Part shown: in pieces, positions 1 to 64,000 of the stretch
Layout of the letters: every line of letters begins with the position of its first letter
How positions within the stretch are numbered: position 1 is the first letter of the stretch
Origin: Hormiphora californensis
Lineage: Eukaryota; Animalia; Ctenophora
Assembly: GCA_020137815.1 (NCBI GenBank)
Contig: CM035351.1
Location: 9,362,001 to 9,426,000 of the forward strand
Length of the DNA stretch: 64,000 nt
Direction of reading: 5' to 3'
Program-made: the position numbers and the translations under genes
Notes under the pieces: model-generated
The model's database searches: none
What the model saw: the letters and a program-made list of their open reading frames with translations, nothing else
What the model was told of the DNA's origin: nothing

Positions 1-16
1 GTACTGCCCCCTTGAG

Positions 17-727
17 GTGCTGATGGATCACACTGAGAAGAGGGTGCCACGGGACAAGAAGGAGGAATTCAGGAAGAATGCCGCTAAAGCTGTCAAGTTC
101 ATTACCGTCCGTCACCCATACGAGAGGCTGGTCAGTATGTATACCAACAAGTTTGAGGGTTGTAAAACCGAGATGTTTAGTGGCCCCGGGGGAGCCATGG
201 TACAGATACTGCAGCTATACAGAAGGTGTGACAAACCCTCTCTAGAGAAGGCGATGTTATTAGAGGCTGCCCGGACAGAGTGTCTGAAACCTCCTGCACA
301 AAGGGTTGTAGACCCTGATAACTGCTACATGCAACCAATGGGGGCTACATTTTCTGAGGTTATCACCTGGATTGTTAACAACTTTCACACAGGCCACTTT
401 CCTGACTTCCACTGGGCGCCCATGACCAAGATGTGTGATCTGTGTATCACAGATTATGATATGGTCGAGAAGTTTGAGACTCTAGAACGGGATCATTACT
501 TCATACTGAAAACACTGGGGATGGAGCAGCAGTATGTGGAGATACATGGGGCACGTGCTAACCCTAGTTCTCGTGACAAGGACATATATCATCATGTCAC
601 AAAGTATCTGGTACAGCTAAATGAGAGGCTCCTGTGGGACTTGTTTGCCATTTATAGGGACGATTTTGCAATGTTTGGATATACCCCACACTTTAGGGTA
701 CGGAAGAATCCCTATGTAGAAGTGTGA
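17..727 (+). CDS. Carbohydrate sulfotransferase (Sulfotransfer_2 / CHST8-14 family), 3' part; 5' end lies outside the window
   Basis: 3'-PB motif FITVRHPYERLVSMYTNKF, HWAPMTKMCDLC..YDMVEKFETLERD and terminal IYRDDFAMFGY are typical of the HNK-1/CHST11 family. Confidence 0.85.
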   Translation: MLMDHTEKRVPRDKKEEFRKNAAKAVKFITVRHPYERLVSMYTNKFEGCKTEMFSGPGGAMVQILQLYRRCDKPSLEKAMLLEAARTECLKPPAQRVVDPDNCYMQPMGATFSEVITWIVNNFHTGHFPDFHWAPMTKMCDLCITDYDMVEKFETLERDHYFILKTLGMEQQYVEIHGARANPSSRDKDIYHHVTKYLVQLNERLLWDLFAIYRDDFAMFGYTPHFRVRKNPYVEV

Positions 728-891
728 GTGGAGGGGAGAGAGAGAGTTTGAATGTAAATATGTGCAGAGAATTATATTTTTACATACCCAGACGTCTGTG
801 GTTGTTGCGCTGAAATGAAAACAGATGTTACACACACAGGGCACCAAAACAGATAATATTATTGATTAGATCTGGTTAAATTCAGAGTCTA

Positions 892-2320
892 CTACTTACG
901 GTTTCCACCAAGATTCCACCCAATATTGGGAGGGGTCCCTCCCGCGGCCCCGTACCCACTATACTGGGCTCGAGGGGGTTGCTGCTGTTGGGCAGCTGTG
1001 TTGTAGGTAGGTCTGGGCCGGGCAGGGGCTGTTGATTGTTTTGAGTATAGGGGAGGTGTGTTGGAGAACTCGATACACAGAACATTCACCAGACTAACTA
1101 GGTCGTAACCCTGGGAATAGGGAGTGTCTTTCTTTATACTCAATTCGCAATTACACCAAAATACTAAGTACACATTCTCAATATATATATATGTGTCTGA
1201 TAACTATCTGATTCTGATGATCTCATCATAACCACATTTAACTCAGTACACAGTGTGTGTACTATAACACACCGTTACCACAGGTGAAAATGTATCTCAC
1301 AGCGAACCAGGATCGCTCCTTATATGGCTAATATTCGCTATACTAGAACTACTTACCATGCTTGCCTTCCACTCGTGTAAGTAGGGCAGGTAAACCTTTC
1401 CATTACTGTCCACGATCCTGCTTGGTTTAATCTGCATGTCTTTTGTAGGTGTCACCATAACAAATGGGGCCTGGGGAGGGATAAAACATAATAAATGGGG
1501 CCTGGGGAGAGATAAAACATCACAAATGGGGCCTGGGGAGGGATAAAACATCACAAATGGGGCCTGGGGAGGGATAATACATAATAAATGGGGCCTGGGG
1601 AGGGATAAAACATAATAAATGGGGCCTAGGAGAAGGAGACATCGATATACAGTGATTGTTCATTGTCGGATAGATTAGTGTGAATTACCTGTTCGGGGTA
1701 CTTCATTATGAATCCAAATGTTTACAGGGATATTGTACGTGTTACCCCTGTAGTGCATTGGTATAGTACCAGACAAACATATCATCCTGTATTCTCTCCC
1801 ATTATCATACACTGTGGGGATTAGAAAATCTGTGATACACACCTGCAGCAGCTGTTCACACTGATTTTGAGAGATCATGTTGTTGTTATTTTCAGAAGTC
1901 ATGGAGAGGGTTGCTCGTGCGCGGTATGCTGACATTGAGTGCTTTCATAGTAACACTGTTTGCGCGCCCTACCGTATTTAGAAACGCGTGGTGTGAGATC
2001 CTTGAAGGCAGTGCAGCACGCCTGGAGGTCAGCGATAGCCTTTTGTGGGTAGCGAGACTGAAAAGAGGAGAGGGTGGTTAGATTTACACTAAATGTAGAA
2101 ATATTCACATAATATGAGAAACAGGAAGTCAACTAAATTCCCACTCTAAATTGTGAAGACCTGTCAAAAGGGTCGAAAAAGCGGCATCAGCTCTCTCAAT
2201 TCGAACCATGACTGATGACACACTGCACACGATCTCAGAACTACACTTAATGACGTACTAGATCACACTTACCGGCAGATCCCGGACGGCTGTGTTTATC
2301 ACAGACGTCTTGTCTGACAT
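892..2320 (-). CDS. TSG101: TSG101/Vps23-like UEV-domain protein; 5 exons visible (~2320-2273, 2057-1973, 1812-1689, 1470-1357, 1110-900/892)
   Basis: LSGTIPMHYRGNTYNIPVNIW and PFVMVTPTKDMQIKPSRIVDSNGKVYLPYLHEWK match the TSG101 UEV domain, followed by a Pro/Gln-rich stretch. There is one apparent +1 indel near 1700. Coiled-coil and SB domains are not seen in the window. Confidence 0.85.
1462..1630. repeat. 31-bp tandem repeat x ~6, each copy containing the TSG101 exon-4 splice acceptor
   Basis: Unit aaatggggcctggggagggataaaacataat starts at 1462, 1493, 1524, 1555, 1586 and 1617. Confidence 0.9.
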
Positions 2321-2616
2321 GTCTCTATAAGGGTCGATGGGTTAGGTAGAATAGAAAAAAGAGATAGAGAGAGAGAGGAGAATGTAATGAGAAAATATAC
2401 AAACAAATAAAGAAAATAACACAATTTCAAAATCGCCTCTTTCGTCTAAAACAAGAGCTCTCAATACACACTTCTTTCATGCAGTGTATCTTACACTAAG
2501 TGTTCTGTTCAAACAGGGTCTAACCCTTCTTTACATTTGTCGTGGGGCTGTGGAGAGAGAGAGGGTCGAACAAGACAATCTAACACAACTCAAGAAATAA
2601 ACAGTGTTCAATTTGT

Positions 2617-3028
2617 TCAAGATAACATGGATCTATTAACATAAACTCTATTCCGTTTATCAAGATTGGTTTGTTTCCATTCGTACACTTTCCTCGGCAT
2701 TCTGACAAAGTTCCAAATGATCTTATCTCCCAGGACAAATAATGCCATAGCACTAATACTAACGATAGTGAGCACCACACTAACCCTTAACACATTCGTA
2801 TTCCGGATGTCATATGAGCATTCAGCACTTATTAGCAGCACATGATTTCATCCAACTTTCTGGTACCACGTTATCACATTTGCAGTCCTCAAAATCAACC
2901 GAAGTAGCGATGAAAATCTGCCGGTCGATATCGCTCTTACAGACACACTTACATCTTACATCACCGCTGTGTACAGTAGGGGAGAGAAGGAGGAGGGCCA
3001 GGGGTAGGAAGTAGAAGGGTGACGTCAT
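2617..3028 (-). CDS. TMEM9: TMEM9-family protein (single exon, one apparent frameshift near 2825)
   Basis: Signal peptide, DVRCKCVC, DCKC..VV, CECSY..R, a TM helix and C-terminal ...RSMLS; the product joins ORFs 2822-3028 and 2617-2841. Confidence 0.85.
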
Positions 3029-3349
3029 ACTGCGTGTACTAAACTGGGATAATGGTGAGAGAGTTATTGTAAAGGAGGGCTTAGGAAGTCAAATCAATAT
3101 CTGAGTAGATGACAGCAGGGGAGGAAGAAAACACACAACTATCTTCAGATAAATTAGTAATTTACAAGATTGAAGTAAATAGTTTAAAAGCTGAAAGTTC
3201 AATAAAATCATATTATAAACAGAATAAAATGTAGCACAGTACCGTGCACTGTTTTACCTCTCAAACAAAACAATTCCGGTGTATAACCTTGATCGACCGA
3301 ACCCTCGCAAAATGACGGTGGTATGAGCCACACAAAAGAATCCCACTTT

Positions 3350-5509
3350 TCAAGTTTTGTAGTGTAATTTAACGTGTTTGGTTTTCTCCTCGCTGGTAGG
3401 AAATCCATCTCCACAGATGTGGCAGGTGAAGGGGTATAACTTGTGGATATCCAGGATGTGACTGTGGAGATCCTCTCTCGTCATGTGAGATAATCCACAC
3501 AACTCACAGGGCAGATCAGATCGCGGGTGGGTCACACTACGATGTACCTGGAGACAGACAGATAGAAACTAGAAAGTGGGAGGTTTAACTTGCTAATTAT
3601 TTAGACAACAACAAAAAATCACAGACACAGAATAGGTTAGAAAGCGAAGACACAAAAATACAAAGTTTTAACTAACCAGCAGATAGTCCCTGGTGGGGAA
3701 GATGATATCACACATTTTGCACTTCATATCCTCAATCTTCCTGAATAAGCTGTTTTCATCTCCATCACCAACTTGACACACTTCCCTGATAGGCTCTGGA
3801 CTTGGAGGATCTTGTTCATTGTATACAAAGACATCATCACAAGCCATACATGTAGTACCCATTTGTTTATGTCGCAGTTCTAAATCTGCGCTGGTCTGAG
3901 GTGTGCCAATACCATGGGTAACAAACTCGTGCCTTTTACACGACCACGCTGACTGAAACAAGGAGGGGGGTGGTGAGTTGCGCCTCTTCAAGTGTTCATT
4001 ATCTGGACAACTATTTACCTTGAAGTTACATTTGCATCCTGAACAGTTATATGTCTGGTCGATCTTTGCTACTTCCTCTTTCTGAAATAGAAGTTAAACA
4101 TTAGACAGAACACACAGAACACAATCAACTTGATAGGCACTTGATCTACTGAACCCTCACAGAGCGTGGTGAGAGCCACATGGAACGTACCTTTTTTGGT
4201 GGATTTATTCCAGCTAAATCTTCCAACTCAGGCATTGTTTGAGTAATAAAGGTATTGCCCGAATCAGGCAGCGTTTCAGCCGATCTGTTCTTTGGTTTTT
4301 TTCGGGGATTTTAGTGGTTTAACTGGTTTTGTTTGATAAGTTCTAACAGGCGTTTTTCTTTTTCTCAATTTATTTTGGTATGTCCTAACGACCTTTGTGC
4401 CTATATCTGGATTTTTGGCACCATTTAGTTTGTGACATATAACATAATCTGGCTCGACAAATGCTGACAGAGTTTCCAGAGAAGCCTCTCTACTCTCACT
4501 TGGTTCTCTGCTTTCTACTGGATTAGGGTTTCTGCTTTCTACTGGATTAGGGTTTCTGCTTTCATCCGGAGGAATCTCCTTGCTTGCATTCGGAGTATAA
4601 TGTCGTCTTAATTTGGCAGTAGAATCTCTGTTTGCATTCGGGGTAGGTGCTACATTTACTACTGGATGAGTTTCTCTGGTTGGGTTAGGACCTCGCCTTT
4701 CTTCTCTCCTTGGTTCATGAGAAGGTTCTATGTATTCTTCAAAAGAGGGTTCCACGTTATACTCAGTCAATATAAAAGCATGACCAGGTAGTGAAATTGC
4801 CCCCTCGCCTCCCTCACTATTCTCACTATCATACATGTATTCTTCTGGCACTAGTTCTGCAATCTGACTATCATCATCATCTTCCATTATAACATCTTCT
4901 CCCTCCACTTCCTCTTCCTTTATTTCTGGGGTCGGTCCAGACAACTGGGACGTCTCGATAGTAGGAACTGGCATCTCCTTGGCTTGGGTGTTGGGTCTAG
5001 TTGATATTGTGCTGGGGGCTGATTGGGGCACAGAGGTTGAGGTTGAACTAGGAGCAGGGGTCAGAATAGATTGGACTGGAACAGTAGATGGTCTAGCAGG
5101 GCCAGGGCGACAGATTTTGTCTGGAACAGTAAAATTTGGGGATGGTCTAGCAGGAAGAAGGTCTGGATCTTGTTGCTGTACAGAGGAACTAGCAGGGTCT
5201 GGATCTCGTATAGAAGAACAGCCCAAAACTGACATGGTTCTGGCAGTTTGAGAAGTATTCTGCTCACCTGAAAAAGAGGGTGTATCAGACAAATATTATT
5301 ACACTATTTATTGTCCAGGAAAGCTTGTCTAAGTGAGGGCACATATAATTTTACATCCTGCAACACTTACAATCAGTGTGGTGCCCGTGATGTTTCTCGT
5401 GAAACAAATCAGCCAGTTTGTGGACTATTCTGTCGAAGAGGATCCTCTTACAGACCAGTTCCTCCTCCCAACCCCAACATGACACGGTAGTTTGGGTGGC
5501 TATCTCCAT
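3350..5509 (-). CDS. C2H2 zinc-finger protein with a long low-complexity N-terminal region (~4 exons)
   Basis: CKMCDIIF..H, CELCGLSH..HILDIH and CHICGDGF..HVKLH fingers; GT-AG boundaries near 5370/5268, 4190/4083 and 3675/3548. Confidence 0.7.
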
Positions 5510-5672
5510 CCTGAGGGTTATATGTTAGTTGTTAGGTGAATAGGGTGAAAAGGGAAATTACAAAGTTACAAAGATCTTTTCACCATTCTGAAATCAATAA
5601 GAAACACTCTGATTTTACTAAAAAAATGCTGTGATAACTAAAATATCAAAACTAGTAAAAGAATTAAAAGCT

Positions 5673-6506
5673 CTACTTGATTAAATCAGCTATGCTATCA
5701 ATAACAAATGTAGGTACAGCACTCTCAATAAGATCATCTTTCTTTGAAACTCCTGTCAACACCAAAGCAGAATCAATACCCGAATTAACAGCAAACTGAA
5801 TATCAGTCAATAAGTTATCTCCCACCATAAGGACACGTGATTTGTCAGGAATATCGTGGTCACGTGATATGATATCAAAAAATACTGCACTTGGTTTCCC
5901 TATAACTTTAGGTGTGGTCCCCAGGGCATTGTTCAACCCAGCCAACACTGAACCTGTACCGGGTAGCTGCCGTGTGGGACTAAGAGGATACACAATATCC
6001 AAGTTAGTCGCTATATATTCCGCTCCTCCCTCCCGGATGTATATGAAAGCCTTGGTCATTTTGGTGTGGTTGAAATGTGGATCAAACCCACCCACTACGA
6101 ACTTCACACTTGGATCTAGTTGGAAGTCGTTAAACTCGTAGAAATCCAGGGGTTCGTGGGGCCCGTGTCCAATAAACTCCACCCCACATTCAGTGAGAAC
6201 CTGGGAGAATCCTTTAGACCCGATAAGAAACACCTTCTCACCCTCTTTCATCTGCTCCTTCATGTACATAGCACATGCTATGCCCGAACTGTAAAGACAG
6301 TTGTTGTCAGGCATACTCATCCCCAGGGCCGTTTGGACATGCTGGTTTAATAGTGCTCGGGTTTTAGTACTGTTATTGGTAACCAGGATTACTTTCTTGT
6401 TCTTGCTAAGAAGGGTCGTCAGTACTTCTACAGCACCTGGAATGGGTTCAAAGCCTCTCCACAGGACCCCATCGCAGTCAAACAAGTACACATCATAGTC
6501 CAACAT
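5673..6506 (-). CDS. PGP: HAD IIA phosphatase (phosphoglycolate / pyridoxal-phosphate phosphatase family), intronless
   Basis: FDCDGVLW, VTNNS, GKPS, MVGDNLLTDIQF and LVLTGV motifs. Confidence 0.85.
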   Translation of the reverse strand: MLDYDVYLFDCDGVLWRGFEPIPGAVEVLTTLLSKNKKVILVTNNSTKTRALLNQHVQTALGMSMPDNNCLYSSGIACAMYMKEQMKEGEKVFLIGSKGFSQVLTECGVEFIGHGPHEPLDFYEFNDFQLDPSVKFVVGGFDPHFNHTKMTKAFIYIREGGAEYIATNLDIVYPLSPTRQLPGTGSVLAGLNNALGTTPKVIGKPSAVFFDIISRDHDIPDKSRVLMVGDNLLTDIQFAVNSGIDSALVLTGVSKKDDLIESAVPTFVIDSIADLIK

Positions 6507-6742
6507 ACTAAATGTAGGGAATTGGTTGAAAAGTCGGGTGTAGTCGGGTTAATATAACATAATCATTTTCTAATGCACTAAATATAATATACAGAAAACT
6601 CCAAATCTTCATCAAAACATAACATGTGAAAAAAAGTCCGAATAAAATGTAAACTCAAGATATACAGTATGCCCTAAAATGAATTGGGTAATATTAATTG
6701 ATTTTATCAGATATTATGTGGTAATAGCGGAACATGACAAGT

Positions 6743-7636
6743 CTATTTCCACAAAGTGCCTTTGATAAACTTCTGTCCAATATCGGACTGCCAATTCTTT
6801 GCATTTTCAAACCCGTTCTTGTGCTTTCTGTAATCATCGATTGTCTGCTCTATTTCCTCTTCTGTGTTCATTACAAACGGTCCGTGCTGTACGACTGGTT
6901 CCCCAATAGGCTCTCCAGATATTAGGACAAACTTGGCCACCCCAGATCCGGGGTTACTGACAGACACAGCAGCTCCTGATGTCTCAAATATCACAGTGTG
7001 GTGGGCTGCAATGTTCTGATCCCCAATCTTAACTTCCCCATCAAGAGTGTATATAAAGGTGGTCCAACCCTCGGGAACTGGTTGGGATATTTCTGCACCC
7101 GGCTGCAGCTCTATATCCAGATAATAGGAGGGTGTTCGGGTCCTCACTTCAGACTTCTTTCCCAGGGCCTCTCCGGCAAGAATTTTCACTTTGACACCTC
7201 CCTCCTCCGCAACACGCATCGTCTCAGCCGTTGCCTCTTGGAAGGCTGGTTCTACCATTTTAAACTCGCTCTTCAGGTTGACCCATAACTGCAGTCCCCG
7301 GCACATCTCCTTGCCAGGTATCTCAGAGTGAATTATTCCCCTGCCAGCAGTCATCCACTGCATCCCGCCAGGTCGCAAAACACCAGAGTTTCCCAGGAAA
7401 TCTTCATGGTAGGTCTCTCCTTCAAGCATGTAGGTCACCGTTTCAAATCCTCTGTGAGGGTGATCAGGGAAACCAGCTCCTTCCAGAGATGATCCAACGA
7501 ACTCATCAAGCATTAGAAATGGGTCAATCTGTCCAATCCCCTGACGCCCAATCGATCTTCTGACTCGTGCACCTCTACCTTCCGATTGCCATTTACTGCC
7601 AACAATTTTCTGTATGCCTCTCCGGGTCAGACTCAT
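6743..7636 (-). CDS. PIR: Pirin (bicupin), intronless; probable start MSLTRR at 7636
   Basis: DPFLMLDEF, GFPDHPHRGFETVTYML, QWMTAGRGIIHSE, GLQLWVNL and GPFVMNT motifs. Confidence 0.95.
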   Translation of the reverse strand: MSLTRRGIQKIVGSKWQSEGRGARVRRSIGRQGIGQIDPFLMLDEFVGSSLEGAGFPDHPHRGFETVTYMLEGETYHEDFLGNSGVLRPGGMQWMTAGRGIIHSEIPGKEMCRGLQLWVNLKSEFKMVEPAFQEATAETMRVAEEGGVKVKILAGEALGKKSEVRTRTPSYYLDIELQPGAEISQPVPEGWTTFIYTLDGEVKIGDQNIAAHHTVIFETSGAAVSVSNPGSGVAKFVLISGEPIGEPVVQHGPFVMNTEEEIEQTIDDYRKHKNGFENAKNWQSDIGQKFIKGTLWK

Positions 7637-7901
7637 TCCTGGGTTATCTAAAAAGAACAAAAGTATAACTGCAGGACATATACCAGACATATGAGCAGAA
7701 GAGCAGCTAAAAATATGTTTTTATCAAGCAGCTTTTTGATGTTTTGGCTTTAAAAAAAGGTTTTACAAAAATCAGGTAAAGTATAAATCCATATGGATCG
7801 TTCGGACATTGAATCTCTAAATATCTAAATAATTTATTGGTGAGAGCACTGAGCAGGAAATCCACAACCAAGAATTTGGATCTTTCAAAATGAGCCTCCT
7901 C

Positions 7902-7969
7902 TTGGCCTATGCTATAGGCCCTAGAAGCCGTGGAAAACGCGCGCACTTGGGGTCTGCAGCGCATGCCAA
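7902..7969. mobile_element. 68-bp TTGG...CCAA micro-MITE with 9-bp TSD (Mutator-like)
   Basis: TSD agcctcctc at 7893-7901 and 7970-7978; near-identical inverted copy at 61311-61380. Confidence 0.85.
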
Positions 7970-8134
7970 AGCCTCCTCATTTTATAAAAACTTTTCTGTT
8001 TTTAAAACTTTTCTGTTTTTAAAACAAAATCAATTCCGCGCTGAAGCGATGCTTTTGAACGTTACGCGCGAAATACGAAGTATAAACACTGCATTCTTCC
8101 GCGCGCCGAAGAAATCACAAATTCCGATTTTTTT

Positions 8135-8747
8135 ATAAGGAACCATAATAAAGTTCAAGAGCGTACCCCATCCAAGAGCGCACCACCTCCAAAAGACACC
8201 ACTCCGAGAGCGCACCACATCAAAGAGAGCTCCCCATTAGTGGAAGCTCTTACGGTATTTCCCACGCCCCGTGGGAAAGTTTTCGACCGTGGGAAAGTTT
8301 TCAAACCGTGGGAAAAGAGAGATACATACGATAACTTTAAAAAAATAATTATTTTTTTAAGGTTATTGTATGTATCTCTCTTTTCCCACGGTTCGAAAAT
8401 TTTCCCACGGTCAAAAACTTTCCCACGGGGCGTGGGAAATACCGTATGAGCTTCCACTACATCCAGAAGATACCGCGCGCAGGGGACACCACGCGCAGAA
8501 GAGACCGCACGCGCAAATACAACGCCGCGCTGGTCTCTTCTGCGCGTGGTGTCCCCTGCGCGTGGTATCTTCTGGATGGGGAGCTCTCTTTGATGTGGTG
8601 CGCTCTTGAAGTGGTGTCTTCTGGAGGTGGTGCGCTCTTGGATGTGGTCTCTTTTGGGTGTGGTGCGCTCTCAGGTGTGGTCTCTCTTCGATCGGGTGCG
8701 CTCTTGGGTGCTCTTGGAGGCTCTTGAACTTTATTATGGTTCCTTAT
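8135..8747. mobile_element. Foldback-type MITE with TIR (a)taaggaaccataataaagttcaagagc and probable TA TSD
   Basis: A ~27-bp perfect terminal inverted repeat, internal gagcgcacc/ggtgcgctc subrepeats and a central palindrome. Confidence 0.8.
8238..8459. mobile_element. 222-bp near-perfect palindromic MITE nested in the 8135-8747 element, 3-bp TSD (CAT)
   Basis: TAGTGGAAGCTC...GAGCTTCCACTA flanked by CAT/CAT; the empty site can be reconstructed from the opposite arm of the host element. Confidence 0.8.
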
Positions 8748-8882
8748 TTTGTGGATTTGATTTTTGAAGCCAGTTTCAATTTTTGAACCACTCGTTTCAC
8801 TTTTTGGACTTTTTCCCTCAAGCCCTGAGAACTCATTTGCCCTACTGATGTCTCAAGCGACTTATTTTTCATCAGATTTTTT

Positions 8883-8951
8883 CCCTGCCCGGGTGAATGC
8901 CGAAGGCATTCACCCGGATGCCTTTTTACTTTGTAAAAAGGCATAGCAGGG
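8883..8951. mobile_element. 69-bp CCC...GGG element folding into a T-shaped double hairpin, flanked by TT/TT
   Basis: ccctgc [ccgggtgaatgcc GAA ggcattcacccgg][atgcctttttac TTT gtaaaaaggcat] a gcaggg. Confidence 0.55.
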
Positions 8952-9474
8952 TTAGAATTCGAAAACGACATTTTGGTATACTAACTAATCGGTAGAGGGA
9001 CCATTTTGGTCACACTTTCGTTGCGAGGGGCAACGGTGTAGCAACTAGAGCCGCGCGCACAGTGACGAGCTACTCCTTCATCAAACACCTCATTGACACA
9101 GTTTGATGGACGTGTGTGCGCGCGCCACTCAACAAAACATGAAATGCTCTGCCGCGCGTTTCGCGTGTTACATACACATTTTCATCTTGCGAGTCGAGTG
9201 TGAGATGTTAGATAAGTAGTTAAGTTGGAATGTCAAAAACTGGTTAGCAAGTGTCATGTGATTGGGAGTTAGCTAACTCTAAGCTATGTGAGAAGTTTAC
9301 TGACAGCTAGATCGTATGCATCTCACATTACATTATGACCAAGCCTTGATCCTGTTGGCAGTGACAATGTCACTGACATGTGAAACGGTAGGGCAGGGAA
9401 ACTCAGCATTATGAACACATAATGCAATAATTCTTGTTAACAAATAGGTAGTTGAAAGTTGCTACTCATCTGAT

Positions 9475-10357
9475 ATGGCGTCCGATCCATTCTGCATTGG
9501 CGAACACTGTACTTTGGAGGACTGCCAAACTCTAGATTTCCTCCCAGTTTTATGCTCATTTTGTCAAAAGGTAAATTATCAAATAGGTTCAATGATTCAC
9601 ACTTACCCAATTACCTTATCAACGCAGGTTTTCTGTAAAACTCATTACTCGCCCAATATCCATGACTGCAAATGCATTCCGGAGCATACCGTTAAGACTA
9701 CAGTTGCATCAGCACCATCCAAGCCTTGCTCCATATGTAACCATGTTGGTATGTTTTTCAGACTGTTAGTATGTAGTTTAGTGTATCAATCCCACGATAC
9801 AAGGTGGGCACTAAATTGAACCTTTTCTTCAGTATACATTTTGTTTTTTTTTCAGATATCGTCAATGTGATATGTGAAGAATGTACCAAAGTATTCTGTA
9901 TGTTACATCGAACACTCGAACAGCACAGTTGCCCTTCTGTCGAGGCAAAGAAGTCCAAACCTAGGGAGGTTAGCTCCCGTTGTATCTACAGCCAAGGGTA
10001 CCCAGCTGAAACGAAAGGGTGCTAAATCTTTAGCATTGGAACGAAAAGTAATGTTGATGAAAATGAAAAACAAAAGTTCTGGTCCATCTTCAATCCCTCA
10101 AAGTGAAAGGATTTATTTGAATGTAACTGCAGAAGGGGGTAAACAGTGTTATTATCCACTGTAGTAATCTATGGACTGTGGGGAGATCAGTGGACGCTAT
10201 CTCGGATCACATGGGTTTGAAGAACAACAATGATCAGGCGGGTGCCGATCAGTTAGTTATGGAATACCAAGGGGAGGTGTTAGTGATGGGTGACAAGTTG
10301 TGTGATACCACCCAGAGTGGTGATACTGTTAACCTGAAGTATGTCCCTCCTAGCTGA
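9475..10357 (+). CDS. ZFAND1: AN1-type zinc finger protein 1 (3 exons, apparent frameshifts in exon 3)
   Basis: IGEHC..DC..LDFLP.C..C..FC..H and C..C.K.FC..HR...H.C fingers; KVMLMKMK..G..SIPQSERIY; WTVGR..D ubiquitin-like C-terminus. Confidence 0.85.
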
Positions 10358-10520
10358 GAGGTCTGTTTATATAATGAATTGGGGAGTATTTATAAGTTGT
10401 TTATTTGGAGTTTGTTATTTTCAGTTTTCGTATTATATGACAGATAGGTGTACTGCTATCCAAGTGTTTGTCTTGTTGTTATTCCCCCCACTCCACTAAC
10501 TACCAGTTATAATATCAGTG

Positions 10521-11496
10521 ATGTCAGACCCGGCAGCAAGGGCTGCTTCCCTAATGGCGGAGGGGAAGAAGAAGTTGGGTGGTGGGGGAGGATTCTTCTC
10601 TAAAATGTTTGGAGGCGGATCCGGTACTGAAGATGCCATTGATCTCTTTTGTCAGGTACTTTATTTGCAATGTACTTCCTTGTTATAGTAGCAGCTGATT
10701 AGTAACCACCACACAGTGATCTAAATCCCTCTCTTTCCCAGGCGGCAAACAACTACAAGATGGCCAAGATGTGGTGTGAGGCAGGGGCAGCATTTCAGAA
10801 GGCTGCCTCTCTGAACAGTAGCATCAGTAAGCACGAGTCAGCCTCTCAGTATGTTGAGGCTGCAGGGTGCTTCAAGAAGAACAACACAGAACAAGCTGCT
10901 AAGTGTCTGCCAGGAGGCTATACAAGGTCTATGAGGAGCTTGGGAAGGTTTGGAATTGCAGCAAAGCATTATGGAACCCTGGGGGAGCTGTTTGAGAACG
11001 AGAGAGATCCCAATATTGAGCTGGCTGTTGTGAATTATGAGAAGGCAGCGGACTACTACGAGGGAGAGGAGAGTTACAGCAGTGCTAACAAGTTCAAACT
11101 AAAGGTGGCACACTATAGCGCCCTCACTGATACAGATGCATGGGTACACCAGGGCAGTTAGTATCTACGAGGAGGTGGCAGCCTAGAAGTATTGATAACT
11201 CCCTCCTGAAGTGGTCTGCCAAGGAGTACTACTTCAAGGCGGTGTTGTGTTGTATGTGTGTGAAGGGGGAGAGCAGGGCAGCCATAGCACGGTACGAGGA
11301 GGAGTTCCCTGCCTTCCTCAACACTAGAGAACACAAACTGGTGTGTGGGTTACAGGAGGCTATTGACGAGAGTAACAAGGAGTCATACACAGAGCTGGTA
11401 CAGGAATTTGATAATATCTCACCCCTCGATAAATGGTTCACATCCATCCTGTTGAAGATTAAACGAGGTCTAGATGAGGAACCGGACTTGTGCTGA
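10521..11496 (+). CDS. NAPA: alpha-soluble NSF attachment protein (2 exons, apparent frameshifts)
   Basis: AAN.YKMAK.W, GRF.IAAKH, YEKAADYYEGEES.SSANK, LLKWSAKEYYFKA and ISPLDKWFTSILLKIK. Confidence 0.92.
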
Positions 11497-11892
11497 GTGA
11501 TGTGCTTGTGTGGGGATATTCAACATGAACTGAGTATACTGATCTCTCTCTCTTATAATCTCTACTTTTGATGTTTTGATGTTATTCGCCATTATATTGG
11601 TGTGGTATAATAATTGGTTTGCTTTGATGCAGCAAATTAACACTGTGCTGGCCCCCCAAATAATGGTAGTTTGTTTAGATGTTAACCTGTTTGTTGTACA
11701 ATTTTAACAGCACATCAAGTTGTCTTCTTTTTGGTTTCTTCCTCTATATTATGCCCCCTCGGACCCACCCTCCCCCTTCTCCCCTTCCTTATTCTTCTCC
11801 CCAGTCCCCTCCTAACCATCTCCCTCCCTCTTCGTTCTCCCTCTAACACCCGATCACAGCTACGCGTGTCATGTTTACCATAGCGCCACCAC

Positions 11893-14800
11893 ATGTCCAA
11901 GATCTTCACCCCCACCAACCAGAAACTACTAACCAATGTAGTGGTAGTAAAACTGAAGAAGGGAGGGAAGCGATTTGAGATAGCCTGTTACAAGAACAAA
12001 GTTGTCGCATGGAGAAGTAAAATGTGAGTTTTAGTGAAAATAACCATGATACATATAGATTAGAAAGCCTGTAATAGAAAGGGCAGATGAGTGGTGATGA
12101 GGATAGCGTGCAACTTGGGGGATGTTGCTTTATGAAAAGAGCTCGAATTCCTGAGCTCCAGATTTACAGTTTAACTTGTTTCGGGACGGAGCAAGAATCG
12201 ACCTTATCAACCTGGCCTAGGTGGCTTATAAGGAGGCAGTTCGGTGTATTCGAAGGGGTCACAAGTCATCTTATCTACACAGTTCACCAATCTCCCTCTA
12301 ATAATTTGAACAAAGTTAAACTCGGTATATTTCAATGCAGTTAATTGGTGAGAAAGAACTCAGAAAATCTCAAAAATTAGACCGACCCTCACTCTGTATA
12401 TTAGAAAAGGATGAGAGAGGGGGTGATCCCCCGTTCCTTTTCTGCTACACAAAGTGGCAAATAAGCTCTCTCACCAATATCAATATCACAGCCGACATGA
12501 TTTCTCGTCAGGGCCCTGACGCAATATCAGTTCGGCATGTATGAAATCCAATCTCGTCGACCAACATCCTTTAAAAACAGATCGGATAAGACCAGCTCAC
12601 TCAAAGTCCATAAATCAATTCCTCGAAATAAGATTCGTCCTAAGTAATAATACTAGGAGAAAAAGAACCTTCATTGCCTAAAAATCTAACTCTAGATCTC
12701 AATTTTGTCCCTGAGACTCAGATATAGCCTCTCCAAGTTGTTCATCTGTTCCACCACTAGGAGATACATTTGGTCGTTATCGTCTATGTTGGGGATAGCC
12801 CGGCATGCGTGAGAAGGGTAGTCCTCCATACCCAGGCAGACCTCGGGACTGATCACTATCTCATCAACCTAATGTAGGGGGTAGTGTTAGTCTCATTATA
12901 ATCGGTCAAACGTCAGTCGTATTGGGGGAAGAGAGAAGCTGAATTCGAATATGGGGCTGGGACCAGAATGAGTTTTGAGGCACTCAGAAAAGATTAATTC
13001 CCTATTAGGTTCAGGGTGGGTTAACTAACCTGTATACTCATACTATTGAAGGCACGTCTCTCCTCGTCCCCGAATATCTTCTTGGCCAGTCTGTGCTCAA
13101 TATAACAACGGAGGGAGAGATAACTCTCAATAAGCTTCACACCAGATAGCTTGTAGTTGTCGATAGCATCAACCTTAACACACACCTAGAAATGGAAAAG
13201 GTGTTAGAGCGCTAAGGAAGAAAAGGAATGGTTTATTAAAGCAAGGATCTGAAGGGGTAGTTTATGGTGCTAGATTGCCTAGGTGGATGGGGGATTACCT
13301 CTTTCTTCACGGATAGCTTGTTAAGAATGGTCTCCTGGATCTGGTGGGTGGAAGTCCAACAGTCCGCCACTGACTCATTGAGGGGTTTGGGGCGAGTGAA
13401 ACACTTCTTACGATCCAAACTAAACCTTCCTGGCCCGGGTGCTGCTGCTGCTGCATTGGACACACCAACCAGAGAGTGGCTGACGAGGAAGATAAAGGAG
13501 AGGATGGTAAGAGATATCATCTTGATCCCATCGCAACTAAATGCCCCTTTTATACCCATCTCAGGAGGTGTGGGGTGCAAGCTGTGCGAGGTGCGTCAAT
13601 CGTCATGTGATGCATCCGGCTTACAAGATATAACGTTTAGGCGTATCTAAACGCATATCTTGAGAGGGGTAGTAGGTGAAAAATAGAGAGATAGAGAGTC
13701 GAGAGAGAAAGACAGATACAGAGAGGGACAGAGAAAATTTGCTTTAAAAACTTTCGCACACCTTGGGGTTAAGACTAAAAGATAAAGATCAGAGTTTTCA
13801 AAAGGGGTGCAGCTAAACTGCTTTCAATTAAGTTAGATATCTTTTTTTTCTAAATAACAGAATACTCTGCTATGCCACTTAACATTTTAATTAGTTTAAT
13901 GAAAAAGTTTTCATTTTGTTTTTCAGAGAGAAGAACCTGGACGAAGTGTTACAAACGGATACAGTCTTTGTGAATGTGGTTCGGGGAGAGGTTGCTAAGG
14001 TAACAGATCTCAAGAAAGTCTTCAATACAGATGATCGTAACAAAATATGTTTAGAGGTAAGAACAAATATACTGAGGCCGAGAATATTATATAGACAAAC
14101 AGATAGTTTCGACGTTCCCTCTTTCTTAATCATTCCAGTTCTCTCAGTTCAAGAACATCTCACATCTCCCTATCTAGATTCTGGAGAAGGGAGAGTTTCA
14201 GTTGTCTGAGAAGGAGAGACAGTCTGCCCTCAGTAACAAGTTTACCGAGATAGCAAACTGTATCTCCAACATGTGTATTAACCCTACTACAGAGCGGCCC
14301 TACCCAGTTTCTATGTTAGAGAAGGCCATGAAGGATGCACATATCAGTGTGAACCCCAATAGATCTGCCAAACAACAGGTAACAATGGGGGGGGGGGCGG
14401 GGGCACTGGGCATGGCGAAAGCAATCTGGCAATCAATATCCTGTCATGAGTGAATACAATATATATTGGGTAGTGACAGTGTGATACAGATCAATTCATC
14501 TTGTTCTTTTGAACTAGTAAATCTGCCGATCTCACTAGCTCTTCTCTGTCTATCAATGCATTCCACTGGTCTAACCGTGCTCTCTCAACGTGTTCACATG
14601 TCTGAACGCATGGGGTTGGGATGTTAGACGTTCATATGTGGGTGGGTGGTTGTTAGGCTTGTTCAGATTGCGGGTTCGCCACCCAGGGAGTCTCAAAACA
14701 CAGTAGTTCACCAAGTTTGCAACTGTTTCGGGAGATCTCGCACACAAAGTTCATCATTTACACATTCACGCATCACAGATATTCATAAACACGATCATAT

Positions 14801-15702
14801 CAAAACTCAGGGACGGTCGATCACACAGACGAGACTCACACACGATGTTCAGTGGTGGGAGAGAGAAGAACCCCGAGAGAGAAGAATCTCTCTTCTGTCT
14901 CTCTTCACTTCTGCTTAAATATCCCGTCAACAAAACAGTCACGTGACTTCTGTACCAGAAACAACAGGGGTACTACCAAACTTTGCGACACGCTTGCCCG
15001 ACTAGAACTGTTAACACCTTTCAAGTCAAGATGGCGGCCTATTCAGATTCATAGATCTGAATAACTTTCCCTAAAAACTAATCTAAACTCTACTGGTAAC
15101 TCTGCCGATCTCACTAGCTCGCTCTCTGTCTATCAATGCATTCCACAGGTCTAACCGGGCTCTCTCAACACGTTCACATGTCAATAACATTCACATGTCA
15201 ATAAGCACCAGGTCATATCTAGAACTAAAGTAAGGGGACGGGGCGGACTTAGAGGTACGGTACACTTCACTACCCCCCCCCCCCCCACGATAGGCATTGG
15301 AAGTGTTGAAGACGCTGAAAGAGTCCATCCCTATCGAGAGGGTGAAGATGGTGGTGCGTGTATCAATGTCACAGAGCGATGCCAAGAAGTGCAGGGACAA
15401 GATCAAAGCAATGTACATTAGTATCACCACAGAGGATAACGACGGGCAATTCGAAATTGTAAGTTTTATCAAGAATGGTCCCTGATATTGTTTAGTGCTG
15501 TATAACTCCACTATCCCCACCATATCTATCATCCATCTCTGCCACCTCCCTCTAACCATCTCTACCTCCTCTACAGGTTGGGTTATCGGAGCCTGGTAAC
15601 TACAAACCCCTTGCTGAGCTAGTGGGTAAGCACTCTCGTGGAAAGGGAATGTGTGAAGTGATAGGGGTCCAAGATAATAGTGAACTTGATGTTTTAAAGT
15701 GA
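11893..15702 (+). CDS. SBDS: Ribosome maturation protein SBDS (5 exons: ~11893-12023, 13927-14056, 14178-14378, 15293-15457, 15577-15702)
   Basis: [67 protein letters not shown] and SAKQQALEV. Confidence 0.93.
12692..13520 (-). CDS. Uncharacterised secreted protein (~184 aa), 3 exons (13520-13299, 13185-13030, 12868-12692), nested antisense in SBDS intron 1
   Basis: Canonical GT-AG junctions join three open exons of 222, 156 and 177 nt, all phase 0. The product has a hydrophobic N-terminal signal peptide and 6 Cys. Confidence 0.75.
14513..15182. repeat. Two ~90-bp diverged direct repeats ~579 bp apart in SBDS intron 3
   Basis: tctgccgatctcactagctc...ttcacatgtc at 14513-14602 and 15092-15182. 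Confidence 0.75.
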
Positions 15703-15839
15703 TAACTCCTTTTTATTGAACATTTCTTGTTGTTTTTATCTCTCATGTTTGATGATCTAATGAATTGAGTTTGTATTTTGTTACGTCATTAGGTCTCAGA
15801 ATTCAGATCACTGTTTTTCTCCACAACCTGACCCATCAC

Positions 15840-18800
15840 GCCTACAGCTGGATAGTGCTCTATGTCTCAGTACATGTGATTACCCTCATTTATCAAGAGG
15901 GCTCTAATCACTTCAGATGGTACCTGTGTGTAGGGACCCCTGCTGCCGCAGTGTAACGCAACAAGTTTGGTAGAGTGATAGTTGGAGGACGCGGTGACAC
16001 AGCATCAAGGTTGTGTGCGCGCCTCCACACGCAAGGACATTGCGACCATCTGTGAGTGTAATGAGTGCCTGTAGCACTTCCTATTTAAACCCTGTCCATT
16101 TCGATAATGACTTCATCATGACTGGTGCTGATCACAAATCATCACTGAACTCCAATCACCGGCTGATCATGGATTCAGGGACTTTGAAGGCCCTTATCCG
16201 GGAAGTTGGAGCGGTAAAGGGTAGACCGCGCGCGAAAAGAGGGGACCTTTCGAAAGAGAGAGGTCACCGCGCGCTCCTGTTCAACACAAGAATACAAACT
16301 TTCTCACATCACAAAATATCGAAATCAATCACAACTTTTATCCAAAAACATGAAACACATATTCAAACATAAATCATTTTCAAGATGGCAGGACGGTAAA
16401 GTTTAGTCTAGGTCGCATTGTCCAGGACATCATGAACTTAGGGGGAGGCAGACCCTCAGTTAGAAATTTAACAATAATTTTACTAGCTAGGAAGGGACTA
16501 CTGCCATCAGTCTGCCCCTTCCTCCCAGTCCTCTTCTCTCAGTACAGCTCCTATCCCATCCCCCTCTTCAGGTAAGTAGACACGCCCCTATCTCCACTGC
16601 AAAGTTACCTCCGGTCAGAGGTAGATAGCTGAACGAATGGACTGTGAGACTGCCCTGCTTTCAGTAGAGGTATAACAGTGTTGTGGAGTGCCAATACACG
16701 GTATAGTTGCCTTCTTTCTAGTGTTCCCCTCGCAGAACGCCCGGACAAAAAGGAACACTTCAGAGATGTCACTAGTGGAGACATTAGAGATGTTGACAGT
16801 GATTGGTATTGGTGTTCCCATTGGAAACTCCCCTCCACATCCCTTACATTCTATCACAATACTCTCTTTAAAGGCATGTTGCAGATCTGTACTAGTCTGC
16901 ATGGAACACAGGAAGTCTACTGTCCCCTGTTTGTTGGCAGTCCTCCAGGGACAGTATACTGTATCAGGTTGCAGCAGATCACATCCCATCACCCTCCCTT
17001 GACACTGTGATCTCCTCCCCTGTAGCAGGGTCAACTCTGGCTAGATCACACTCCGTGTTGAGTACCTCCCCCGCCTCTAGGATATGGGAGGTACCAGCGA
17101 CAGTAAAGTGTAACCTCTCTGTACAGAGGGATGTGAGAGAGAGGGACCATCTACAGAGTGTGCTGTCCAGGGGGTGAGGGGAGATGGAGTAGAGATGTAG
17201 TCGGTATAACTAGTGACACTTGTGTAGGGATACTAATCCTAGATTCCCTATAATACCCCCTGTTTGCCTCATAGTACCGGACTATTACAGAGAACACCTC
17301 CTCTATGTGCACAGTGTCCACCCTCCCTCCCCTGTTTCGTCTCACTACTGGTTCTATATCCCCTGCCTCCGTACTGTTCTCATACTCAGTACCACCCCTC
17401 CTTCCTTCTCCTCCTCTCTGGTCCCCAAAACAGCCCTCCCTTCTTTTGAACCCAATCCTCGTATCAACACTTATCTTGATCTGCACAGTCTCACCAGGAC
17501 CTATAGGCAGCGGAACAGCATCATATCGGAAGATGGTTGGAGGGTTAGTCTGGTCTAGGAATTCTAACTCCGTGATTGGATGGTTACTGTTGTTTGTTAG
17601 GCTACATGCACACTCCACCTCCTCCCCTTCATACAGGGCCAGGGAGGGAGGAGAGGTTATGGTCAGGAGAGGCATCACTGGGGCCACATGTATCTCCTCT
17701 ATTTGGTCTAGTGGTAGACGACATGGTATACCCCACAGTTGGGCAGATATGGCGCTCACTCGGAAGGTACAGGCTTGTAGAGGCTTCATTGTTAGTGTTA
17801 CATCTACAACTTGTTTGGGGTAGATGGTGACTGTACTAGGGTAACACTCCACTTCACCACCTGAAACAGGGGGCTATAATGGGAACTGGGGAGACACAAA
17901 ACATAGCAACTAGACTGAATCGGTACTTGAAGTCAGGTAATACAGAATTGGACGGCATACTACGTCTAATCAGTAGGACGTATCAGTATTGAAACACTTA
18001 CCCTCCACGACGCATCTCATGTCTAACAGTTGGAGAGATTGAAGGAGAGGGTTCTCTAACTTCACAACTACCGTACCAAACTCATCAGCCACCCAACACA
18101 CATCACGTTTCTCCCTGGAGACAGAAAGAGAGTTATAGTACCTCAACCTGATAGCCATTCATACAGCTGTCAGCAGGGGGAGCAAGAATCTGAACAAACT
18201 CAACATCTTTATTAAATGGAAGTGGTATAACACTGATTTTAATTCAGGTACACTTACTTAGCCTTTGGGTTGTATATGAAGACACTGGAGCTAACTTGAG
18301 CAACTCTGGGTTGCAGTGTCTCACTCAACACATTGATTGTAACCCGTTTACAGACAGGAATGTGTTTAACAATAATATTCTCCTCAGCATGCCATGTGCT
18401 ATTCTTAACAATCAGATTCAGTATCCTCAGCTGGTCTTCATGCTCTAGATGGGAGTGGAAGTTTTGTAGTAGGACACATCCCAGTACTCTAACCACAGTG
18501 GTGCCATTAGCTAACTTGTCACTTGCAGTTAATGAAGTTCTCCAGTACCATTCTCTGTGGAGGAAGAAATAAATAGGGCGTTAAACTCACTCATACCGTG
18601 CATTTACGGACCGTGCTATTTGAACCGACAGTTCAATAATCGGTTCAGGGAACTGGAAAGGCTAAGGGTAAAGGGGTAGAGTGAAGTAAGTATGTATTTA
18701 CCTGGAGTCGTGGCCAGCCAACCTTCTGCTGCTCGTGATCCCCCGGTACTACCCCATACTTCTCCAGCACCTCCTTTAGAATAGCGAAGGAGATCATATG

Positions 18801-21800
18801 GGGCTTCAGTTTGGGGTCCATACTCATACTCTCTAGAGCGACTTGACGGAGAAAGTAGCAGTATTTCCTAGACATGCCCATCCTCTTGTACAGGAGGGCA
18901 ATGGTACAATAGAACTGTAGTCTCTCTATAGGGTAGAGATCCTCTAAACAGTAAAATATCTCTGTGGTCAGGATAGAACATGCCTCAGAGATACAATCCA
19001 GATCTATCATTAGACGCACATACTTTAGTGTGCACTCCAACCTGAAATATAGGGGGGGGGGGGTTACAACACACGGTGTCCCGTTTCAATACTTCAGACA
19101 GTTGAACTGTTCGTATCCAAGAGGGACAAACAGTTCAACAAAACAGGTCCCTCTAAACGATGTGCTTCAAATTTGGTAGAAGATATCACTTACATGATAA
19201 GAGTGGATTCCCTTAGTTTCTCCATACACCCGATAGCACACCGGAATGTCTTGGTAATGTTCTCCAGGCTCCGCTGATCCGGTTCACTGCTAAGACTATT
19301 CAGGGACTCCTGGGAGCCACTGTGGTTAGGTGCCGGTCCCCCTCCCTCTAGCTGGAGGATTCGAGCTATGGCACAACACTGACCCTCATAGGCTGCACCA
19401 ACCCACACACTGTCACCAATACCTGCAAAGGAGAGGGGAGTTAGATGATGTTGTGGCCATTGCATCGCGTGTTTACAACAGCAATCTAAGATCTATTGTG
19501 ACAGTTTATCACAGCATTTCAGATCTCTCCTACAACTGTCATCAGATGACAGATGTTCACCTGATATGAGCTCTGTCTCTGGAAGGAGCCAATTGAACAT
19601 CGATGAGAAGGTACAGAGTGATACTGTAGACCTGGTACAAGAGATTACGTACGATAATGCCTACAGTCAATAATGCCTACAGGGGTTAAGGGCATAGATA
19701 ATTGGGTGTAGGCAAAACCGTCAAAACAGCAATAATGCCTACAATGGCAATAATGCCTACAGTAAAGTACGATAATGCCTACGGGCAATAATGCCTACAG
19801 CATAGATAATTGGGTGTAGGCAAAAGCGTCAAAATTACTGCTGATATGGCAATAATGCCTACAGGGGTGATTGGGTGTAGGCAAAAGCGTCAAAACATCA
19901 GATCACGATTAGTAACGACTAAGTAGCGACGTAACCCTGAGGAGACAATACGAGATATGGAACATGATTCGGGGAAGCCAATCAGGAGTGTTAGACGACA
20001 TGAGACACGATTCGCGGAAGGTTTCTATCTCATTCTATCCTCATGTGACCATGCCCTCTGTGTCGCTCTGTCTCCTTCTCTCTCACTTTCTCTGAGGGAG
20101 AAGGAGAAATATGGAGAAAGAGAGATGCCCATAACTTTTTTACCGAGACAGAAAGACAGTTGAGCTCCGTGGGAATGGGTTTCGCCGCTTTCCCAGCAGG
20201 TAGATGTAGGCGGCTCTCGGTCGTTTCTTGCAGGTTGGCGGTCTAGGTAGAGAAACCGGATTCGAAGGAGGCTAGGTGGCGGCATTAACGCGAACGACTA
20301 GTGGTCAGGGGATAGGGAGGTCAAGAAAATATCATCCACTCATTTTGCATGGCTAAACAGTGTCTTTTATCTCTCGGTAAAAAGGGTATATCTCTTATTC
20401 GATGTCCCTCTATCTCCCTCGGAGAAGGTGAGTGAGAAAGAGAGAGGAAGGGAGACAGAGCGACCTCGAGTGGGGAAAGGGATGGAAAGCGATAGAAACC
20501 TTTCCCGAATCGTGTCTCATATTGTCTAACACTCCTGAGTGGCTTCCCCGAATCATGTTCCATATCTCGTATCGTCTCCTAAATAACTGCTAATAAGCTT
20601 CCCTGCATGAGGGCAGCACCAATACGATATAGGAGATATGGCTCGTTAGTTATTTGAGTAAACTGATTGACATGAGAGCTCCTCTAATCGGTAAGGCTTA
20701 AACTCTCCCAACTCTCATGTCTCATGTCGGATTGGATACGTGGTATGGGATATATCGAGATATCCTTAGCGAGTTGTCAACTGCAATGCAATAATGCCTA
20801 CACCCTGTGGTGGAGGGTAGGCAAAACTGCTTGTAGGCATTATTGTCAACATCAGTAGTAAAATCGCAGTTTTGCCTACATCGTAGGCATTATGTACCGT
20901 AGGCAAAACTGCGGTTTACCCCCTGGTGTTGACGATAATGCCTACAAGCAGTTTTGCCTACCCTCCACTTCTAATTAGGTGTTTTAGGGTGTAGGCATTA
21001 TTGACCGTAGGCATTATTGTATGCTACCGTACAAGAACTGTGATCATGTGGTGTCAAGGAACCTGATTAGTTTCTACAAACGGTGGAATTCAAGCGTCTG
21101 GAAGTAAGAAAGAAAGAGCTGACCTACTTTGCTGAGATGGAATATTGTCTGCTTGTTGAGCGGTTCTCCAGAAGACTTGTTAGTTGGGACTCTGGCATGA
21201 GGCACTACAACCGGCGAGCTATATTCATCGCAGTGGAATGGAATACTGCAGTGTGGTCCACACTGAGTGTGGACTTCAGAGATTTCGGTAGGGATGCTAA
21301 TTGCTACGGCACGATCAGGGTGTTATGAGATTGCAGCGTCAAGATACAGAGAGAGTATAACGTCACTGAAGACCTGATTGTAATCATGCAAGAAGGGTCT
21401 GATGGATTGCGGCTACGTTTTACATTTCTCCGGACCACTTGTTTGAACCGATGGAGGGTAGGAATTGGTTGACGGGATAGGAGAAGAGGGCTGCTGGACC
21501 TGGGAACAACTGACTTCAAATGTGGTAAGGTGGTTGATAGACCTGGGATCTTGGGCAGTGTGACACGGCGTGCCAGAGAGCTCGCCCAATCCCGGTTGAA
21601 GGTGTTAGTTTGCACGTCACTGAAACCCTTGGTGAAGTTGGGAAGCCTATTGCTATCACTTACCAAGTAGAATCTTGATGCTTTCCTCGTACACTTCCAG
21701 TGCTTTCTCAGCATTACCAACTAGCAGGTAGAGATCACCAAGGTGCTTCTTATGTCGACCCTGTACCCTCCTTCTACCTGTCTTACCAGTCCTCTAAATA

Positions 21801-22813
21801 GGGGCACATGGGGGTTAGTTCCAACAAAGTAATGAGGTTATTAATAAAAACTAATTGACTTGGGGCCATTAATTAGTTAATTACCCAGTCCAGATCGGGA
21901 CCTCTCGTAGGGGCTGTACAGGATCTGAGGGACAGTATTTCTCTGCACTCATCTCTATAGACTTCCTTGCTACGATAGAGAAGAGAGCCTGTGTGAACTC
22001 TCCTAGAAGGGCTGTTAGCTCCTCACAGTGCACTGAGCTCACATCCAACCCACAGGGGATCACCTGGGGGGGAGATGTTGATATATCAGTGAGCCTATAG
22101 AATTACATTTTATTTCTCCCCTGATCTCACTAAATAAAGAGCTAGAGCCCCCTCTAGATTTACCATTATGTCCGGTTTTATACAGTCCGGAGGTACGGTA
22201 AGGGGGGATGTAGCAAATATTACACACCGAGAATCTATTACAAATATCTCGTTCCGTTTCTTTAGTTTCTCATAACTGTCCTTGATACTAATCACCTCCT
22301 TTTCAGCTGGGAATAATAATTATTATTATTCAATAATTGAATTTACTGAGTTTACATAGTGATCAAATGATTGCATGTCTGAAAATTGTATATACTTTTC
22401 GAAAGCCCAAATGCCAGTACAGCCGCAGTTCTCCCCAGTACCTGTTTTGCCAGTGCTATTGACCAGGTTAACACACAGTAGTCCAGCAGGTTGTCGGTAG
22501 TGTTGCAAGTCTGACCAGTCAGAGAGAAGGGGTGTACCTGCCAGGATAAACCTGGCATTCAGGTGTGGTCGGTTGGGCAGGGGTACCTTACTGAACTCTG
22601 TGGGGGAGGGGATTAGTTATTGTTCTAGATTCTGGGGAGAAAATCTCTGGACAAATTATTTACTCAGGAAGGGGCGACTATTGTATCTTACCCTGGGGAA
22701 GTTGTTCCAAGAAGCCATCATCAATAAACCCCACAGAGTGGAGAGATATGTGGAGTTGGTGAGCGTAGCTGCAGTTGGTATTGAAAGTCTATCCGGGTCT
22801 GGGTCGGTATCAT
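15840..22813 (-). CDS. TRAPPC9: TRAPP II subunit TRAPPC9/Trs120 (multi-exon, several apparent frameshifts; 3' end approximate)
   Basis: GRHKKHLGDLYLLVG..ALE.Y, D.VWVGAAYEG, LYKRMGMSRK..YFLR, GWPRLQ and WVADE...VVVKLENP. Confidence 0.85.
19643..21028. mobile_element. Non-autonomous TIR element with 8-bp TSD (hAT-like) and many TAATGCCTAC subterminal repeats, in a TRAPPC9 intron
   Basis: TSD gtacaaga at 19635-19642 and 21029-21036; imperfect TIRs; taatgcctac arrays on the left and gtaggcatta arrays on the right. Confidence 0.75.
19941..20579. mobile_element. MITE with ~200-bp TIRs (GGAGAC...GTCTCC), TGA/TAA flanks (PIF/Harbinger-like), nested in the previous element
   Basis: Long inverted arms produce the mirrored ORFs 19957+ and 20321- (both MEHDSGKP). 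Confidence 0.75.
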
Positions 22814-22948
22814 GTTACATTTTCTGAACACTTCTACTGCACAAAGTTATCGGTGTCAGTGTATTGTGAAGATTTGATATTGTGAATAAAAAAGTTTGTT
22901 AAATTTGCATTGTGACAATAAAAAAGATAAAACAATAAATTACAATAA

Positions 22949-25900
22949 TTAGAGATGAACAAGAAGTGATGTGAGACTTGATAATATTGTCTGTCTGAGC
23001 TCTCCCAGAGTTTGTTGTTATAGGAAACGTTCCCTGTAGCAGATAGTACTAACTGAATGAAGTGTCTGAGAGAGTTAATCTGGTGGCTCTGGCCCCCTGC
23101 CTAGGGGCTCCACTCTAGAGGGTGTTAGACCTTGAGACGAGAGGGCCGCTATGACATCTTGAATATCCAGCTCCCCAAATAAACTCTGAAATGGGTTGTT
23201 GAGTAAAGGGTGAGACACTGAGACAACAAGACAATATAGGGATCAGTGACAGAAGTCAGAAGATGATACCCATCTGTACCACCAACCTGAGAGCGGGGTT
23301 GTCTATCTGAGGGGTGGAGGACGGGTCTATTGTTCCTAGCTGATATAGTCCCTGTTACACGTGATGCTAGCTGGTATCTCTGTTTCTCCTGCCCCCTAGT
23401 AAGGGGTTGGAACTCCACTCTCTCTATCAGGGCTGGGGATATCTCTATTGGGATGGAGGTGAGTGGCTGGATCAGGTTGATTGTGTCACCAAACCCTAGT
23501 TCTACATACTCCTCAGCTGTATCACGACCTGGGAGAGGAATTGATAATAACAGCCCTAGATACTCAGACAAGTCAACACAAACTATCTAATCATGTTTTG
23601 AGTGTGAAGGAGTCTCGATCCCTTACCAAGAGTTAGGTCATGTCGTGTGGGGTGTCCAAAGGGTGGTCTGAAGTAGGTTGGGGATGTTACCACTGTTCTG
23701 GGTTTTATCTCTTTTATCAACTTTGTAGCCTGGTGATGAAGTCGAGAATATAAAAAAGTAGTCAGAGGCACACAACAACAGTGCTGAGTGCAGTTATCAA
23801 ATGTATCTCACCTGTTCGAAGTCGATGCTGGGGTCGATTGGGCAGAAGTAAGATCGCATGGCCATGGGGAGGAAGGGGGCTAGGGTCGGGGAGTAGGGGT
23901 ACTCAGGCTCTATCATGATCACCACATTACGTGGGTCATCCCTCCACTTCTCAAGCAACAACACCGAGTCGCCACATCTAGGGGATTACGCTTTAGAATG
24001 GGACTGAGTGAGAAAAAGAGAGCGGGCCGAGGGGGGAGTGAACAAGTGAGAGAGATGCCTTCCCCACTGCTAACCTCAGGGAGGGATGTCCTGCGAAGAC
24101 AATACAAGGGTTCCTATACACCTCCCCCATCCCATCAGCCACACTATTGAAATGATGAATCCTCTTACTCTTGATCAGCTGGGAGTGCACAAAAGGTAAC
24201 TCCGGGACATACAACTTAGCTTGTTTCCTGGAGAGGGCATATAATGGGGTCAGAGCAATTCAGAGAGATGCAGATGACACAAGACAACATCATGTTGAAC
24301 ATTATAGGGGAGGGAGTTGGACCTACGCGTCATTCAGCCACTCTCCATAAATATCAGGATGTGCCAGTGCTGCGTCAGCTACTGGAGACACAATAATCAG
24401 AGGGACCTCTGGTAGGAGGTGCTTATTGAGATGTGATATCAACCATTCAATGAGGTCTAGTAGCACACCAGTACTGTGACATGGTATCAACACGTTACCA
24501 CCCTGCTTCACGTGCTCTGTCACCAGATTACACACTTCCTGGGGGGATAATACTGGGTCAGTTCCTGGGGGGGGGGGGTAATACTCGGTTAGCATAATTT
24601 AGATCAATTGATCTGCTATTGATAAATCTTGTCTTTTTTAACCAGCCGAGTTATTGTGTAGAGATATCTAATCAGAATCCCAACCAATTACTCACAGTAA
24701 GTTTATTGCTGGGTGAGTATACAGGGTTCAGTGCTAGGTTCCCCAACAGCAACACATTAGGGTTAGCAAGACTGACAACTTCCATAGGTAGAGTGTGGTT
24801 TGTTAGTTTGCTGGAGGACGACACATAGGACACCTTGTAATCTCCCGCCTTGATAACCCAGTTAGCACTTCCAATACTGTGACCAGCAGGTACAGGAACA
24901 CACTTGACAAGACCAAACAGATCCAGTTCCTCGTTATATCTAGAGGGGGTGGGGTGTTGAACATAGAATCATTCTGTGTGAGTGAAATCTTACAGTATCG
25001 TTTGTTGCTTGGTAGCCTGCTACGCGGGGGAGAGCCCAGTTTTACAGACTACCTACAGAATATATTCAGCACACTACCAACCTGACTGGTGTAATTCTAG
25101 AGAAACACTCCTCTATAGTATCACGTTTATAGATGCTCCTCAGATCCCCTGGTCTCCGGAATGAGGGGTGAACAGAGGATGGAACTGATTTCATGTCAAC
25201 ATCTTTCCTTCTTACTGGGGCCTGTTCTGTGTATCTGTTTGGAGTACAGGGTACAAGATCGGGCAACAGACCTATTCATCTAAATAAATCTAGCTATAAG
25301 CTAGGGGATGTTCCTCCCCACAATTATGACCATGGTTTAGTAACAACAACCCATCATACTTGGTAAGTGCTATGAGTGCAAGTTGTCCCATCAGTACACA
25401 CGGCTCTGTAGCGTACACCCTCCCACTGAAGGCCGGGTCCATAACCAGATAGGGCAGGGCACTCATCTGGGAGGGGTGATGTTGATTTGTGTCATTTTGT
25501 TCGAACCGGGGTGCGGGCAGAGAGATGGTCGATCAACAAGGGCCAAGGTTTGTGTGGAAACCTCGTGGGTCTACATGGGGGACAGTAGTTCTTTCTAAAT
25601 ACCTGTGAACTATTGGTGACTAGGATGGCGTCCACAATGGACATATCAATAGAGTCGGGTGGTAGAAGGTGTAGATCTGAGTTCACCAATACACTACCTC
25701 CTGCTGCACGCTTCAACACCTGCCAAACAGCATGACGTGTTAAATCTGTGCATTACTGCAGGAGACATGATCTGTACCAGCTCATTATTACCTGTGGGTT
25801 TTCAGGGCATCCTGGCAGGTGATTACCCTCTCATTATTACCTGTGGGTTTTCAGGGCAACCTGGCAGGTTTCCGAGTCGTGGTGTGTGGATGGGAGAAAG

Positions 25901-26020
25901 GGGCAGGAAGGCAGTTAGAGAGGACACATCGGCCCCACAATCTAACATTATGTGGACATTGTTTAACTTGATGACCACACAACAGGAGTGGTCCAGGTTA
26001 CCATAGTTGGCTATCTTCAT
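22949..26020 (-). CDS. INTS9: Integrator complex subunit 9 (multi-exon, apparent frameshifts)
   Basis: IMLDCG.D.S.L..FLPL, GGNVLIPC.STGVLLDL, SPVADAALA...Y.EWL, Y.PELPF.H..L and PCIVFAGHPSLR. Confidence 0.9.
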
Positions 26021-26154
26021 ACTATTGAGGGAGGGAGAGGTTGGGGAAATGGAGTCATGAATTAGAAAACTGCACAGTAAATGGTAGTTTAAAAACTGTA
26101 AAATGTGTAGGTAATTCAGTATTTACAAAATGTAACAAATTTATAACAAAGTTA

Positions 26155-29100
26155 TTAAATAAGATTAAAAACTTTGTCTCGTAGTTTGGTGTAAGCCTCA
26201 CCAGCCCTACCCCTCAGTTCCCCCTCCAAGGTCTCCAGAGTTGCAGCAACCCCCTTCACACCACCCAACTCACACAGCACACTGAGAGTCTCAATAACAA
26301 CAGAGACATTATTCCTCGCATTACCACTCACAAACACTCTGAGTGGTTCTGAGATATCCGGTGCGTCATGTTTAGTTTTATGAAGGAGCACTCTCAGTAG
26401 ACCCGACACACGCGTCAGAATGTTTGGAGGTGATTTGGGGCCTAGAGACTTACACGTGAACAACACCTGACACAAAAACGGGAACAGTTTCTGTAGATCG
26501 TGGCACAAGATTTCAGGGTCTGCTGTTCTCTCCTCCAGATGGTTGAGAAATGACAGGAATGCATGTAGTTTTTCAGGGGGCATGGGTAGTTTAGTATATC
26601 CTCGACTAGGTTCTGCTATGTAATTTGCAAAGGATAACCGAAATGATCTGGCAGATTTGCTGATACCGTCTCTGAACGAAGAGGCAAACAGGGAGGGGAG
26701 AAAGGGGTTGGTTTGTTCCACGTCTTTTAGTGACACACAACTAAAGATCTCATCAAATACTCGCATAACATTCTTTAGAAACAGATTGTTTGATCTGTAG
26801 GAGAGTTTAGCAAGACCAGACCAGATTTGAGGGCTAACTGCCACCATTATCTTCCTATCCAGACACTTGTCTCCAACCAGGTAGAATGTTTGGAAGAGAG
26901 TGACGAGAGGGGAGTCAGGTTTAGTGGGACTGTAGAGAAGATCTGGGGCACTCTCAAATAGAAACCCAACAAACTGGTATACTGACTTCTGGTTAGATGA
27001 GTTGTCCTTTACAGCTGTTAATAGCAACTCAGGCAACCCCTCAGACACCTTCCAGACACCTTCTTTTAGTGTCTGAGCCTCAGCAAACTGCTTACTAGCG
27101 TAGGAAGATGTTAGTGATTTGATAACGTCTGTGACAACAGAAGCCCGATACTCAGTCTGCTGAATCTCACTAAAATGCTCCTTCAGGAGTCCATGAAGAG
27201 TTTTAACTAGCGATTCTTCAGCCTCTATCAGTCCAGACACATGCAATACACAAAGTCTACAGAATACCATATTAGCAATGGGCAGTCTGAACTCAACTGG
27301 AAAACTTCCTAAAGTTATCCTCACCTGTTGATTAGGGTTCGATACAATTCGGTAGATGAACTGACAGGCGAGAGGGTTGCTGAGAGATCTGGAGAGGGTT
27401 AGAACTTGTTACAGAGTCTTGTCTGATGCTCTAAACCGAGTGTAGCAATGCTGCAAGCAGGGAAGGAATAAACCGTGCCAGATCAGAACGCTTTACCAGG
27501 CTCACTAGTGGTTTCAGCAGGTATTTTGAGAGGGATGATATCTCCAATTCAGTGGGAGCGGTGTCTGAACTAGATACAATCCGCTCTGAGATTGTGATAA
27601 CTTTACAGCATTGCTCAAATGATCCCTTCTCCCAAATCATCTCTAACCAGGTTCCCAGGAATCTCAAGTGATCACAATCCAATGCCAGCGCCTGGGTGAG
27701 CAGTCTCTCAACTGAACCAAATATCTGGACTTGTTTCTGTTCTGATTCCCGTACAAAGTCCTCTGATAATCTGTTCAACATGATTGTCAGTTGATCCAGG
27801 AATATCTCACATGACTTGCCTCTCTCCTTGTATACCATAACAAGGGCTATCTGGAGAGATATGACTGCCCCCGGACACCCACTATTAGAGATCACATCAC
27901 CACTTTGAGATGCAAACAGCCGCTCCACGTGACCCTGTATCGCACCCAGATCACATATCATGAGACAGGTACATGTCAGTAGACCCAGGTTCTGTAGGGA
28001 ATCAGTAGAAAGGGAGGAGAGGGTTCTGTGGTCTATCTTAGAGGCTGTAAAGACCCGTTTTACAAGGGTCAACCTGCGCATCTCAGGTAACTTAGCGAGT
28101 ACAGCGGTGTAGTACCGGAGGAAGGAGATGAAGAGAGGTTCAGATGTAGGATGGTGGTCTGAGGTTGTGATATCACGGCACAGGGTGAGGTATTGGGAGG
28201 CAGGGAGGATGGAAACTAGTCGTGTAGTACCTTGTGCTGTCAGGGATCTGAAATGAGGGTGGGTGTAAAATAAAGATCAAACGAGTCAGACGAATATATT
28301 TTAGCGGATTTTAGTGCTACTAAATTGTGGTTTTATTTAATAAAAGCTGTCGAGAAATTAGCGAATGTCTACATCACCTGATAAAGTGTTGTTGAAGGCT
28401 CATAACAATGACAACATTAGGCTCCCACAGCTCCCCCACTGCCACTAGGGACCTCAATGTTTGGGGAAGGTGCAATGAGGGGGTGGAGCAGGCTAGTTTA
28501 GTCAGCTCGTGTAGAACACCCCAGTTTGGTTCAGTGTGGCCGTGTTGTGTTGCTACCCTGGCTACACTCTCACATAACCACACTAACCCTGATACACACT
28601 CTGTAGTGGACACTGAAAGAAGGGAGGTGGCGTTACTAAGATATAGTTAGATGCCTTCTGAAAGAACATCTCTTCATTCAGAGAAATAAATTGGAACGAG
28701 AACCTATCTAGAAACATGGACCTTTGACCCAGTACCTAGTTGGTTGATGTGACGATTGAATGTCTGCCAGAAAGACAGCTCAGGTTGGTTTGCAACAGAT
28801 GAGACACATTTCACAAGGGTGCCCCAACACGCCTCCTCGCAGCACCCCAGAGAGAGCGGGGAGGTGTATTCAGGGACCTGCAGTAAGGAACTTGTCTTCC
28901 TGTACCCTGTTAGAGATACCTGGACACCTTGTCTTACCAGCACCTCCATAAGAGTGTTCACTGTCCCACTAAACAGTTCCAGATGGGTAGAAAGGAACCT
29001 GAAAATATTTGATTGTATCAAAGGTGCGATTTGGAGTGTTCGGTTTGGAGTGTTGGTAATGATTTGTCGGATTCTACAATCTCAAAAGGTTGAATAGCAA

Positions 29101-30916
29101 GTCCTTGTGTAAGATCACCTGTGCGCTATGCGAAGTCGTGTGACAGCGAACAGTAGTTTGCAGTGGGTATAGAAATCACTCCCTCCACAGTCCCCTGGTA
29201 TTGAAGTTAATAGAGTCTGTAAGGGCGAGGTAAACATCTCAACTCGGGTAGGCCGTAACCGACACAGATAGGAGCACAGGGTCCTGATATGAGTGAATTG
29301 TTCAGGAGTATTACAGGAGGTGGGGTCCCATAGTACACGCAGGACACAGTCCTCCAGCCATTGCACCTCTTCGGGGGTGTCCTCTAACTGGAAATATAGG
29401 GACATGTTAACTATTAGGAATAAACGAAGGGCATGTACATGTGTGTCTCATGAGTTATTTCATTGATTGCAGTGAATTACAGGAACCAAAGAACCGAGCA
29501 CCTCTATGTGTTACCAATGTGCAGAACGCTTAGTAGTTTAGATGAGAGAAAACACAGGTATTTCATGATGCATGATCATTGATCAGCTTAAAACAATTTG
29601 AATAATACAATTTACAACAGTTTACACTCTGGTTACAGTTGACTCTCTTCTGGAAGTACTTGGTTTGTTCATTCGGGTTACAAAAGCGGCCTCTACAGCG
29701 AAGGAGACAAGGGTCAGTATCACTAGTAGTACAACTACAGCTGCCCCAATCTTTAGGTAGTGGAGAAGATATTCGTTGAGTAATTCCGTTGCGTAGTCAG
29801 AAAGGAGGGGTGTAGGAGTGGTCGGGGAGATGGCGGTACAGTTGAATGTCACCACAACCCTTTGGAGGTCACCAGAATGTCCTCGGACGGAGAAGATCCT
29901 TGCGTTGTCCTCACATGTTTCCACTTGAGTGCAGTGCATATATCGGAACAAGCGGAGAATGGTGTCGTTGGCGTTGAGGTTGTAGACTTGGGGGCACTTG
30001 ATGAAGGGAGATGCTGTAGCAGTAGTCATCACTCCGGCAAGGAAGATAAGAGCAAAGCAAATCATTTTGGTTGAATAAAAATAAAAGTTCTCTGTGATTT
30101 ATAGTTTTTGAGTTGGCGAGATTTGAGAGGCCTAGTTTCGTATCACCGATTATGGACTATCAGGTCACATGAAAAAGCAGGCCTAGTTTCGTATCACCGA
30201 TTAGGGACTATCAGATCACATAACAAAGCAGGCTTAGTTTCGTATCACCGATTATGGACTATCAGATCACATGACAAAGCAGGCCTAGTTTCGTATCACC
30301 GATTAAGGACTATCAGATCACATGACAAAGCAGGTCTAGTTTCGTATCACCGATTAAGGACTATCAGGTCACATGACGAAGCAGGCCTAGTTTCGTATCA
30401 CCGATTAAGGACTATCAGATCACATAACAAAGCAGGCCTAGTTTCGTATCACCGATTAGGGACTTTCAGATCACATGGTAAAGCGGGCTTAGTTTCGTAT
30501 CACCGTTTATGGACTATCAGATCACATGGTAAAGCGGGCTTAGTTTCTTAGCACCGAATAATAAGGAATCCATAATTCAGAAATAATATCAGACAAATTC
30601 AATTCTTCGCTGCTCCCAGGAGCAGGCAAAGGCGTCAGAGGTGAAAGAGGCCACAATTCCAGGGAACTAATTTTACAAATGAAAACAAGTGGTTTTACCA
30701 GACAATTGTTTCGATCCAGATGGATCTCATCAGTGGAATAAAATGGGGGAACTAATTTTATCAGTTTTTCGTCTAAGAAGAACGAATAATCAGTGCTATT
30801 CAACTACAATTAATTATAATTACCGCTTTGAGGATGAATGGGTGGTTGAACAAGACATCGTTACGGGGTAATTCCTGTTCGGGGAGTGGGCCAATGTCAT
30901 ACTCGCATTCTCTCAT
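26155..30916 (-). CDS. MMS22L: MMS22-like DNA repair protein (exon 1 30916-30824 spliced to 29388; further exons to 26155)
   Basis: SPL...C.E..W..L....SFW..FN, EPNW..L.EL, LWEPN..IV..L..HF and C-terminal EAY.KL resemble MMS22L. Exon 1 (31 codons) joins exon 2 in phase 0 and is conserved in the duplicate copy. Confidence 0.7.
29622..30065 (-). CDS. Uncharacterised 147-aa type I membrane protein, nested on the same strand in MMS22L intron 1 (copy A)
   Basis: Signal peptide, 4 extracellular Cys, N-glycosylation sequons, T/P stalk and TM helix; ORF length is preserved in the diverged copy B. Confidence 0.75.
   Translation of the reverse strand: MICFALIFLAGVMTTATASPFIKCPQVYNLNANDTILRLFRYMHCTQVETCEDNARIFSVRGHSGDLQRVVVTFNCTAISPTTPTPLLSDYATELLNEYLLHYLKIGAAVVVLLVILTLVSFAVEAAFVTRMNKPSTSRRESTVTRV
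30128..30548. repeat. 51-bp minisatellite (~8 copies)
   Basis: Unit aaagcaggcctagtttcgtatcaccgattagggactatcagatcacatgac. Confidence 0.95.
30551..30796. mobile_element. ~250-bp MITE (TA|GCAC...GTGC|TA) present in copy A and absent from copy B
   Basis: Imperfect TIR gcaccgaataat / aataatcagtgc; empty site ...gtttctTAatcaa near 36620. Confidence 0.6.
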
Positions 30917-31702
30917 GTAGAGCTATAACAGGGCGATGGTGTTGGTTAGAGACGGTTTAAAGCGAAACAATGAATTACATCATTTAGAGATTTTAACAAC
31001 TTTAAATCCAAAGAACTAAAACATGCATAATGAACTCTAAAACATATAAACACAATTAAAATACACACATGTGACTACGTATAACATCTCTCTAAGAGAT
31101 AACCACGGCAGTGCGTTGTTGGAGAATGGAGAGGGTCAGGAACTCCACACTAGCACAGACTACATAGAAGGTCAGGATTCAGGAACGATGTGATACGTGA
31201 TTCTCTACCACTTAGACCAATTCGTAATACTGAACACGATCAACGATTCAGTGAAGATCACATGACCTGACTAACTTTAAGAAACATGACACTGTGTCTC
31301 TTGTGGTTGTCCAATTTAGCTGATCTTGGTCACATTGGAAAGCTAATCGATAGCCAAACATAATTGGTTAAATTTTGAACCGGAAAATATTTTTTCCTGG
31401 AATGAATGACAATGTTCATTCCGTTCATGAAAATGAATTTTGAGCTAGAGCTCTGATTTTTCTGTCAGGATCAAGATAGACATAGTGGAGCAACCCTGCC
31501 AAGTTACAGCTCTCCACCACATCGGCAACTATGGTGGTCTAGGGGGGGGGGGCTTTTTTTGCCGCACACGGTATAAACACAATTAAAATACACATGTATG
31601 TGACTACGTATAACATCTCTTTAAGAGATAACCATGGAAGTGCGTTGTATTGTTGGAGAGGGTCAGGCACTCCACACTAGCCAATATAATATCTCCTACC
31701 TC

Positions 31703-32534
31703 CTACTGATCAAGGAATTGTGCTGTCCTCCAATCATACAGCCTGCTCTCTCTATAGAACCCCCCGCTAGTGGTTGGGACAGTGCACACATGGGTGGGGG
31801 TCACAGCACCCTGATCTATAGTCAGGTGCCCCTTGTGACTGGTCATGTCTGTATCCACATAACCAGGACAACACGAGTTGATAATCACCCCACTACCCTC
31901 CATCTCTCTAGCCAGGGCCACCGTGTGGGCGTTAAGGAACGTTTTAGAGGTCGAGTAGGCGCTGTCCTTAGCAAACAGGGAGTAGTCATCATTCTCAACA
32001 GCTGTAATGTATTCCCTGTATATCTCCATCACACCCTCCTCTGTGAGACCAGGATCTGTTAGTCGGGCTCTAATTGGATTAGCAGGGTCTTTAAATGTGT
32101 AGTTTAGTTGCCCAGCCATGGACGCTACCTGACACACTCTACCACCCTTCTTTACCAGAGGTAGGAGGGCCCTGGTAACTTTGATTGTTGCTATGAGGTT
32201 GGTTGCCATGGTAACAGTAGATTTCTCAATGAGGGGAGCATGTACTAGCATTCTTGTATGCTATACCAGCATTATTACACAGCACATCGATCTCTCCCCC
32301 GTATTTCTCTTTAATCACCCCCACAAACGCCCCAATACTGTCCTCACTACAGATATCAAGCTGTTCGAATACAGGAGATAGACCCTCTGATTTGAGGGCC
32401 TCCACAGCCGCCTTTCCCCGGGTCTCATCTCGTGCTGTCAGGATGACTGTACCACCTAGCTTCTTACATAGCGCTCTGACAATACCAAACCCAACACCCT
32501 TGTTACCTCCAGTTACTACCGCTACCGTTGTCAT
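31703..32534 (-). CDS. CBR1: Carbonyl reductase (SDR, CBR1-like), copy A, with a frameshift near 32240
   Basis: VTGGNKGVG, NNAGI, YSTSK and CCPGYVDTDM motifs; split across two ORFs. Confidence 0.85.
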
Positions 32535-32778
32535 GGCTAGGAAGGTGGGGAGGGGTGAGCAGTTGTCATGGATATAGGGAACTATATAATATGGCTACGG
32601 GTGGAAGAGGTGTGGACCGTGGAGAGAGGGAGAGAGAATGGAGAAGGTTTGGGATAGTAAAACGCGATAGATAAAACATGCTTTACACAGACCTTTGTAC
32701 AATCAATATAAAATATCCCCCTCTAAAAAATGTAAACCTCGATTAAAAGTCACCTCCCCCAACTAAGTCTGCACACCT

Positions 32779-33398
32779 TTACAATTGTCCTATAACGACA
32801 GCAGGTAGTATAGTGCCTGCTGGGACTGTTTCTCTGTCCTCTGATCTTGGTGGGAGTGAGAGGAGAATGTTGGCACTTCTCATGCTGAGTAGTCGGCTGC
32901 TACATTGCCCTCCTGTCAGCTCCACCTCACCGTCACCACTATATACTGAAAGTGAGGGAATTAGTGTGAGTGATTTGGTGTTACATTGGTGTTGGGGAGA
33001 TCTAGTAGGGCGTAGACTAACAAATCTAACAAGTCATAGTAGGAGTGCAAGTGATCAAATCAAACAGCTGTATTTACTATTTACCTGCCCGGATATATTC
33101 AGGTCTAGGATCAAGACGTCGTGTTGTGGGTAGGGGTACATTGATGATACTAGGATTATACTTCCTCCCCTCCCAGGTGTGTAGTGAGGGAAGGACAAAG
33201 AGTTTGTATGTTACCATGGCACTGACTGGGTTACCGGGCAACCCAAAGAACAGACATGATGGTGATGTTGGGTCCCTTGGTATAGTGGCAAATGTTGTTG
33301 GCTTCCCAGGTTTCATGAATACTCTTCCGAAGTGGATCTTTCCATTTAGACTCAAAATAGAGTTCTTTACGTGGTCTGTCTCACCCATTGATACTCCA
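32779..33398 (-). pseudogene. GPHN: Duplicated last two exons of gephyrin (no 5' part)
   Basis: GGVSMGETD..K, HFGRVFMKPGKPTTF and FGLPGNPVSAMV; only satellite lies upstream. Confidence 0.75.
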
Positions 33399-33484
33399 CC
33401 TGTACACAACTCAGGTAACCATTAGTGACCACTACAAGTAACACCTAGTTACAACTGCTAACAACTAGTAACCACTAGTTAGTT

Positions 33485-34291
33485 AGGAGGGTCAAAGTGG
33501 GAAAGTTTCTTAGAGATTAGGAGGGTCAAAGTGGGAAAGTTTCTTAGAGATAAGGAGGGTCAAAGTGGGAAAGTTTCTTAGAGATAAGGAGGTTCAAAGT
33601 GGGAAAGTTTCGTAGAGATTAGGAGAGTCAAAGTGGGAAAATTTCTTAGAGATTAGGAGGGTCAAAGTGGGAAAGTTTCTTAGAGATAAGGAGGGTCAAA
33701 GTGGGAAAGTTTCTTAGAGATAAGGAGGGTCAAAGTGGGAAAGTTTCTTAGAGATAAGGAGGGTCAAAGTGGGAAAGTTTCTTAGAGATAAGGAGGGTCA
33801 AAGTGGGAAAGTTTCTTAGAGATAAGGAGGGTCAAAGTGGGAAAGTTTCTTAGAGATAAGGAGGGTCAAAGTGGGAAAGTTTCTTAGAGATAAGGAGGGT
33901 CAAGTGGGAAAGTTTCTTAGAGATAAGGAGTGTCAAAGTGGGAAAGTTTCTTAGAGATAAGGAGGGTCAAAGTGGGAAAGTTTCTTAGAGATAAGGAGGG
34001 TCAAAGTGGGAAAGTTTCTTAGAGATAAGGAGGGTCAAAGTGGGAAAGTTTCTTAGAGATAAGGAGGGTCAAAGTGGGAAAGTTTCTTAGAGATAAGGAG
34101 GGTCAAAGTGGGAAAGTTTCTTAGAGATAAGGAGGGTCAAAGTGGGAAAGTTTCTTAGAGATAAGGAGGGTCAAGTGGGAAAGTTTCTTAGAGATAAGGA
34201 GTGTCAAAGTGGGAAAGTTTCTTAGAGATAAGGAGGATCAAAGTGGGAAAGTTTCTTAGAGATAAGGAGGGTCAAAGTGGGAAAGTTTCTT
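33485..34291. repeat. 34-bp satellite array (copy A)
   Basis: Unit gataaggagggtcaaagtgggaaagtttcttaga. Confidence 0.97.
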
Positions 34292-35490
34292 TCTTCTTGT
34301 TTGGGGAAGGTGCAATGAGGGGGTGGAGCAGGCTAGTTTAGTCAGCTCATGTAGAACACCCCAGTTTGGTTCAGTGTGGCCATGTTGGGTCGCCAACCTG
34401 GCTACACTCTCACATAACCACACCAGCCCCGATACACACTCTGTAGTGGACACTGAAAGAAGGGAGGGGGCGTTACTAGGATACTTACTAGATGTCTTCT
34501 GAACATCTCTTCATTCAGAGAAACAAATTGGAACGAGAACCTAGAGAAACATTGGCCCAGTACCTAGTTGGTTGATGTGGCGATTGAATGTCTGCCAGAA
34601 AGACAGCTCAGGTTGGTTAGATGACACACATTTTACAAGGGTACCCCAACACGCCTCCTCGCAGCACCCCAGAGAGAGCGGGGAGGTATATTCAGGGATC
34701 TGTAGTAGGGAACTTGTCTTCCTGTACCCTGTTAGAGATACCTGGACACCTTGTGTCACCAGCACCTCCATAAGAGTGTTCACTGTCCCACTAAATAGTT
34801 CCAGATGGGTAGATAGGAACCTGAAAATGAACTGGGTGTATTATAGGTTCGGTTTGTTATGTTCTAACCCTCTTTTACATTTATATAAGAGGGCGGAGCG
34901 CACGGAAAAAGGGTCGGGGAAGGCAAAGGTTCGATTTGGAGTTTTGGTAATGATTTGTTGGATTCTACAATCTAAAAAGGCTGAATAGCAAGTCCTCGTA
35001 AGATCACCTGTGCGCTATGCGAAGTCGTGTGACAGCGAACAGTAGTTTGCAGTGGGTATAGAAATCACTCCCTCCACAGTCCCCTGGTATTGAAGTTAAT
35101 AGAGTCTGTAAGGGCGAGGTAAACATCTCAACTCGTGTGGGCCGTAACCGACACAGATAGGAACAGAAGGTCCGGATATGAGTGAACTGTTCAGGAGTAT
35201 TGCAGGAGGTGGGGTCCCATAGTACACGCAGGACACAATCCTCCAGCCATTGCACCTCTTCAGGGGTGTCCTCTAACTGAAAAAAACAGGGACATGTTAG
35301 CTATTAGGAATAAACGAAGGGCATGTACATGTGTGTCTCATGAGTTATTTCATTGATTGCAGAAGAGAATTACAGGACCCAAAGAACCGATGTTACCATG
35401 TGCAGAACGTTTAACAGTTTAGATGAGAGAACACAGGGATTTCATGCTGCATGATCATTGATCAGCTTAAAACAATTTGAATAATACAAT

Positions 35491-35934
35491 TTACACTCCG
35501 GTTACAGTTGACTCTCTTCTGGAAGTAGTGGGTTTGTTTCTTCGTGTTACAAAAGCGGCCTCAACAGCGAAGGAGACAAGGGTCAATATCACTAGTAGTA
35601 CAACTACAGCTGCCCCAATCTTTAGGTAGTGGAGAAGATATCCGATGAGTTGTTCCGTTGCGTCGTCAGAAAGGAGGGGTGTAGGAGTGGTTGGGGGGAT
35701 GGCGGTACAGTTGAATGTCACCACAACCCTTTGGAAGTCACCAGAATGTCCAGGGAAGGAAAGGATCAAGGGGTTGTCCTCACATGTTTCCACTTGAGTG
35801 CAGTGCATATATCGGAACAACCGGAGAATGGTGTCGTTGGCATTAAGGTTGTAGACTTGGGGGCACTTGATGAAGGGAGTCGCTGTAGCAGTAGTCATCA
35901 CTCCGGCAAGGAAGATAAAAGCAAAGCAAATCAT
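35491..35934 (-). CDS. Uncharacterised 147-aa type I membrane protein, copy B
   Basis: Paralog or allele of 29622-30065, intact. Confidence 0.75.
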   Translation of the reverse strand: MICFAFIFLAGVMTTATATPFIKCPQVYNLNANDTILRLFRYMHCTQVETCEDNPLILSFPGHSGDFQRVVVTFNCTAIPPTTPTPLLSDDATEQLIGYLLHYLKIGAAVVVLLVILTLVSFAVEAAFVTRRNKPTTSRRESTVTGV

Positions 35935-35996
35935 TTTGGTTTAATAAAAATAAAAGTTCTCTGTGATTTATAGTTTCTGAGTTGGTGAGATTTGAG

Positions 35997-36620
35997 AGGC
36001 CTAGCTTCGTATCACCGATTAGGGACTATCAGATCACATAACAAAGCAGGCCTAGTTTCATATCACCGATTAGGGACTATCAGGTCACATGACAAAGCAG
36101 GCCTAGTTTCGTATCACCGATTATGGACTATCAGGTCACATAACAAAGCAGGCCTAGTTTCGTATCACCGATTAGGGACTATCAGGTCACATAACAAAGC
36201 AGGCCTAGTTTCGTATCACCGATTAGGGACTATCAGAATTCAGGTCACATGACAAAGCAGGCCTAGTTTCGTATCACCGATTAGGGACTATCAGATCACA
36301 TAACAAAGCAGGCCTAGTTTCGTATCACCGATTAGGGACTATCAGATCACATAACAAAGCAGGCCTAGTTTCGTATCACCGATTAGGGAGTTGAGAAATA
36401 ACAAAGCAGGCCTAGTTTCGTATCACCGATTAGGGACTATCAGATCACATGACAAAGCAGGCCTAGTTTCGTATCACCGATTAGGGACTATCAGATCACA
36501 TAACAAAGCAGGCCTAGTTTCGTATCACCGATTAGGGACTATCAGATCACATAACAAAGCAGGTCTAGTTTTATATCACTGATAGTGTCAGATCACAATA
36601 TGGAAAAGCGGGCCTAGTTT
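35997..36620. repeat. 51-bp minisatellite (~12 copies), copy B
   Basis: Same unit as 30128-30548. Confidence 0.95.
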
Positions 36621-37045
36621 CTTAATCAATTTTAATTTCCTAAATAATCATTATTACCGCTTTGAGGATGAATGGATGGTTGAACAAGACATCGTTACGT
36701 GGTAATCCATATTCGGGGAGTGGGCCAATGTCATACTCGCATTCTCTCATGTAGAGCTATAACAGGGCGATGGATTACCATTGGGAGAGAGGGTTTATAG
36801 TGAAACAGTGAATTACATTAATTAGAGATTAACAATTTTATCCAAAGAACTAAAACATGAATAATGAACTCTAAAACATATAAACACAATTAAAATACAC
36901 ATGTATGTGACTACGTATAACATCTCTTTAAGAGATAACTATGGCAGTGCGTTGTATTGTTGGAGAGGGTCAGGAACTGCACACCACACTAGCACAGACT
37001 ACATAGAGGGTCAGGCACTCCACACTAGCCAATATCTCTTCCTTC

Positions 37046-37876
37046 CTACTGATCAAGGAATTGTGCTGTCCTCCAATCATACAGCCTGCTCTCTCTATAG
37101 AACCCCCCGCTAGTGGTAGGGACAGTACACACATGGGTGGGGGTCACAGCACCCTCATCTATAGTGAGGTGCCCCTTGTGACTGGTCATGTCAGTATCCA
37201 CGTAACCAGGACAACACGAGTTGATAATCACCCCACTACCCTCCATCTCTCTAGCCAGGGCCACCGTGTGGGCGTTAAGGAAGGTTTTAGAGGTCGAGTA
37301 GGCACTATCCTTAGCAAACAGGGAGTAGTCATCATTCTCAACAGCTGTAATGTATTCCCTGTATATCTCCATCAGTCCTTCCTCTGTCAGACCAGGATCT
37401 GTTAGCCGGGCTCTAATTGGATTAGCAGGGTCTTTAAATGTGTAGTTTAGTTGACCAGCCATGGACGCTACTTGACACACTCTACCACCCTTCTTTACCA
37501 GAGGTAGGAGGGCCCTGGTAACTTTGATTGTTGCTATGAGGTTGGTTGCCATAGTAACAGTAGATTTCTCAATGAGGGGGGCTGTACTAGCATTCTTGTA
37601 TGCTATACCAGCATTATTGCACAACACATCGATCTCTCCCCCGTATTTCTCCTTTATCACCCCCACAAACGCCCCAATACTCTCCTCACTGCAGATATCC
37701 AGTTGTTCAAATACAGGAGATAGACCCTCTGATTTGAGGGCCTCCACAGCTGCCTTTCCCCGGGTCTCATCTCGTGCTGCCAGGATGACTGTACCACCTA
37801 GCTTCTTACATAGCGCCCTGACAATCCCAAACCCAACACCCTTGTTACCTCCCGTTACTACCGCTACCGTTGTCAT
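37046..37876 (-). CDS. CBR1: Carbonyl reductase (SDR, CBR1-like), intact and intronless; start MTTVAVV
   Basis: Full set of SDR motifs: TGxxxGxG, NNAG and YxxSK. Confidence 0.9.
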   Translation of the reverse strand: MTTVAVVTGGNKGVGFGIVRALCKKLGGTVILAARDETRGKAAVEALKSEGLSPVFEQLDICSEESIGAFVGVIKEKYGGEIDVLCNNAGIAYKNASTAPLIEKSTVTMATNLIATIKVTRALLPLVKKGGRVCQVASMAGQLNYTFKDPANPIRARLTDPGLTEEGLMEIYREYITAVENDDYSLFAKDSAYSTSKTFLNAHTVALAREMEGSGVIINSCCPGYVDTDMTSHKGHLTIDEGAVTPTHVCTVPTTSGGFYRESRLYDWRTAQFLDQ

Positions 37877-38099
37877 GGCTAGGAAGGTGGAGAGGTGTGA
37901 GAGGTTGTCATGGTTATAGGGAACTATGGCTAGTGGTAGAAGAAGGGTGAACCGCAGTATAGAAAGAGAATGGGGAAGGTTTGGGATAGTAAAACGCGAT
38001 AGATAAAACATGCTTTACACAGACCTTTGTACAAACAGTATAAAATATCCCCCTCTAAAAAATGTAAACCTCGATTAAAAGTCACCTCCCCCAACTAAG

Positions 38100-38172
38100 T
38101 TGGTTACGAAATAATAACCCCTTGCCTCGCGACTTTCGCGCGCTGGCGAGGGAGGGGTAACTTCGTTACCAA
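38100..38172. mobile_element. 73-bp TTGG...CCAA micro-MITE with 9-bp TSD; empty site in the duplicate copy
   Basis: TSD ccaactaag at 38091-38099 and 38173-38181; a single ccaactaag at 32759-32767. Confidence 0.9.
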
Positions 38173-38192
38173 CCAACTAAGTCTGTACACCT

Positions 38193-41172
38193 TTACAATT
38201 GTCCTATAACGATCGCAGGTAGTAGAGTGCCTGCTGGGACTGTCTCTCTGTCCTCTGATCTAGGTGGGAGAGAGAGGAGGATGTTGGCACTTCTCATGCT
38301 GAGTAATCGGCTGCTACATTGCCCTCCTGTCAGCTCCACCTCACCATTACCACTATACACTGGGAGTTGGGGAATCAGTGTGAGTGATGAGGTGTTACAT
38401 TATTGTCGAGAGATTAGTGCATGTAGGATGCAGACTAACAAATCTAACAAGCCACAACAAAAGTCACCAAACAGATCTGTGATATTTACCTGCCCGGATG
38501 TATTCAGGTCTAGGATCAAGACGTCGTGTTGATGGTAGGGGTAGGTTGATGATGCTCGGGTTATACTGTCTCCCCTCCCAGGTATGTAGTGATGGAAGGA
38601 CAAATAGTTTGTATGTTACCATGGCACTGACTGGATTACCAGGCAACCCAAAGAACAGGCATGATGGTGATGTTGGGTCCCTTGGTATAGTGCCGAATGT
38701 TGTTGGCTTCCCAGGTTTCATGAATACTCTTCCGAAGTGGATCGTTCCATTTAGGCTCAAAATAGAGTTCTTTACGTGATCTGTCTCACCCATTGATACT
38801 CCACCTGCAAACAACTCAGGTAACCATTAGTGATCACTACAAGTAACACCTAGTTACAACTGGTAACAACTAGTAACCACTAGTTAGTTAGGAGGGTCAA
38901 AGTGGGAAAGTTTCTTAGAGATAAGGAGGGTCAAAGTGGGAAAATTTCTTAGAGATTAGGAGAGTCAAAGTGGGAAAATTTCTTAGAGATTAGGAGGGTC
39001 AAAGTGGGAAAGTTTCTTAGAGATAAGATGGGTCATAGTGAGAAGGTTTCTTAGAGATTAGGAGGGTCAAAGTGGGAGAGTTTCTTAGAGATAAGATGGG
39101 TCATAGTGAGAACGTTTCTTAGAGATTAGGTGGGTCAAAGTGGGAAAGTTTCTAAGAGATTAGGAGTGTCAAAGTTAGAAAGTTTCTTAGAGATTAGGAG
39201 GTTCAAAGTGGGAAAGTTTCTTAGAGATAAGGAGGGTCAAAGTGGAAAAGTTTCTTAGAGATAAGGAGGATCAAAGTGGAAAGTTTCTTAGAGATAAGGA
39301 GGGTCAAAGTGGGAAAGTTTCTTAGAGATAAGGAGGGTCAAAGTGGGAAAGTTTCTTAGAGATAATGAGGGTCAAAGTGGGAAAGTTTCTCAGAGATAAG
39401 GAGGGTCAAAGTGGGAAAATTTCTTAGAGATTAGGAGGGTCAAAGTAGTAAAGTTTCTTAGAGATAAGATGGGTCATAGTGAGAAGGTTTCTTAGAGATT
39501 AGGAGGGTCAAAGTGGGAGAGTTTCTTAGAGATAAGATGGGTCATAGTGAGAACGTTTCTTAGAGATTAGGTGGGTCAAAGTGGGAAAGTTTCTAAGAGA
39601 TTAGGAGTGTCAAAGTTAGAAAGTTTCTTAGAGATTAGGAGGTTCAAAGTGGGAAAGTTTCTTAGAGATAAGGAGGGTCAAAGTGGAAAAGTTTCTTAGA
39701 GATAAGGAGGATCAAAGTGGAAAGTTTCTTAGAGATAAGGAGGGTCAAAGTGGGAAAGTTTCTTAGAGATAAGGAGGGTCAAAGTGGGAAAGTTTCTTAG
39801 AGATAATGAGGGTCAAAGTGGGAAAGTTTCTCAGAGATAAGGAGGGTCAAAGTGGGAAAGTTTCTTAGAGATAAAGAGGGTCAAAGTGGGAAAGTTTCTT
39901 AGAGATAAGGAGGGTCAAAGTGGGAAAGTTTCTTAGAGATAAGGAGGGTCAAAGTGGAAAATTTTCTTAGATATTAGGAGCGTCAAAGTGGGAAAGTTTC
40001 TTAGAGATAAGGAGGGTCAAAGTGGGAAAGTTTCTTAGATATTAGGAGCGTCAAAGTGGGAAAGTTTCATAGAGATAAGGAGGGTCAAAGTGGGAAAGTT
40101 TCTTAGAGATAAGGAGGGTCAAAGTGGAAAAGTTTCTTAGAGATAAGGAGGTTCAAAGTGGGAAAGTTTCTTAGAGATAAGGAGGGTCAAAGTGGGAAAG
40201 TTTCTTAGATATTAGGAGGGTCAAAGTGGGAAAGTTTCTTAGAGATAAGGAGGGTCAAAGTGGGAAAGTTTCTTAGAGATAAGGAGGATCAAAGTGGGAA
40301 AGTTTCTTAGAGATAAGGAGGGTCAAAGTGGAAAAGTTTCTTAGAGATAAGGAGGTTCAAAGTGGAAAAGTTTCTTAGAGATAAGGAGTGTCAAAGTGGG
40401 AAAGTTTCTTAGAGATAAAGAGGGTCAAAGTGGGAAAGTTTCTTAGAGATAAGGAGGGTCGAAGTGGGAAAGTTTCTTAGAGATAAGGAGGGTCAAAGTG
40501 GGAAAGTTTCTTAGATATTAGGAGCGTCAAAGTGGGAAAGTTTCTTAGAGATAAGGAGGGTCAAAGTGGGAAAGTTTCTTAGATATTAGGAGCGTCAAAG
40601 AGGGAAAGTTTCTTAGAGATAATGAGGGTCAAAGTGGGAAAGTTTCTTAGAGATAAGGAGGGTCAAAGTGGGAAAGTTTCTTAGAGATAAGGAGGGTCAA
40701 AGTGGGAAATTTCTTAGAGATAAGGAGGGTCAAAGTGGAAAATTTTCTTAGATATTAGGAGCGTCAAAGTGGGAAAGTTTCTTAGAGATAAGGAGGGTCA
40801 AAGTGGGAAAGTTTCTTAGATATTAAGCCAAAAACTAATTGAAATTAGTTGGCGGGAAAGGTGACCCACTTACACCTTTTGCTACTGCCGGGTATCACCG
40901 CGAACTCTCATTCTATCCCTCGGTATCTCAATCTCTCATTTTTCGAGGGTAACTTATTCCTGTTCGTTCTATCCCTCTCTCTCCTCCCTGTCTCTGTCTC
41001 TGTCTCTCTGTCTCTCTCTGTCTCTCTCTGTCTCTCTCTGTCTCTCTCTCTCTCTCTCTCCCCTACTAAAATATAGTTCGACGCGACGCGACGCGCGATC
41101 GATGAACGATCGATAACGATCGTTTATCGATCGTTCATCGATCGCGCGTCGCGTCGAACTATATTTTAGTAG

Positions 41173-41220
<48 letters not shown>

Positions 41221-43365
41221 TCTCACTCTATCACACTCTCTTTCACTACGTCTTATTCCATTATATTCACCTCTTATATCCCTGATCCCGGCAGCAGGCA
41301 AAGGTGTAAGTGGGTCACCTTTCCCGCCAACTAATTTCAATTAGTTTTTGGCTTAATTTAGGTCCCTTTTTGGTTTCTAATCGCAGCATGACATTATTTC
41401 ATGATTTAATATTGTCGAAATGATGCGTTATATGAGAAACAAGACGAATTTCTGTGAAAATCGTATTTTAGACGTCATAATGACGTCATTTGACGTAATT
41501 AGTGACGTCGTAACGACGTAATTGCATCACGATATATTTTTAATCAATACCTCAAAGGAGCTTGTAAAGTTTCATTGACCACAGTGGTCAAGAAAGGGAG
41601 TTTTTGCTCGAAAAACGTTCAATTTGCTGAATTTTTCGTCAAATTTATGACTTCCGACGCGATTTAAGGGCTCAAGATGATAAGCTACGAAAATTCGCAA
41701 TTCGCAATATAGTATCCGAAGTTCAGACGATTTTTTTGCGGTAACGATTTTTCGTCAAATTAAAATTGGAAACACGGTCCTTTCAGGGTGCTAAGGCGTT
41801 TGAAAAAAAGTAGTCGGTCTCCGCGCATGACTTCATTCGTGACTCGTTGCGCGTGTCACAGGTAGATGGAGAGTCCCGCCACCCCAGATGGGTACATGCA
41901 CGAGATAAGGAGGTCAAAGATTTAAGGAGGGTGTGTTCTAAATAGTGGGAAAGTTTCTTCAGGATAAGGAGGTGTCAAGTGGAGTTCTGAAATTCCTTAA
42001 TTCAGGAGTTTTTAGAAAGGTCAAGTGGAGGAAAGGGTTCTTAGATTAGAAGTGAAGCGGTAAAAGGGGAGTTTCTTAGTAAAGCAAAAATGAAATTAGT
42101 TGAAGGCGCTAGCGGGAACCAATTCTTACTCTTATTCAATCAATTTGAGGGTACTTATTTGTTGTTCTATTCCCTCCCTGTCTTCTGCCTGCTTATCGTC
42201 TCTCTCCTCTCTTCCCCTATAAAATATTCGAGAAGGCGTGGGATAACGTGAAACGACTTTAATGTTCATCATCCGTCGCGTCAACTACTTTAGTAGGTCT
42301 CTCTCTCTCTCCTCTCTTCTCTTCTCCCTCCTCCCTCTCCTCTCTTTCACTATCGTCGGATCCGCAAACAGCTTATATCCCGTTGGTCGGAGGCAGCTGT
42401 TGTGAAGTGGGGTCACCTTCCCCAACAAATTAATTATTTTTGTTGTTCTTAAATTAGGCTTTTGGTTTAGCAGCGACGTTATTCAAGACGTTCAATATTG
42501 TTTGAATTGGCGTTATAATGAGAACAGACGAATTCGGGGAAACGTATTTAGGACGTCATAAGTAGATTTTAGTAATAAGTGACGTGCAAGTGAACGATTC
42601 GTAAGAATGATCAGATATTTTTAGATAAAGGTCAAAGGAGTGTAAAGTTTCTAGAAAAGGTAAAGAAAGTTTTGTGAAAGAGTTCAATTTGCGAATTTTC
42701 GAGCAAATTAGTGACTCGAAACGCGTTTTAAGTATCAAGGGTAAGTCGAAAATTCGAATAGTAGTTCGAAAGTAGCGATTTGCAGTAACGATGTCAAAGA
42801 GAAATTGGATACAGTCTCCAGTGGTGTCTAGAGAAAAGAGTGTCGGTTCGAGTTCAAATGGAGTCAAATGTGAAGTCGTAATTAGAGCGTTTCACATGGA
42901 AAGTATAGGCCACAGAGGGTAATGACGAGAAATGTCGTCGAATGGGCGAAGAGTCGTAGAGTACTGGTTGTCTTAAGCCAGGAGGTAAGTCTATACAGAG
43001 ATGAGGTCTAAGCCGTGAATTAAGATAGGTCTGGCAAAGTGGACCCATACATTTTCTCGAGGGGTAAGTGGGCACGAAATTCTAGAAAGGGTCAAAGGAA
43101 AATGCTCTTGAATTAGGAGGTCAAAGGAGAAAGTTCTGTGAAAGAAAAGGAAGGGGAAGAGAAAGAGCGAGAAAGGGAGCAGATTGAAAAGGGAAGGAGA
43201 AGAGGACATACAGAGAGGGATACCGAGGCGAGATACACGGAGAGCAGACGAGCGAGAGGTAGAAGTAGAGGAGATGAATATTACGAGAGATAGAGCCAGT
43301 AGCTAATGATTCGTCTCTTCTCTCTATCTCTCTCGTCTCTCCTCTCTCTCTTCCTACTATTCATC

Positions 43366-43450
<85 letters not shown>

Positions 43451-46400
43451 TCTCTATCACACTCTCTTTCACTGTCTTATTCCATTATATTCACCATTTA
43501 TATCCCTGATCCCGGCAGCAGGCAAAGGTGTAAGTGGGTCACCTTTCCCGCCAACTAATTTCAATTAGTTTTTGGCTTAATTTAGGTCCCTTTTTGGTTT
43601 CTAATCGCAGCATGACATTATTTCATGATGTAATATTGTCGAAATGATGCGTTATATGAGAAACGAGACGAATTTCTGTGAAAATCGTATTTTAGACGTC
43701 ATAATGACGTCATTTGACGTAATTAGTGACGTCGTAACGACGTAATTGCATCACGATATATTTTTAATCAATACCCCAAAGGAGCTTGTAAAGTTTCATT
43801 GGCCACAGTGGTCAGGAAAAGGAGTTTTTGCTCGAAAAACGTTCAATTTGCTGAATTTTTCGTCAAATTTTTGACTTCCGACGCGATTTAAGGGCTCAAA
43901 ATGATAAGCTACGAAAATTCGCTATATAGTATCTGAAAGTTCAGACGATTTGCCGGTAACGAATTTTCGTCAAATCAGAAATCGGAAAACGTCTTTAGGG
44001 TGCTAGAGGCGTTTGAAAAAATGTGGTCGGTCTCGCGCAATGACGTCACTCGTGACGTCATTGCGCGCGTCATAGGTAAGATGGAGAGTCGCCACCCAGA
44101 TGGGTACATGCACGAGACAATTGTCTGTCGAATGCCGCTTGGTTTAAGGTCGTACGATCTCTGGTTCGTCTCAAACTGGGACCAAACGGAAGGTAACAAA
44201 GCGTCTATCCATGTATATATATATGTATCAACCTAGTTATCCCCACACTGAATTTTCTGTTTTGGGGGTGGTGTTATAACTTTTGAACAAAAAGAGCTAG
44301 CCACTTGAAATTTTTACCATCGATAGAGATCTACAAGAAGCTTCTAAGTACAAAATTTCAGCTTCCTAGCTCTTCCGGTTCGGGAGTTATGGCATGTCAA
44401 AAAGTGCCAAAATGGGCTAAAAGTATGAAATAACTATATATACGCTGTGAGCAAGCGGGCCGTTTTTGGGGGAAATTTTTTTCGGGAGATGGATGGGGTC
44501 ACCTTTGCGCTTGCCAGCGCAGTGATGTATATATCAACCTAGTTATCCCCACACTGAATTTTCTGTTTTGGGGGTGGTGTTATAACTTTTGAACAAAAAG
44601 AGCTAGCCACTTGAAATTTTTACCATCGATAGAGGTCTACAAGAAGCTTCTAAGTACAAAATTTCAGCTTCCTAGCTCTTCCGGTTCGGGAGTTATGGCA
44701 TGTCAAAAAGTGCCAAAATGGGCTAAAAGTATGAAATAACTATATATACGCTGTGAGCAAGCGGGCCGTTTTTGGGGGAAATTTTTTTCGGGGGATGGAT
44801 GGGGTCACCTTTGCGCTTGCCAGCGCAGTGATTAGGAGCGTCAAAGTGGGAAAGTTTCATAGAGATAAGGAGGGTCAAAGTGGGAAAGTTTCTTAGATAT
44901 TAGGAGCGTCAAAGTGGAAAAGTTTCTTAGAGATAAGGAGGTTCAAAGTGGGAAAGTTTCTTAGAGATAAGGAGGGTCAAAGTGGGAAAGTTTCTTAGAG
45001 ATAAGGAGGATCAAAGTGGGAAAGTTTCTTAGAGATAAGGAGGGTCAAAGTGGAAAAGTTTCTTAGAGATAAGGAGGTTCAAAGTGGGAAAGTTTCCTAG
45101 AGATAAGGAGGGTCAAAGTGGGACAGTTTCTTAGAGATAAGGAGGGTCAAAGTGGGAAAGTTTCTCAGAGATAAGGAGGGTCAAAGTGGAAAAGTTTCTT
45201 AGAGATAAGGAGGTTCAAAGTGGGAAAGTTTCTTAGAGATAAGGAAGGTCAAAGTGGAAAAGTTTCTTAGAGATAAGGAGGGTCAAAGTGGGAAAGTTTC
45301 TTAGAGATAAGGAGGGTCAAAGTGGAAAAGTTTCTTAGAGATAAGGAGGGTCAAAGTGGGAAAGTTGGGTAGACATAAGGAGGGTCAAAGTGGGAAAGTT
45401 TCTTAGAGATAAGGAAGATCAAAGTGGGTAAGTTTCTTAGAGATAAGGAGGGTCAAAGTGGGAAAGTTTCTTAGAGATAAGGAGGTTCAAAGTGGGAAAG
45501 TTTCTTAGAGATAAGGAGGGTCAAAGTGGGAAAGTTTCTTAGAGATAAGGAGGGTCAAAGTGGGAAAGTTTCTTAGAGATAAGGAGGGTCAAAGTGGAAA
45601 AGTTTCTTAGAGATAAGGAGGTTCAAAGTGGGAAAGTTTCTTAGAGATAAGGAGGGTCAAAGTGGGAAAGTTTCTTAGAGATAAGGAGCGTCAAAGTGGG
45701 AAAGTTTCTTTGAGATAAGGAGGGTCAAAGTGGGAAATTTTCTTAGAGATAAGGAGGGTCAAAGTGGGAAAGTTTCTTAGAGATAAGGAGGGTCAAAGTG
45801 GGAAAGTTTCTTAGATATTAGGAGCGTCAAAGTGGGAAAGTTTCTTAGAGATAAGGAGGGTCAAAGTGGGAAAGTTTCTTAGATATTAGGAGGGTCAAAG
45901 TGGGAAAGTTTCTTAGAGATAAGGAGGGTCAAAGTGGGAAAGTTTCTTAGAGATAAGGAGGGTCAAAGTGGGAAAGTTTCTTTGAGATAAGAGGATCAAA
46001 GTGGGAAAGTTTCTTAGAGATAAGGAGGGTCAAAGTGGGAAAGTTTCTTAGAGATAAGGAGGGTCAAAGTGGGAAAGTTTCTTAGAGATAAGGAGGGTCA
46101 AAGTGGGAAAGTTTATTAGAGATAAGGAGGGTCAAAGTGGGAAAGTTTCTTAGAGATAAGGAGTAGTTATCACACTACCCACCAGTTGATATGATGACAT
46201 CTGCAACAAGACTAGCACCATCTAGCTCATGCTCTGTATCAGCAGGTGTATCAGGTAGGTGTTCCACGTGTACCACATTGTATCCATCCTCAGCCAGCAG
46301 GTTGGATAATGCACACGTGTTACTATCACGTACCTATATAGGACTGAATAAATAAATGAATTGCCTGAGGGGATTTTGAAACCCCAGGAAATAATTATTA

Positions 46401-48204
46401 TCTGTTTACCTGTCCGTATGTTAGTGTCTGTTTAGGATCTGATACCAGCTCGTTACCAGTACTCAGTATTGCTACACGTGGTTTCCTCCTCACCAGCACC
46501 TCCCCATACCCCTGACAAGAGAGGAGGGCTAACTCAGCAGCATTTAACACAGTCCCAGCTCTGATCAACTCTTCTCCTACACTGATATCAGATCCAACAG
46601 GTCTAATATCAGTACCTGAGGGGTGGTGATGTTAGATTTGATATGATCACCCACTAGAGTGATACAATCTATCGATAATAACACCATATATACGGTATAT
46701 ATACCTGGTGTTACAGCTGATAGTATCTCAATAAGGGCCTCCTCCCCCTCCTTAGTGCTCTCAGCTAGCCGTGTATCCTCTACCTGTACCACTGCATCAG
46801 CACCATGTGGAACTGGGGCTCCTACATGATAGTAGTGGGGGTAACAGTTAGAGGTTTGTGTAGGAGTTTGAATACTCATCATACCGCTAGGTCCTAAGGA
46901 TTACTGAACTGAAAACCAATAACTGTTCCAACTGTTCTTTACACCCACTAATAGTTCTACCTGTAGTGACTCTGTAGATGGTGCCAGGTTGAAGGGCTGC
47001 AGGGACTGTCTCCCCAGTTGCAGATACCCCACTAACTCTGTATATACCAGGACCATCCGCAGAACACACCGCGTACCTGTTTAGTGGGTTAGTGGGTTAG
47101 TTTTGGTGTGTGTAAAGGTGTCATATTGTGTTAGTGTTGGAGAGGTTGAGTTTGAATTGTGGGCCAAGTATCACCCTTGAAACTATCATTTAGGGACTTT
47201 TCAAATCTAACGCTTACCCATCCTTGATGCTTGCACGGTAGTTTGGCAGGTTTTCCTTAGCAATGATAGATTCTGCAGTAACAGAGCCCCTGGCCTCCCC
47301 ACTCTGTACGGATAGTGACACAGTACCAGATGTCTGGCTTGCTAGTCGTGTTTGCTCCTTTATTGTAGAAACAGCCTCCTCGACAGATACCATGGGATAG
47401 GGTGACTGTCGGTCCCTGAATGCTACACCTCTCCTGCTTTTATCACCACTGTGGTTACCATGGTTACCACTATGGTTACCATGGTTACCACTCTTGTGAG
47501 GGCACACATGGTGATGCTTGTTACCACCAGCGTGGTGTGCTGATACAGCGGGTATGTTGTCACTGATCAGATCCAGGATGTGCTTTAGGACTGGCTCTAT
47601 TACATCTAGATTCTCTTTAACAGCTTTCTTACTGCCAGGTAAACAGATAACCAGACAACGCCCCTTTACACCTACACGAAATAGTAGGCTTTATTTGGCT
47701 TAGTTTAGAAAAGTATTGAAGTACATAATTATGATAATGGACAAGAGCACGACGTACCTACTAGTGGGTTAGACAGCATAGCAAATGGTGAGTGTTGGAT
47801 GCACTTTGCTACTATAGCACTCATCACCCCTGTAGCTTGGTAGTCTAGTAATGGAGCTAGTGTCCTGACTGTAACATCTCGTGGTGCCAAACCAGTTCCA
47901 CCCGTACTGATAAACAATCCTGGGCCACCTTCCTACAGGGTGTTATATTAGTAGAAAACAGGGTATTATATCTCATTCATTTCGTGTGCTAAAATATTAC
48001 ACATTGTGTTCGTACCATGTTAGTAGCGCGTACAACTTCATCAAAATGTGTCATGATCTCCAAACGATCATCTGGGCAGGTTGCCAGGGAAGTGAGACAC
48101 TCTGGGTTCCATTGTAGGAGTCTAGTGGAGATATAGGGCCCAGAGGTGTCTTCTGCCTGACCCCTAGAGACCCTGTCACTGACAGTCAGGATCTTAACCA
48201 ACAT
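38193..48204 (-). CDS. GPHN: Gephyrin (MogA G-domain + MoeA E-domain), multi-exon, with a ~7.4-kb repeat-filled intron
   Basis: ILTVSDR...EDTSG, STGGTGLAPRDVT, CFPGSKKAVKE, R.SPYPM, NLP.YRASIKDG, GADAVVQVEDT and MKPGKPTTF. Confidence 0.9.
40824..44832 (+). mobile_element. Helentron/DINE-1-like non-autonomous rolling-circle element (partly duplicated; middle part garbled)
   Basis: Inserted at a T|T in the satellite without a clear TSD. Has subTIR aaaggtgaccc / gggtcaccttt, 3' hairpin tgcgct-tgcc-agcgca, an inverted copy of the 5' end around (CT)n, and a ~300-bp tandemly duplicated 3' end. Confidence 0.65.
41061..41174. mobile_element. 114-bp CpG-rich palindromic MITE (CCCTAC...GTAGGG) inserted in a (CT)n microsatellite
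   Basis: Near-perfect hairpin flanked by TC/TC. Confidence 0.75.
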
Positions 48205-48494
48205 GATAGAGCTATTATAGGGTGGTGATTAGTTGGTAGCATAGGAGGCAAGGGCTCCCGTGCTATTTGCAGGAGGGGTTGCAGGCTAGGATTAAGAAAG
48301 ACACGAGTTATAATTATTATTAGACCATTTTAACCAGTCATCTAATCATATAATAGTGTGTGGGATAACAGAATAAATATCACATATTACATTATAATGT
48401 ATTATGATCTCATGAAATAATAAAAAGGTAAAAAGAACTTCGTAAAAATACACCACTCCAGCTAGGAGAGGGGGCACCACCACTCCACACTTCT

Positions 48495-51400
48495 TCACCA
48501 GGAGACCTCTCCGAATCGTGCCACTAGGTTATCCTGGGTCTGCAGATCCTTCTGTACCTTCATTCTCATGTAGAAGATGGGGCAATCCCTGCTGGTACAT
48601 AGAACCTCCTCGTGGAGACTACCCTGGCATCTTTGGCACTGGGTCCACAACCTGCAGGATAGTTGAATTGTTCATACGTGTAACACACAATGGTATACGG
48701 GTTTGGAGTTGCAATAACAGTCCGTAGACAAAGATAGGATAACAAACTCTTGTTTCCTTACTTGTTGAACTTTTCCTCCAGCGAGTAAAGTGTAGATATC
48801 TCTTTCTGATAGATATCGGATGCCTTTGACTTGCAGTTATCACACACCGCGGATCCTAAACAACAGGGGATCAGTGGTCCAAAATACAATTGATTTCCAA
48901 TGTTGAGTGATAATATTACCTTCTCGTTTCAGAACAGCTTTGCACCCAACACACGTTGCTTTCTTCTTGGTAAATGCAGATAGAGCCCCTACAGAGCTGT
49001 GCACTACACTACACACTCTGGTGTGTTCACCTGGGGAAGGAGGGGACTGTTAATTGGGGGGGGGGGGGTTAGAATACCAACAAAATAATGAGTGTGTTGG
49101 AATAATTCTGAATAGAAGTTTACATCAGACTCAAATAGCATGACTGTGTGTGTGTTTAATCTAACAGGGCCCTACACGGGTAATTAGCATCATTCCTCTA
49201 AGTGCATCAGGAGCCCCCTTCTGTTACCCCCACCACCCTCAAAATAGAGAGGCATCATTTACAAGTGCAGTTTATATATTGACATGCACCAGTACACATT
49301 ATATATTTCCCTGCAATAAACCCTTACTCACTGCCTTTGTAGTTCTAGAAGTATTTAGGAAGGTGCCCTAACCACACATTACTTGATTAGTTCACGCCCT
49401 AGTAACCATGGTAACCGCCTTGTTTTAATATTTATTATACAACCCTTGATATTATCATCCCCATATTGACAGTGTGTTGTGTATTACCTTTACAGTGTGT
49501 TGTGTATTACCTTTAAGTAGAGTGCTCTCCGCCTTCTCCCCCAGTATCGGCTCAAAGATTCTCAACAGGGGCTTACTAAGCTGGTTGCTCAGATAGTACA
49601 CAGTGTCAATAGGCAGGTTGTTCTCTAGCACATACAGAGGATCCTCCGACTTCATGTAGGTCGGATCCTTCTTAGCTCCAGTAACAATGACATAGGGGAC
49701 CCGATCACCTAGTTTAGGAGCACTCCCCGGATCTCTCTTCTTCATTTTATCAGCCAAGATGGTATGGCATTGTTTGTTAGCGTAGTCATCCCCTGTCTTA
49801 GTGAGCTCCTTGGTGATAATCAGTTGGGAGATGTCAATCCTGTTGCAGAGCAGGTCGCTAATTACTGATTTGGTGTAATTAACTGCAGCAGTTGGGTTCC
49901 TCTCAATCAGCAGCTTCTCCAGACAAGTACTGATGAGATCAGAGGCAAGGCGGCAGTTGTCCCTCCTGACTGTTTCTATTCCTTTACAGTCCATCTTATC
50001 GTGTTTATCAGGGGACGAGGAGAAGTAGAGGCCTGCATATCTCTTCTTATTGATCAACAGATAAGGGAAGTATACCTTCTCAAACTCTAACTTTACGGGA
50101 CTAGGGAACTTCTCAGAGATGGATTTAGCTGCCAGCTCACCCATCTTCATTGCCTCTGCCACTGAGTCAACATTGAACTTTACCATGACTGAATCAGTAT
50201 CACCGTATATAACTTTAGCATCAGATTGGAATCCATTCTCTTTGTTGTAGTTAGACTCAACCAGCTGCTTAGTTCGCTCTATCATCTCTCTCCCATAGGC
50301 AGTCACTGATTTGGAGATCTGGAGGCAGGGTAGTTTCCCTACACTAGCACCAGTGAACCCATACACAGAGTTACAAGAGATCTTCAGAGCCAACTGACGT
50401 CCATCCAGGACCTGTTTCTTGAACGGATCAGTCTCCTGGGCTAGCTCTCTCTTAGCCTTCTTCCTTGCCCCTAGCAGGTCACTTAGAATCTCCGGAAGGA
50501 CTCCATGACGTGTCTCTGACTTTACAAAGTAGTCTCCAGAGGGGGTCTGGACATACTGGGCAGGATCCAGCTTGTTCCTCTCCTCTGGGGTCAGGAGGGT
50601 AGAGTAACAAAGGTTGTGAGCCTGCATGATGGAGGGGTAGAGGGATGCGAAATCTAGTGTTGCTATGGGGGTGTCATAGTAACCCCTGATAGGCTCAATA
50701 ACAGTTGCTCCTTCATACATATCAGCAGCAGTGTTGGACTGGTATACGGGTATTATGAGATCTTGCTCCTTACACTTCCTGAGTAGCTGTGAGAACACCT
50801 TGACCTGTTGACCCCGTGTCATTAGATAGGAGATGGGAACACCCGTTACACGAGCCATCTCCATATAGTTGATAAGGCACATCAGCTTGTTCAGTAGTCG
50901 GAGTGGCAGGAGAGCATCCTTCATACAGTACACAGCAAGCCTCCTTCTAGTTACCTCGTTACCGTTCTGTAGATCTGTAATGATGCTGTGGTGAACATCT
51001 TCCTTCTGTTCTAACAGGAAGTGGTAGGAAACTGCATTCAGGGAGTAGGATCTGAGTTTGTAGTTACGGAGCAGAATAGGGAGGAGATCAAATTGTACCC
51101 GCCCCTCAATGTTCATCACTTTGTTAGATCTCTTACCATAAGCTTTACTCTCAAATATCCGCTCCTTCACCATAGTTCTCTCTTTGGGTATCCTACCCAG
51201 GTATGGGAATGTCCCAACCTTAAGGGCCTCAGCCCTCTCAATCAGATATGGTACATCAAAGTTGTTGATGTTATAACCAGTTAGGATATCAGGATCTACC
51301 TCCCTAACAAAGTCAGACCAGGCTCTCAGCAACTCTTTCTCTGTTTCGAAACTCCTCACATCAGCACCCACAATGGGAGAACAGGTGTTTAGTACGAACA

Positions 51401-52484
51401 CGTTCCTGATAAAGGGCTCTGTGCTCCCCTGGTACATGACCATGTTAGCTATCTGGATCACGGGGTCTTTAGAGGGCTCCGGAAAGATCCCCTTCCTACC
51501 CGCACACTCTATATCAAAACTAAGGATCCTGGCCGGGGCTATTTTACCCCACTCTCCCTCGGTCGATAGGGACACTAGATCTCTCCACCCACAGGTGACC
51601 TCGTACTGACAGGCCGATATTTTCTTCTCGTTCCGCACCATGTTATACTTCTTAGCTGGTAGTTCTATCCAGTTACAACCCACCACGTCTGTATCTATCA
51701 TGAAGCGGTTCTCAAAGTCTACATTTGCCTCGAAACTAGTGTAGGAGCGGTCCACGAACTGGCCAGTTGTGAACCCCCTATCTAGAATTCTCTTAGCAGG
51801 AGCAATATGTTGTGGGAGAGCGGTGGTAATTTTCAGGTAGGGTAGTTTTTTGTTACCATGATAACCATAAATACTTTCCTTAGTGACAATTTCAACGGAT
51901 AGCACTATTTTATCCACCTGTTCCCTTTTCTTTGCCTGATCCGCCTTCAACACAACATTCAGATCCTCCATGAACTTGCCACAGTGTTCCTCCTTGAACC
52001 CAGGGGGACAGGGCACGTAGAAGTAGGGACAGTACCCGTGTACTGAGCAACACACACTGTTACCATTCTGTGTCACTCCAAACATTCTGATAACAGGGGT
52101 GAAGGCGTCCTGTACCGGTGAGAGGAGGGGGTGTGCTGGGGCCAGGTAGTAGTCAAGATCAAGTTGCTGGAACACTAGTTTCTCTACTGCTGTATTCAGA
52201 CGGGGTGCGTCAGGTCTACACAGCTGATCAGTGGGGGTGGTAACAGTATCTGACCCCATTGAGTGAGATGTGGAAACAGAGCTGAAGGAGTCTCTTGATG
52301 CCCCATCGTCACCCCCATCCTGCATGTTGGACAGGGTCCAAGATGCTGGCTCCACGTGATTGGTTGTCTTGGCAACCCAGCTGTCCTCCATCGTATCAGC
52401 TGCCCAATCATCTTCTTGCTCAGTTATTTTTAGCTTTTTGGCACCATCCGTCAAGCTTTCTCCAGCAGATCGTTTGTCCGCCAT
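48495..52484 (-). CDS. POLD1: DNA polymerase delta catalytic subunit (exon 1 52484-49511, then ~49010-48920, 48855-48762, 48651-48495)
   Basis: [37 protein letters not shown], and C-terminal CysA/CysB ([23 protein letters not shown]). Confidence 0.98.
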
Positions 52485-53106
52485 ACCGTTTTACCGGGAG
52501 TGAGCTAAAATGGGAGGGTGTGTCATCATTAGATAGATAGAGAGAGGGAGAAAGGTATATAGAGATAGAGATAGTGAGAGAGAGAATTGAGAAACTTCGG
52601 GAAACTTGTTACATGACTGAAATGGAGAAAAAGAAAAAGAATGAGATAGAAAGGACACCTGTTGCGACAAGAAGATCCTTTCCAATTAGCACTGCTCCGA
52701 TATTCTCCTTTTTGTGGTTCAGAGGCTCGAGTGTGTGTGCCATTGTGAATTATGAATACTTAGCACCTACTACACATGTGCCCCAACAACCTCACTGAAA
52801 TTAATACTGTTCTACTCAATGCCTCCCCCGTTATTAAATATAGTAAGGGACGCCATCTGTTGTATCACGTTGCGAATATATTTTTTGCAGTTCCTATAGT
52901 TAGTACGTAGTAGGGGGGGGGACGACAGCTGTAACAATACCGCTATAATACCACTATGGTGATATTTTTGGCACTTCAACCAAATCCAAGGTTTTTGTGA
53001 CATCGAAACTGTGTGGTCTCACTCTTTTTGGCCATCTCTACTTTATATTTGTACTCTTTGAATGTTCAACTCACAGCCTGTGTAGCACATTGAATTGTTT
53101 CTAGTA

Positions 53107-56100
53107 ATGTATATTAGGAACACGAGTGCAGAACACTCAGAATGGACCTCCTCATCTATCTACCCTGCTCTCCCCATCTGTTTCACTGTGATAACTGGCT
53201 TGGCAGTGTTAGAGAATGTGGCCGTTCTACTGACAGGAATACTAAAGAGAACTGAGAGGAAACCATCCTTTACAAGCTACATGTACCTGGCATTTTCAGA
53301 CGGTGCTACCGCCCTTTATGGGTGTCTTATACGCGGACCAAGTAAGTAAAATAATAAGTACAATAACAGCTGCTATATCTCACAAAGTCATTATTGACAG
53401 TCAACAGAATCAGTTTGATTAGTTTTTAGTAATCTTTAACCCATTAGTGACCTGTGACGCGTTATCGCAACGCAGGTTTGGGAGCGTATTACGGCTAGAT
53501 ATGAGCATTTGAAATGCTGTAACCACCAAACATCACTAGAGAATCGTTTGAACTAAAATTTTAGCCATTAAAAAGTTTTCTAAATTGACCCTAATTTTCG
53601 TAATTATCAATCAAAAAGTACTAATTTCTGGCATTCGGACTAATGCACATAAATGTGCATTTATGTAATATATCTCGATTAGTTACCGATATGACACATA
53701 GCTGATCAGTTAGAGAAATGTTCAGAGATGTTTCTGTAAAAAAACTAGATCTCAAACGGATTTCCTGTTGGCCCTGTAGAGCCTCAAACAAGTGGGTTGC
53801 GAAAACGCACCGCTGGCACAGGGCATATATTGGAGGTTTTCAAAGCATGTTTAGGGGCAATTTAGAATAAATAAACAATTATAGAGCTATTTTAGGTGCC
53901 TTTTTATATTTTTAAAATCGATTAAAGCAAAAAAATCAACTCAAAAAATTTATCGTTGCGTTTTCGCAACACACTTTTTGGCTGTTTCTGCCGGTTTCTG
54001 AGTCATTAAGTGGGATATTTAGCAAAATTATACATCAGTATGCTTATAAACATTACATTTTACAACTGTGGTTGGTTGAAAGTGTGTATATGAACCGTTT
54101 CCAATCGTTGCGTTTTCGCAACATCTATAAAGTAAACAATTTAGACTGTAAATGACTCTGGGCCATTTTTATCTTGCTATTAGCGATTCTAGTGTTTGAT
54201 ATGTCTAACCTATGACCTCATGGGACATCTGGGACGTGCTAGAGGCACCCGGCACGACTTAGGGAGCACCCAAAACGGCAAAGGGAGCACCCAGGAGGTC
54301 CCAGTGATCGTCTGGGACAACTCAGGGAGCACGAGCAACAACTTAGGAAACGCCTGGAACAACCCAGGGAGCATGGGAGGACTCCTCAAACAGAGTGGAC
54401 GACTCAGGGAGCACCTGAGATGTCCCAGGACGACTAAATTAGCATCCAAAACGGCAAAGGGAGCACCCAGGAGGTCCCAGTGATCGTCTGGGACAACTTA
54501 GAGACCATTAGCAACAACTCAGGGAGCGCCTGAAACAACCCAGGGGAGCATGTGAGGACTCTTCGAGCAAAGTGGACGACTCAGGGAGCACCTGAGATGT
54601 CCCAGGACGACTAAATTAGCATCCAAAACGGCAAAGGGAGCACCCAGGAGGTCCCAGTGATCGTCTGGGACAACTTAGAGACCATCAGCAACAACTCAGG
54701 GAACGCCTGAAACAACCCAGGGGAGCATGTGAGGACTCCTCGAGCAAAGTGGACGACTCAGGGAGCACCTGGGATGTCCCAGGACGAATCAAGGAGCATC
54801 CAAAACGGCAAATGGAGCACCCAGGAGGTCCCAGTGATCGTCTGGGACGACTCAGAGACCACCAGCAACAACTCAGGGGACGCCTGAAACAACCCAGGGG
54901 AGCGTGGGAGAATTCCTCAAGCAAAGTCGACGACTCAGGGAGCACCTGGGATGTCCCAGGACGAATCAAGGAGCATCCAAAACGGCAAATAGAGCACTTA
55001 GGAGGTCCCAGTGATCGTCTGGGACGACTCAGAGAGCACCAGCAACAACTCAGGGAGCGCCTGAAACAACCCAGGGGAGCGTGGGAGGACTCACCGAGTA
55101 CACCGGACGACCGGTACCTGGGGGGTCTCAAGACGACTCAAGGGGCATCCAGGACGCCTAAAAGAGCGTTTGAGAGGTCCCTGAAAGCGCCTTGGGCGAC
55201 TCAGGGAGCACCTTGAAGGTCCCAGTACGTTTCATGGAGTATATAGGACTTTTCAGGGAGTATCTAGAGCGGCTCATTGAGCTCTCAGGAGTCTCTGGGA
55301 AGCACCTGGGACAACTCAGAGGACGCCCCAGTGAGTGTACATAATGATTATGGGGACACAGAATGGTTAAGGACATGCCCACTGGGCTTGAAAGTGGCTA
55401 TACCCCCACAAACACTATATTTTCATAAATTTTCGGTCAAATTTACAAATATTCAACCTTCTTTTCTAATCCAACATGATCTCCCACCTTCCAACATCGA
55501 TATGATTCACGCAATGTCTGTTCAAATCACGTTTAGTGATAATTTAACTGCTATTTCATAATGAAATTATATTGGCGTGAGGGTGGCACTGTTTGCTGAC
55601 ATTTTTGCATGTTGCGGAAACGCAACCTTTCTGATTTCCTTCAAATTCCCCATAGATACCGTAGTAAGACCTTTACGGTGCTGCTCAGTAGTATAGAAAT
55701 CAAAAACACTGTACGAGATGGCCAGATTTGCTGTCGATTGAGGTGTTGCGAAAACGCAACGAAACTCTAAGCTGCCCCAAGCTTAAATCTGACTATCACA
55801 AACTATTTCCACTATTACTAGAATGCCATTAATAACTTAGTTGGAAAAAAATTATTGAATGTTTAGCTGTAAACAGGCTCCGAATGTTGTTGCGAAAACG
55901 CAACGAAATTTAAACTTGCCCGGAGACAAAAACTAGATATCACAAATTATTTTCATAATAGATTGAAGTCTGTTAAGTGAAATTTTAAAATGATTGCATT
56001 AGAATTTTAGCTGTAAAATGACTTTTAAAAGTGTTGCGAAAATGGGACGTACCAGTGATGCGTTTTCGCAACAGGTTGTTTTAAGCACTTCCCGATAAGA

Positions 56101-56909
56101 TAGAGACTTCCGCTTTTCAACTTACCATATTGGTGCTGCTAGGGTACTATTCCCAAAAAATTGGAAAAATTCTTCAAAAATTTCGATATCTGGGCACTAA
56201 TGGGTTAAATCGATATCTTGACAGTATACATATATCTCCAGGTTTGTTACGAGGAACCCCTTATTACTGGCTATGTGTCGTGGATAGTGTACTGTCTGAT
56301 TTCTTGGAACCACTAGGACAGTTCGCTATTGTCCCCCTGACTATTGACCGCCTGATAGCTCTGAATTATCCTCTTCTCTACACCACTACTAAACACCACA
56401 GAATAGTATCTGGGACTATCATATTTTCCTGGATAGCTGGTATTCTGAATGTAGCAGCTAATCATATAACTGCCCAGTTCACGGAACACCAATATATCAG
56501 TTTTGCAAAGCCAGACTGCGGTATTTCATACCACTTCGGGAACATTTTCACATCCTACTTCCGTGACATTGTATTCTACGTGGCACCGGTGACATTTGCT
56601 GTGGGTGTAGATCTACTGTTAGTTACCTATCTAACCCGGGGGACCCTGACCCGCAGTCAGACAGTTACAGTGGTGAGAGCTCTAGCAGTGTGTGTTGTTA
56701 ATATGGTATTCTCTCTACCCATGTTGGTGATTCTAAAACTCAGTCATGTTACTATAACAACGAGGACGGTGCTGGTTACAATGAGCTACCTGAATACCTT
56801 TATGGACCCCATTCTGTATGCGGTGCCTGCCCGGTGGATAATGGACACTCTTAGATTGAGGATCTCAGTTGTTAGCAATAGTGCCCAGCAGAGGTACGAG
56901 CAGAAGTGA
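53107..56909 (+). CDS. Rhodopsin-like (class A) GPCR, 2 exons (53107-53341, 56242-56909)
   Basis: TM1 xN, YLAFSD, LTIDRLIALNYPL.Y, SW and MDPILY motifs; phase-1 intron. Confidence 0.85.
53440..56204. mobile_element. Non-autonomous piggyBac-type element (2.77 kb) in the GPCR intron
   Basis: TTAA|CCCATTAGTG...CACTAATGGG|TTAA; repeated subterminal gttgcgaaaacgcaac palindromes; no transposase. Confidence 0.88.
54225..55130. repeat. 177-bp tandem repeat (~5 copies) inside the piggyBac-type element
   Basis: aaaacggcaaa recurs at spacings of 176, 177, 177 and 177; built from ~22-bp gacgactcagggagcacc subunits. Confidence 0.9.
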
Positions 56910-57232
56910 GCAATTGCTGAAGAAGAGAAGGTACTAGTGAACATGCTGATAAAGGGATCACGCTGATTTTTGCTATTATTATTGACAGGAGGAGAAGAGA
57001 GAGGAAGTTGGAGAATAAAGGGAAAATGAAGAGAAGAAGGAAGCAAAAGGAAACAAGTTGACTGTACAAAACAAAATCTAAAGATCTTGAATACAACAAC
57101 AATTGAAGACGTTAAAAAACACTTAGATCGATCCCAAACACAAACCCAGTAATGCAATACTTTACACCAAAAATCAACTATTAATCTCGCCCTTCTTCAA
57201 ATCTTTTCAATGATCTTACAGTTTTCAATTTT

Positions 57233-60200
57233 TCAATTCCATGGGCCCATGTGATCTGCACAAAGACAACCACACCCAGTGGGGCACTCTCTCATTATCT
57301 GGCCCTCTACAGAACTGGTGAACCAGGCCTTTAGATGGTTAGAGTGACCACCATGGCTACACCGCAGACAGAAGGACCAGAGTGTCTTTACAGGTAGTCT
57401 ACACACCACACACTCCCAGGGCTGATCAGGCCTGGTAGCAGGCTCAAATACAGTTGAGAGACGGTCAGGGACGAGTTGTTTGGGAACATTGGCAACTGTT
57501 TTGAGGACCTCGGCTCGTTGGTTTAATAGCCTCCAGTTGTATAGGATTGAGGCGTAGTTTAGCTTGATGAGATCACCATCAACACCGCTCATCTCTTCAC
57601 TCTCTTTCTGGTCCTGGAAAATATAATATGCGATGTTAGGGGCTGGGAGATGAACTGTTCGACGAACAGTATTCGTACTGACTACGCGTAAAATACGGGA
57701 TGAACGGTTCAATGTAGTAGGGTACTACTAAGTGGGAACAGTGTTGTTTTATAACTTACTAAGTTCTGAACGGGTGACAGGGTTACTTCACTTTCCTCAC
57801 TGCACTGATGCTCAATAGAGACTGATGTTGAGAGACTCTTGGAGAGACTGAAGAGGGTACGACCAGGCTGAAAGAACTGGAACTTCTTCCGACCCTCAAA
57901 CTTACCACTCTCCTGAGTGAGAACAATATTAGGGAGATGTCATAATATGATGTCATATGAACAATTTTAGACCCTCATGTTAGCAGTTAGATTGGTTTAT
58001 AACTTAACGTTATTAACGTTGCAATGTTATAAACATTTTATGACCACTGTCCCCTTAACCTTTTTTGTAAAAAACAAGCTAAATATAATGACTTGTAATG
58101 GCTGTGTTTTACCTGTATTTTCCGCTCCACAAGTGTACACATCCCATATATCATAGCCAGACTCTGGACATCCTTCTTCATATAGAAACACTCAATATAA
58201 CTCTCTACCAGCTTCCTCCCATAGGGGTATTCATCCCATAACTTCCTCTGGTAGAGATGCTCCACTAGAGAAGGGTTAGTACACACCTTCAACACCCTCC
58301 ACAACTGCACTAGATCAGATCTCCTGGTATCAGTGGCAATAGCCATGTTGTGCTCACACAATTCCGCTAAACTCCGACCAGGATCAAGAGAGAACTTTAG
58401 GGAGAGTTCCTTGCACGCATTAGGAAGAATTCCAGAGATATCCTGGATCTCCACTGGTTTCACCTTGCACGTGCTAGATTCTGATTGACCTCGTGACTGC
58501 CTGGTCCTAACTGCGGGTGTGTAGTAGAAATCAGAGACAGAGGGGGTGGAGGGCGTCTTGTCACGCTTCTTGGTCATTGTCCCCACACGAGCTGAGTACA
58601 CGTCTAGGTAGGCACGAGGGGTTTTCTGTCTGCCTCCAGCACTCTCCAGTGGATCGTTAGGGTTGGTAGGCCGTCTCATGATGATGAGGATGTTATTGGA
58701 ACAAAACCTGGCTCCATTGGTCCTGGGGAAGGGGACCATCCTGTCGAAATCTTTAGTCTTACTTCCTCGGGTAGTTGCTAGTGATTTCTGAAATGAAACA
58801 TCAATATTATCTCAGCTGGGTGTTTGCAAAGAATTAATTACTTACATCATCTTCCACGTCCTGGTTGATTTCATTTATTTCCTGCAGCACATACTGGAAG
58901 AGTCTATCTAACTTCGTGCCGCTCGACTCCCGGCTACTTTCCTCTATTATTATCTCCTGGGACCTATAACAAAGATCTTGTGATATTATGTTTCAATTTT
59001 ATAGAAAAGTGTTTCTCGTTTTACCTTTTATCTAGTTTCTGAAGGTAGAAGTTCCTCTTCTCAGTGTTAAGGGAAGAATCCTCGAAACTAAAATGCGGTG
59101 TCTCGGGGACAGCAGTATCCATCTGTAAACAAGGATAGAGGGTTTAAAGTCTTAAAGATAACTAATTGGATAGAACTATAGTTGGTGAAAGTAACAATCT
59201 CACCCCATCTCACTTTGTGCTGTTGCACTGTTGTGCTGTTACAAATCTCACCTTTAGCCGGAAACGTCCATTAGGATTCTTGAAGCGATAAGTACTACCC
59301 TCTATCTGAACATTCTTCCCATACTTCTCAGGTAGTGAAGGGAGGGTGATAGTTGAGTTGGGAGAGGATGCCAGCATTGGCATATCGTTACTAAACGCTG
59401 CAAGATAGGTATATTAGAGGTTATTGAGCTAAAATACCACCAAAAGAAGTGTGGAATATGGGACAGGGGACTCAGAGGTTTACCTGTTACAGGATCCTTA
59501 TTGTCTGCATTTGGTGACAGTAGAGTCAGAGAGAGATTGTGTCTGGACACACTGGGACTCTCCATATGCCATGTTGTGAAATGCCCCTTCATATCCATCC
59601 CTACCAGTGCAGTGCTCCCTGTATCTGAGAACATCCTAGCCTCCACTATAGGCGACTCAGAGGCCGTGTTCAACTTGTAGTCAGAATCATCCATAAAGTC
59701 ACACACCTGGGGACAGATTCAGATAAAATAAAGTTTGGAATTGCCAATAATAAAAATAACAATTGGTAGTAGTTCTCTTACCAGGGGTGCGACCCCATTC
59801 AGTTTATCCTCGGGAACTACAATAGCAATGAAAGTAGTCCGTGACTTGAGGGGATCATACATGGCCCTCCACACCTGCTGTCCCATCCTCTTCTCTAACA
59901 CGGGTACCCTGGCCTGCTTCCAGTTCCACAACTTCACCGTCCTGTCCAGACTACACGTGATAAAATAGTGCTCCTCATTAGGCCACCAATCAACATGGGT
60001 TATCTTATTGGCATGGCCAGAGAACGACTGACAGGGAACGGGCCTGCGCCGATCCCAGACCTTGATATCACTCTCGTGACAGGTAACAAATAGGAATGGG
60101 TTCCGCCGGCTAGTGGACACCAGTGTAGTTTTGGAAGCAACGGAGTTTTCCTTGAATCTGTGTAATAGGAGAGCCTTTATGTCTTCTTTTCGATAGAATT

Positions 60201-60855
60201 GATAATAAAGAAACACGTTTTACTTTTGTCAGTTATCAATATACCTGCTGACTATGTCCATTTTCTCGACATCCCATATTGAGGCATAGTCATCATCTGT
60301 ACCACCAATAAGATGGGTCTGGTCATACACCCAATCAATACTCAGCACTGTACTCATAAAGTCTAACTCCACCATTTGGTTCTGATCAGTAAACCCTATC
60401 TCTGAAAACTCTCCGACATACACCTGCGGGGAATTGTGCTAACTGTCGTATACATTGTGCAACTAAATTATACAAGTCATCAAAATGATGCTCACAATAC
60501 AACGTGTTGATAAACCTACATGTTCTCTGTCTGTATACGCAAAATGTTGCGTTTTGGGTGCACATCGCAGGTTATTCCTGAGAGATCCATGGCCCTGGAA
60601 GTTTATAGGTCGTCGGAGGGGTGTGCAATGAGTCCTATCTTTACTGACAAGACTATCCGATATTTTGTAGCTGTAGAGACCTGTAAAACACGGTGTTAAA
60701 TTCTGCACTTTTGAAAACTTTTAGAAATTAAAACGTATTCCAAACTTACATTGCTGGGTCTGGCATAACTTTATCAAGTACTTTTTCTCGTGTGATATAT
60801 CAAATGAGACCCCAACTGCCTGGTCTCTGTCGTAGGATGGGAGAGATCTGTGCAT
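57233..60855 (-). CDS. WDR59: GATOR2 subunit WDR59/Sea3 (multi-exon)
   Basis: WD40 repeats, VPFPRTNGARFC, PYGRKLVES...DVQSLAM and C-terminal RING CVVCRLPVK...CSHGGH..H...WF..CPTGCGCLC. Confidence 0.88.
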
Positions 60856-61019
60856 TTTCCTGACCTCCAAAGTCAGGAATACGTCTTATCGCATGGTTCA
60901 AAGTCTAACGGTAATCGGAAATATAAGTAAATAAGGATATAACTCGTAAATAATTAAATGGTATTTTGTGTGTAATACTAGGAGCCGCCGGGAAATCAGC
61001 CCACACGCGAACAAATCAC

Positions 61020-61097
61020 TTGGCATACGTTGCAGGCCCCTTATAATATAATATAATTGCGGGGGTGCGCGCATGAGGGGGCTGCAGCGCATTCCAA
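61020..61097. mobile_element. 78-bp TTGG...CCAA micro-MITE with 9-bp TSD
   Basis: TSD acaaatcac at 61011-61019 and 61098-61106; TIR ttggcatacgttgcag / ctgcagcgcattccaa. Confidence 0.85.
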
Positions 61098-61310
61098 ACA
61101 AATCACTTCGCCAAAAGCGAATCGCGTCGTGTGATTTTCAATTCAGTTTTTAATTTCAAAAAAACGTAACGCGCGGCAGCGATGACCGTCAAATGTTAGC
61201 GCGTTCCATAAGTTGTGGCCAAGTTTATTGATTTTTGAAGCGTTATAAAAATTTTGAACTTAATTTTGAAATTTTTGGAACGCGTTTTTTCAAAATTTTA
61301 AATTCTACAT

Positions 61311-61380
61311 TTGGCATGCGCTGCAGACCCCAAGTGCGCGCGTTTTCCACGGCTTCTTTAGGGCCTGTAGCATAGGCCAA
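61311..61380. mobile_element. 70-bp TTGG...CCAA micro-MITE with 9-bp TSD
   Basis: TSD attctacat at 61302-61310 and 61381-61389; inverted near-copy of 7902-7969. Confidence 0.88.
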
Positions 61381-61540
61381 ATTCTACATCTTCACGTCGC
61401 AACGTTGCAAGTTGTTATTATTATTATTAAATCTGTTTACAATAATTTGACAATGTCAATATTGCCCTCCTATTTGCGAGGAAAATGGAACTCTCTAGGT
61501 CTCTTTCACACTTTCTCAGCTGTCAGATCATACAAAAAAT

Positions 61541-63290
61541 AAGTTTAAGTTTAAGTTTAAGTTTACTCACAATTTATCACAAAGTCACACAATTAATATA
61601 TAACTTCGTCCCGCTCTTACACCATACACTAATAAATATAAAATGTCGATTAAAATACTGATTAGATAATGATTAAAATATATTGTAAACTGATTAAATA
61701 AGTTCAATTAATATGTCGTGATTACTGTTTAATAGCCCAACTGGTCATTCCGAAAAATCAGATACAAACACATTAATGTGCCGCACTGTATATGAGTTAC
61801 TCCAACCCTCCAGTTTCAATGCTTGTTTAACGAAGGAAGTAACCAAGCGATCCACTGGATTCGATATATCTAGGCGCATATCATATTCCCACAGTACTGA
61901 TGTATTAGCACTATCTTTATATCGGATATCTCGAACAGCAACAATCCTTGTATTTAAACAGGGTTCTTGCTTTCTAACCAGTTAGGCGTATTAAACAGGG
62001 CACATGTTATCTGCAGCGCTCACATATCATGATAATGAACTACATTAACCGTAGTATTATGCACTATGCTGCAGGGACATCACACACACACATCACCCAC
62101 ACACATGATATTGATCAAGCCTGAACAACAGGTTATTGAATCAATCGACCGTTCAACGGTACGAGGTGCCATCACTAGATTCGTGCAGTAGATCCGAAGA
62201 TCACGAATTCAATTAATATGTCGTGATTACTGTTTATTGTTAATTGAATTCGTGATCTTCGGATCTACTGCACGAATCTAGTGATGGCACCTCGTACCGT
62301 TGAACGGTCGATTGATTCAATAACCTGTTGTTCAGGCTTGATCAATATCATGTGTGTGGGTGATGTGTGTGTGTGATGTCCCTGCAGCATAGTGCATAAT
62401 ACTACGGTTAATGTAGTTCATTATCATGATATGTGAGCGCTGCAGATAACATGTGCCCTGTTTAATACGCCTAACTGGTTAGAAAGCAAGAACCCTGTTT
62501 AAATACAAGGATTGTTGCTGTTCGAGATATCCGATATAAAGATAGTGCTAATACATCAGTACTGTGGGAATATGATATGCGCCTAGATATATCGAATCCA
62601 GTGGATCGCTTGGTTACTTCCTTCGTTAAACAAGCATTGAAACTGGAGGGTTGGAGTAACTCATATACAGTGCGGCACATTAATGTGTTTGTATCTGATT
62701 TTTCGGAATGACCAGTTGGGCTATTAAACAGTAATCACGACATATTAATTGAATTCGTGATCTTCGGATCTACTGCACGAATCTAGTGATGGCACCTCGT
62801 ACCGTTGAACGGTCGATTGATTCAATAACCTGTTGTTCAGGCTTGATCAATATCATGTGTGTGGGTGATGTGTGTGTGTGATGTCCCTGCAGCATAGTGC
62901 ATAATACTACGGTTAATGTAGTTCATTATCATGATTAAATAAGTTAGTTAAAAATTCACTCCGTGGAGTGCGATTCGTACACAGTGTGTACGTCTCGGGC
63001 TGGTCAGTTATACATTTACAATTGATTAGAATATAAACCCATTACACAAGCAGTTGATCCCCAAATAAAGATTGTTCTATTACAGCTCTTACTACCTTTC
63101 TAAAGTTCGATTTTACCTGCTTGTCTTTGGAGAAAATTAGTGGAAGATGGAAGTTCATTTCATAAGAAGATATCACCCTTAGTTCCTCACGGGGCCCTTC
63201 CACATCTTTTATCGCAGAACATTCAAACAACTTGTGGAATGTTGAATCTGGGAGTTGGCCACATTCAAGACAATTGGGAACTGCAAGTTG
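61541..63290 (-). mobile_element. 5'-truncated LINE remnant: ORF2 C-terminal CCHC, 3' UTR and (TAAACT)n tail, interrupted by the 505-bp-unit insertion
   Basis: Minus-strand frame CLECGQLPDSTFHKLFEC ending at stop 63042; (aagttt)4 at ~61541-61565. Confidence 0.6.
61703..62935. mobile_element. TSD-flanked insertion made of tandem and inverted identical copies of a 505-bp non-coding unit
   Basis: 534 bp in one orientation (61703-62236) plus 696 bp in the other (62240-62935), both with period 505; flanked by tgattaaataagtt at 61691-61704 and 62932-62945. Confidence 0.8.
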
Positions 63291-63579
63291 TTACTGCCGC
63301 CGTTGTCGGATCATCCTGATTCTAGAACTTGAGCGTTTCTCCACTGTGTCCTACCAGGTCCCTTTGACCTTTCAGGACCTTAGTCTACCTGAAGTACCTT
63401 GTAAGGAGGCTAGAGGGCCGCCAATTGGGCGCCCATTGCCCAATGATTCTCCGATCAGCGGTCAGCGCTATGACCCAACGTATCTCTAGAACTTGTTGTT
63501 GAGGTGTTAGTTATTTCAAACTGTTTATCACTTGTGTACTGAGTATTGACCGTCCCATTTGTCAGCTAGAACAGGCGAA

Positions 63580-63988
63580 ATGGATGAGAACCCGTTTGCG
63601 GACCCTAACCAGGTCAACCCCTTCATGGACCCATCTGTTCAACAGGTTAATATCATTATCTTAGTTGCCAAATAGTTGCAAAATACTCAAATGTACATTA
63701 CAGAATTGTGGGGTTATATCTTGTATACTATCCCAGGTATCTGCCCAATCTACGACGGTTGGTGCAGGGCTAGAGGACGCTATGTTCTCCGAGCCTGCCA
63801 CAGTTCCTGTTGCGCCTGTTATAACCCAACCTGCTGCTATCCCAACCTACCCTGCTAGTACGGCAGCTCCCAGCTACGCCCCTCCCAGTTACCCTACCAC
63901 CGGTACAGCTGGAGGGTATGGGTCCTCTAACTCATTCAATTCGCAACCACCACGACAATACGGCAACGATGAGAACCTGAAGAAACAG
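63580..63988 (+). CDS. SCAMP: Secretory carrier membrane protein (SCAMP family), first two exons; continues beyond the window
   Basis: MDENPFADPNQVNPFMDPSVQQ (tandem NPF motifs), followed by a Pro-rich exon leading into a coiled coil. Confidence 0.8.
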
Positions 63989-64000
63989 GTCAGTGTGAAC

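Follow-up and report, generated by a model that had tools for sequence, protein, structure and literature searches.

Same-strand gene runs in the ctenophore Hormiphora californensis as candidate operons resolved by spliced-leader trans-splicing

In the window (i.e., the whole 64 kb stretch of Hormiphora californensis DNA that we analyzed), three same-strand runs of five, three and six unrelated housekeeping genes would, with a probability that we put at roughly 0.6, each correspond to a polycistronic RNA resolved by spliced-leader (SL) trans-splicing. Three SL-resolved operons had been proposed in a first-pass annotation, and its two components now stand on different footings. Leader trans-splicing at the acceptor-like YAG trinucleotides preceding follower genes, meaning those downstream of a run head, is likely because SL trans-splicing has already been published for ctenophores, the host among them, and because these sites look unlike the acceptors of its own introns. 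The polycistronic state of the runs is the best reading of their short gaps and of one apparent case of kept linkage, that of pirin and PGP.

In the mechanism that we propose, each run would be transcribed as one polycistronic RNA from a promoter presumed to lie at the run head. The upstream RNA would undergo cleavage and polyadenylation within the U-rich half of each gap, while the spliceosome would join the leader of the host to the YAG, giving each follower its capped 5′ end and thereby removing the upstream AUGs of the gap. Head genes would probably be trans-spliced as well, from ordinary outrons. The features of the runs are as follows, with negative numbers counting nucleotides before the ATG.

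Run 1
6743..7636, minus: pirin, run head, single coding exon (Pfam); acceptor-like TAG 7648-7650, 11 nt before the ATG
6507..6742, minus: gap pirin-PGP, 236 nt; acceptor-like TAG 6508-6510, 1 nt before the ATG
5673..6506, minus: PGP-like HAD phosphatase, single exon (Pfam); start agrees with relatives
5510..5672, minus: gap PGP-ZF, 163 nt; CAG 5511-5513, 1 nt before the ATG; two CTAAC upstream
3350..5509, minus: C2H2 zinc-finger (ZF) gene, 5 exons (Pfam); predicted start
3029..3349, minus: gap ZF-TMEM9, 321 nt; top-scoring acceptor CAG 3044-3046 (-15), other YAGs at -10 and -1
2617..3028, minus: TMEM9-like gene (weak Pfam match); one assembly frameshift
2321..2616, minus: gap TMEM9-TSG101, 296 nt; long pyrimidine tract followed by TAG 2325-2327 (-4)
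788..2320, minus: TSG101, UEV domain (Pfam)
7637..9474, no strand: divergent gap between runs 1 and 2, 1838 nt; presumed promoter region, with inverted-repeat elements

Run 2
9475..10357, plus: ZFAND1, run head (Pfam); the last 12 nt before the ATG lack YAG, weak site at -27
10358..10520, plus: gap ZFAND1-NAPA, 163 nt; top-scoring acceptor CAG 10504-10506 (-14), second at -2
10521..11496, plus: NAPA, alpha-SNAP (Pfam); assembly frameshifts
11497..11892, plus: gap NAPA-SBDS, 396 nt, with a long pyrimidine tract; top-scoring acceptor CAG 11857-11859 (-33), also TAG at -9
11893..15702, plus: SBDS, final gene (Pfam)

Run 3
48495..52484, minus: POLD1, run head (Pfam); acceptor-like TAG 52505-52507 (-20)
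48205..48494, minus: gap POLD1-GPHN, 290 nt; TAG 48212-48214 (-7)
38193..48204, minus: gephyrin, GPHN (Pfam); a 7.4 kb intron contains a 34-nt satellite
37877..38192, minus: gap GPHN-CBR, 316 nt; TAG 37879-37881 (-2), the strongest site
37046..37876, minus: carbonyl-reductase-like SDR (CBR), copy 1, intact single exon (Pfam)
36751..37045, minus: gap CBR-MMS22L copy 1, 295 nt; TAG 36757-36759 (-6)
34298..36750, minus: truncated 5′ copy of MMS22L; nested same-strand gene inside, 35491-35934
28458..34291, minus: tandem duplication, second unit (identity to 34298-39700, 89-94%)
26155..30916, minus: MMS22L, complete copy (weak Pfam match); TAG 30923-30925 (-6)
29622..30065, minus: nested same-strand gene for a 147-aa membrane protein, within the first intron of MMS22L; weak CAG at -26
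26021..26154, minus: gap MMS22L-INTS9, 134 nt; TAG 26022-26024, 1 nt before the ATG
22949..26020, minus: INTS9 (PDB); stop codon positioned visually, the last exon being frameshifted
22814..22948, minus: gap INTS9-TRAPPC9, 135 nt; YAGs at -10, -20 and -23, all weak
16568..22813, minus: TRAPPC9-like gene, last of the run (weak Pfam match); start and stop uncertain

As for gene identities, most of the names first given are backed by Pfam (pirin, PGP, C2H2 ZF, TSG101 through its UEV domain, ZFAND1, NAPA, SBDS, POLD1, GPHN and CBR), and INTS9 by a PDB search in which its residue 14 aligns with residue 14 of human INTS9, while TMEM9, MMS22L and TRAPPC9 are weak matches below Pfam cut-offs. The start of TRAPPC9 depends on a presumed frameshift error, its acceptor is weak, and neither PDB nor Pfam confirms its first exon. 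A search with POLD1 showed no ctenophore among the 120 matches listed, and sequences identical to pirin, PGP or CBR were absent from the collection searched. TSG101 likely extends beyond the left edge of the window, across an intron containing an opposite-strand sulfotransferase.

All 11 stop-to-ATG gap lengths listed above agree exactly with those measured in the first-pass annotation. One of them belongs elsewhere than was thought: the 295 nt between CBR and MMS22L are correct but precede the truncated MMS22L duplicate, the gap of the complete copy being 786 nt. The second unit of the duplication comprises the 3′ part of GPHN, CBR copy 2 (31703-32534, with one extra base) and the start of MMS22L, and its two gaps, of 244 and 786 nt, retain their acceptor ends. 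Across the duplicated block, insertions sit in the 3′-UTR half of the gaps while the acceptor end is conserved; the GPHN-CBR gap itself includes an 82-nt insertion that is absent from its duplicate.

Gap length could be compared with the three divergent gaps of this one 64 kb window. Even the longest of the 11 gaps (134-396 nt) is exceeded by each divergent gap (622-2685 nt; p = 0.006), and also by 472 nt, the sum of half the shortest divergent and half the shortest convergent gap. Eight of the 11 satisfy the 300-bp rule applied to candidate operons of flatworms (PMC12582326), which is measured between transcript ends whereas our gaps run from stop to ATG. The nematode Ur motif TAYYTT, sought ~50 nt before the acceptor, occurs in 3 of 11 gaps with 4.8 expected, hence no excess, and no common 5-mer stood out. 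No AATAAA or ATTAAA is found in any of the 11 gaps, and its absence was dropped as an operon sign since five of six terminal genes are also without it; cleavage sites consequently cannot be placed. CpG density is 17.7 per kb in the gaps versus 40.2 in the divergent regions, a difference confounded with inserted elements, for which reason CpG or CGCG was abandoned as a promoter mark; the signal is also not seen at the POLD1 head, and a convergent gap shows it.

All nine AG/ATG contexts originally quoted are present in the sequence, and the claim that a YAG lies close to follower ATGs holds throughout: it is found within 12 nt in 11/11 followers, versus 38.6% of 1718 other ATGs (p = 3e-5), and shuffling the last 60 nt of each gap gives an expectation of ~21% per gap (product 1.8e-8). 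For TMEM9, NAPA and SBDS, the quoted sites exist, but the best-scoring acceptors lie further upstream, at -15, -14 and -33. The branch-like motif said to be frequent is there at the level of introns, CTAAY occurring at 5/11 followers and 18/59 introns. When scored against 59 hand-placed intron acceptors, 8 of the 11 followers have an intron-like site (at or above the 10th percentile) within 40 nt, versus 13.5% of the 1718 other ATGs (p = 1e-5), and follower tract scores show no difference from introns (p = 0.61) while exceeding those of heads (p = 0.01). Start sites nevertheless differ from introns in three respects: TAG is used at 13/18 starts versus 11/59 introns (p = 5e-5; 5/7 for the strongest sites, p = 0.007), the AG-free zone is longer (median 53 nt versus 29 nt; p = 0.001), and G content at -90 to -30 is lower (0.10 versus 0.17; p = 0.0008). 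The start-codon sites thus look like an acceptor class different from that of the host's own introns. The gap layout consists of a U-rich half, then a long G-poor, AG-free tract, and finally a YAG adjoining the ATG.

The resemblance of these tracts to intron acceptors would also be expected if the YAGs were the ends of ordinary cis-spliced 5′-UTR introns, with a small first exon within the gap. A GT scoring higher than the 10th percentile of donors does lie at least 57 nt upstream in 8/11 gaps, but this is at chance level (shuffles expect 5.7) and none reaches the median donor score. Donor-like GTs are not depleted either, and the term "unpaired" that the first-pass annotation used for these acceptors is presumptive. 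Moreover, the best donors of the two shortest gaps lie 5 and 28 nt past the upstream stop codon, and the TAG bias and long AG-free zone are unlike introns, which makes this explanation improbable. We consider it even less probable that a leader exon at the run head is cis-spliced to alternative acceptors, one per gene, as a shared first exon. For Hormiphora, 718 copies of the leader are described, together with first exons that genes seem to share, the latter suspected by the authors of being artefacts of mapping (PMC8527503). However, Hormiphora-type leader ends are not in excess in the window (3 matches, 3.1 expected), and head regions have no exon in common, their only shared sequence being a 71-nt element with target-site-like repeats. 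An Rfam search of the window gave 0 matches.

Two further observations concern annotated relatives. One speaks against the operon reading: in pirin record P0241 (95% identical), the gene call begins at an ATG further upstream and reads across the AG, in a contig that could be DNA or RNA. N-terminal extensions in gene-called relatives, for instance the "FRW" that precedes the start of lobate pirin, are consistent with an upstream acceptor, but they were set aside as too degenerate to count.

Acceptors are not confined to followers. A YAG within 12 nt is also seen in 4/6 run heads or single genes, and head scores exceed background (p = 0.002). Since heads and single genes carry acceptors too, albeit weaker, the acceptor alone is no mark of a polycistron. 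Every gene might then be leader-trans-spliced from its own compact promoter, located in the gap or in the 3′ end of its neighbor, the runs being packed single-gene units with short outrons. This explanation, which we judge rather unlikely, is also favored by the genome-wide leader addition described for Hormiphora (PMC8527503), by strand clustering that is not significant by itself (11/16 neighbor pairs; p = 0.105), and by a POLD1 head without any CpG mark setting it apart from the gaps. It is countered by the stronger acceptors of followers relative to heads, by gaps of 134-163 nt in which an AG-free tract of 40-140 nt and a 3′ UTR have to be accommodated as well, and by the apparent linkage of pirin and PGP, the only pair for which we tested whether linkage is kept.

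Gene order is poorly preserved between distant ctenophores (PMC8527503). In other ctenophore records, pirin and PGP relatives lie on contigs that agree exactly in four lengths (42,949; 251,725; 761,219; and 965,195), a match that comes without distance or strand. These contigs probably come from two lineages, in one of which PGP is 94% identical to Bolinopsis PGP. Among the clusters listed, two of six long pirin contigs and eight of 12 long PGP contigs have no counterpart. A 559-aa Pleurobrachia model (P0361) was ruled out as a pirin-PGP fusion, as it is pirin twice, and a metagenome scan with PGP returned four loci at 29-46% identity, none useful.

If the runs are indeed polycistronic, ctenophores would provide an independent and very deep case bearing on whether polycistronic transcription is an invariable outcome of trans-splicing, and their promoters, start sites and enhancer loops would be assigned to genes differently. 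It would also offer a possible mechanism for the many same-strand nested genes left unexplained by the Hormiphora authors. A broader and tentative extrapolation is that in ctenophores, the earliest-branching animals in current trees, much of the housekeeping genome might be organized in leader-resolved operons of up to 30 kb, whose acceptor, biased to TAG and with a long tract, would be distinct from that of introns. Some pairs might have been kept since the cydippid-lobate split, and the same reaction might free same-strand intron-nested genes from the RNA of their host.

Leader-resolved operons are already known in nematodes, tunicates, flatworms, chaetognaths and Hydra. Judging from their sequence, the ctenophore runs are a probable addition to this class. 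According to a 2021 paper, ctenophore operons were unreported (PMC7986045), and our literature search found no later report. SL trans-splicing in ctenophores, with the leader on at least 56% of Hormiphora long reads, would explain acceptors before the ATG; it was reported without operons, a word absent from the main text of that paper (PMC8527503). Nematode SL2-type operons have a 50-200 nt cleavage-to-trans-splice distance with which the spacing here is compatible, but the ctenophore gaps have neither an Ur-motif excess nor AATAAA (PMC7668243). Chaetognath operons are similar in being housekeeping runs of up to nine genes, less than 250 bp apart, that need no operon-specific leader; they belong to another phylum and are backed by leader-bearing reads, while the ctenophore runs are known from sequence (PMC12460157). 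The RFC140-flp operon of Hydra, likewise a non-bilaterian and one with several leaders, also joins unrelated genes, less than 417 nt apart, with a T-rich stretch, a pyrimidine tract and an acceptor before the second gene (PMC3273482). There, the gap was shown to be promoterless and the acceptor to be necessary, which goes beyond the genomic evidence for the ctenophore runs; these are longer, with up to six genes, than the bicistronic Hydra operon (PMC3273482).

The map of the window, for which all 64 kb were read together with three-frame translations of most coding regions, contains three head-to-tail series of genes on the same strand (runs), which we consider candidate operons.

Genes of the window
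Run 1, minus strand: pirin, PGP, C2H2 gene, TMEM9, TSG101
Run 2, plus strand: ZFAND1, NAPA, SBDS
Run 3, minus strand: POLD1, gephyrin (GPHN), carbonyl-reductase-like gene (CBR), MMS22L, INTS9, TRAPPC9
Beyond the three runs: GPCR, WD40/RING gene, SCAMP-like start

Most gene names are backed by Pfam, TMEM9, MMS22L and TRAPPC9 falling under the curated cut-offs, while the SCAMP-like start had no match in a Pfam search. Homology supports the start codons of PGP, pirin and INTS9, but not those of the C2H2 zinc-finger gene (ZF), MMS22L and TRAPPC9. Since several genes of the assembly carry single-base indels, the INTS9 stop and TRAPPC9 start were placed by eye. In POLD1 (49511-52484, minus strand), the first coding exon alone spans 3 kb and there are only three introns. 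A 138-codon open frame within TRAPPC9 (21304-21720, minus strand), with no Pfam match, is a miscalled exon or a further nested gene, and an intron of TSG101 apparently harbors a nested sulfotransferase gene (1-727, plus strand) in opposite orientation.

Within runs, genes are tightly packed. All 11 stop-to-ATG gap lengths listed in the first-pass annotation were reproduced exactly when recomputed from the sequence. Their median is 290 nt, and each of them is shorter than any of the divergent gaps, which measure 622, 1838 and 2685 nt (P = 0.006, or 0.010 with duplicate gaps added). All are also below 472 nt, the lowest value obtained by adding half of a divergent gap to half of a convergent one. 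Strand clustering by itself is not significant (11 of 16 neighbor pairs on the same strand, P = 0.105); all statistics refer to this 64-kb window.

As for the gap ends, the earlier claim of a YAG just before nearly every ATG is borne out for all 11 followers (genes after the first, or head, of a run), which have one within 12 nt of the ATG. The corresponding figure is 38.6% for 1718 other ATGs (P = 3e-5), a null with repeats masked and ATGs up to 45 nt downstream of known intron acceptors excluded; shuffling the final 60 nt of every gap gives 1.8e-8 for 11/11. When sites were scored with an acceptor matrix from 59 introns placed by hand without RNA confirmation, the 10th-percentile intron score was reached within 40 nt by 8/11 followers, 13.5% of the null and 0/7 heads, single and nested genes, duplicate copies being excluded from YAG and score counts alike. 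The individual acceptors quoted need correction for TMEM9, NAPA and SBDS, whose best-scoring site sits farther upstream. In tract score, followers do not differ from introns (P = 0.61) and surpass heads (P = 0.01), which themselves still score above background (P = 0.002).

Start sites nevertheless differ from intron acceptors. TAG is found at 13 of 18 starts vs. 11 of 59 introns (P = 5e-5), to which chance YAGs may contribute in part, and at five of the seven strongest start sites (P = 0.007). Their AG-free zone is longer (median 53 vs. 29 nt, P = 0.001), and they contain less G from -90 to -30. Between -140 and -80, T makes up on average 44-51% of the gap sequence, and it yields to C close to the AG, a composition consistent with a 3' UTR that runs into an extended acceptor tract. 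In 8/11 gaps (5.7 expected from shuffles), a GT scores above the 10th percentile of donors, none of them reaching the median score. The acceptor traits argue against ordinary 5'-UTR introns, while leaving some room for them. Addition of a spliced leader at the predicted acceptor sites is, in our judgment, likely; in Hormiphora, the accessible text of PMC8527503 reports the leader on 56% of long reads and 718 genomic leader copies.

The main rival to polycistronic transcription is that the runs are tightly packed trans-spliced genes, each with its own promoter. CpG density is 17.7 per kb in gaps, which is intron-like, and 40.2 in divergent regions, but we gave it no weight because inserted elements account for part of the signal, which is missing at POLD1-GPCR and present in one convergent gap. 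AATAAA/ATTAAA occurs in none of the 11 gaps (2.6 expected) and is also missing in five of six terminal genes, while the nematode Ur motif shows no enrichment (3/11 gaps vs. 4.8 expected). The sequence pattern of runs, short gaps and acceptor-like sites is real, and polycistronic transcription is its best reading, with a probability of about 0.6. As separate observations, 16 of the 17 stop codons checked are not followed by AATAAA/ATTAAA, and the cleavage signal in this animal may be non-canonical; a cluster of CGCG (15990-16270) in the convergent gap between SBDS and TRAPPC9 has no Rfam match.

Relatives of pirin and PGP were examined for linkage. PGP is closest to an entry named Pleurobrachia bachei (91%), followed by one of Bolinopsis microptera (57%), other named taxa among the best 120 matches listed reaching at most 42%, and pirin is 97% identical to a P. 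bachei model across 253 residues. These identities place the window in a ctenophore near Pleurobrachia. Members were looked up for 8 clusters of pirin and 12 of PGP, the latter from about 25 ctenophore-like PGP matches; relatives of the two genes share four longest-contig sizes (42,949, 251,725, 761,219 and 965,195), equal size being taken as the same contig, which says nothing on distance or strand. Above 20 kb, these are four of six pirin and four of 12 PGP contigs. As three of these four trace back to the same clusters, they are counted as a single lineage. On the 42,949 contig, PGP shares 94% identity with the PGP of the lobate Bolinopsis and groups with it. This linkage is notable because blocks shared by Hormiphora and Mnemiopsis hold four genes at most (PMC8527503, accessible text) and their lineages diverged about 180 million years ago (PMC12221973, accessible text).

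Part of run 3 is present twice and includes a nested gene.

Duplicated and nested features
28458-39700: duplicated content (GPHN 3' part, CBR, MMS22L 5' part)
29622-30065 and 35491-35934, minus strand: nested 147-aa gene

The stretch 28,458-34,291 repeats 34,298 to about 39,700 (~5.8 kb, 89-94% identical), and could reflect either a genuine tandem duplication or a pair of haplotypes. The truncated MMS22L copy is preceded by the 295-nt CBR-MMS22L gap, and the complete one by a 786-nt gap and a CBR copy bearing one extra base. In both gap pairs, the large insertions fall in the half with the 3' UTR, leaving the acceptor end in place, which shows that gap spacing tolerates insertions. The GPHN-CBR gap carries an 82-nt insertion (38100-38180) whose ends are inverted and which is missing in the duplicate. 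Lying on the MMS22L strand within intron 1 of that gene, the nested gene codes for a membrane protein (147 codons) and has an open frame in both copies, a full-length relative (P0386) at 53% and a weak CAG 26 nt 5' of its ATG, and is assigned to no family. Trans-splicing would be a simple predicted route for freeing it from MMS22L RNA.

The window also contains several repeats. Two different divergent (promoter-like) gaps each hold a GC-rich element of 71 nt (7899-7970 and 61310-61381) that has short inverted ends, is flanked by direct repeats and is possibly a miniature transposon with a regulatory motif. More than 110 copies of a 34-nt satellite lie in a gephyrin intron (33450-34290, 38880-40830 and 44830-46170), and the sequence at about 41.8-43.4 kb, degenerate and rich in errors, resembles raw-read gap fill. 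At 61703-62935, an inverted repeat of 514 nt with perfectly matching arms is accompanied by another copy of 211 nt and is possibly an assembly artefact or foldback element.

Operons and polycistronic mRNAs are described as not reported in ctenophores in the accessible text of PMC7986045, and our literature search, judged mostly by listing and covering few subscription journals, found no paper reporting ctenophore operons. "Operon" and "polycistron" do not occur in the accessible text of PMC8527503, the supplements of which may bear on the point, nor does "operon" in that of PMC12221973 (see also PMC10282587, PMC12582326, PMC13498776, PMC7668243, PMC6005172 and PMC12220107, in part). The candidate runs would work in the same way as the operons described, in the accessible texts, for Hydra (PMC3273482) and for chaetognaths (PMC12460157).

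What the first reader, a model, noticed from the sequence alone, without database searches (positions are those of the whole stretch)
12692..13520. Hidden three-exon secreted protein nested antisense in SBDS intron 1; cytokine/hormone-like architecture
Seen (not assembled by the ORF track): [184 protein letters not shown]. It is ~184 aa, with a signal peptide, a basic RKK site, six Cys (two per exon), amphipathic helical stretches and two phase-0 introns. Established: helical cytokine genes typically have phase-0 introns and this size. Inference: a lineage-specific secreted signalling protein, possibly a four-helix bundle. I do not recognise a homolog.
Basis: partly seen in the sequence, partly recalled or inferred. 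Interest (0 to 1): 0.7.

Follow-up and report, generated by a model that had tools for sequence, protein, structure and literature searches.

The report
Candidate comb-jelly cytokine-like secreted protein
A small three-exon gene, spliced in public RNA data and strongly conserved, lies backwards inside an intron of the SBDS gene of what is likely a comb jelly; its protein is likely secreted, has no detected full-length relative, and may fold like a helical cytokine, which would make it a candidate for a very old animal signalling molecule.

Summary
The gene is real. Public RNA contigs skip both predicted introns exactly (113 and 161 nt, GT..AG on the minus strand). Of 33 distinct listed changes, 29 are synonymous (pN/pS about 0.04). 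It lies antisense in SBDS intron 1, itself confirmed by a spliced contig. The host is likely a ctenophore: an SBDS mRNA 77% identical in protein starts with the ctenophore spliced leader. The 184-aa product has a hydrophobic N-terminus, six Cys and one N-glycan site. Exon-by-exon searches found only one near-identical exon-3 fragment, but close relatives of this animal seem scarce in the databases. The cytokine reading is plausible and unproven. Single-exon AlphaFold models give helices at about 85-114 and 157-182, and both introns fall where IL-2-type genes have theirs (after predicted helices A and C). The full-length fold was not predicted, no receptor could be sought (no genome held), and nesting and phase-0 introns are common. 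Odds: secreted four-helix ligand about 40%; true helical-cytokine homolog about 25%.

The parts
13299..13520 (-). Coding exon 1 (aa 1-74): hydrophobic signal-like N-terminus, Pro/Gly linker, RKK, Cys40, N-glycan site N48, predicted helix A with Cys54
   Evidence: RNA covers 13297-13463
13452..13520 (-). Predicted signal peptide (aa 1-23; cleavage may lie anywhere in aa 23-27)
   Evidence: hydropathy about 2.0-2.2 over aa 1-20 and no other such stretch; SignalP not available; mostly not covered by RNA
13186..13298 (-). Intron 1, 113 nt, phase 0, GT..AG
   Evidence: bridged by X4 contig; X1 loose end fits 8 of 10
13030..13185 (-). Coding exon 2 (aa 75-126): proposed AB loop with Cys76, helix B with Cys101, proposed helix C after Gly113-Asp114
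12869..13029 (-). Intron 2, 161 nt, phase 0, GT..AG
   Evidence: bridged by contigs of X1 and X4, two studies
12692..12868 (-). Coding exon 3 (aa 127-184 + TAG): Pro/Gly-containing loop with Cys137 and Cys148, then C-terminal helix 157-182
   Evidence: fragment P0004 from ENA is 96% identical
12374..12691 (-). 3' UTR (minimum extent); all listed indels in RNA contigs on this gene fall here
   Evidence: contigs of X1, X2, X3, X4; no AATAAA/ATTAAA found in 11900-12691
13548..13554 (-). TATA-like box 34 nt before the ATG; it could instead be read as coding from an in-frame ATG at 13559
   Evidence: 16 such heptamers in the 64-kb window, both strands; start of transcription not shown
11893..12023 (+). 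Host gene SBDS, coding exon 1
   Evidence: Pfam SBDS_N
12024..13926 (+). SBDS intron 1 (1903 nt, phase 2), which holds the whole nested gene
   Evidence: joint 12023 to 13927, GT..AG, in an X4 contig
13927..15702 (+). SBDS exons 2-5 (13927-14056, 14178-14378, 15294-15458, 15577-15702)
   Evidence: joints; 250-aa model; Pfam

Best explanation
This spliced, strongly conserved gene, antisense inside SBDS intron 1 of what is likely a comb jelly, encodes a 184-aa protein that is likely secreted, is predicted to be mostly helical, and would most likely act as a four-helix-bundle extracellular signal on a cell-surface receptor. Shown: exon structure, splicing, purifying selection, nesting. Inferred: own promoter (TATA-like box); removal of a signal peptide of about 23 aa; glycosylation at N48; possible trimming at RKK so that the mature chain of about 145 aa starts at Cys40; three disulfides; a layout of helix A (48-70), long loop, helix B (about 85-112), short turn, helix C (114-126), long loop, helix D (157-182), which is the up-up-down-down plan of helical cytokines. 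Untested: the fold, any receptor (cytokine-receptor/JAK or receptor tyrosine kinase), and whether the role is immune or developmental; the housekeeping-like constraint fits a growth or homeostatic factor better than a fast-evolving immune cytokine. The nesting is probably incidental genome compaction.
For: Both introns bridged by RNA contigs. 29 synonymous vs 4 non-synonymous among 33 distinct listed changes, 27 at third positions, p 6e-16; the five other frames carry 5-14 stops. No listed change alters a Cys; Cys137 and Cys148 show synonymous changes. One hydrophobic stretch only, at the N-terminus. Single-exon AlphaFold: helix in exon 2 confident over about aa 85-114 and dropping after Gly113-Asp114; helix 157-182 after a loop. 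Helix A segment amphipathic, p 0.03; Pro and Gly concentrated in aa 24-47 and 133-156. IL-2 genes put signal + helix A in exon 1 and a large CD part in the last exon, with phase-0 introns (PMC6070626, passages; the passage breaks off at 'a large CD', the rest, loop plus helix D, is recalled): both introns here fall at the matching predicted places. Helical cytokines cannot be recognised by common sequence methods (PMC4063663, passages). A putative JAK and a STAT are reported in Mnemiopsis (PMC13749725, passages).
Against: No full-length structure was predicted. The exon-2 model is one continuous helix (81-121), not a B-turn-C hairpin, and both models are low confidence (mean pLDDT 68 and 64, pTM 0.39 and 0.33). 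Helical moment is not above shuffles for proposed helices B, C and D, and is high for the 133-156 stretch that I call a loop. Foldseek of the two exon models found nothing at E<=0.001. No Pfam family at E<=10 on any exon. Three exons, not four or five. Ctenophores have the fewest conserved JAK-STAT proteins among non-bilaterians (PMC11193209, passages), and the canonical JAK with pseudokinase is described as bilaterian (PMC3670263, passages). Start codon and signal peptide are mostly outside RNA cover. The ctenophore assignment has one unexplained gap (no named ctenophore among the 120 listed DNA polymerase delta hits).
Confidence: 0.4

Rival explanations
1. A secreted helical protein of another fold with a non-signalling job: carrier or binding protein, adhesive or mucus component, gamete-recognition or extracellular-matrix protein, as with many unannotated ctenophore secreted proteins.
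For: Everything shown (signal-like start, six Cys, helices, constraint) fits this as well; only two helices have model support; no cytokine-specific hit; constraint close to that of SBDS (15 syn/2 non-syn codons vs 27/1 in the listed X4 differences).
Against: The order helix, long loop, helix, short turn, helix, long loop, helix, with introns after the first and third helix, is the cytokine plan (inferred). No repeats or low-complexity tracts of structural proteins were seen.
Confidence: 0.38
2. A neuropeptide or prohormone precursor that is cut at basic sites into short peptides.
For: Signal-like start, dibasic sites at 37, 38, 72, 109, 117 and one Gly-Arg at 31-32; ctenophores are thought to rely on peptide signalling (PMC5095125, passages).
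Against: Constraint spans all three exons, with no variable spacer; the sites at 109 and 117 lie in predicted helix; no repeated peptide; none of six short motifs occurs in the 4 supplementary files held for the ctenophore peptidomics paper PMC9525235 (a weak test across species).
Confidence: 0.08
3. A secreted defence or membrane-active helical protein (antimicrobial, lytic or saposin-like).
For: Small, six Cys, helical, secreted.
Against: Predicted mature chain is acidic (pI 5.2-6.0); pN/pS about 0.04 is unlike arms-race genes; no paralog in the window; no Pfam saposin hit on single exons; Cys spacing unlike saposins (recalled).
Confidence: 0.07
4. The protein is real but not secreted: the true start differs (in-frame ATG at 13559, or a different 5' exon) and the hydrophobic stretch is a membrane anchor or absent.
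For: No RNA over 13464-13560; an in-frame upstream ATG and a very short 5' UTR if the TATA-like box is used; frame shifts in the neighbouring SNAP gene suggest indel errors in this assembly.
Against: RNA covers from codon 20 on without indels; the N-terminus ends in small residues typical of a cleavage site; even Cys number and an N-glycan site fit the secretory route.
Confidence: 0.05
5. Chance reading frames or a non-coding antisense RNA.
For: No full-length homolog in any protein search.
Against: Exact splicing in two studies, 29:4 synonymous excess in this frame, indels only in the UTR; 0 of 300 shuffles.
Confidence: 0.02

Closest known systems
Short-chain class I helical cytokines (IL-2/IL-4/GM-CSF type; also SCF/M-CSF/Flt3L, recalled)
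   Same: Signal peptide, mature chain of about 145-160 aa, phase-0 introns, first exon = signal + predicted helix A, last exon = predicted long loop + C-terminal helix, disulfides, no sequence similarity expected.
   Different: Three exons instead of four (no intron between AB loop and helix B); fold not shown; no receptor known; constraint much tighter than is usual for immune cytokines (recalled); host is a non-bilaterian.
Interferon / IL-10 class II helical cytokines
   Same: About 180-200 aa with a 22-23 aa signal and all-phase-0 introns; a Cys right after a basic site that could pair with a Cys about 97 residues on, as in IFN-alpha (recalled, untested).
   Different: Five exons and five helices define them; a structure screen found none outside chordates (bioRxiv 10.64898/2026.05.30.728932, section 5 read; its ctenophore coverage is not stated there).
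Nested intronic genes of ctenophores (Hormiphora californensis)
   Same: Whole gene inside one intron of a host gene.
   Different: Nothing unusual: 2357 nested genes in 1654 hosts are reported in that genome (PMC8527503, section 38 read).
Ctenophore secretory peptide precursors
   Same: Signal-like start, basic sites, no homologs outside the lineage.
   Different: Whole-length constraint, six Cys and long helices point to one folded domain rather than short cleaved peptides.

Membership tests
Class I helical cytokines | Signal peptide and small single secreted domain | tested here: met
   Hydropathy and size; by hydropathy only, no SignalP; first 19 codons lack RNA cover
Class I helical cytokines | Four-helix bundle with up-up-down-down topology | tested here: inconclusive
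   Only exons 2 and 3 were folded, singly: helices 81-121 and 157-182, low confidence; Foldseek nothing; full-length protein not folded
Class I helical cytokines (IL-2 type) | Four exons, three phase-0 introns at helix/loop boundaries | tested here: inconclusive
   Three exons; both introns phase 0 and at the predicted equivalents of IL-2 introns 1 and 3; the middle intron is missing; 3 of 4 SBDS introns are also phase 0
Class I helical cytokines | Signals through a cytokine receptor and JAK/STAT (or class III RTK) | not testable with these tools
   No genome held; literature mixed for ctenophores
Class I helical cytokines | Profile or sequence match to a member family (not required, often absent) | tested here: not met
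   Pfam none at E<=10 on the 3 exons; PDB sequences none below E 1.6; tested on fragments only
Interferon / IL-10 class | Five exons with 0-0-0-0 phases and five helices | tested here: not met
   Three exons shown by RNA; definition
Neuropeptide precursors | Short, often repeated peptides between basic sites, with variable spacers | tested here: not met
   No repeats; whole-length constraint
Nested intronic genes | Transcript lies wholly within one intron of a host gene | tested here: met
   12374-13520 inside SBDS intron 12024-13926; transcript ends not mapped
Ctenophora (host assignment) | Housekeeping protein closest to a transcript bearing the ctenophore spliced leader | tested here: met
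   L001 starts with a close variant of the published leader and is 193 of 251 identical to the window's SBDS; exon 3: 83% to L001 vs 35 of 67 to the top PDB SBDS chain by my count
Ctenophora (host assignment) | Second marker groups with named ctenophores | tested here: inconclusive
   Polymerase delta: 0 named ctenophores among 120 listed hits; named ones are animals at about 58-71%; long branch in a quick tree of 37 rows without outgroup

The most novel reading that the evidence does not exclude
A true helical-cytokine homolog in a comb jelly: an up-up-down-down four-helix ligand that keeps two ancestral phase-0 introns. [quoted passage not shown]
Probability: 0.25. Interest if true: 0.88.

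Novelty: new member of a known kind. Interest (0 to 1): 0.5.

Why it matters
Helical cytokines cannot be traced by sequence, so their origin is open: a recent screen stops interferons at lancelets, and non-bilaterian JAK-STAT has no functional study. A verified, tightly conserved, secreted helical orphan in the likely sister group of other animals is a concrete, cheap test: one full-length fold and one receptor search decide it. If the fold fails, it remains a well-supported unannotated ctenophore secreted gene of modest interest.

Tried and rejected
No whole genome is held, so paralogs and receptors could not be sought. Word-based protein searches among longer proteins: exon 1, 0 of 36 candidates at E<=1; exon 2, 0 of 6 at E<=10. 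Exhaustive phmmer with exon 3 against 1.84 billion representatives: 2 hits, the near-identical fragment P0004 and a bacterial-type repeat protein P0005 matched over 29 aa, rejected as chance; P0006, clustered with P0004, looks like an unrelated integrase. ESM Atlas: no usable hit for exons 3 and 2. JGI metagenomes with exon 3: 0 of 597 stretches; with SBDS exon 3: 2 loci, one spliced mRNA (L001) and one weak, distant match (L002), so no relative's intron could be examined. PDB sequence searches: only a weak match to a cilia protein at E 1.6. Foldseek on single-exon models uninformative; the wide structural search was not obtained. Rfam 11500-16000: 0. tblastn of the model within the window: no paralog, best other E 0.10. 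Exact look-up of four neighbouring proteins: 0 of 4. Run X5 laid nothing, which proves nothing. Lack of RNA over 13464-13620 is no evidence either way. Phase-0 introns and nesting were rejected as evidence of a cytokine on their own. Three papers on ctenophore genomes and leaders were not held, so their supplementary lists of predicted secretory peptides could not be checked; bioRxiv supplements are closed. Ten paper searches were answered; no listing or passage that I saw described a ctenophore helical cytokine, but none was aimed at this sequence and most subscription papers are missing. Earlier-findings look-ups by place, sequence and relatives returned nothing.

Full report
Observation. 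Cys lie at 40, 54, 76, 101, 137 and 148, RKK at 37-39, one N-glycan site at 48, and the only strongly hydrophobic stretch is aa 1-20. Under model rules that I tuned on this locus, 0 of 300 shuffles of the host intron reach 184 aa (max 99).

Expression. A search for RNA runs listed 5, of which 4 hold part of the stretch, from 3 studies, all mixed marine or aquatic libraries kept as contigs. Laid on the window, one 889-nt contig of X4 skips both introns exactly and a contig of X1 skips intron 2. The skipped ends read CT..AC on the plus strand, which sets the minus-strand orientation. X1's loose end at 13297 fits the start of exon 2 in 8 of 10 letters against 2 of 10 for unspliced DNA. The bins wholly inside the two introns have zero depth in all 4 runs, so this is spliced RNA rather than genomic DNA. 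X2 and X3 cover the 3' UTR down to 12374, and X3 also most of exon 3. X5 laid nothing. Contigs give no level, tissue or transcript ends, and 13464-13520 is not covered.

Selection. One search lists 34 differences (those away from contig ends; the contigs carry more). One lies in the UTR. Of the 33 distinct coding changes, 27 are at third positions and 29 are synonymous against an expected share of 0.21 (p 6e-16; pN/pS about 0.04). The five other frames hold 5-14 stops; the best of them, the antisense frame in register, gives 19:14. No listed change alters a Cys, and all listed indels on the gene fall in the 3' UTR. For scale, the listed X4 differences in SBDS give 27 synonymous and 1 non-synonymous codon (a truncated list) against 15 and 2 here. 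The contigs may be alleles or sister species; this cannot be told.

Host gene and organism. The flanking exons are SBDS (Pfam). RNA joints define its four introns, with phases 2, 0, 0, 0, and the nested gene lies wholly in intron 1 (12024-13926). An SBDS mRNA from a metagenome collection (L001) is 193 of 251 identical to the window's SBDS, while the top PDB SBDS chain matches exon 3 in only 35 of 67 by my count. L001 begins with a close variant of the spliced leader published for Hormiphora californensis (PMC8527503, passages). Several neighbouring genes have a pyrimidine run and AG just before their ATG, as trans-splice acceptors would. I therefore take the host as a ctenophore, about 85%. 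Against this: none of the 120 listed polymerase delta hits is a named ctenophore, and the window's enzyme is a long branch outside the sampled cnidarians, bilaterians and one sponge in a quick tree of 37 rows without outgroup. That result also means close relatives of this animal are scarce in the databases, so a lack of homologs is weak evidence of lineage restriction. Nesting is ordinary in ctenophores: 2357 nested genes in H. californensis (section 38 read).

Homologs. All searches used single exons, which limits reach. Pfam, PDB sequences, word-based searches, the ESM Atlas and JGI metagenomes gave nothing usable. Exhaustive phmmer with exon 3 gave 2 hits: a 54-aa, 96% identical fragment from ENA (P0004) and a chance match to a repeat protein.

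Structure. The full-length spliced protein was not folded; this is the main gap. Exon 2 alone is modelled as one helix over aa 81-121, confident over about 85-114 and weak after Gly113-Asp114 (mean pLDDT 68). Exon 3 alone is a loop followed by a helix at 157-182 (mean pLDDT 64). Foldseek on these finds nothing at E<=0.001. The helical moment beats shuffles for aa 48-70 (p 0.03) but not for the proposed helices B, C and D (0.22-0.27), and it is high for 133-156, which I read as a loop because it holds 3 Pro. The inferred layout is helix A, 18-residue loop, helix B, short turn, helix C, loop of about 30 residues, helix D. Helical cytokines share an up-up-down-down bundle and are not recognisable by common sequence methods (PMC4063663, passages). 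IL-2 genes have four exons with phase-0 introns: signal + helix A, AB loop, helices B + C, and a last exon with the large CD part (PMC6070626, passages). Here exon 1 and exon 3 match the first and last of these, and exon 2 would equal the middle two fused. This match of intron place to predicted structure is the best argument for the cytokine reading, but it rests on predicted helix ends; phase 0 alone is weak (3 of 4 SBDS introns). The interferon pattern of five exons is not met. Resemblances of Cys spacing to IFN-alpha, SCF or M-CSF are recalled and untested.

How it likely works. Shown: a separate antisense transcript is spliced to an open frame under strong purifying selection. Inferred: it starts from its own TATA-like promoter (13554-13548; an in-frame ATG at 13559 and an out-of-frame one at 13531 leave the 5' end open), enters the secretory route, loses about 23 aa, is glycosylated and disulfide-bonded, may be trimmed at RKK, and folds into one helical domain of 17-18 kDa. 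I commit to a four-helix paracrine ligand at 0.40, against a non-signalling secreted helical protein at 0.38, peptide precursor 0.08, defence protein 0.07, non-secreted 0.05, artefact 0.02. Whether ctenophores could receive such a signal is unsettled: they have the fewest conserved JAK-STAT proteins among non-bilaterians (PMC11193209, passages), the canonical JAK is described as bilaterian (PMC3670263, passages), yet a putative JAK and a STAT are expressed in Mnemiopsis muscle (PMC13749725, passages). The Mnemiopsis immune-gene paper has no whole-word mention of JAK, STAT or interferon in its main text (PMC11797021, passages). Also opened, passages only, without bearing on the result: PMC8061703, PMC4612594; PMC9525235 supplements searched for six motifs, 0 found.

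Earlier findings. One unchecked note of this scan (e1-7142862) reports an intron-nested IL-6/Unpaired-like gene in an annelid. It shows that such candidates occur outside vertebrates, but I did not test it and it is no support for this protein.

Verdict. Observation confirmed; interpretation partly supported. It works like a secreted helical factor; membership of the helical cytokines is neither shown nor excluded. Interest 0.5; if a true cytokine homolog (probability about 0.25), 0.88.

Noticed in passing
window 10500-11496 (+): The alpha-SNAP gene (Pfam SNAP) changes frame twice within about 60 nt near 11130-11190, and the translation also looks out of frame for a short stretch near 10900. 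This suggests indel errors in the assembly or a damaged copy.
   Followed up: partly
window 29038-34291 and 34929-39697: Tandem segmental duplication at about 91% identity. Each copy holds an ORF of about 146 aa with a signal-like start and a likely membrane span (no Pfam hit for the first copy), a carbonyl-reductase-like ORF and a gephyrin/MoeA-like exon (names from recall of the sequences, not tested).
   Followed up: partly
window 33485-34291, 38890-40820, 44830-46163; 30128-30561, 35997-36583: G-skewed 34-bp tandem arrays (24, 57 and 39 copies) and 51-bp arrays; also a 177-bp array at 54263-55092.
   Followed up: no
window 49458-52484 (-): DNA polymerase delta as one 1009-codon ORF; long branch, no named ctenophore among 120 hits. 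The C-terminal zinc-finger family seen in nearly all hits was not found in it, and a 23-bp duplication sits at its 3' end (49469-49515): an intron or an assembly slip.
   Followed up: partly
upstream of ATGs at 11893, 6506, 37876, 52484: Housekeeping-type genes have a pyrimidine run and AG shortly before the ATG (likely trans-splice acceptors); the nested gene and the ORF at 30062 have TATA-like boxes instead.
   Followed up: no
window 13572-13859 and 14610-15204: Run X4 has short unspliced contigs inside SBDS introns 1 and 3: pre-mRNA, DNA carry-over or repeats.
   Followed up: no
window 14178-14378 (+): SBDS exon 3 aligns end to end with residues 87-153 of the PDB SBDS chain; from recall, all four SBDS intron positions match those of the human gene.
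   Followed up: partly
cluster of P0004: The 54-aa exon-3 fragment shares a 90% cluster with a 441-aa integrase-like protein that is unrelated in sequence: a database clustering artefact.
   Followed up: yes

Follow-up and report, generated by a model that had tools for sequence, protein, structure and literature searches.

A probably twin-primed, mirrored insertion of a high-copy 505-nt repeat without a hammerhead in the comb jelly Hormiphora californensis

The stretch of Hormiphora californensis DNA analysed here, all 64,000 nt of which we call the window, represents a compact animal genome. Its pirin shares 97% identity over 252 residues with a protein of Pleurobrachia bachei, which points to a comb jelly of the Pleurobrachia type, and a single open frame of about 1,000 codons (49455-52490) encodes the catalytic subunit of DNA polymerase delta. 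A segmental duplication (28458-46163) includes two copies of a short-chain dehydrogenase along with long tandem arrays whose repeats measure 34 bp and 51 bp. Toward the end of the window, 2.9 kb between two divergently oriented genes (60700-63580) houses the insertion described below, a LINE remnant, and an element at 61067-61341 that is probably a MITE. This element has 32-nt imperfect terminal inverted repeats and a partial second copy at 7902-7970, and in both host runs few sequences are deeper than its ends. The genes to either side are a minus-strand WD40 gene, which we take to be WDR59, and a plus-strand gene that starts at 63580 and would be SCAMP.

The insertion is 1.24 kb long and contains 2.4 identical turns of one 505-nt unit, partly mirrored (Table 1). 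An inverted arm, composed of unit positions 486-505, 1-505, and 1-9, is joined to a forward arm by a short filler, and both arms are perfect matches to a tandem of the same unit. The outer end of the inverted arm lies at unit position 9 and thus overlaps the start of the forward arm by 9 nt. The two flanking copies of the target-site duplication are 100% identical. Target and template could pair over 4 nt at the right junction and over 2 nt at the left (4 with one wobble), and neither end of the insertion has a poly(A) tail. These features bear out what the original prediction had described at this locus: a 14-bp direct repeat bracketing about 1.06 inverted and 1.38 forward units that looked identical, a 9-nt arm overlap with a 3-nt filler, and junctions with 2-4 nt of microhomology and no poly(A). 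An L1-type endonuclease site is absent, and the cut site is not T-rich as in L1. No 14-mer of the unit occurs elsewhere in the 64-kb window outside the insertion, and every turn of the window copy carries minority alleles of the unit family. Among the contigs listed, none bridges a flank-to-unit junction, the inversion joint, or an empty site, so the insertion locus itself rests on the assembly.

Table 1. Features of the insertion, its target, and the predicted RNA folds (window coordinates)
Feature	Position	Strand	Remarks
Rest of probable LINE 3' UTR, with 6-bp tandem tail (61540-61565)	61540..61690	-	Assignment inferred
Target-site duplication, left copy	61691..61704	+	14 bp; direct-repeat comparison
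Inverted arm	61703..62236	-	534 nt, exact; likely internally primed cDNA
Filler joining inverted and forward arms	62237..62239	.	3 nt
Forward arm	62240..62935	+	696 nt, an exact match to 1.38 units; likely the cDNA made first; lacks poly(A)
One 505-nt unit	62240..62744	+	40.4% GC; no long frame; high-copy host family
Predicted rod domain	62458..62731	+	Nested helices, pair probability >0.7
Candidate delta (HDV)-type fold	62670..62826	+	Predicted; complete only with family-majority letters; imperfect
Delta fold, G1	62670	+	Predicted
Delta fold, P1	62670-75/62773-78	+	Predicted
Delta fold, P2	62748-57/62817-26	+	Predicted
Delta fold, P3	62758-60/62769-71	+	Predicted
Delta fold, L3	62761-68	+	Predicted
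Delta fold, G38	62779	+	Predicted
Delta fold, P4	62801-05/62809-13	+	Predicted
Delta fold, C	62814	+	Predicted
Target-site duplication, right copy	62932..62945	+	14 bp; direct-repeat comparison
LINE remnant, insertion target	62946..63290	-	ORF2 end with CCHC motif (63042-63290) and start of 3' UTR

That the insertion is a twin-primed retro-copy of a multimeric RNA is well supported. Its geometry fits the twin priming proposed originally, and the lengths of its overlap and duplication match published ones. In human L1 insertions, the available text of PMC12016303 gives a median cDNA overlap of 12 bp (quartiles 4-17) for twin priming and a median target-site duplication of 13 bp (quartiles 10-15), against 9 nt and 14 nt here. 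Because the plus-sense 3' ends of both arms face outward, toward the duplications, the template was probably the plus strand. A linear RNA, 1,221 nt or longer, would be the simplest template for both arms. On a circular template, each cDNA would have to exceed one turn, and the two arm ends would fall within 15 nt of each other on a 505-nt circle 6% of the time by chance. Thus, of the template first envisaged, with at least 2.4 exact repeats or a circle copied more than once, the multimer stands but the circle is not required, as linear RNA of at least 1.22 kb accounts for both arms.

The target of the insertion is probably the 3' UTR of the LINE remnant, and the 6-bp repeat at 61540-61565 probably forms the tail of that remnant. 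The 82-aa frame at 63042-63290 on the minus strand matches the C-termini of endonuclease and reverse transcriptase proteins, with 25 relatives at E <=0.001, two of which are full endonuclease and reverse transcriptase proteins; the remnant has multi-copy read depth. The original prediction had likewise placed the insertion in a LINE 3' UTR, which the ORF2 C-terminus match upholds, and had suggested this LINE as a possible helper family. That suggestion is not supported: the LINE is a target only and lies in the opposite sense, and because the template strand is antisense to it, the location is uninformative about the helper.

The unit was present in 20 of the 24 listed runs, which come from 13 studies, with six runs on record as RNA; contigs of 8 of the 24 were compared with the window. 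Word shares were small in X18, X19, and X20 (0.24, 0.18, and 0.16), and X19 was excluded from the evidence. In X1, the summed depth of bins within the unit (61728-62141) was 17,300-29,604, compared with 12-24 in single-copy bins, and in X5 one unit contig had a depth of 17,441, compared with 30-76 for single-locus contigs. In the contigs read from these two individuals, the unit is hundreds of times deeper than its single-copy flanks and nearly uniform, which we read as some hundreds of copies, although depth is not copy number. The unit is a host genomic repeat in both individuals and not a one-off viroid capture. It has few variable sites, with six substitution sites at >=5%, and allele shares differ between the two individuals. 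A head-to-tail unit joint is present in the X5 DNA, and two X12 contigs tile the whole unit. In X2, 114 of 859 contigs lie on the compared stretch only in part, compatible with many insertion sites, and loose-end rows numbered 118 over four runs, with two adapters among the 10 listed.

In RNA-labelled runs, unit contigs had depths of 3-13, and contigs reveal neither strand, ends, nor circle. Gaps in coverage in these runs were given no weight. The unit is likely transcribed, with carry-over of DNA from an abundant repeat also possible at such depths. One RNA run, X20, contains a 521-nt contig, longer than one unit, of a diverged relative, along with a second, more distant one. Three X2 contigs at single-locus depth share with the unit only sequence from 62732 on. 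In X2 records 8 and 9, which are diverged single-locus contigs, only the module at 62732-62811 is shared; the core of the candidate fold described below lies in it, and the sequence upstream is different. These contigs may belong to an older subfamily or come from one end of an autonomous partner. In X16, an oligo-dT RNA run, a 392-nt contig (record 8) switches strand at 61999/62186 with 4 nt of microhomology. Its mirrored arms have the same polarity as those in the window insertion but different positions, and it could represent another inverted insertion or have arisen as an artefact of the library. Pattern scans for the unit gave six matches in metagenomes, all of them chance 18-mers, and none in viral contigs or genome contigs. 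No long reading frame occurs in the unit read as a circle, no tRNA in the sequence examined, and no Pol III boxes on the plus strand.

We then considered the unit as an RNA. Folded as a circle it is 69% paired, with z of -3.1 for the plus strand and -4.7 for the minus strand (40 shuffles), and none of 100 shuffles folded as well as the linear unit. One of 10 control tiles of the window folded with a stronger z; that tile holds another inverted repeat. The unit is moderately structured, short of "packed with hairpins" as first claimed: its palindromes are individually at shuffle level, with best ungapped scores of 10-12 compared with 8-13 in 30 shuffles. An initial test of gapped self-complementarity let 156 of 300 shuffles through, being too permissive, and showed nothing. 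The cUUCGg tetraloop singled out originally turned out to be a minority allele, with position 62763 in the UUCG loop differing in about 60% of X2 depth, and it is absent from the minimum-energy fold.

The predicted rod on the plus strand is closed by an inverted pair of 21 bp, in which 62458-62479 faces 62711-62731; with one scoring 0 and with another 2 of 300 shuffles matched it. Variants in the X20 relative tend to spare the plus-strand pairs more than random placement would (p 0.003 for 13 changes, 0.031 for 8 clustered events), compared with p 0.15 for the minus-strand pairs. The 13 changes entered in this test were those listed for the main X20 block, namely 9 of its 12 substitutions and 4 of its 5 indels. 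No compensatory double change was seen in the relative, and one of its changes breaks the strongest helix of the plus-strand fold. A G-U excess on the plus strand (22 of 29, p 0.07) was left out of the evidence.

The ends of the inverted pair were also compared with those of known small elements. TRIMs have a PBS and PPT beside TG..CA ends, MITEs a duplication beside an inverted pair, and Helitrons a fixed CTRR end. Read from the sequence, no matching features lie beside 62458 or 62731. The CTAG at 62783 is missing in majority copies, and the insertion ends fall elsewhere.

No hammerhead was found on either strand, as had been reported originally. Scans for type I or minimal hammerheads with at most one core mismatch and known alleles allowed gave no matches on either strand, and the first core box was absent in any order, covarying forms included, with core variants taken from the available part of PMC4209133. 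The best hammerhead scores, 2-3, were below those of most of 60 shuffles. Rfam searches of three stretches found no ribozyme by E-value, giving only hairpin-driven miRNA matches from the inversion and chance lncRNA matches. Twister, pistol, hatchet, twister-sister, and hairpin ribozymes, searched for by Rfam and by eye, were likewise not found.

A different fold emerged from the family-majority sequence. If 62763 and 62771 carry the majority letters, a delta-type double pseudoknot becomes possible on the plus strand, with nested P1, P2, and P3 and with P2 resting on P3; P1 would have 6 bp, P2 9 of 10, and P3 3 of 3. The window copy has one P3 mispair, and it is because of its minority letters inside the fold that the original prediction missed this candidate. 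On a graded delta score with our own weights, the candidate reached 26.1 with majority letters and 16.6 in the window copy; 151 of 22,601 shuffles scored as high as 26.1 and none of 242 window tiles did, which is only modestly significant (p ~0.007 per strand). Against the published delta descriptor, as given in the available part of the PMC4870747 supplement, it has five departures, and 2,418 of 3,885 shuffles did equally well or better; the same count with P2 reaching 10 positions was attained by 76 shuffles. A tailored descriptor was matched by 37 (loose) or 1 (matched) of 167,877 shuffles. As that descriptor post-dates the candidate, we relied on the published descriptor and the graded score instead.

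Two of the departures fall at conserved positions, namely the end of L3 and a catalytic strand that is one base short. In the L3 pattern TYYHCG*Y with RN after P1, as far as the source text gives it, the first six letters and the RN fit and the last pyrimidine is mismatched. J4/2 has only a 3-nt C-R-A in place of CNRA, and the canonical 4-nt register would seat U62813 where, according to the available text of PMC10879173, delta ribozymes have their essential catalytic C. Departures at the top of P1, the P2 mismatch, and the long J1/2 are of kinds described as common in R2 ribozymes in the accessible part of PMC3774820. P3 and L3 of the candidate can also zip into a plain hairpin, and the 87 nt with the candidate core are the most diverged part of the X20 contig. 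On the minus strand, the same helices score 25.2; there the catalytic strand is canonical, but P1.1 is missing and P2 is poor. This result cautions that a helix enclosing two hairpins can mimic a delta fold. The minus-strand parse spans 62252-62457; within the inverted arm, its G1 corresponds to 61999, beside the X16 strand switch, possibly by chance. Because several ribozyme families were tried, we treat the delta-type candidate as a lead only, and cleavage by the predicted fold in majority copies seems doubtful to us.

From a single insertion examined, and from the family to which it belongs, we lean toward a retrozyme-like mobile repeat that lacks a hammerhead and has spread via a borrowed reverse transcriptase, a reading that we hold with modest confidence. 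To this extent the original proposal of a retrozyme-like family is plausible, given the abundance of the unit, its head-to-tail joints, its occurrence in RNA-labelled runs, and the spared rod, but it faces an ordinary satellite as its main rival. Under that rival, the units would be homogenised at the DNA level and a read-through transcript of an array would have been retro-copied once, with incidental structure and no RNA life cycle. A satellite would be expected to have many copies with few variant sites, to show even depth, and to contain head-to-tail joints; rare alleles can be common to its neighbouring units, and the differing allele shares of the two individuals, the strongly folding control tile, and the want of a validated ribozyme agree with it. 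A satellite does not, however, lead one to expect that variation in a diverged relative would spare a plus-strand rod, that the unit would turn up repeatedly in RNA-labelled runs, or that a delta-like score would lie within the top 1%, and the roughly one hundred loose-end rows on a 630-nt stretch, some of them adapters, suggest many junctions. We consider the satellite a real but lesser possibility. One can also picture the first animal retrozyme run by a delta ribozyme in place of a hammerhead, in which a variant fold whose catalytic strand is shortened would cut a circle-forming 505-nt comb-jelly RNA at 62670, the rod would hide that fold once the circle is closed, and mirrored multimers would arise by twin priming; this model strikes us as unlikely.

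The insertion could also be the product of DNA alone. Tandem arrays can shed DNA circles, and a circular or rolling copy of an array might have been captured at a staggered break and inverted by fold-back synthesis, with the missing poly(A), the microhomology at both ends, and the filler all suiting end-joining. However, the 9-nt arm overlap is a signature of twin priming, and fold-back synthesis joins at one template position, whereas here 486 is joined to 1 through the filler, so we find such an event improbable. Very improbable, in our view, is an endogenised infectious viroid-like circular RNA of comb jellies: the unit is non-coding and rod-like, occurs in marine metatranscriptomes, and has weak delta-like scores on both strands, but it exists as hundreds of near-identical DNA copies in both individuals, has no match in viral contigs, and has low RNA depth. 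Least probable of all is an assembly or amplification chimera at the locus, where no listed contig bridges the junctions, since this would neither give a perfect 14-bp flank duplication at both ends nor retain minority alleles in every turn.

For the retrozyme-like repeat that we favour, we propose the following sequence of events. Tandem copies would be transcribed into plus-strand multimers, and the endonuclease of a non-LTR element would make a 14-nt staggered cut in the old LINE 3' UTR. One 3' end would pair over 4 nt with the RNA and be copied for 696 nt, the other would pair 9 nt inside that end point and be copied for 534 nt, and both cDNA ends would then be joined; we are confident that paired priming, copying, and joining took place in very much this way. 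It is somewhat probable that the family inserts so routinely rather than having done so once. Only tentatively do we suggest that monomers may be excised and closed into circles, most likely via the delta-type fold in majority copies. The P3 mispair in the window copy would then leave multimers uncut, and multimers left uncut would provide the long linear template that twin priming needs.

Animal retrozymes have been sought via their hammerheads, so a family that moves alike without one would expose a blind spot, here in an animal lineage that is among the first to have diverged. The insertion documents cleanly how a repeat of this kind integrates, by twin priming on a multimer with microhomology in place of a tail, a step that has mostly been assumed so far. 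If the delta-type fold does cleave, it would link the ribozyme of hepatitis delta-like agents, R2, and LINE ends to a small non-coding genomic circle, and would widen the known range of the catalytic strand. If the family is a satellite, the insertion is still a rare documented case of retro-copying of a satellite multimer.

In the accessible text of PMC7229834 and bioRxiv 10.64898/2026.07.22.740005, what defines a retrozyme is that every unit has a type I hammerhead, so the unit described here is not a member by definition, although it probably behaves like one. Animal non-LTR retrozymes are further characterised by many dispersed dimers to multimers, expression as linear and circular monomers, and sequence kinship to Penelope-like terminal repeats. 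As described in the available parts of these studies (Cervera and de la Pena 2020, PMC7229834; Li et al.), animal non-LTR retrozymes share with the unit a non-coding tandem organisation, a GC content below 45%, multiple copies without LTR features, a reported size range (51-972 bp) that includes 505 nt, and likely RNA-mediated movement by a borrowed reverse transcriptase. They differ in having a type I hammerhead, whereas the circle and the cleavage of the unit are predicted only. The literature searched, largely without subscription papers and in part as excerpts, describes no ctenophore retrozyme and no delta-type retrozyme. Delta-type ribozymes are known, from the accessible text of PMC6765202, PMC7761336, PMC11331408, and PMC3414825, at the 5' ends of R2, other LINEs, and SIDEs. 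The R2 SIDEs and other delta-headed non-LTR elements, as far as PMC3414825 and PMC3774820 are available, resemble the unit in being non-autonomous, about 500 nt long, and possibly delta-folded. The candidate's 6-bp P1, long J1/2, and P2 mismatch would be within the flexibility of R2, and its J4/2 and L3 end would depart from it. SIDEs are also single, linear, site-specific, and start at the ribozyme, whereas the unit is tandem and inserted at permuted ends. The Schistosoma W-elements, which are satellite-like transcribed repeats of a few hundred bases with dispersed copies, one having a presumed duplication, resemble the unit, itself likely transcribed and possibly dispersed; unlike the unit, four W families have hammerhead-like sequences, and the accessible portion of PMC8490949 describes no mirrored twin-primed multimers among them. 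From the twin-primed L1 insertions and processed pseudogenes in the available text of PMC12016303, finally, the window insertion differs in having no poly(A), no L1-type cut site, and a non-coding repeat multimer as its template, but it resembles them in its 14-bp duplication, its 5' inversion, and its 9-nt overlap.
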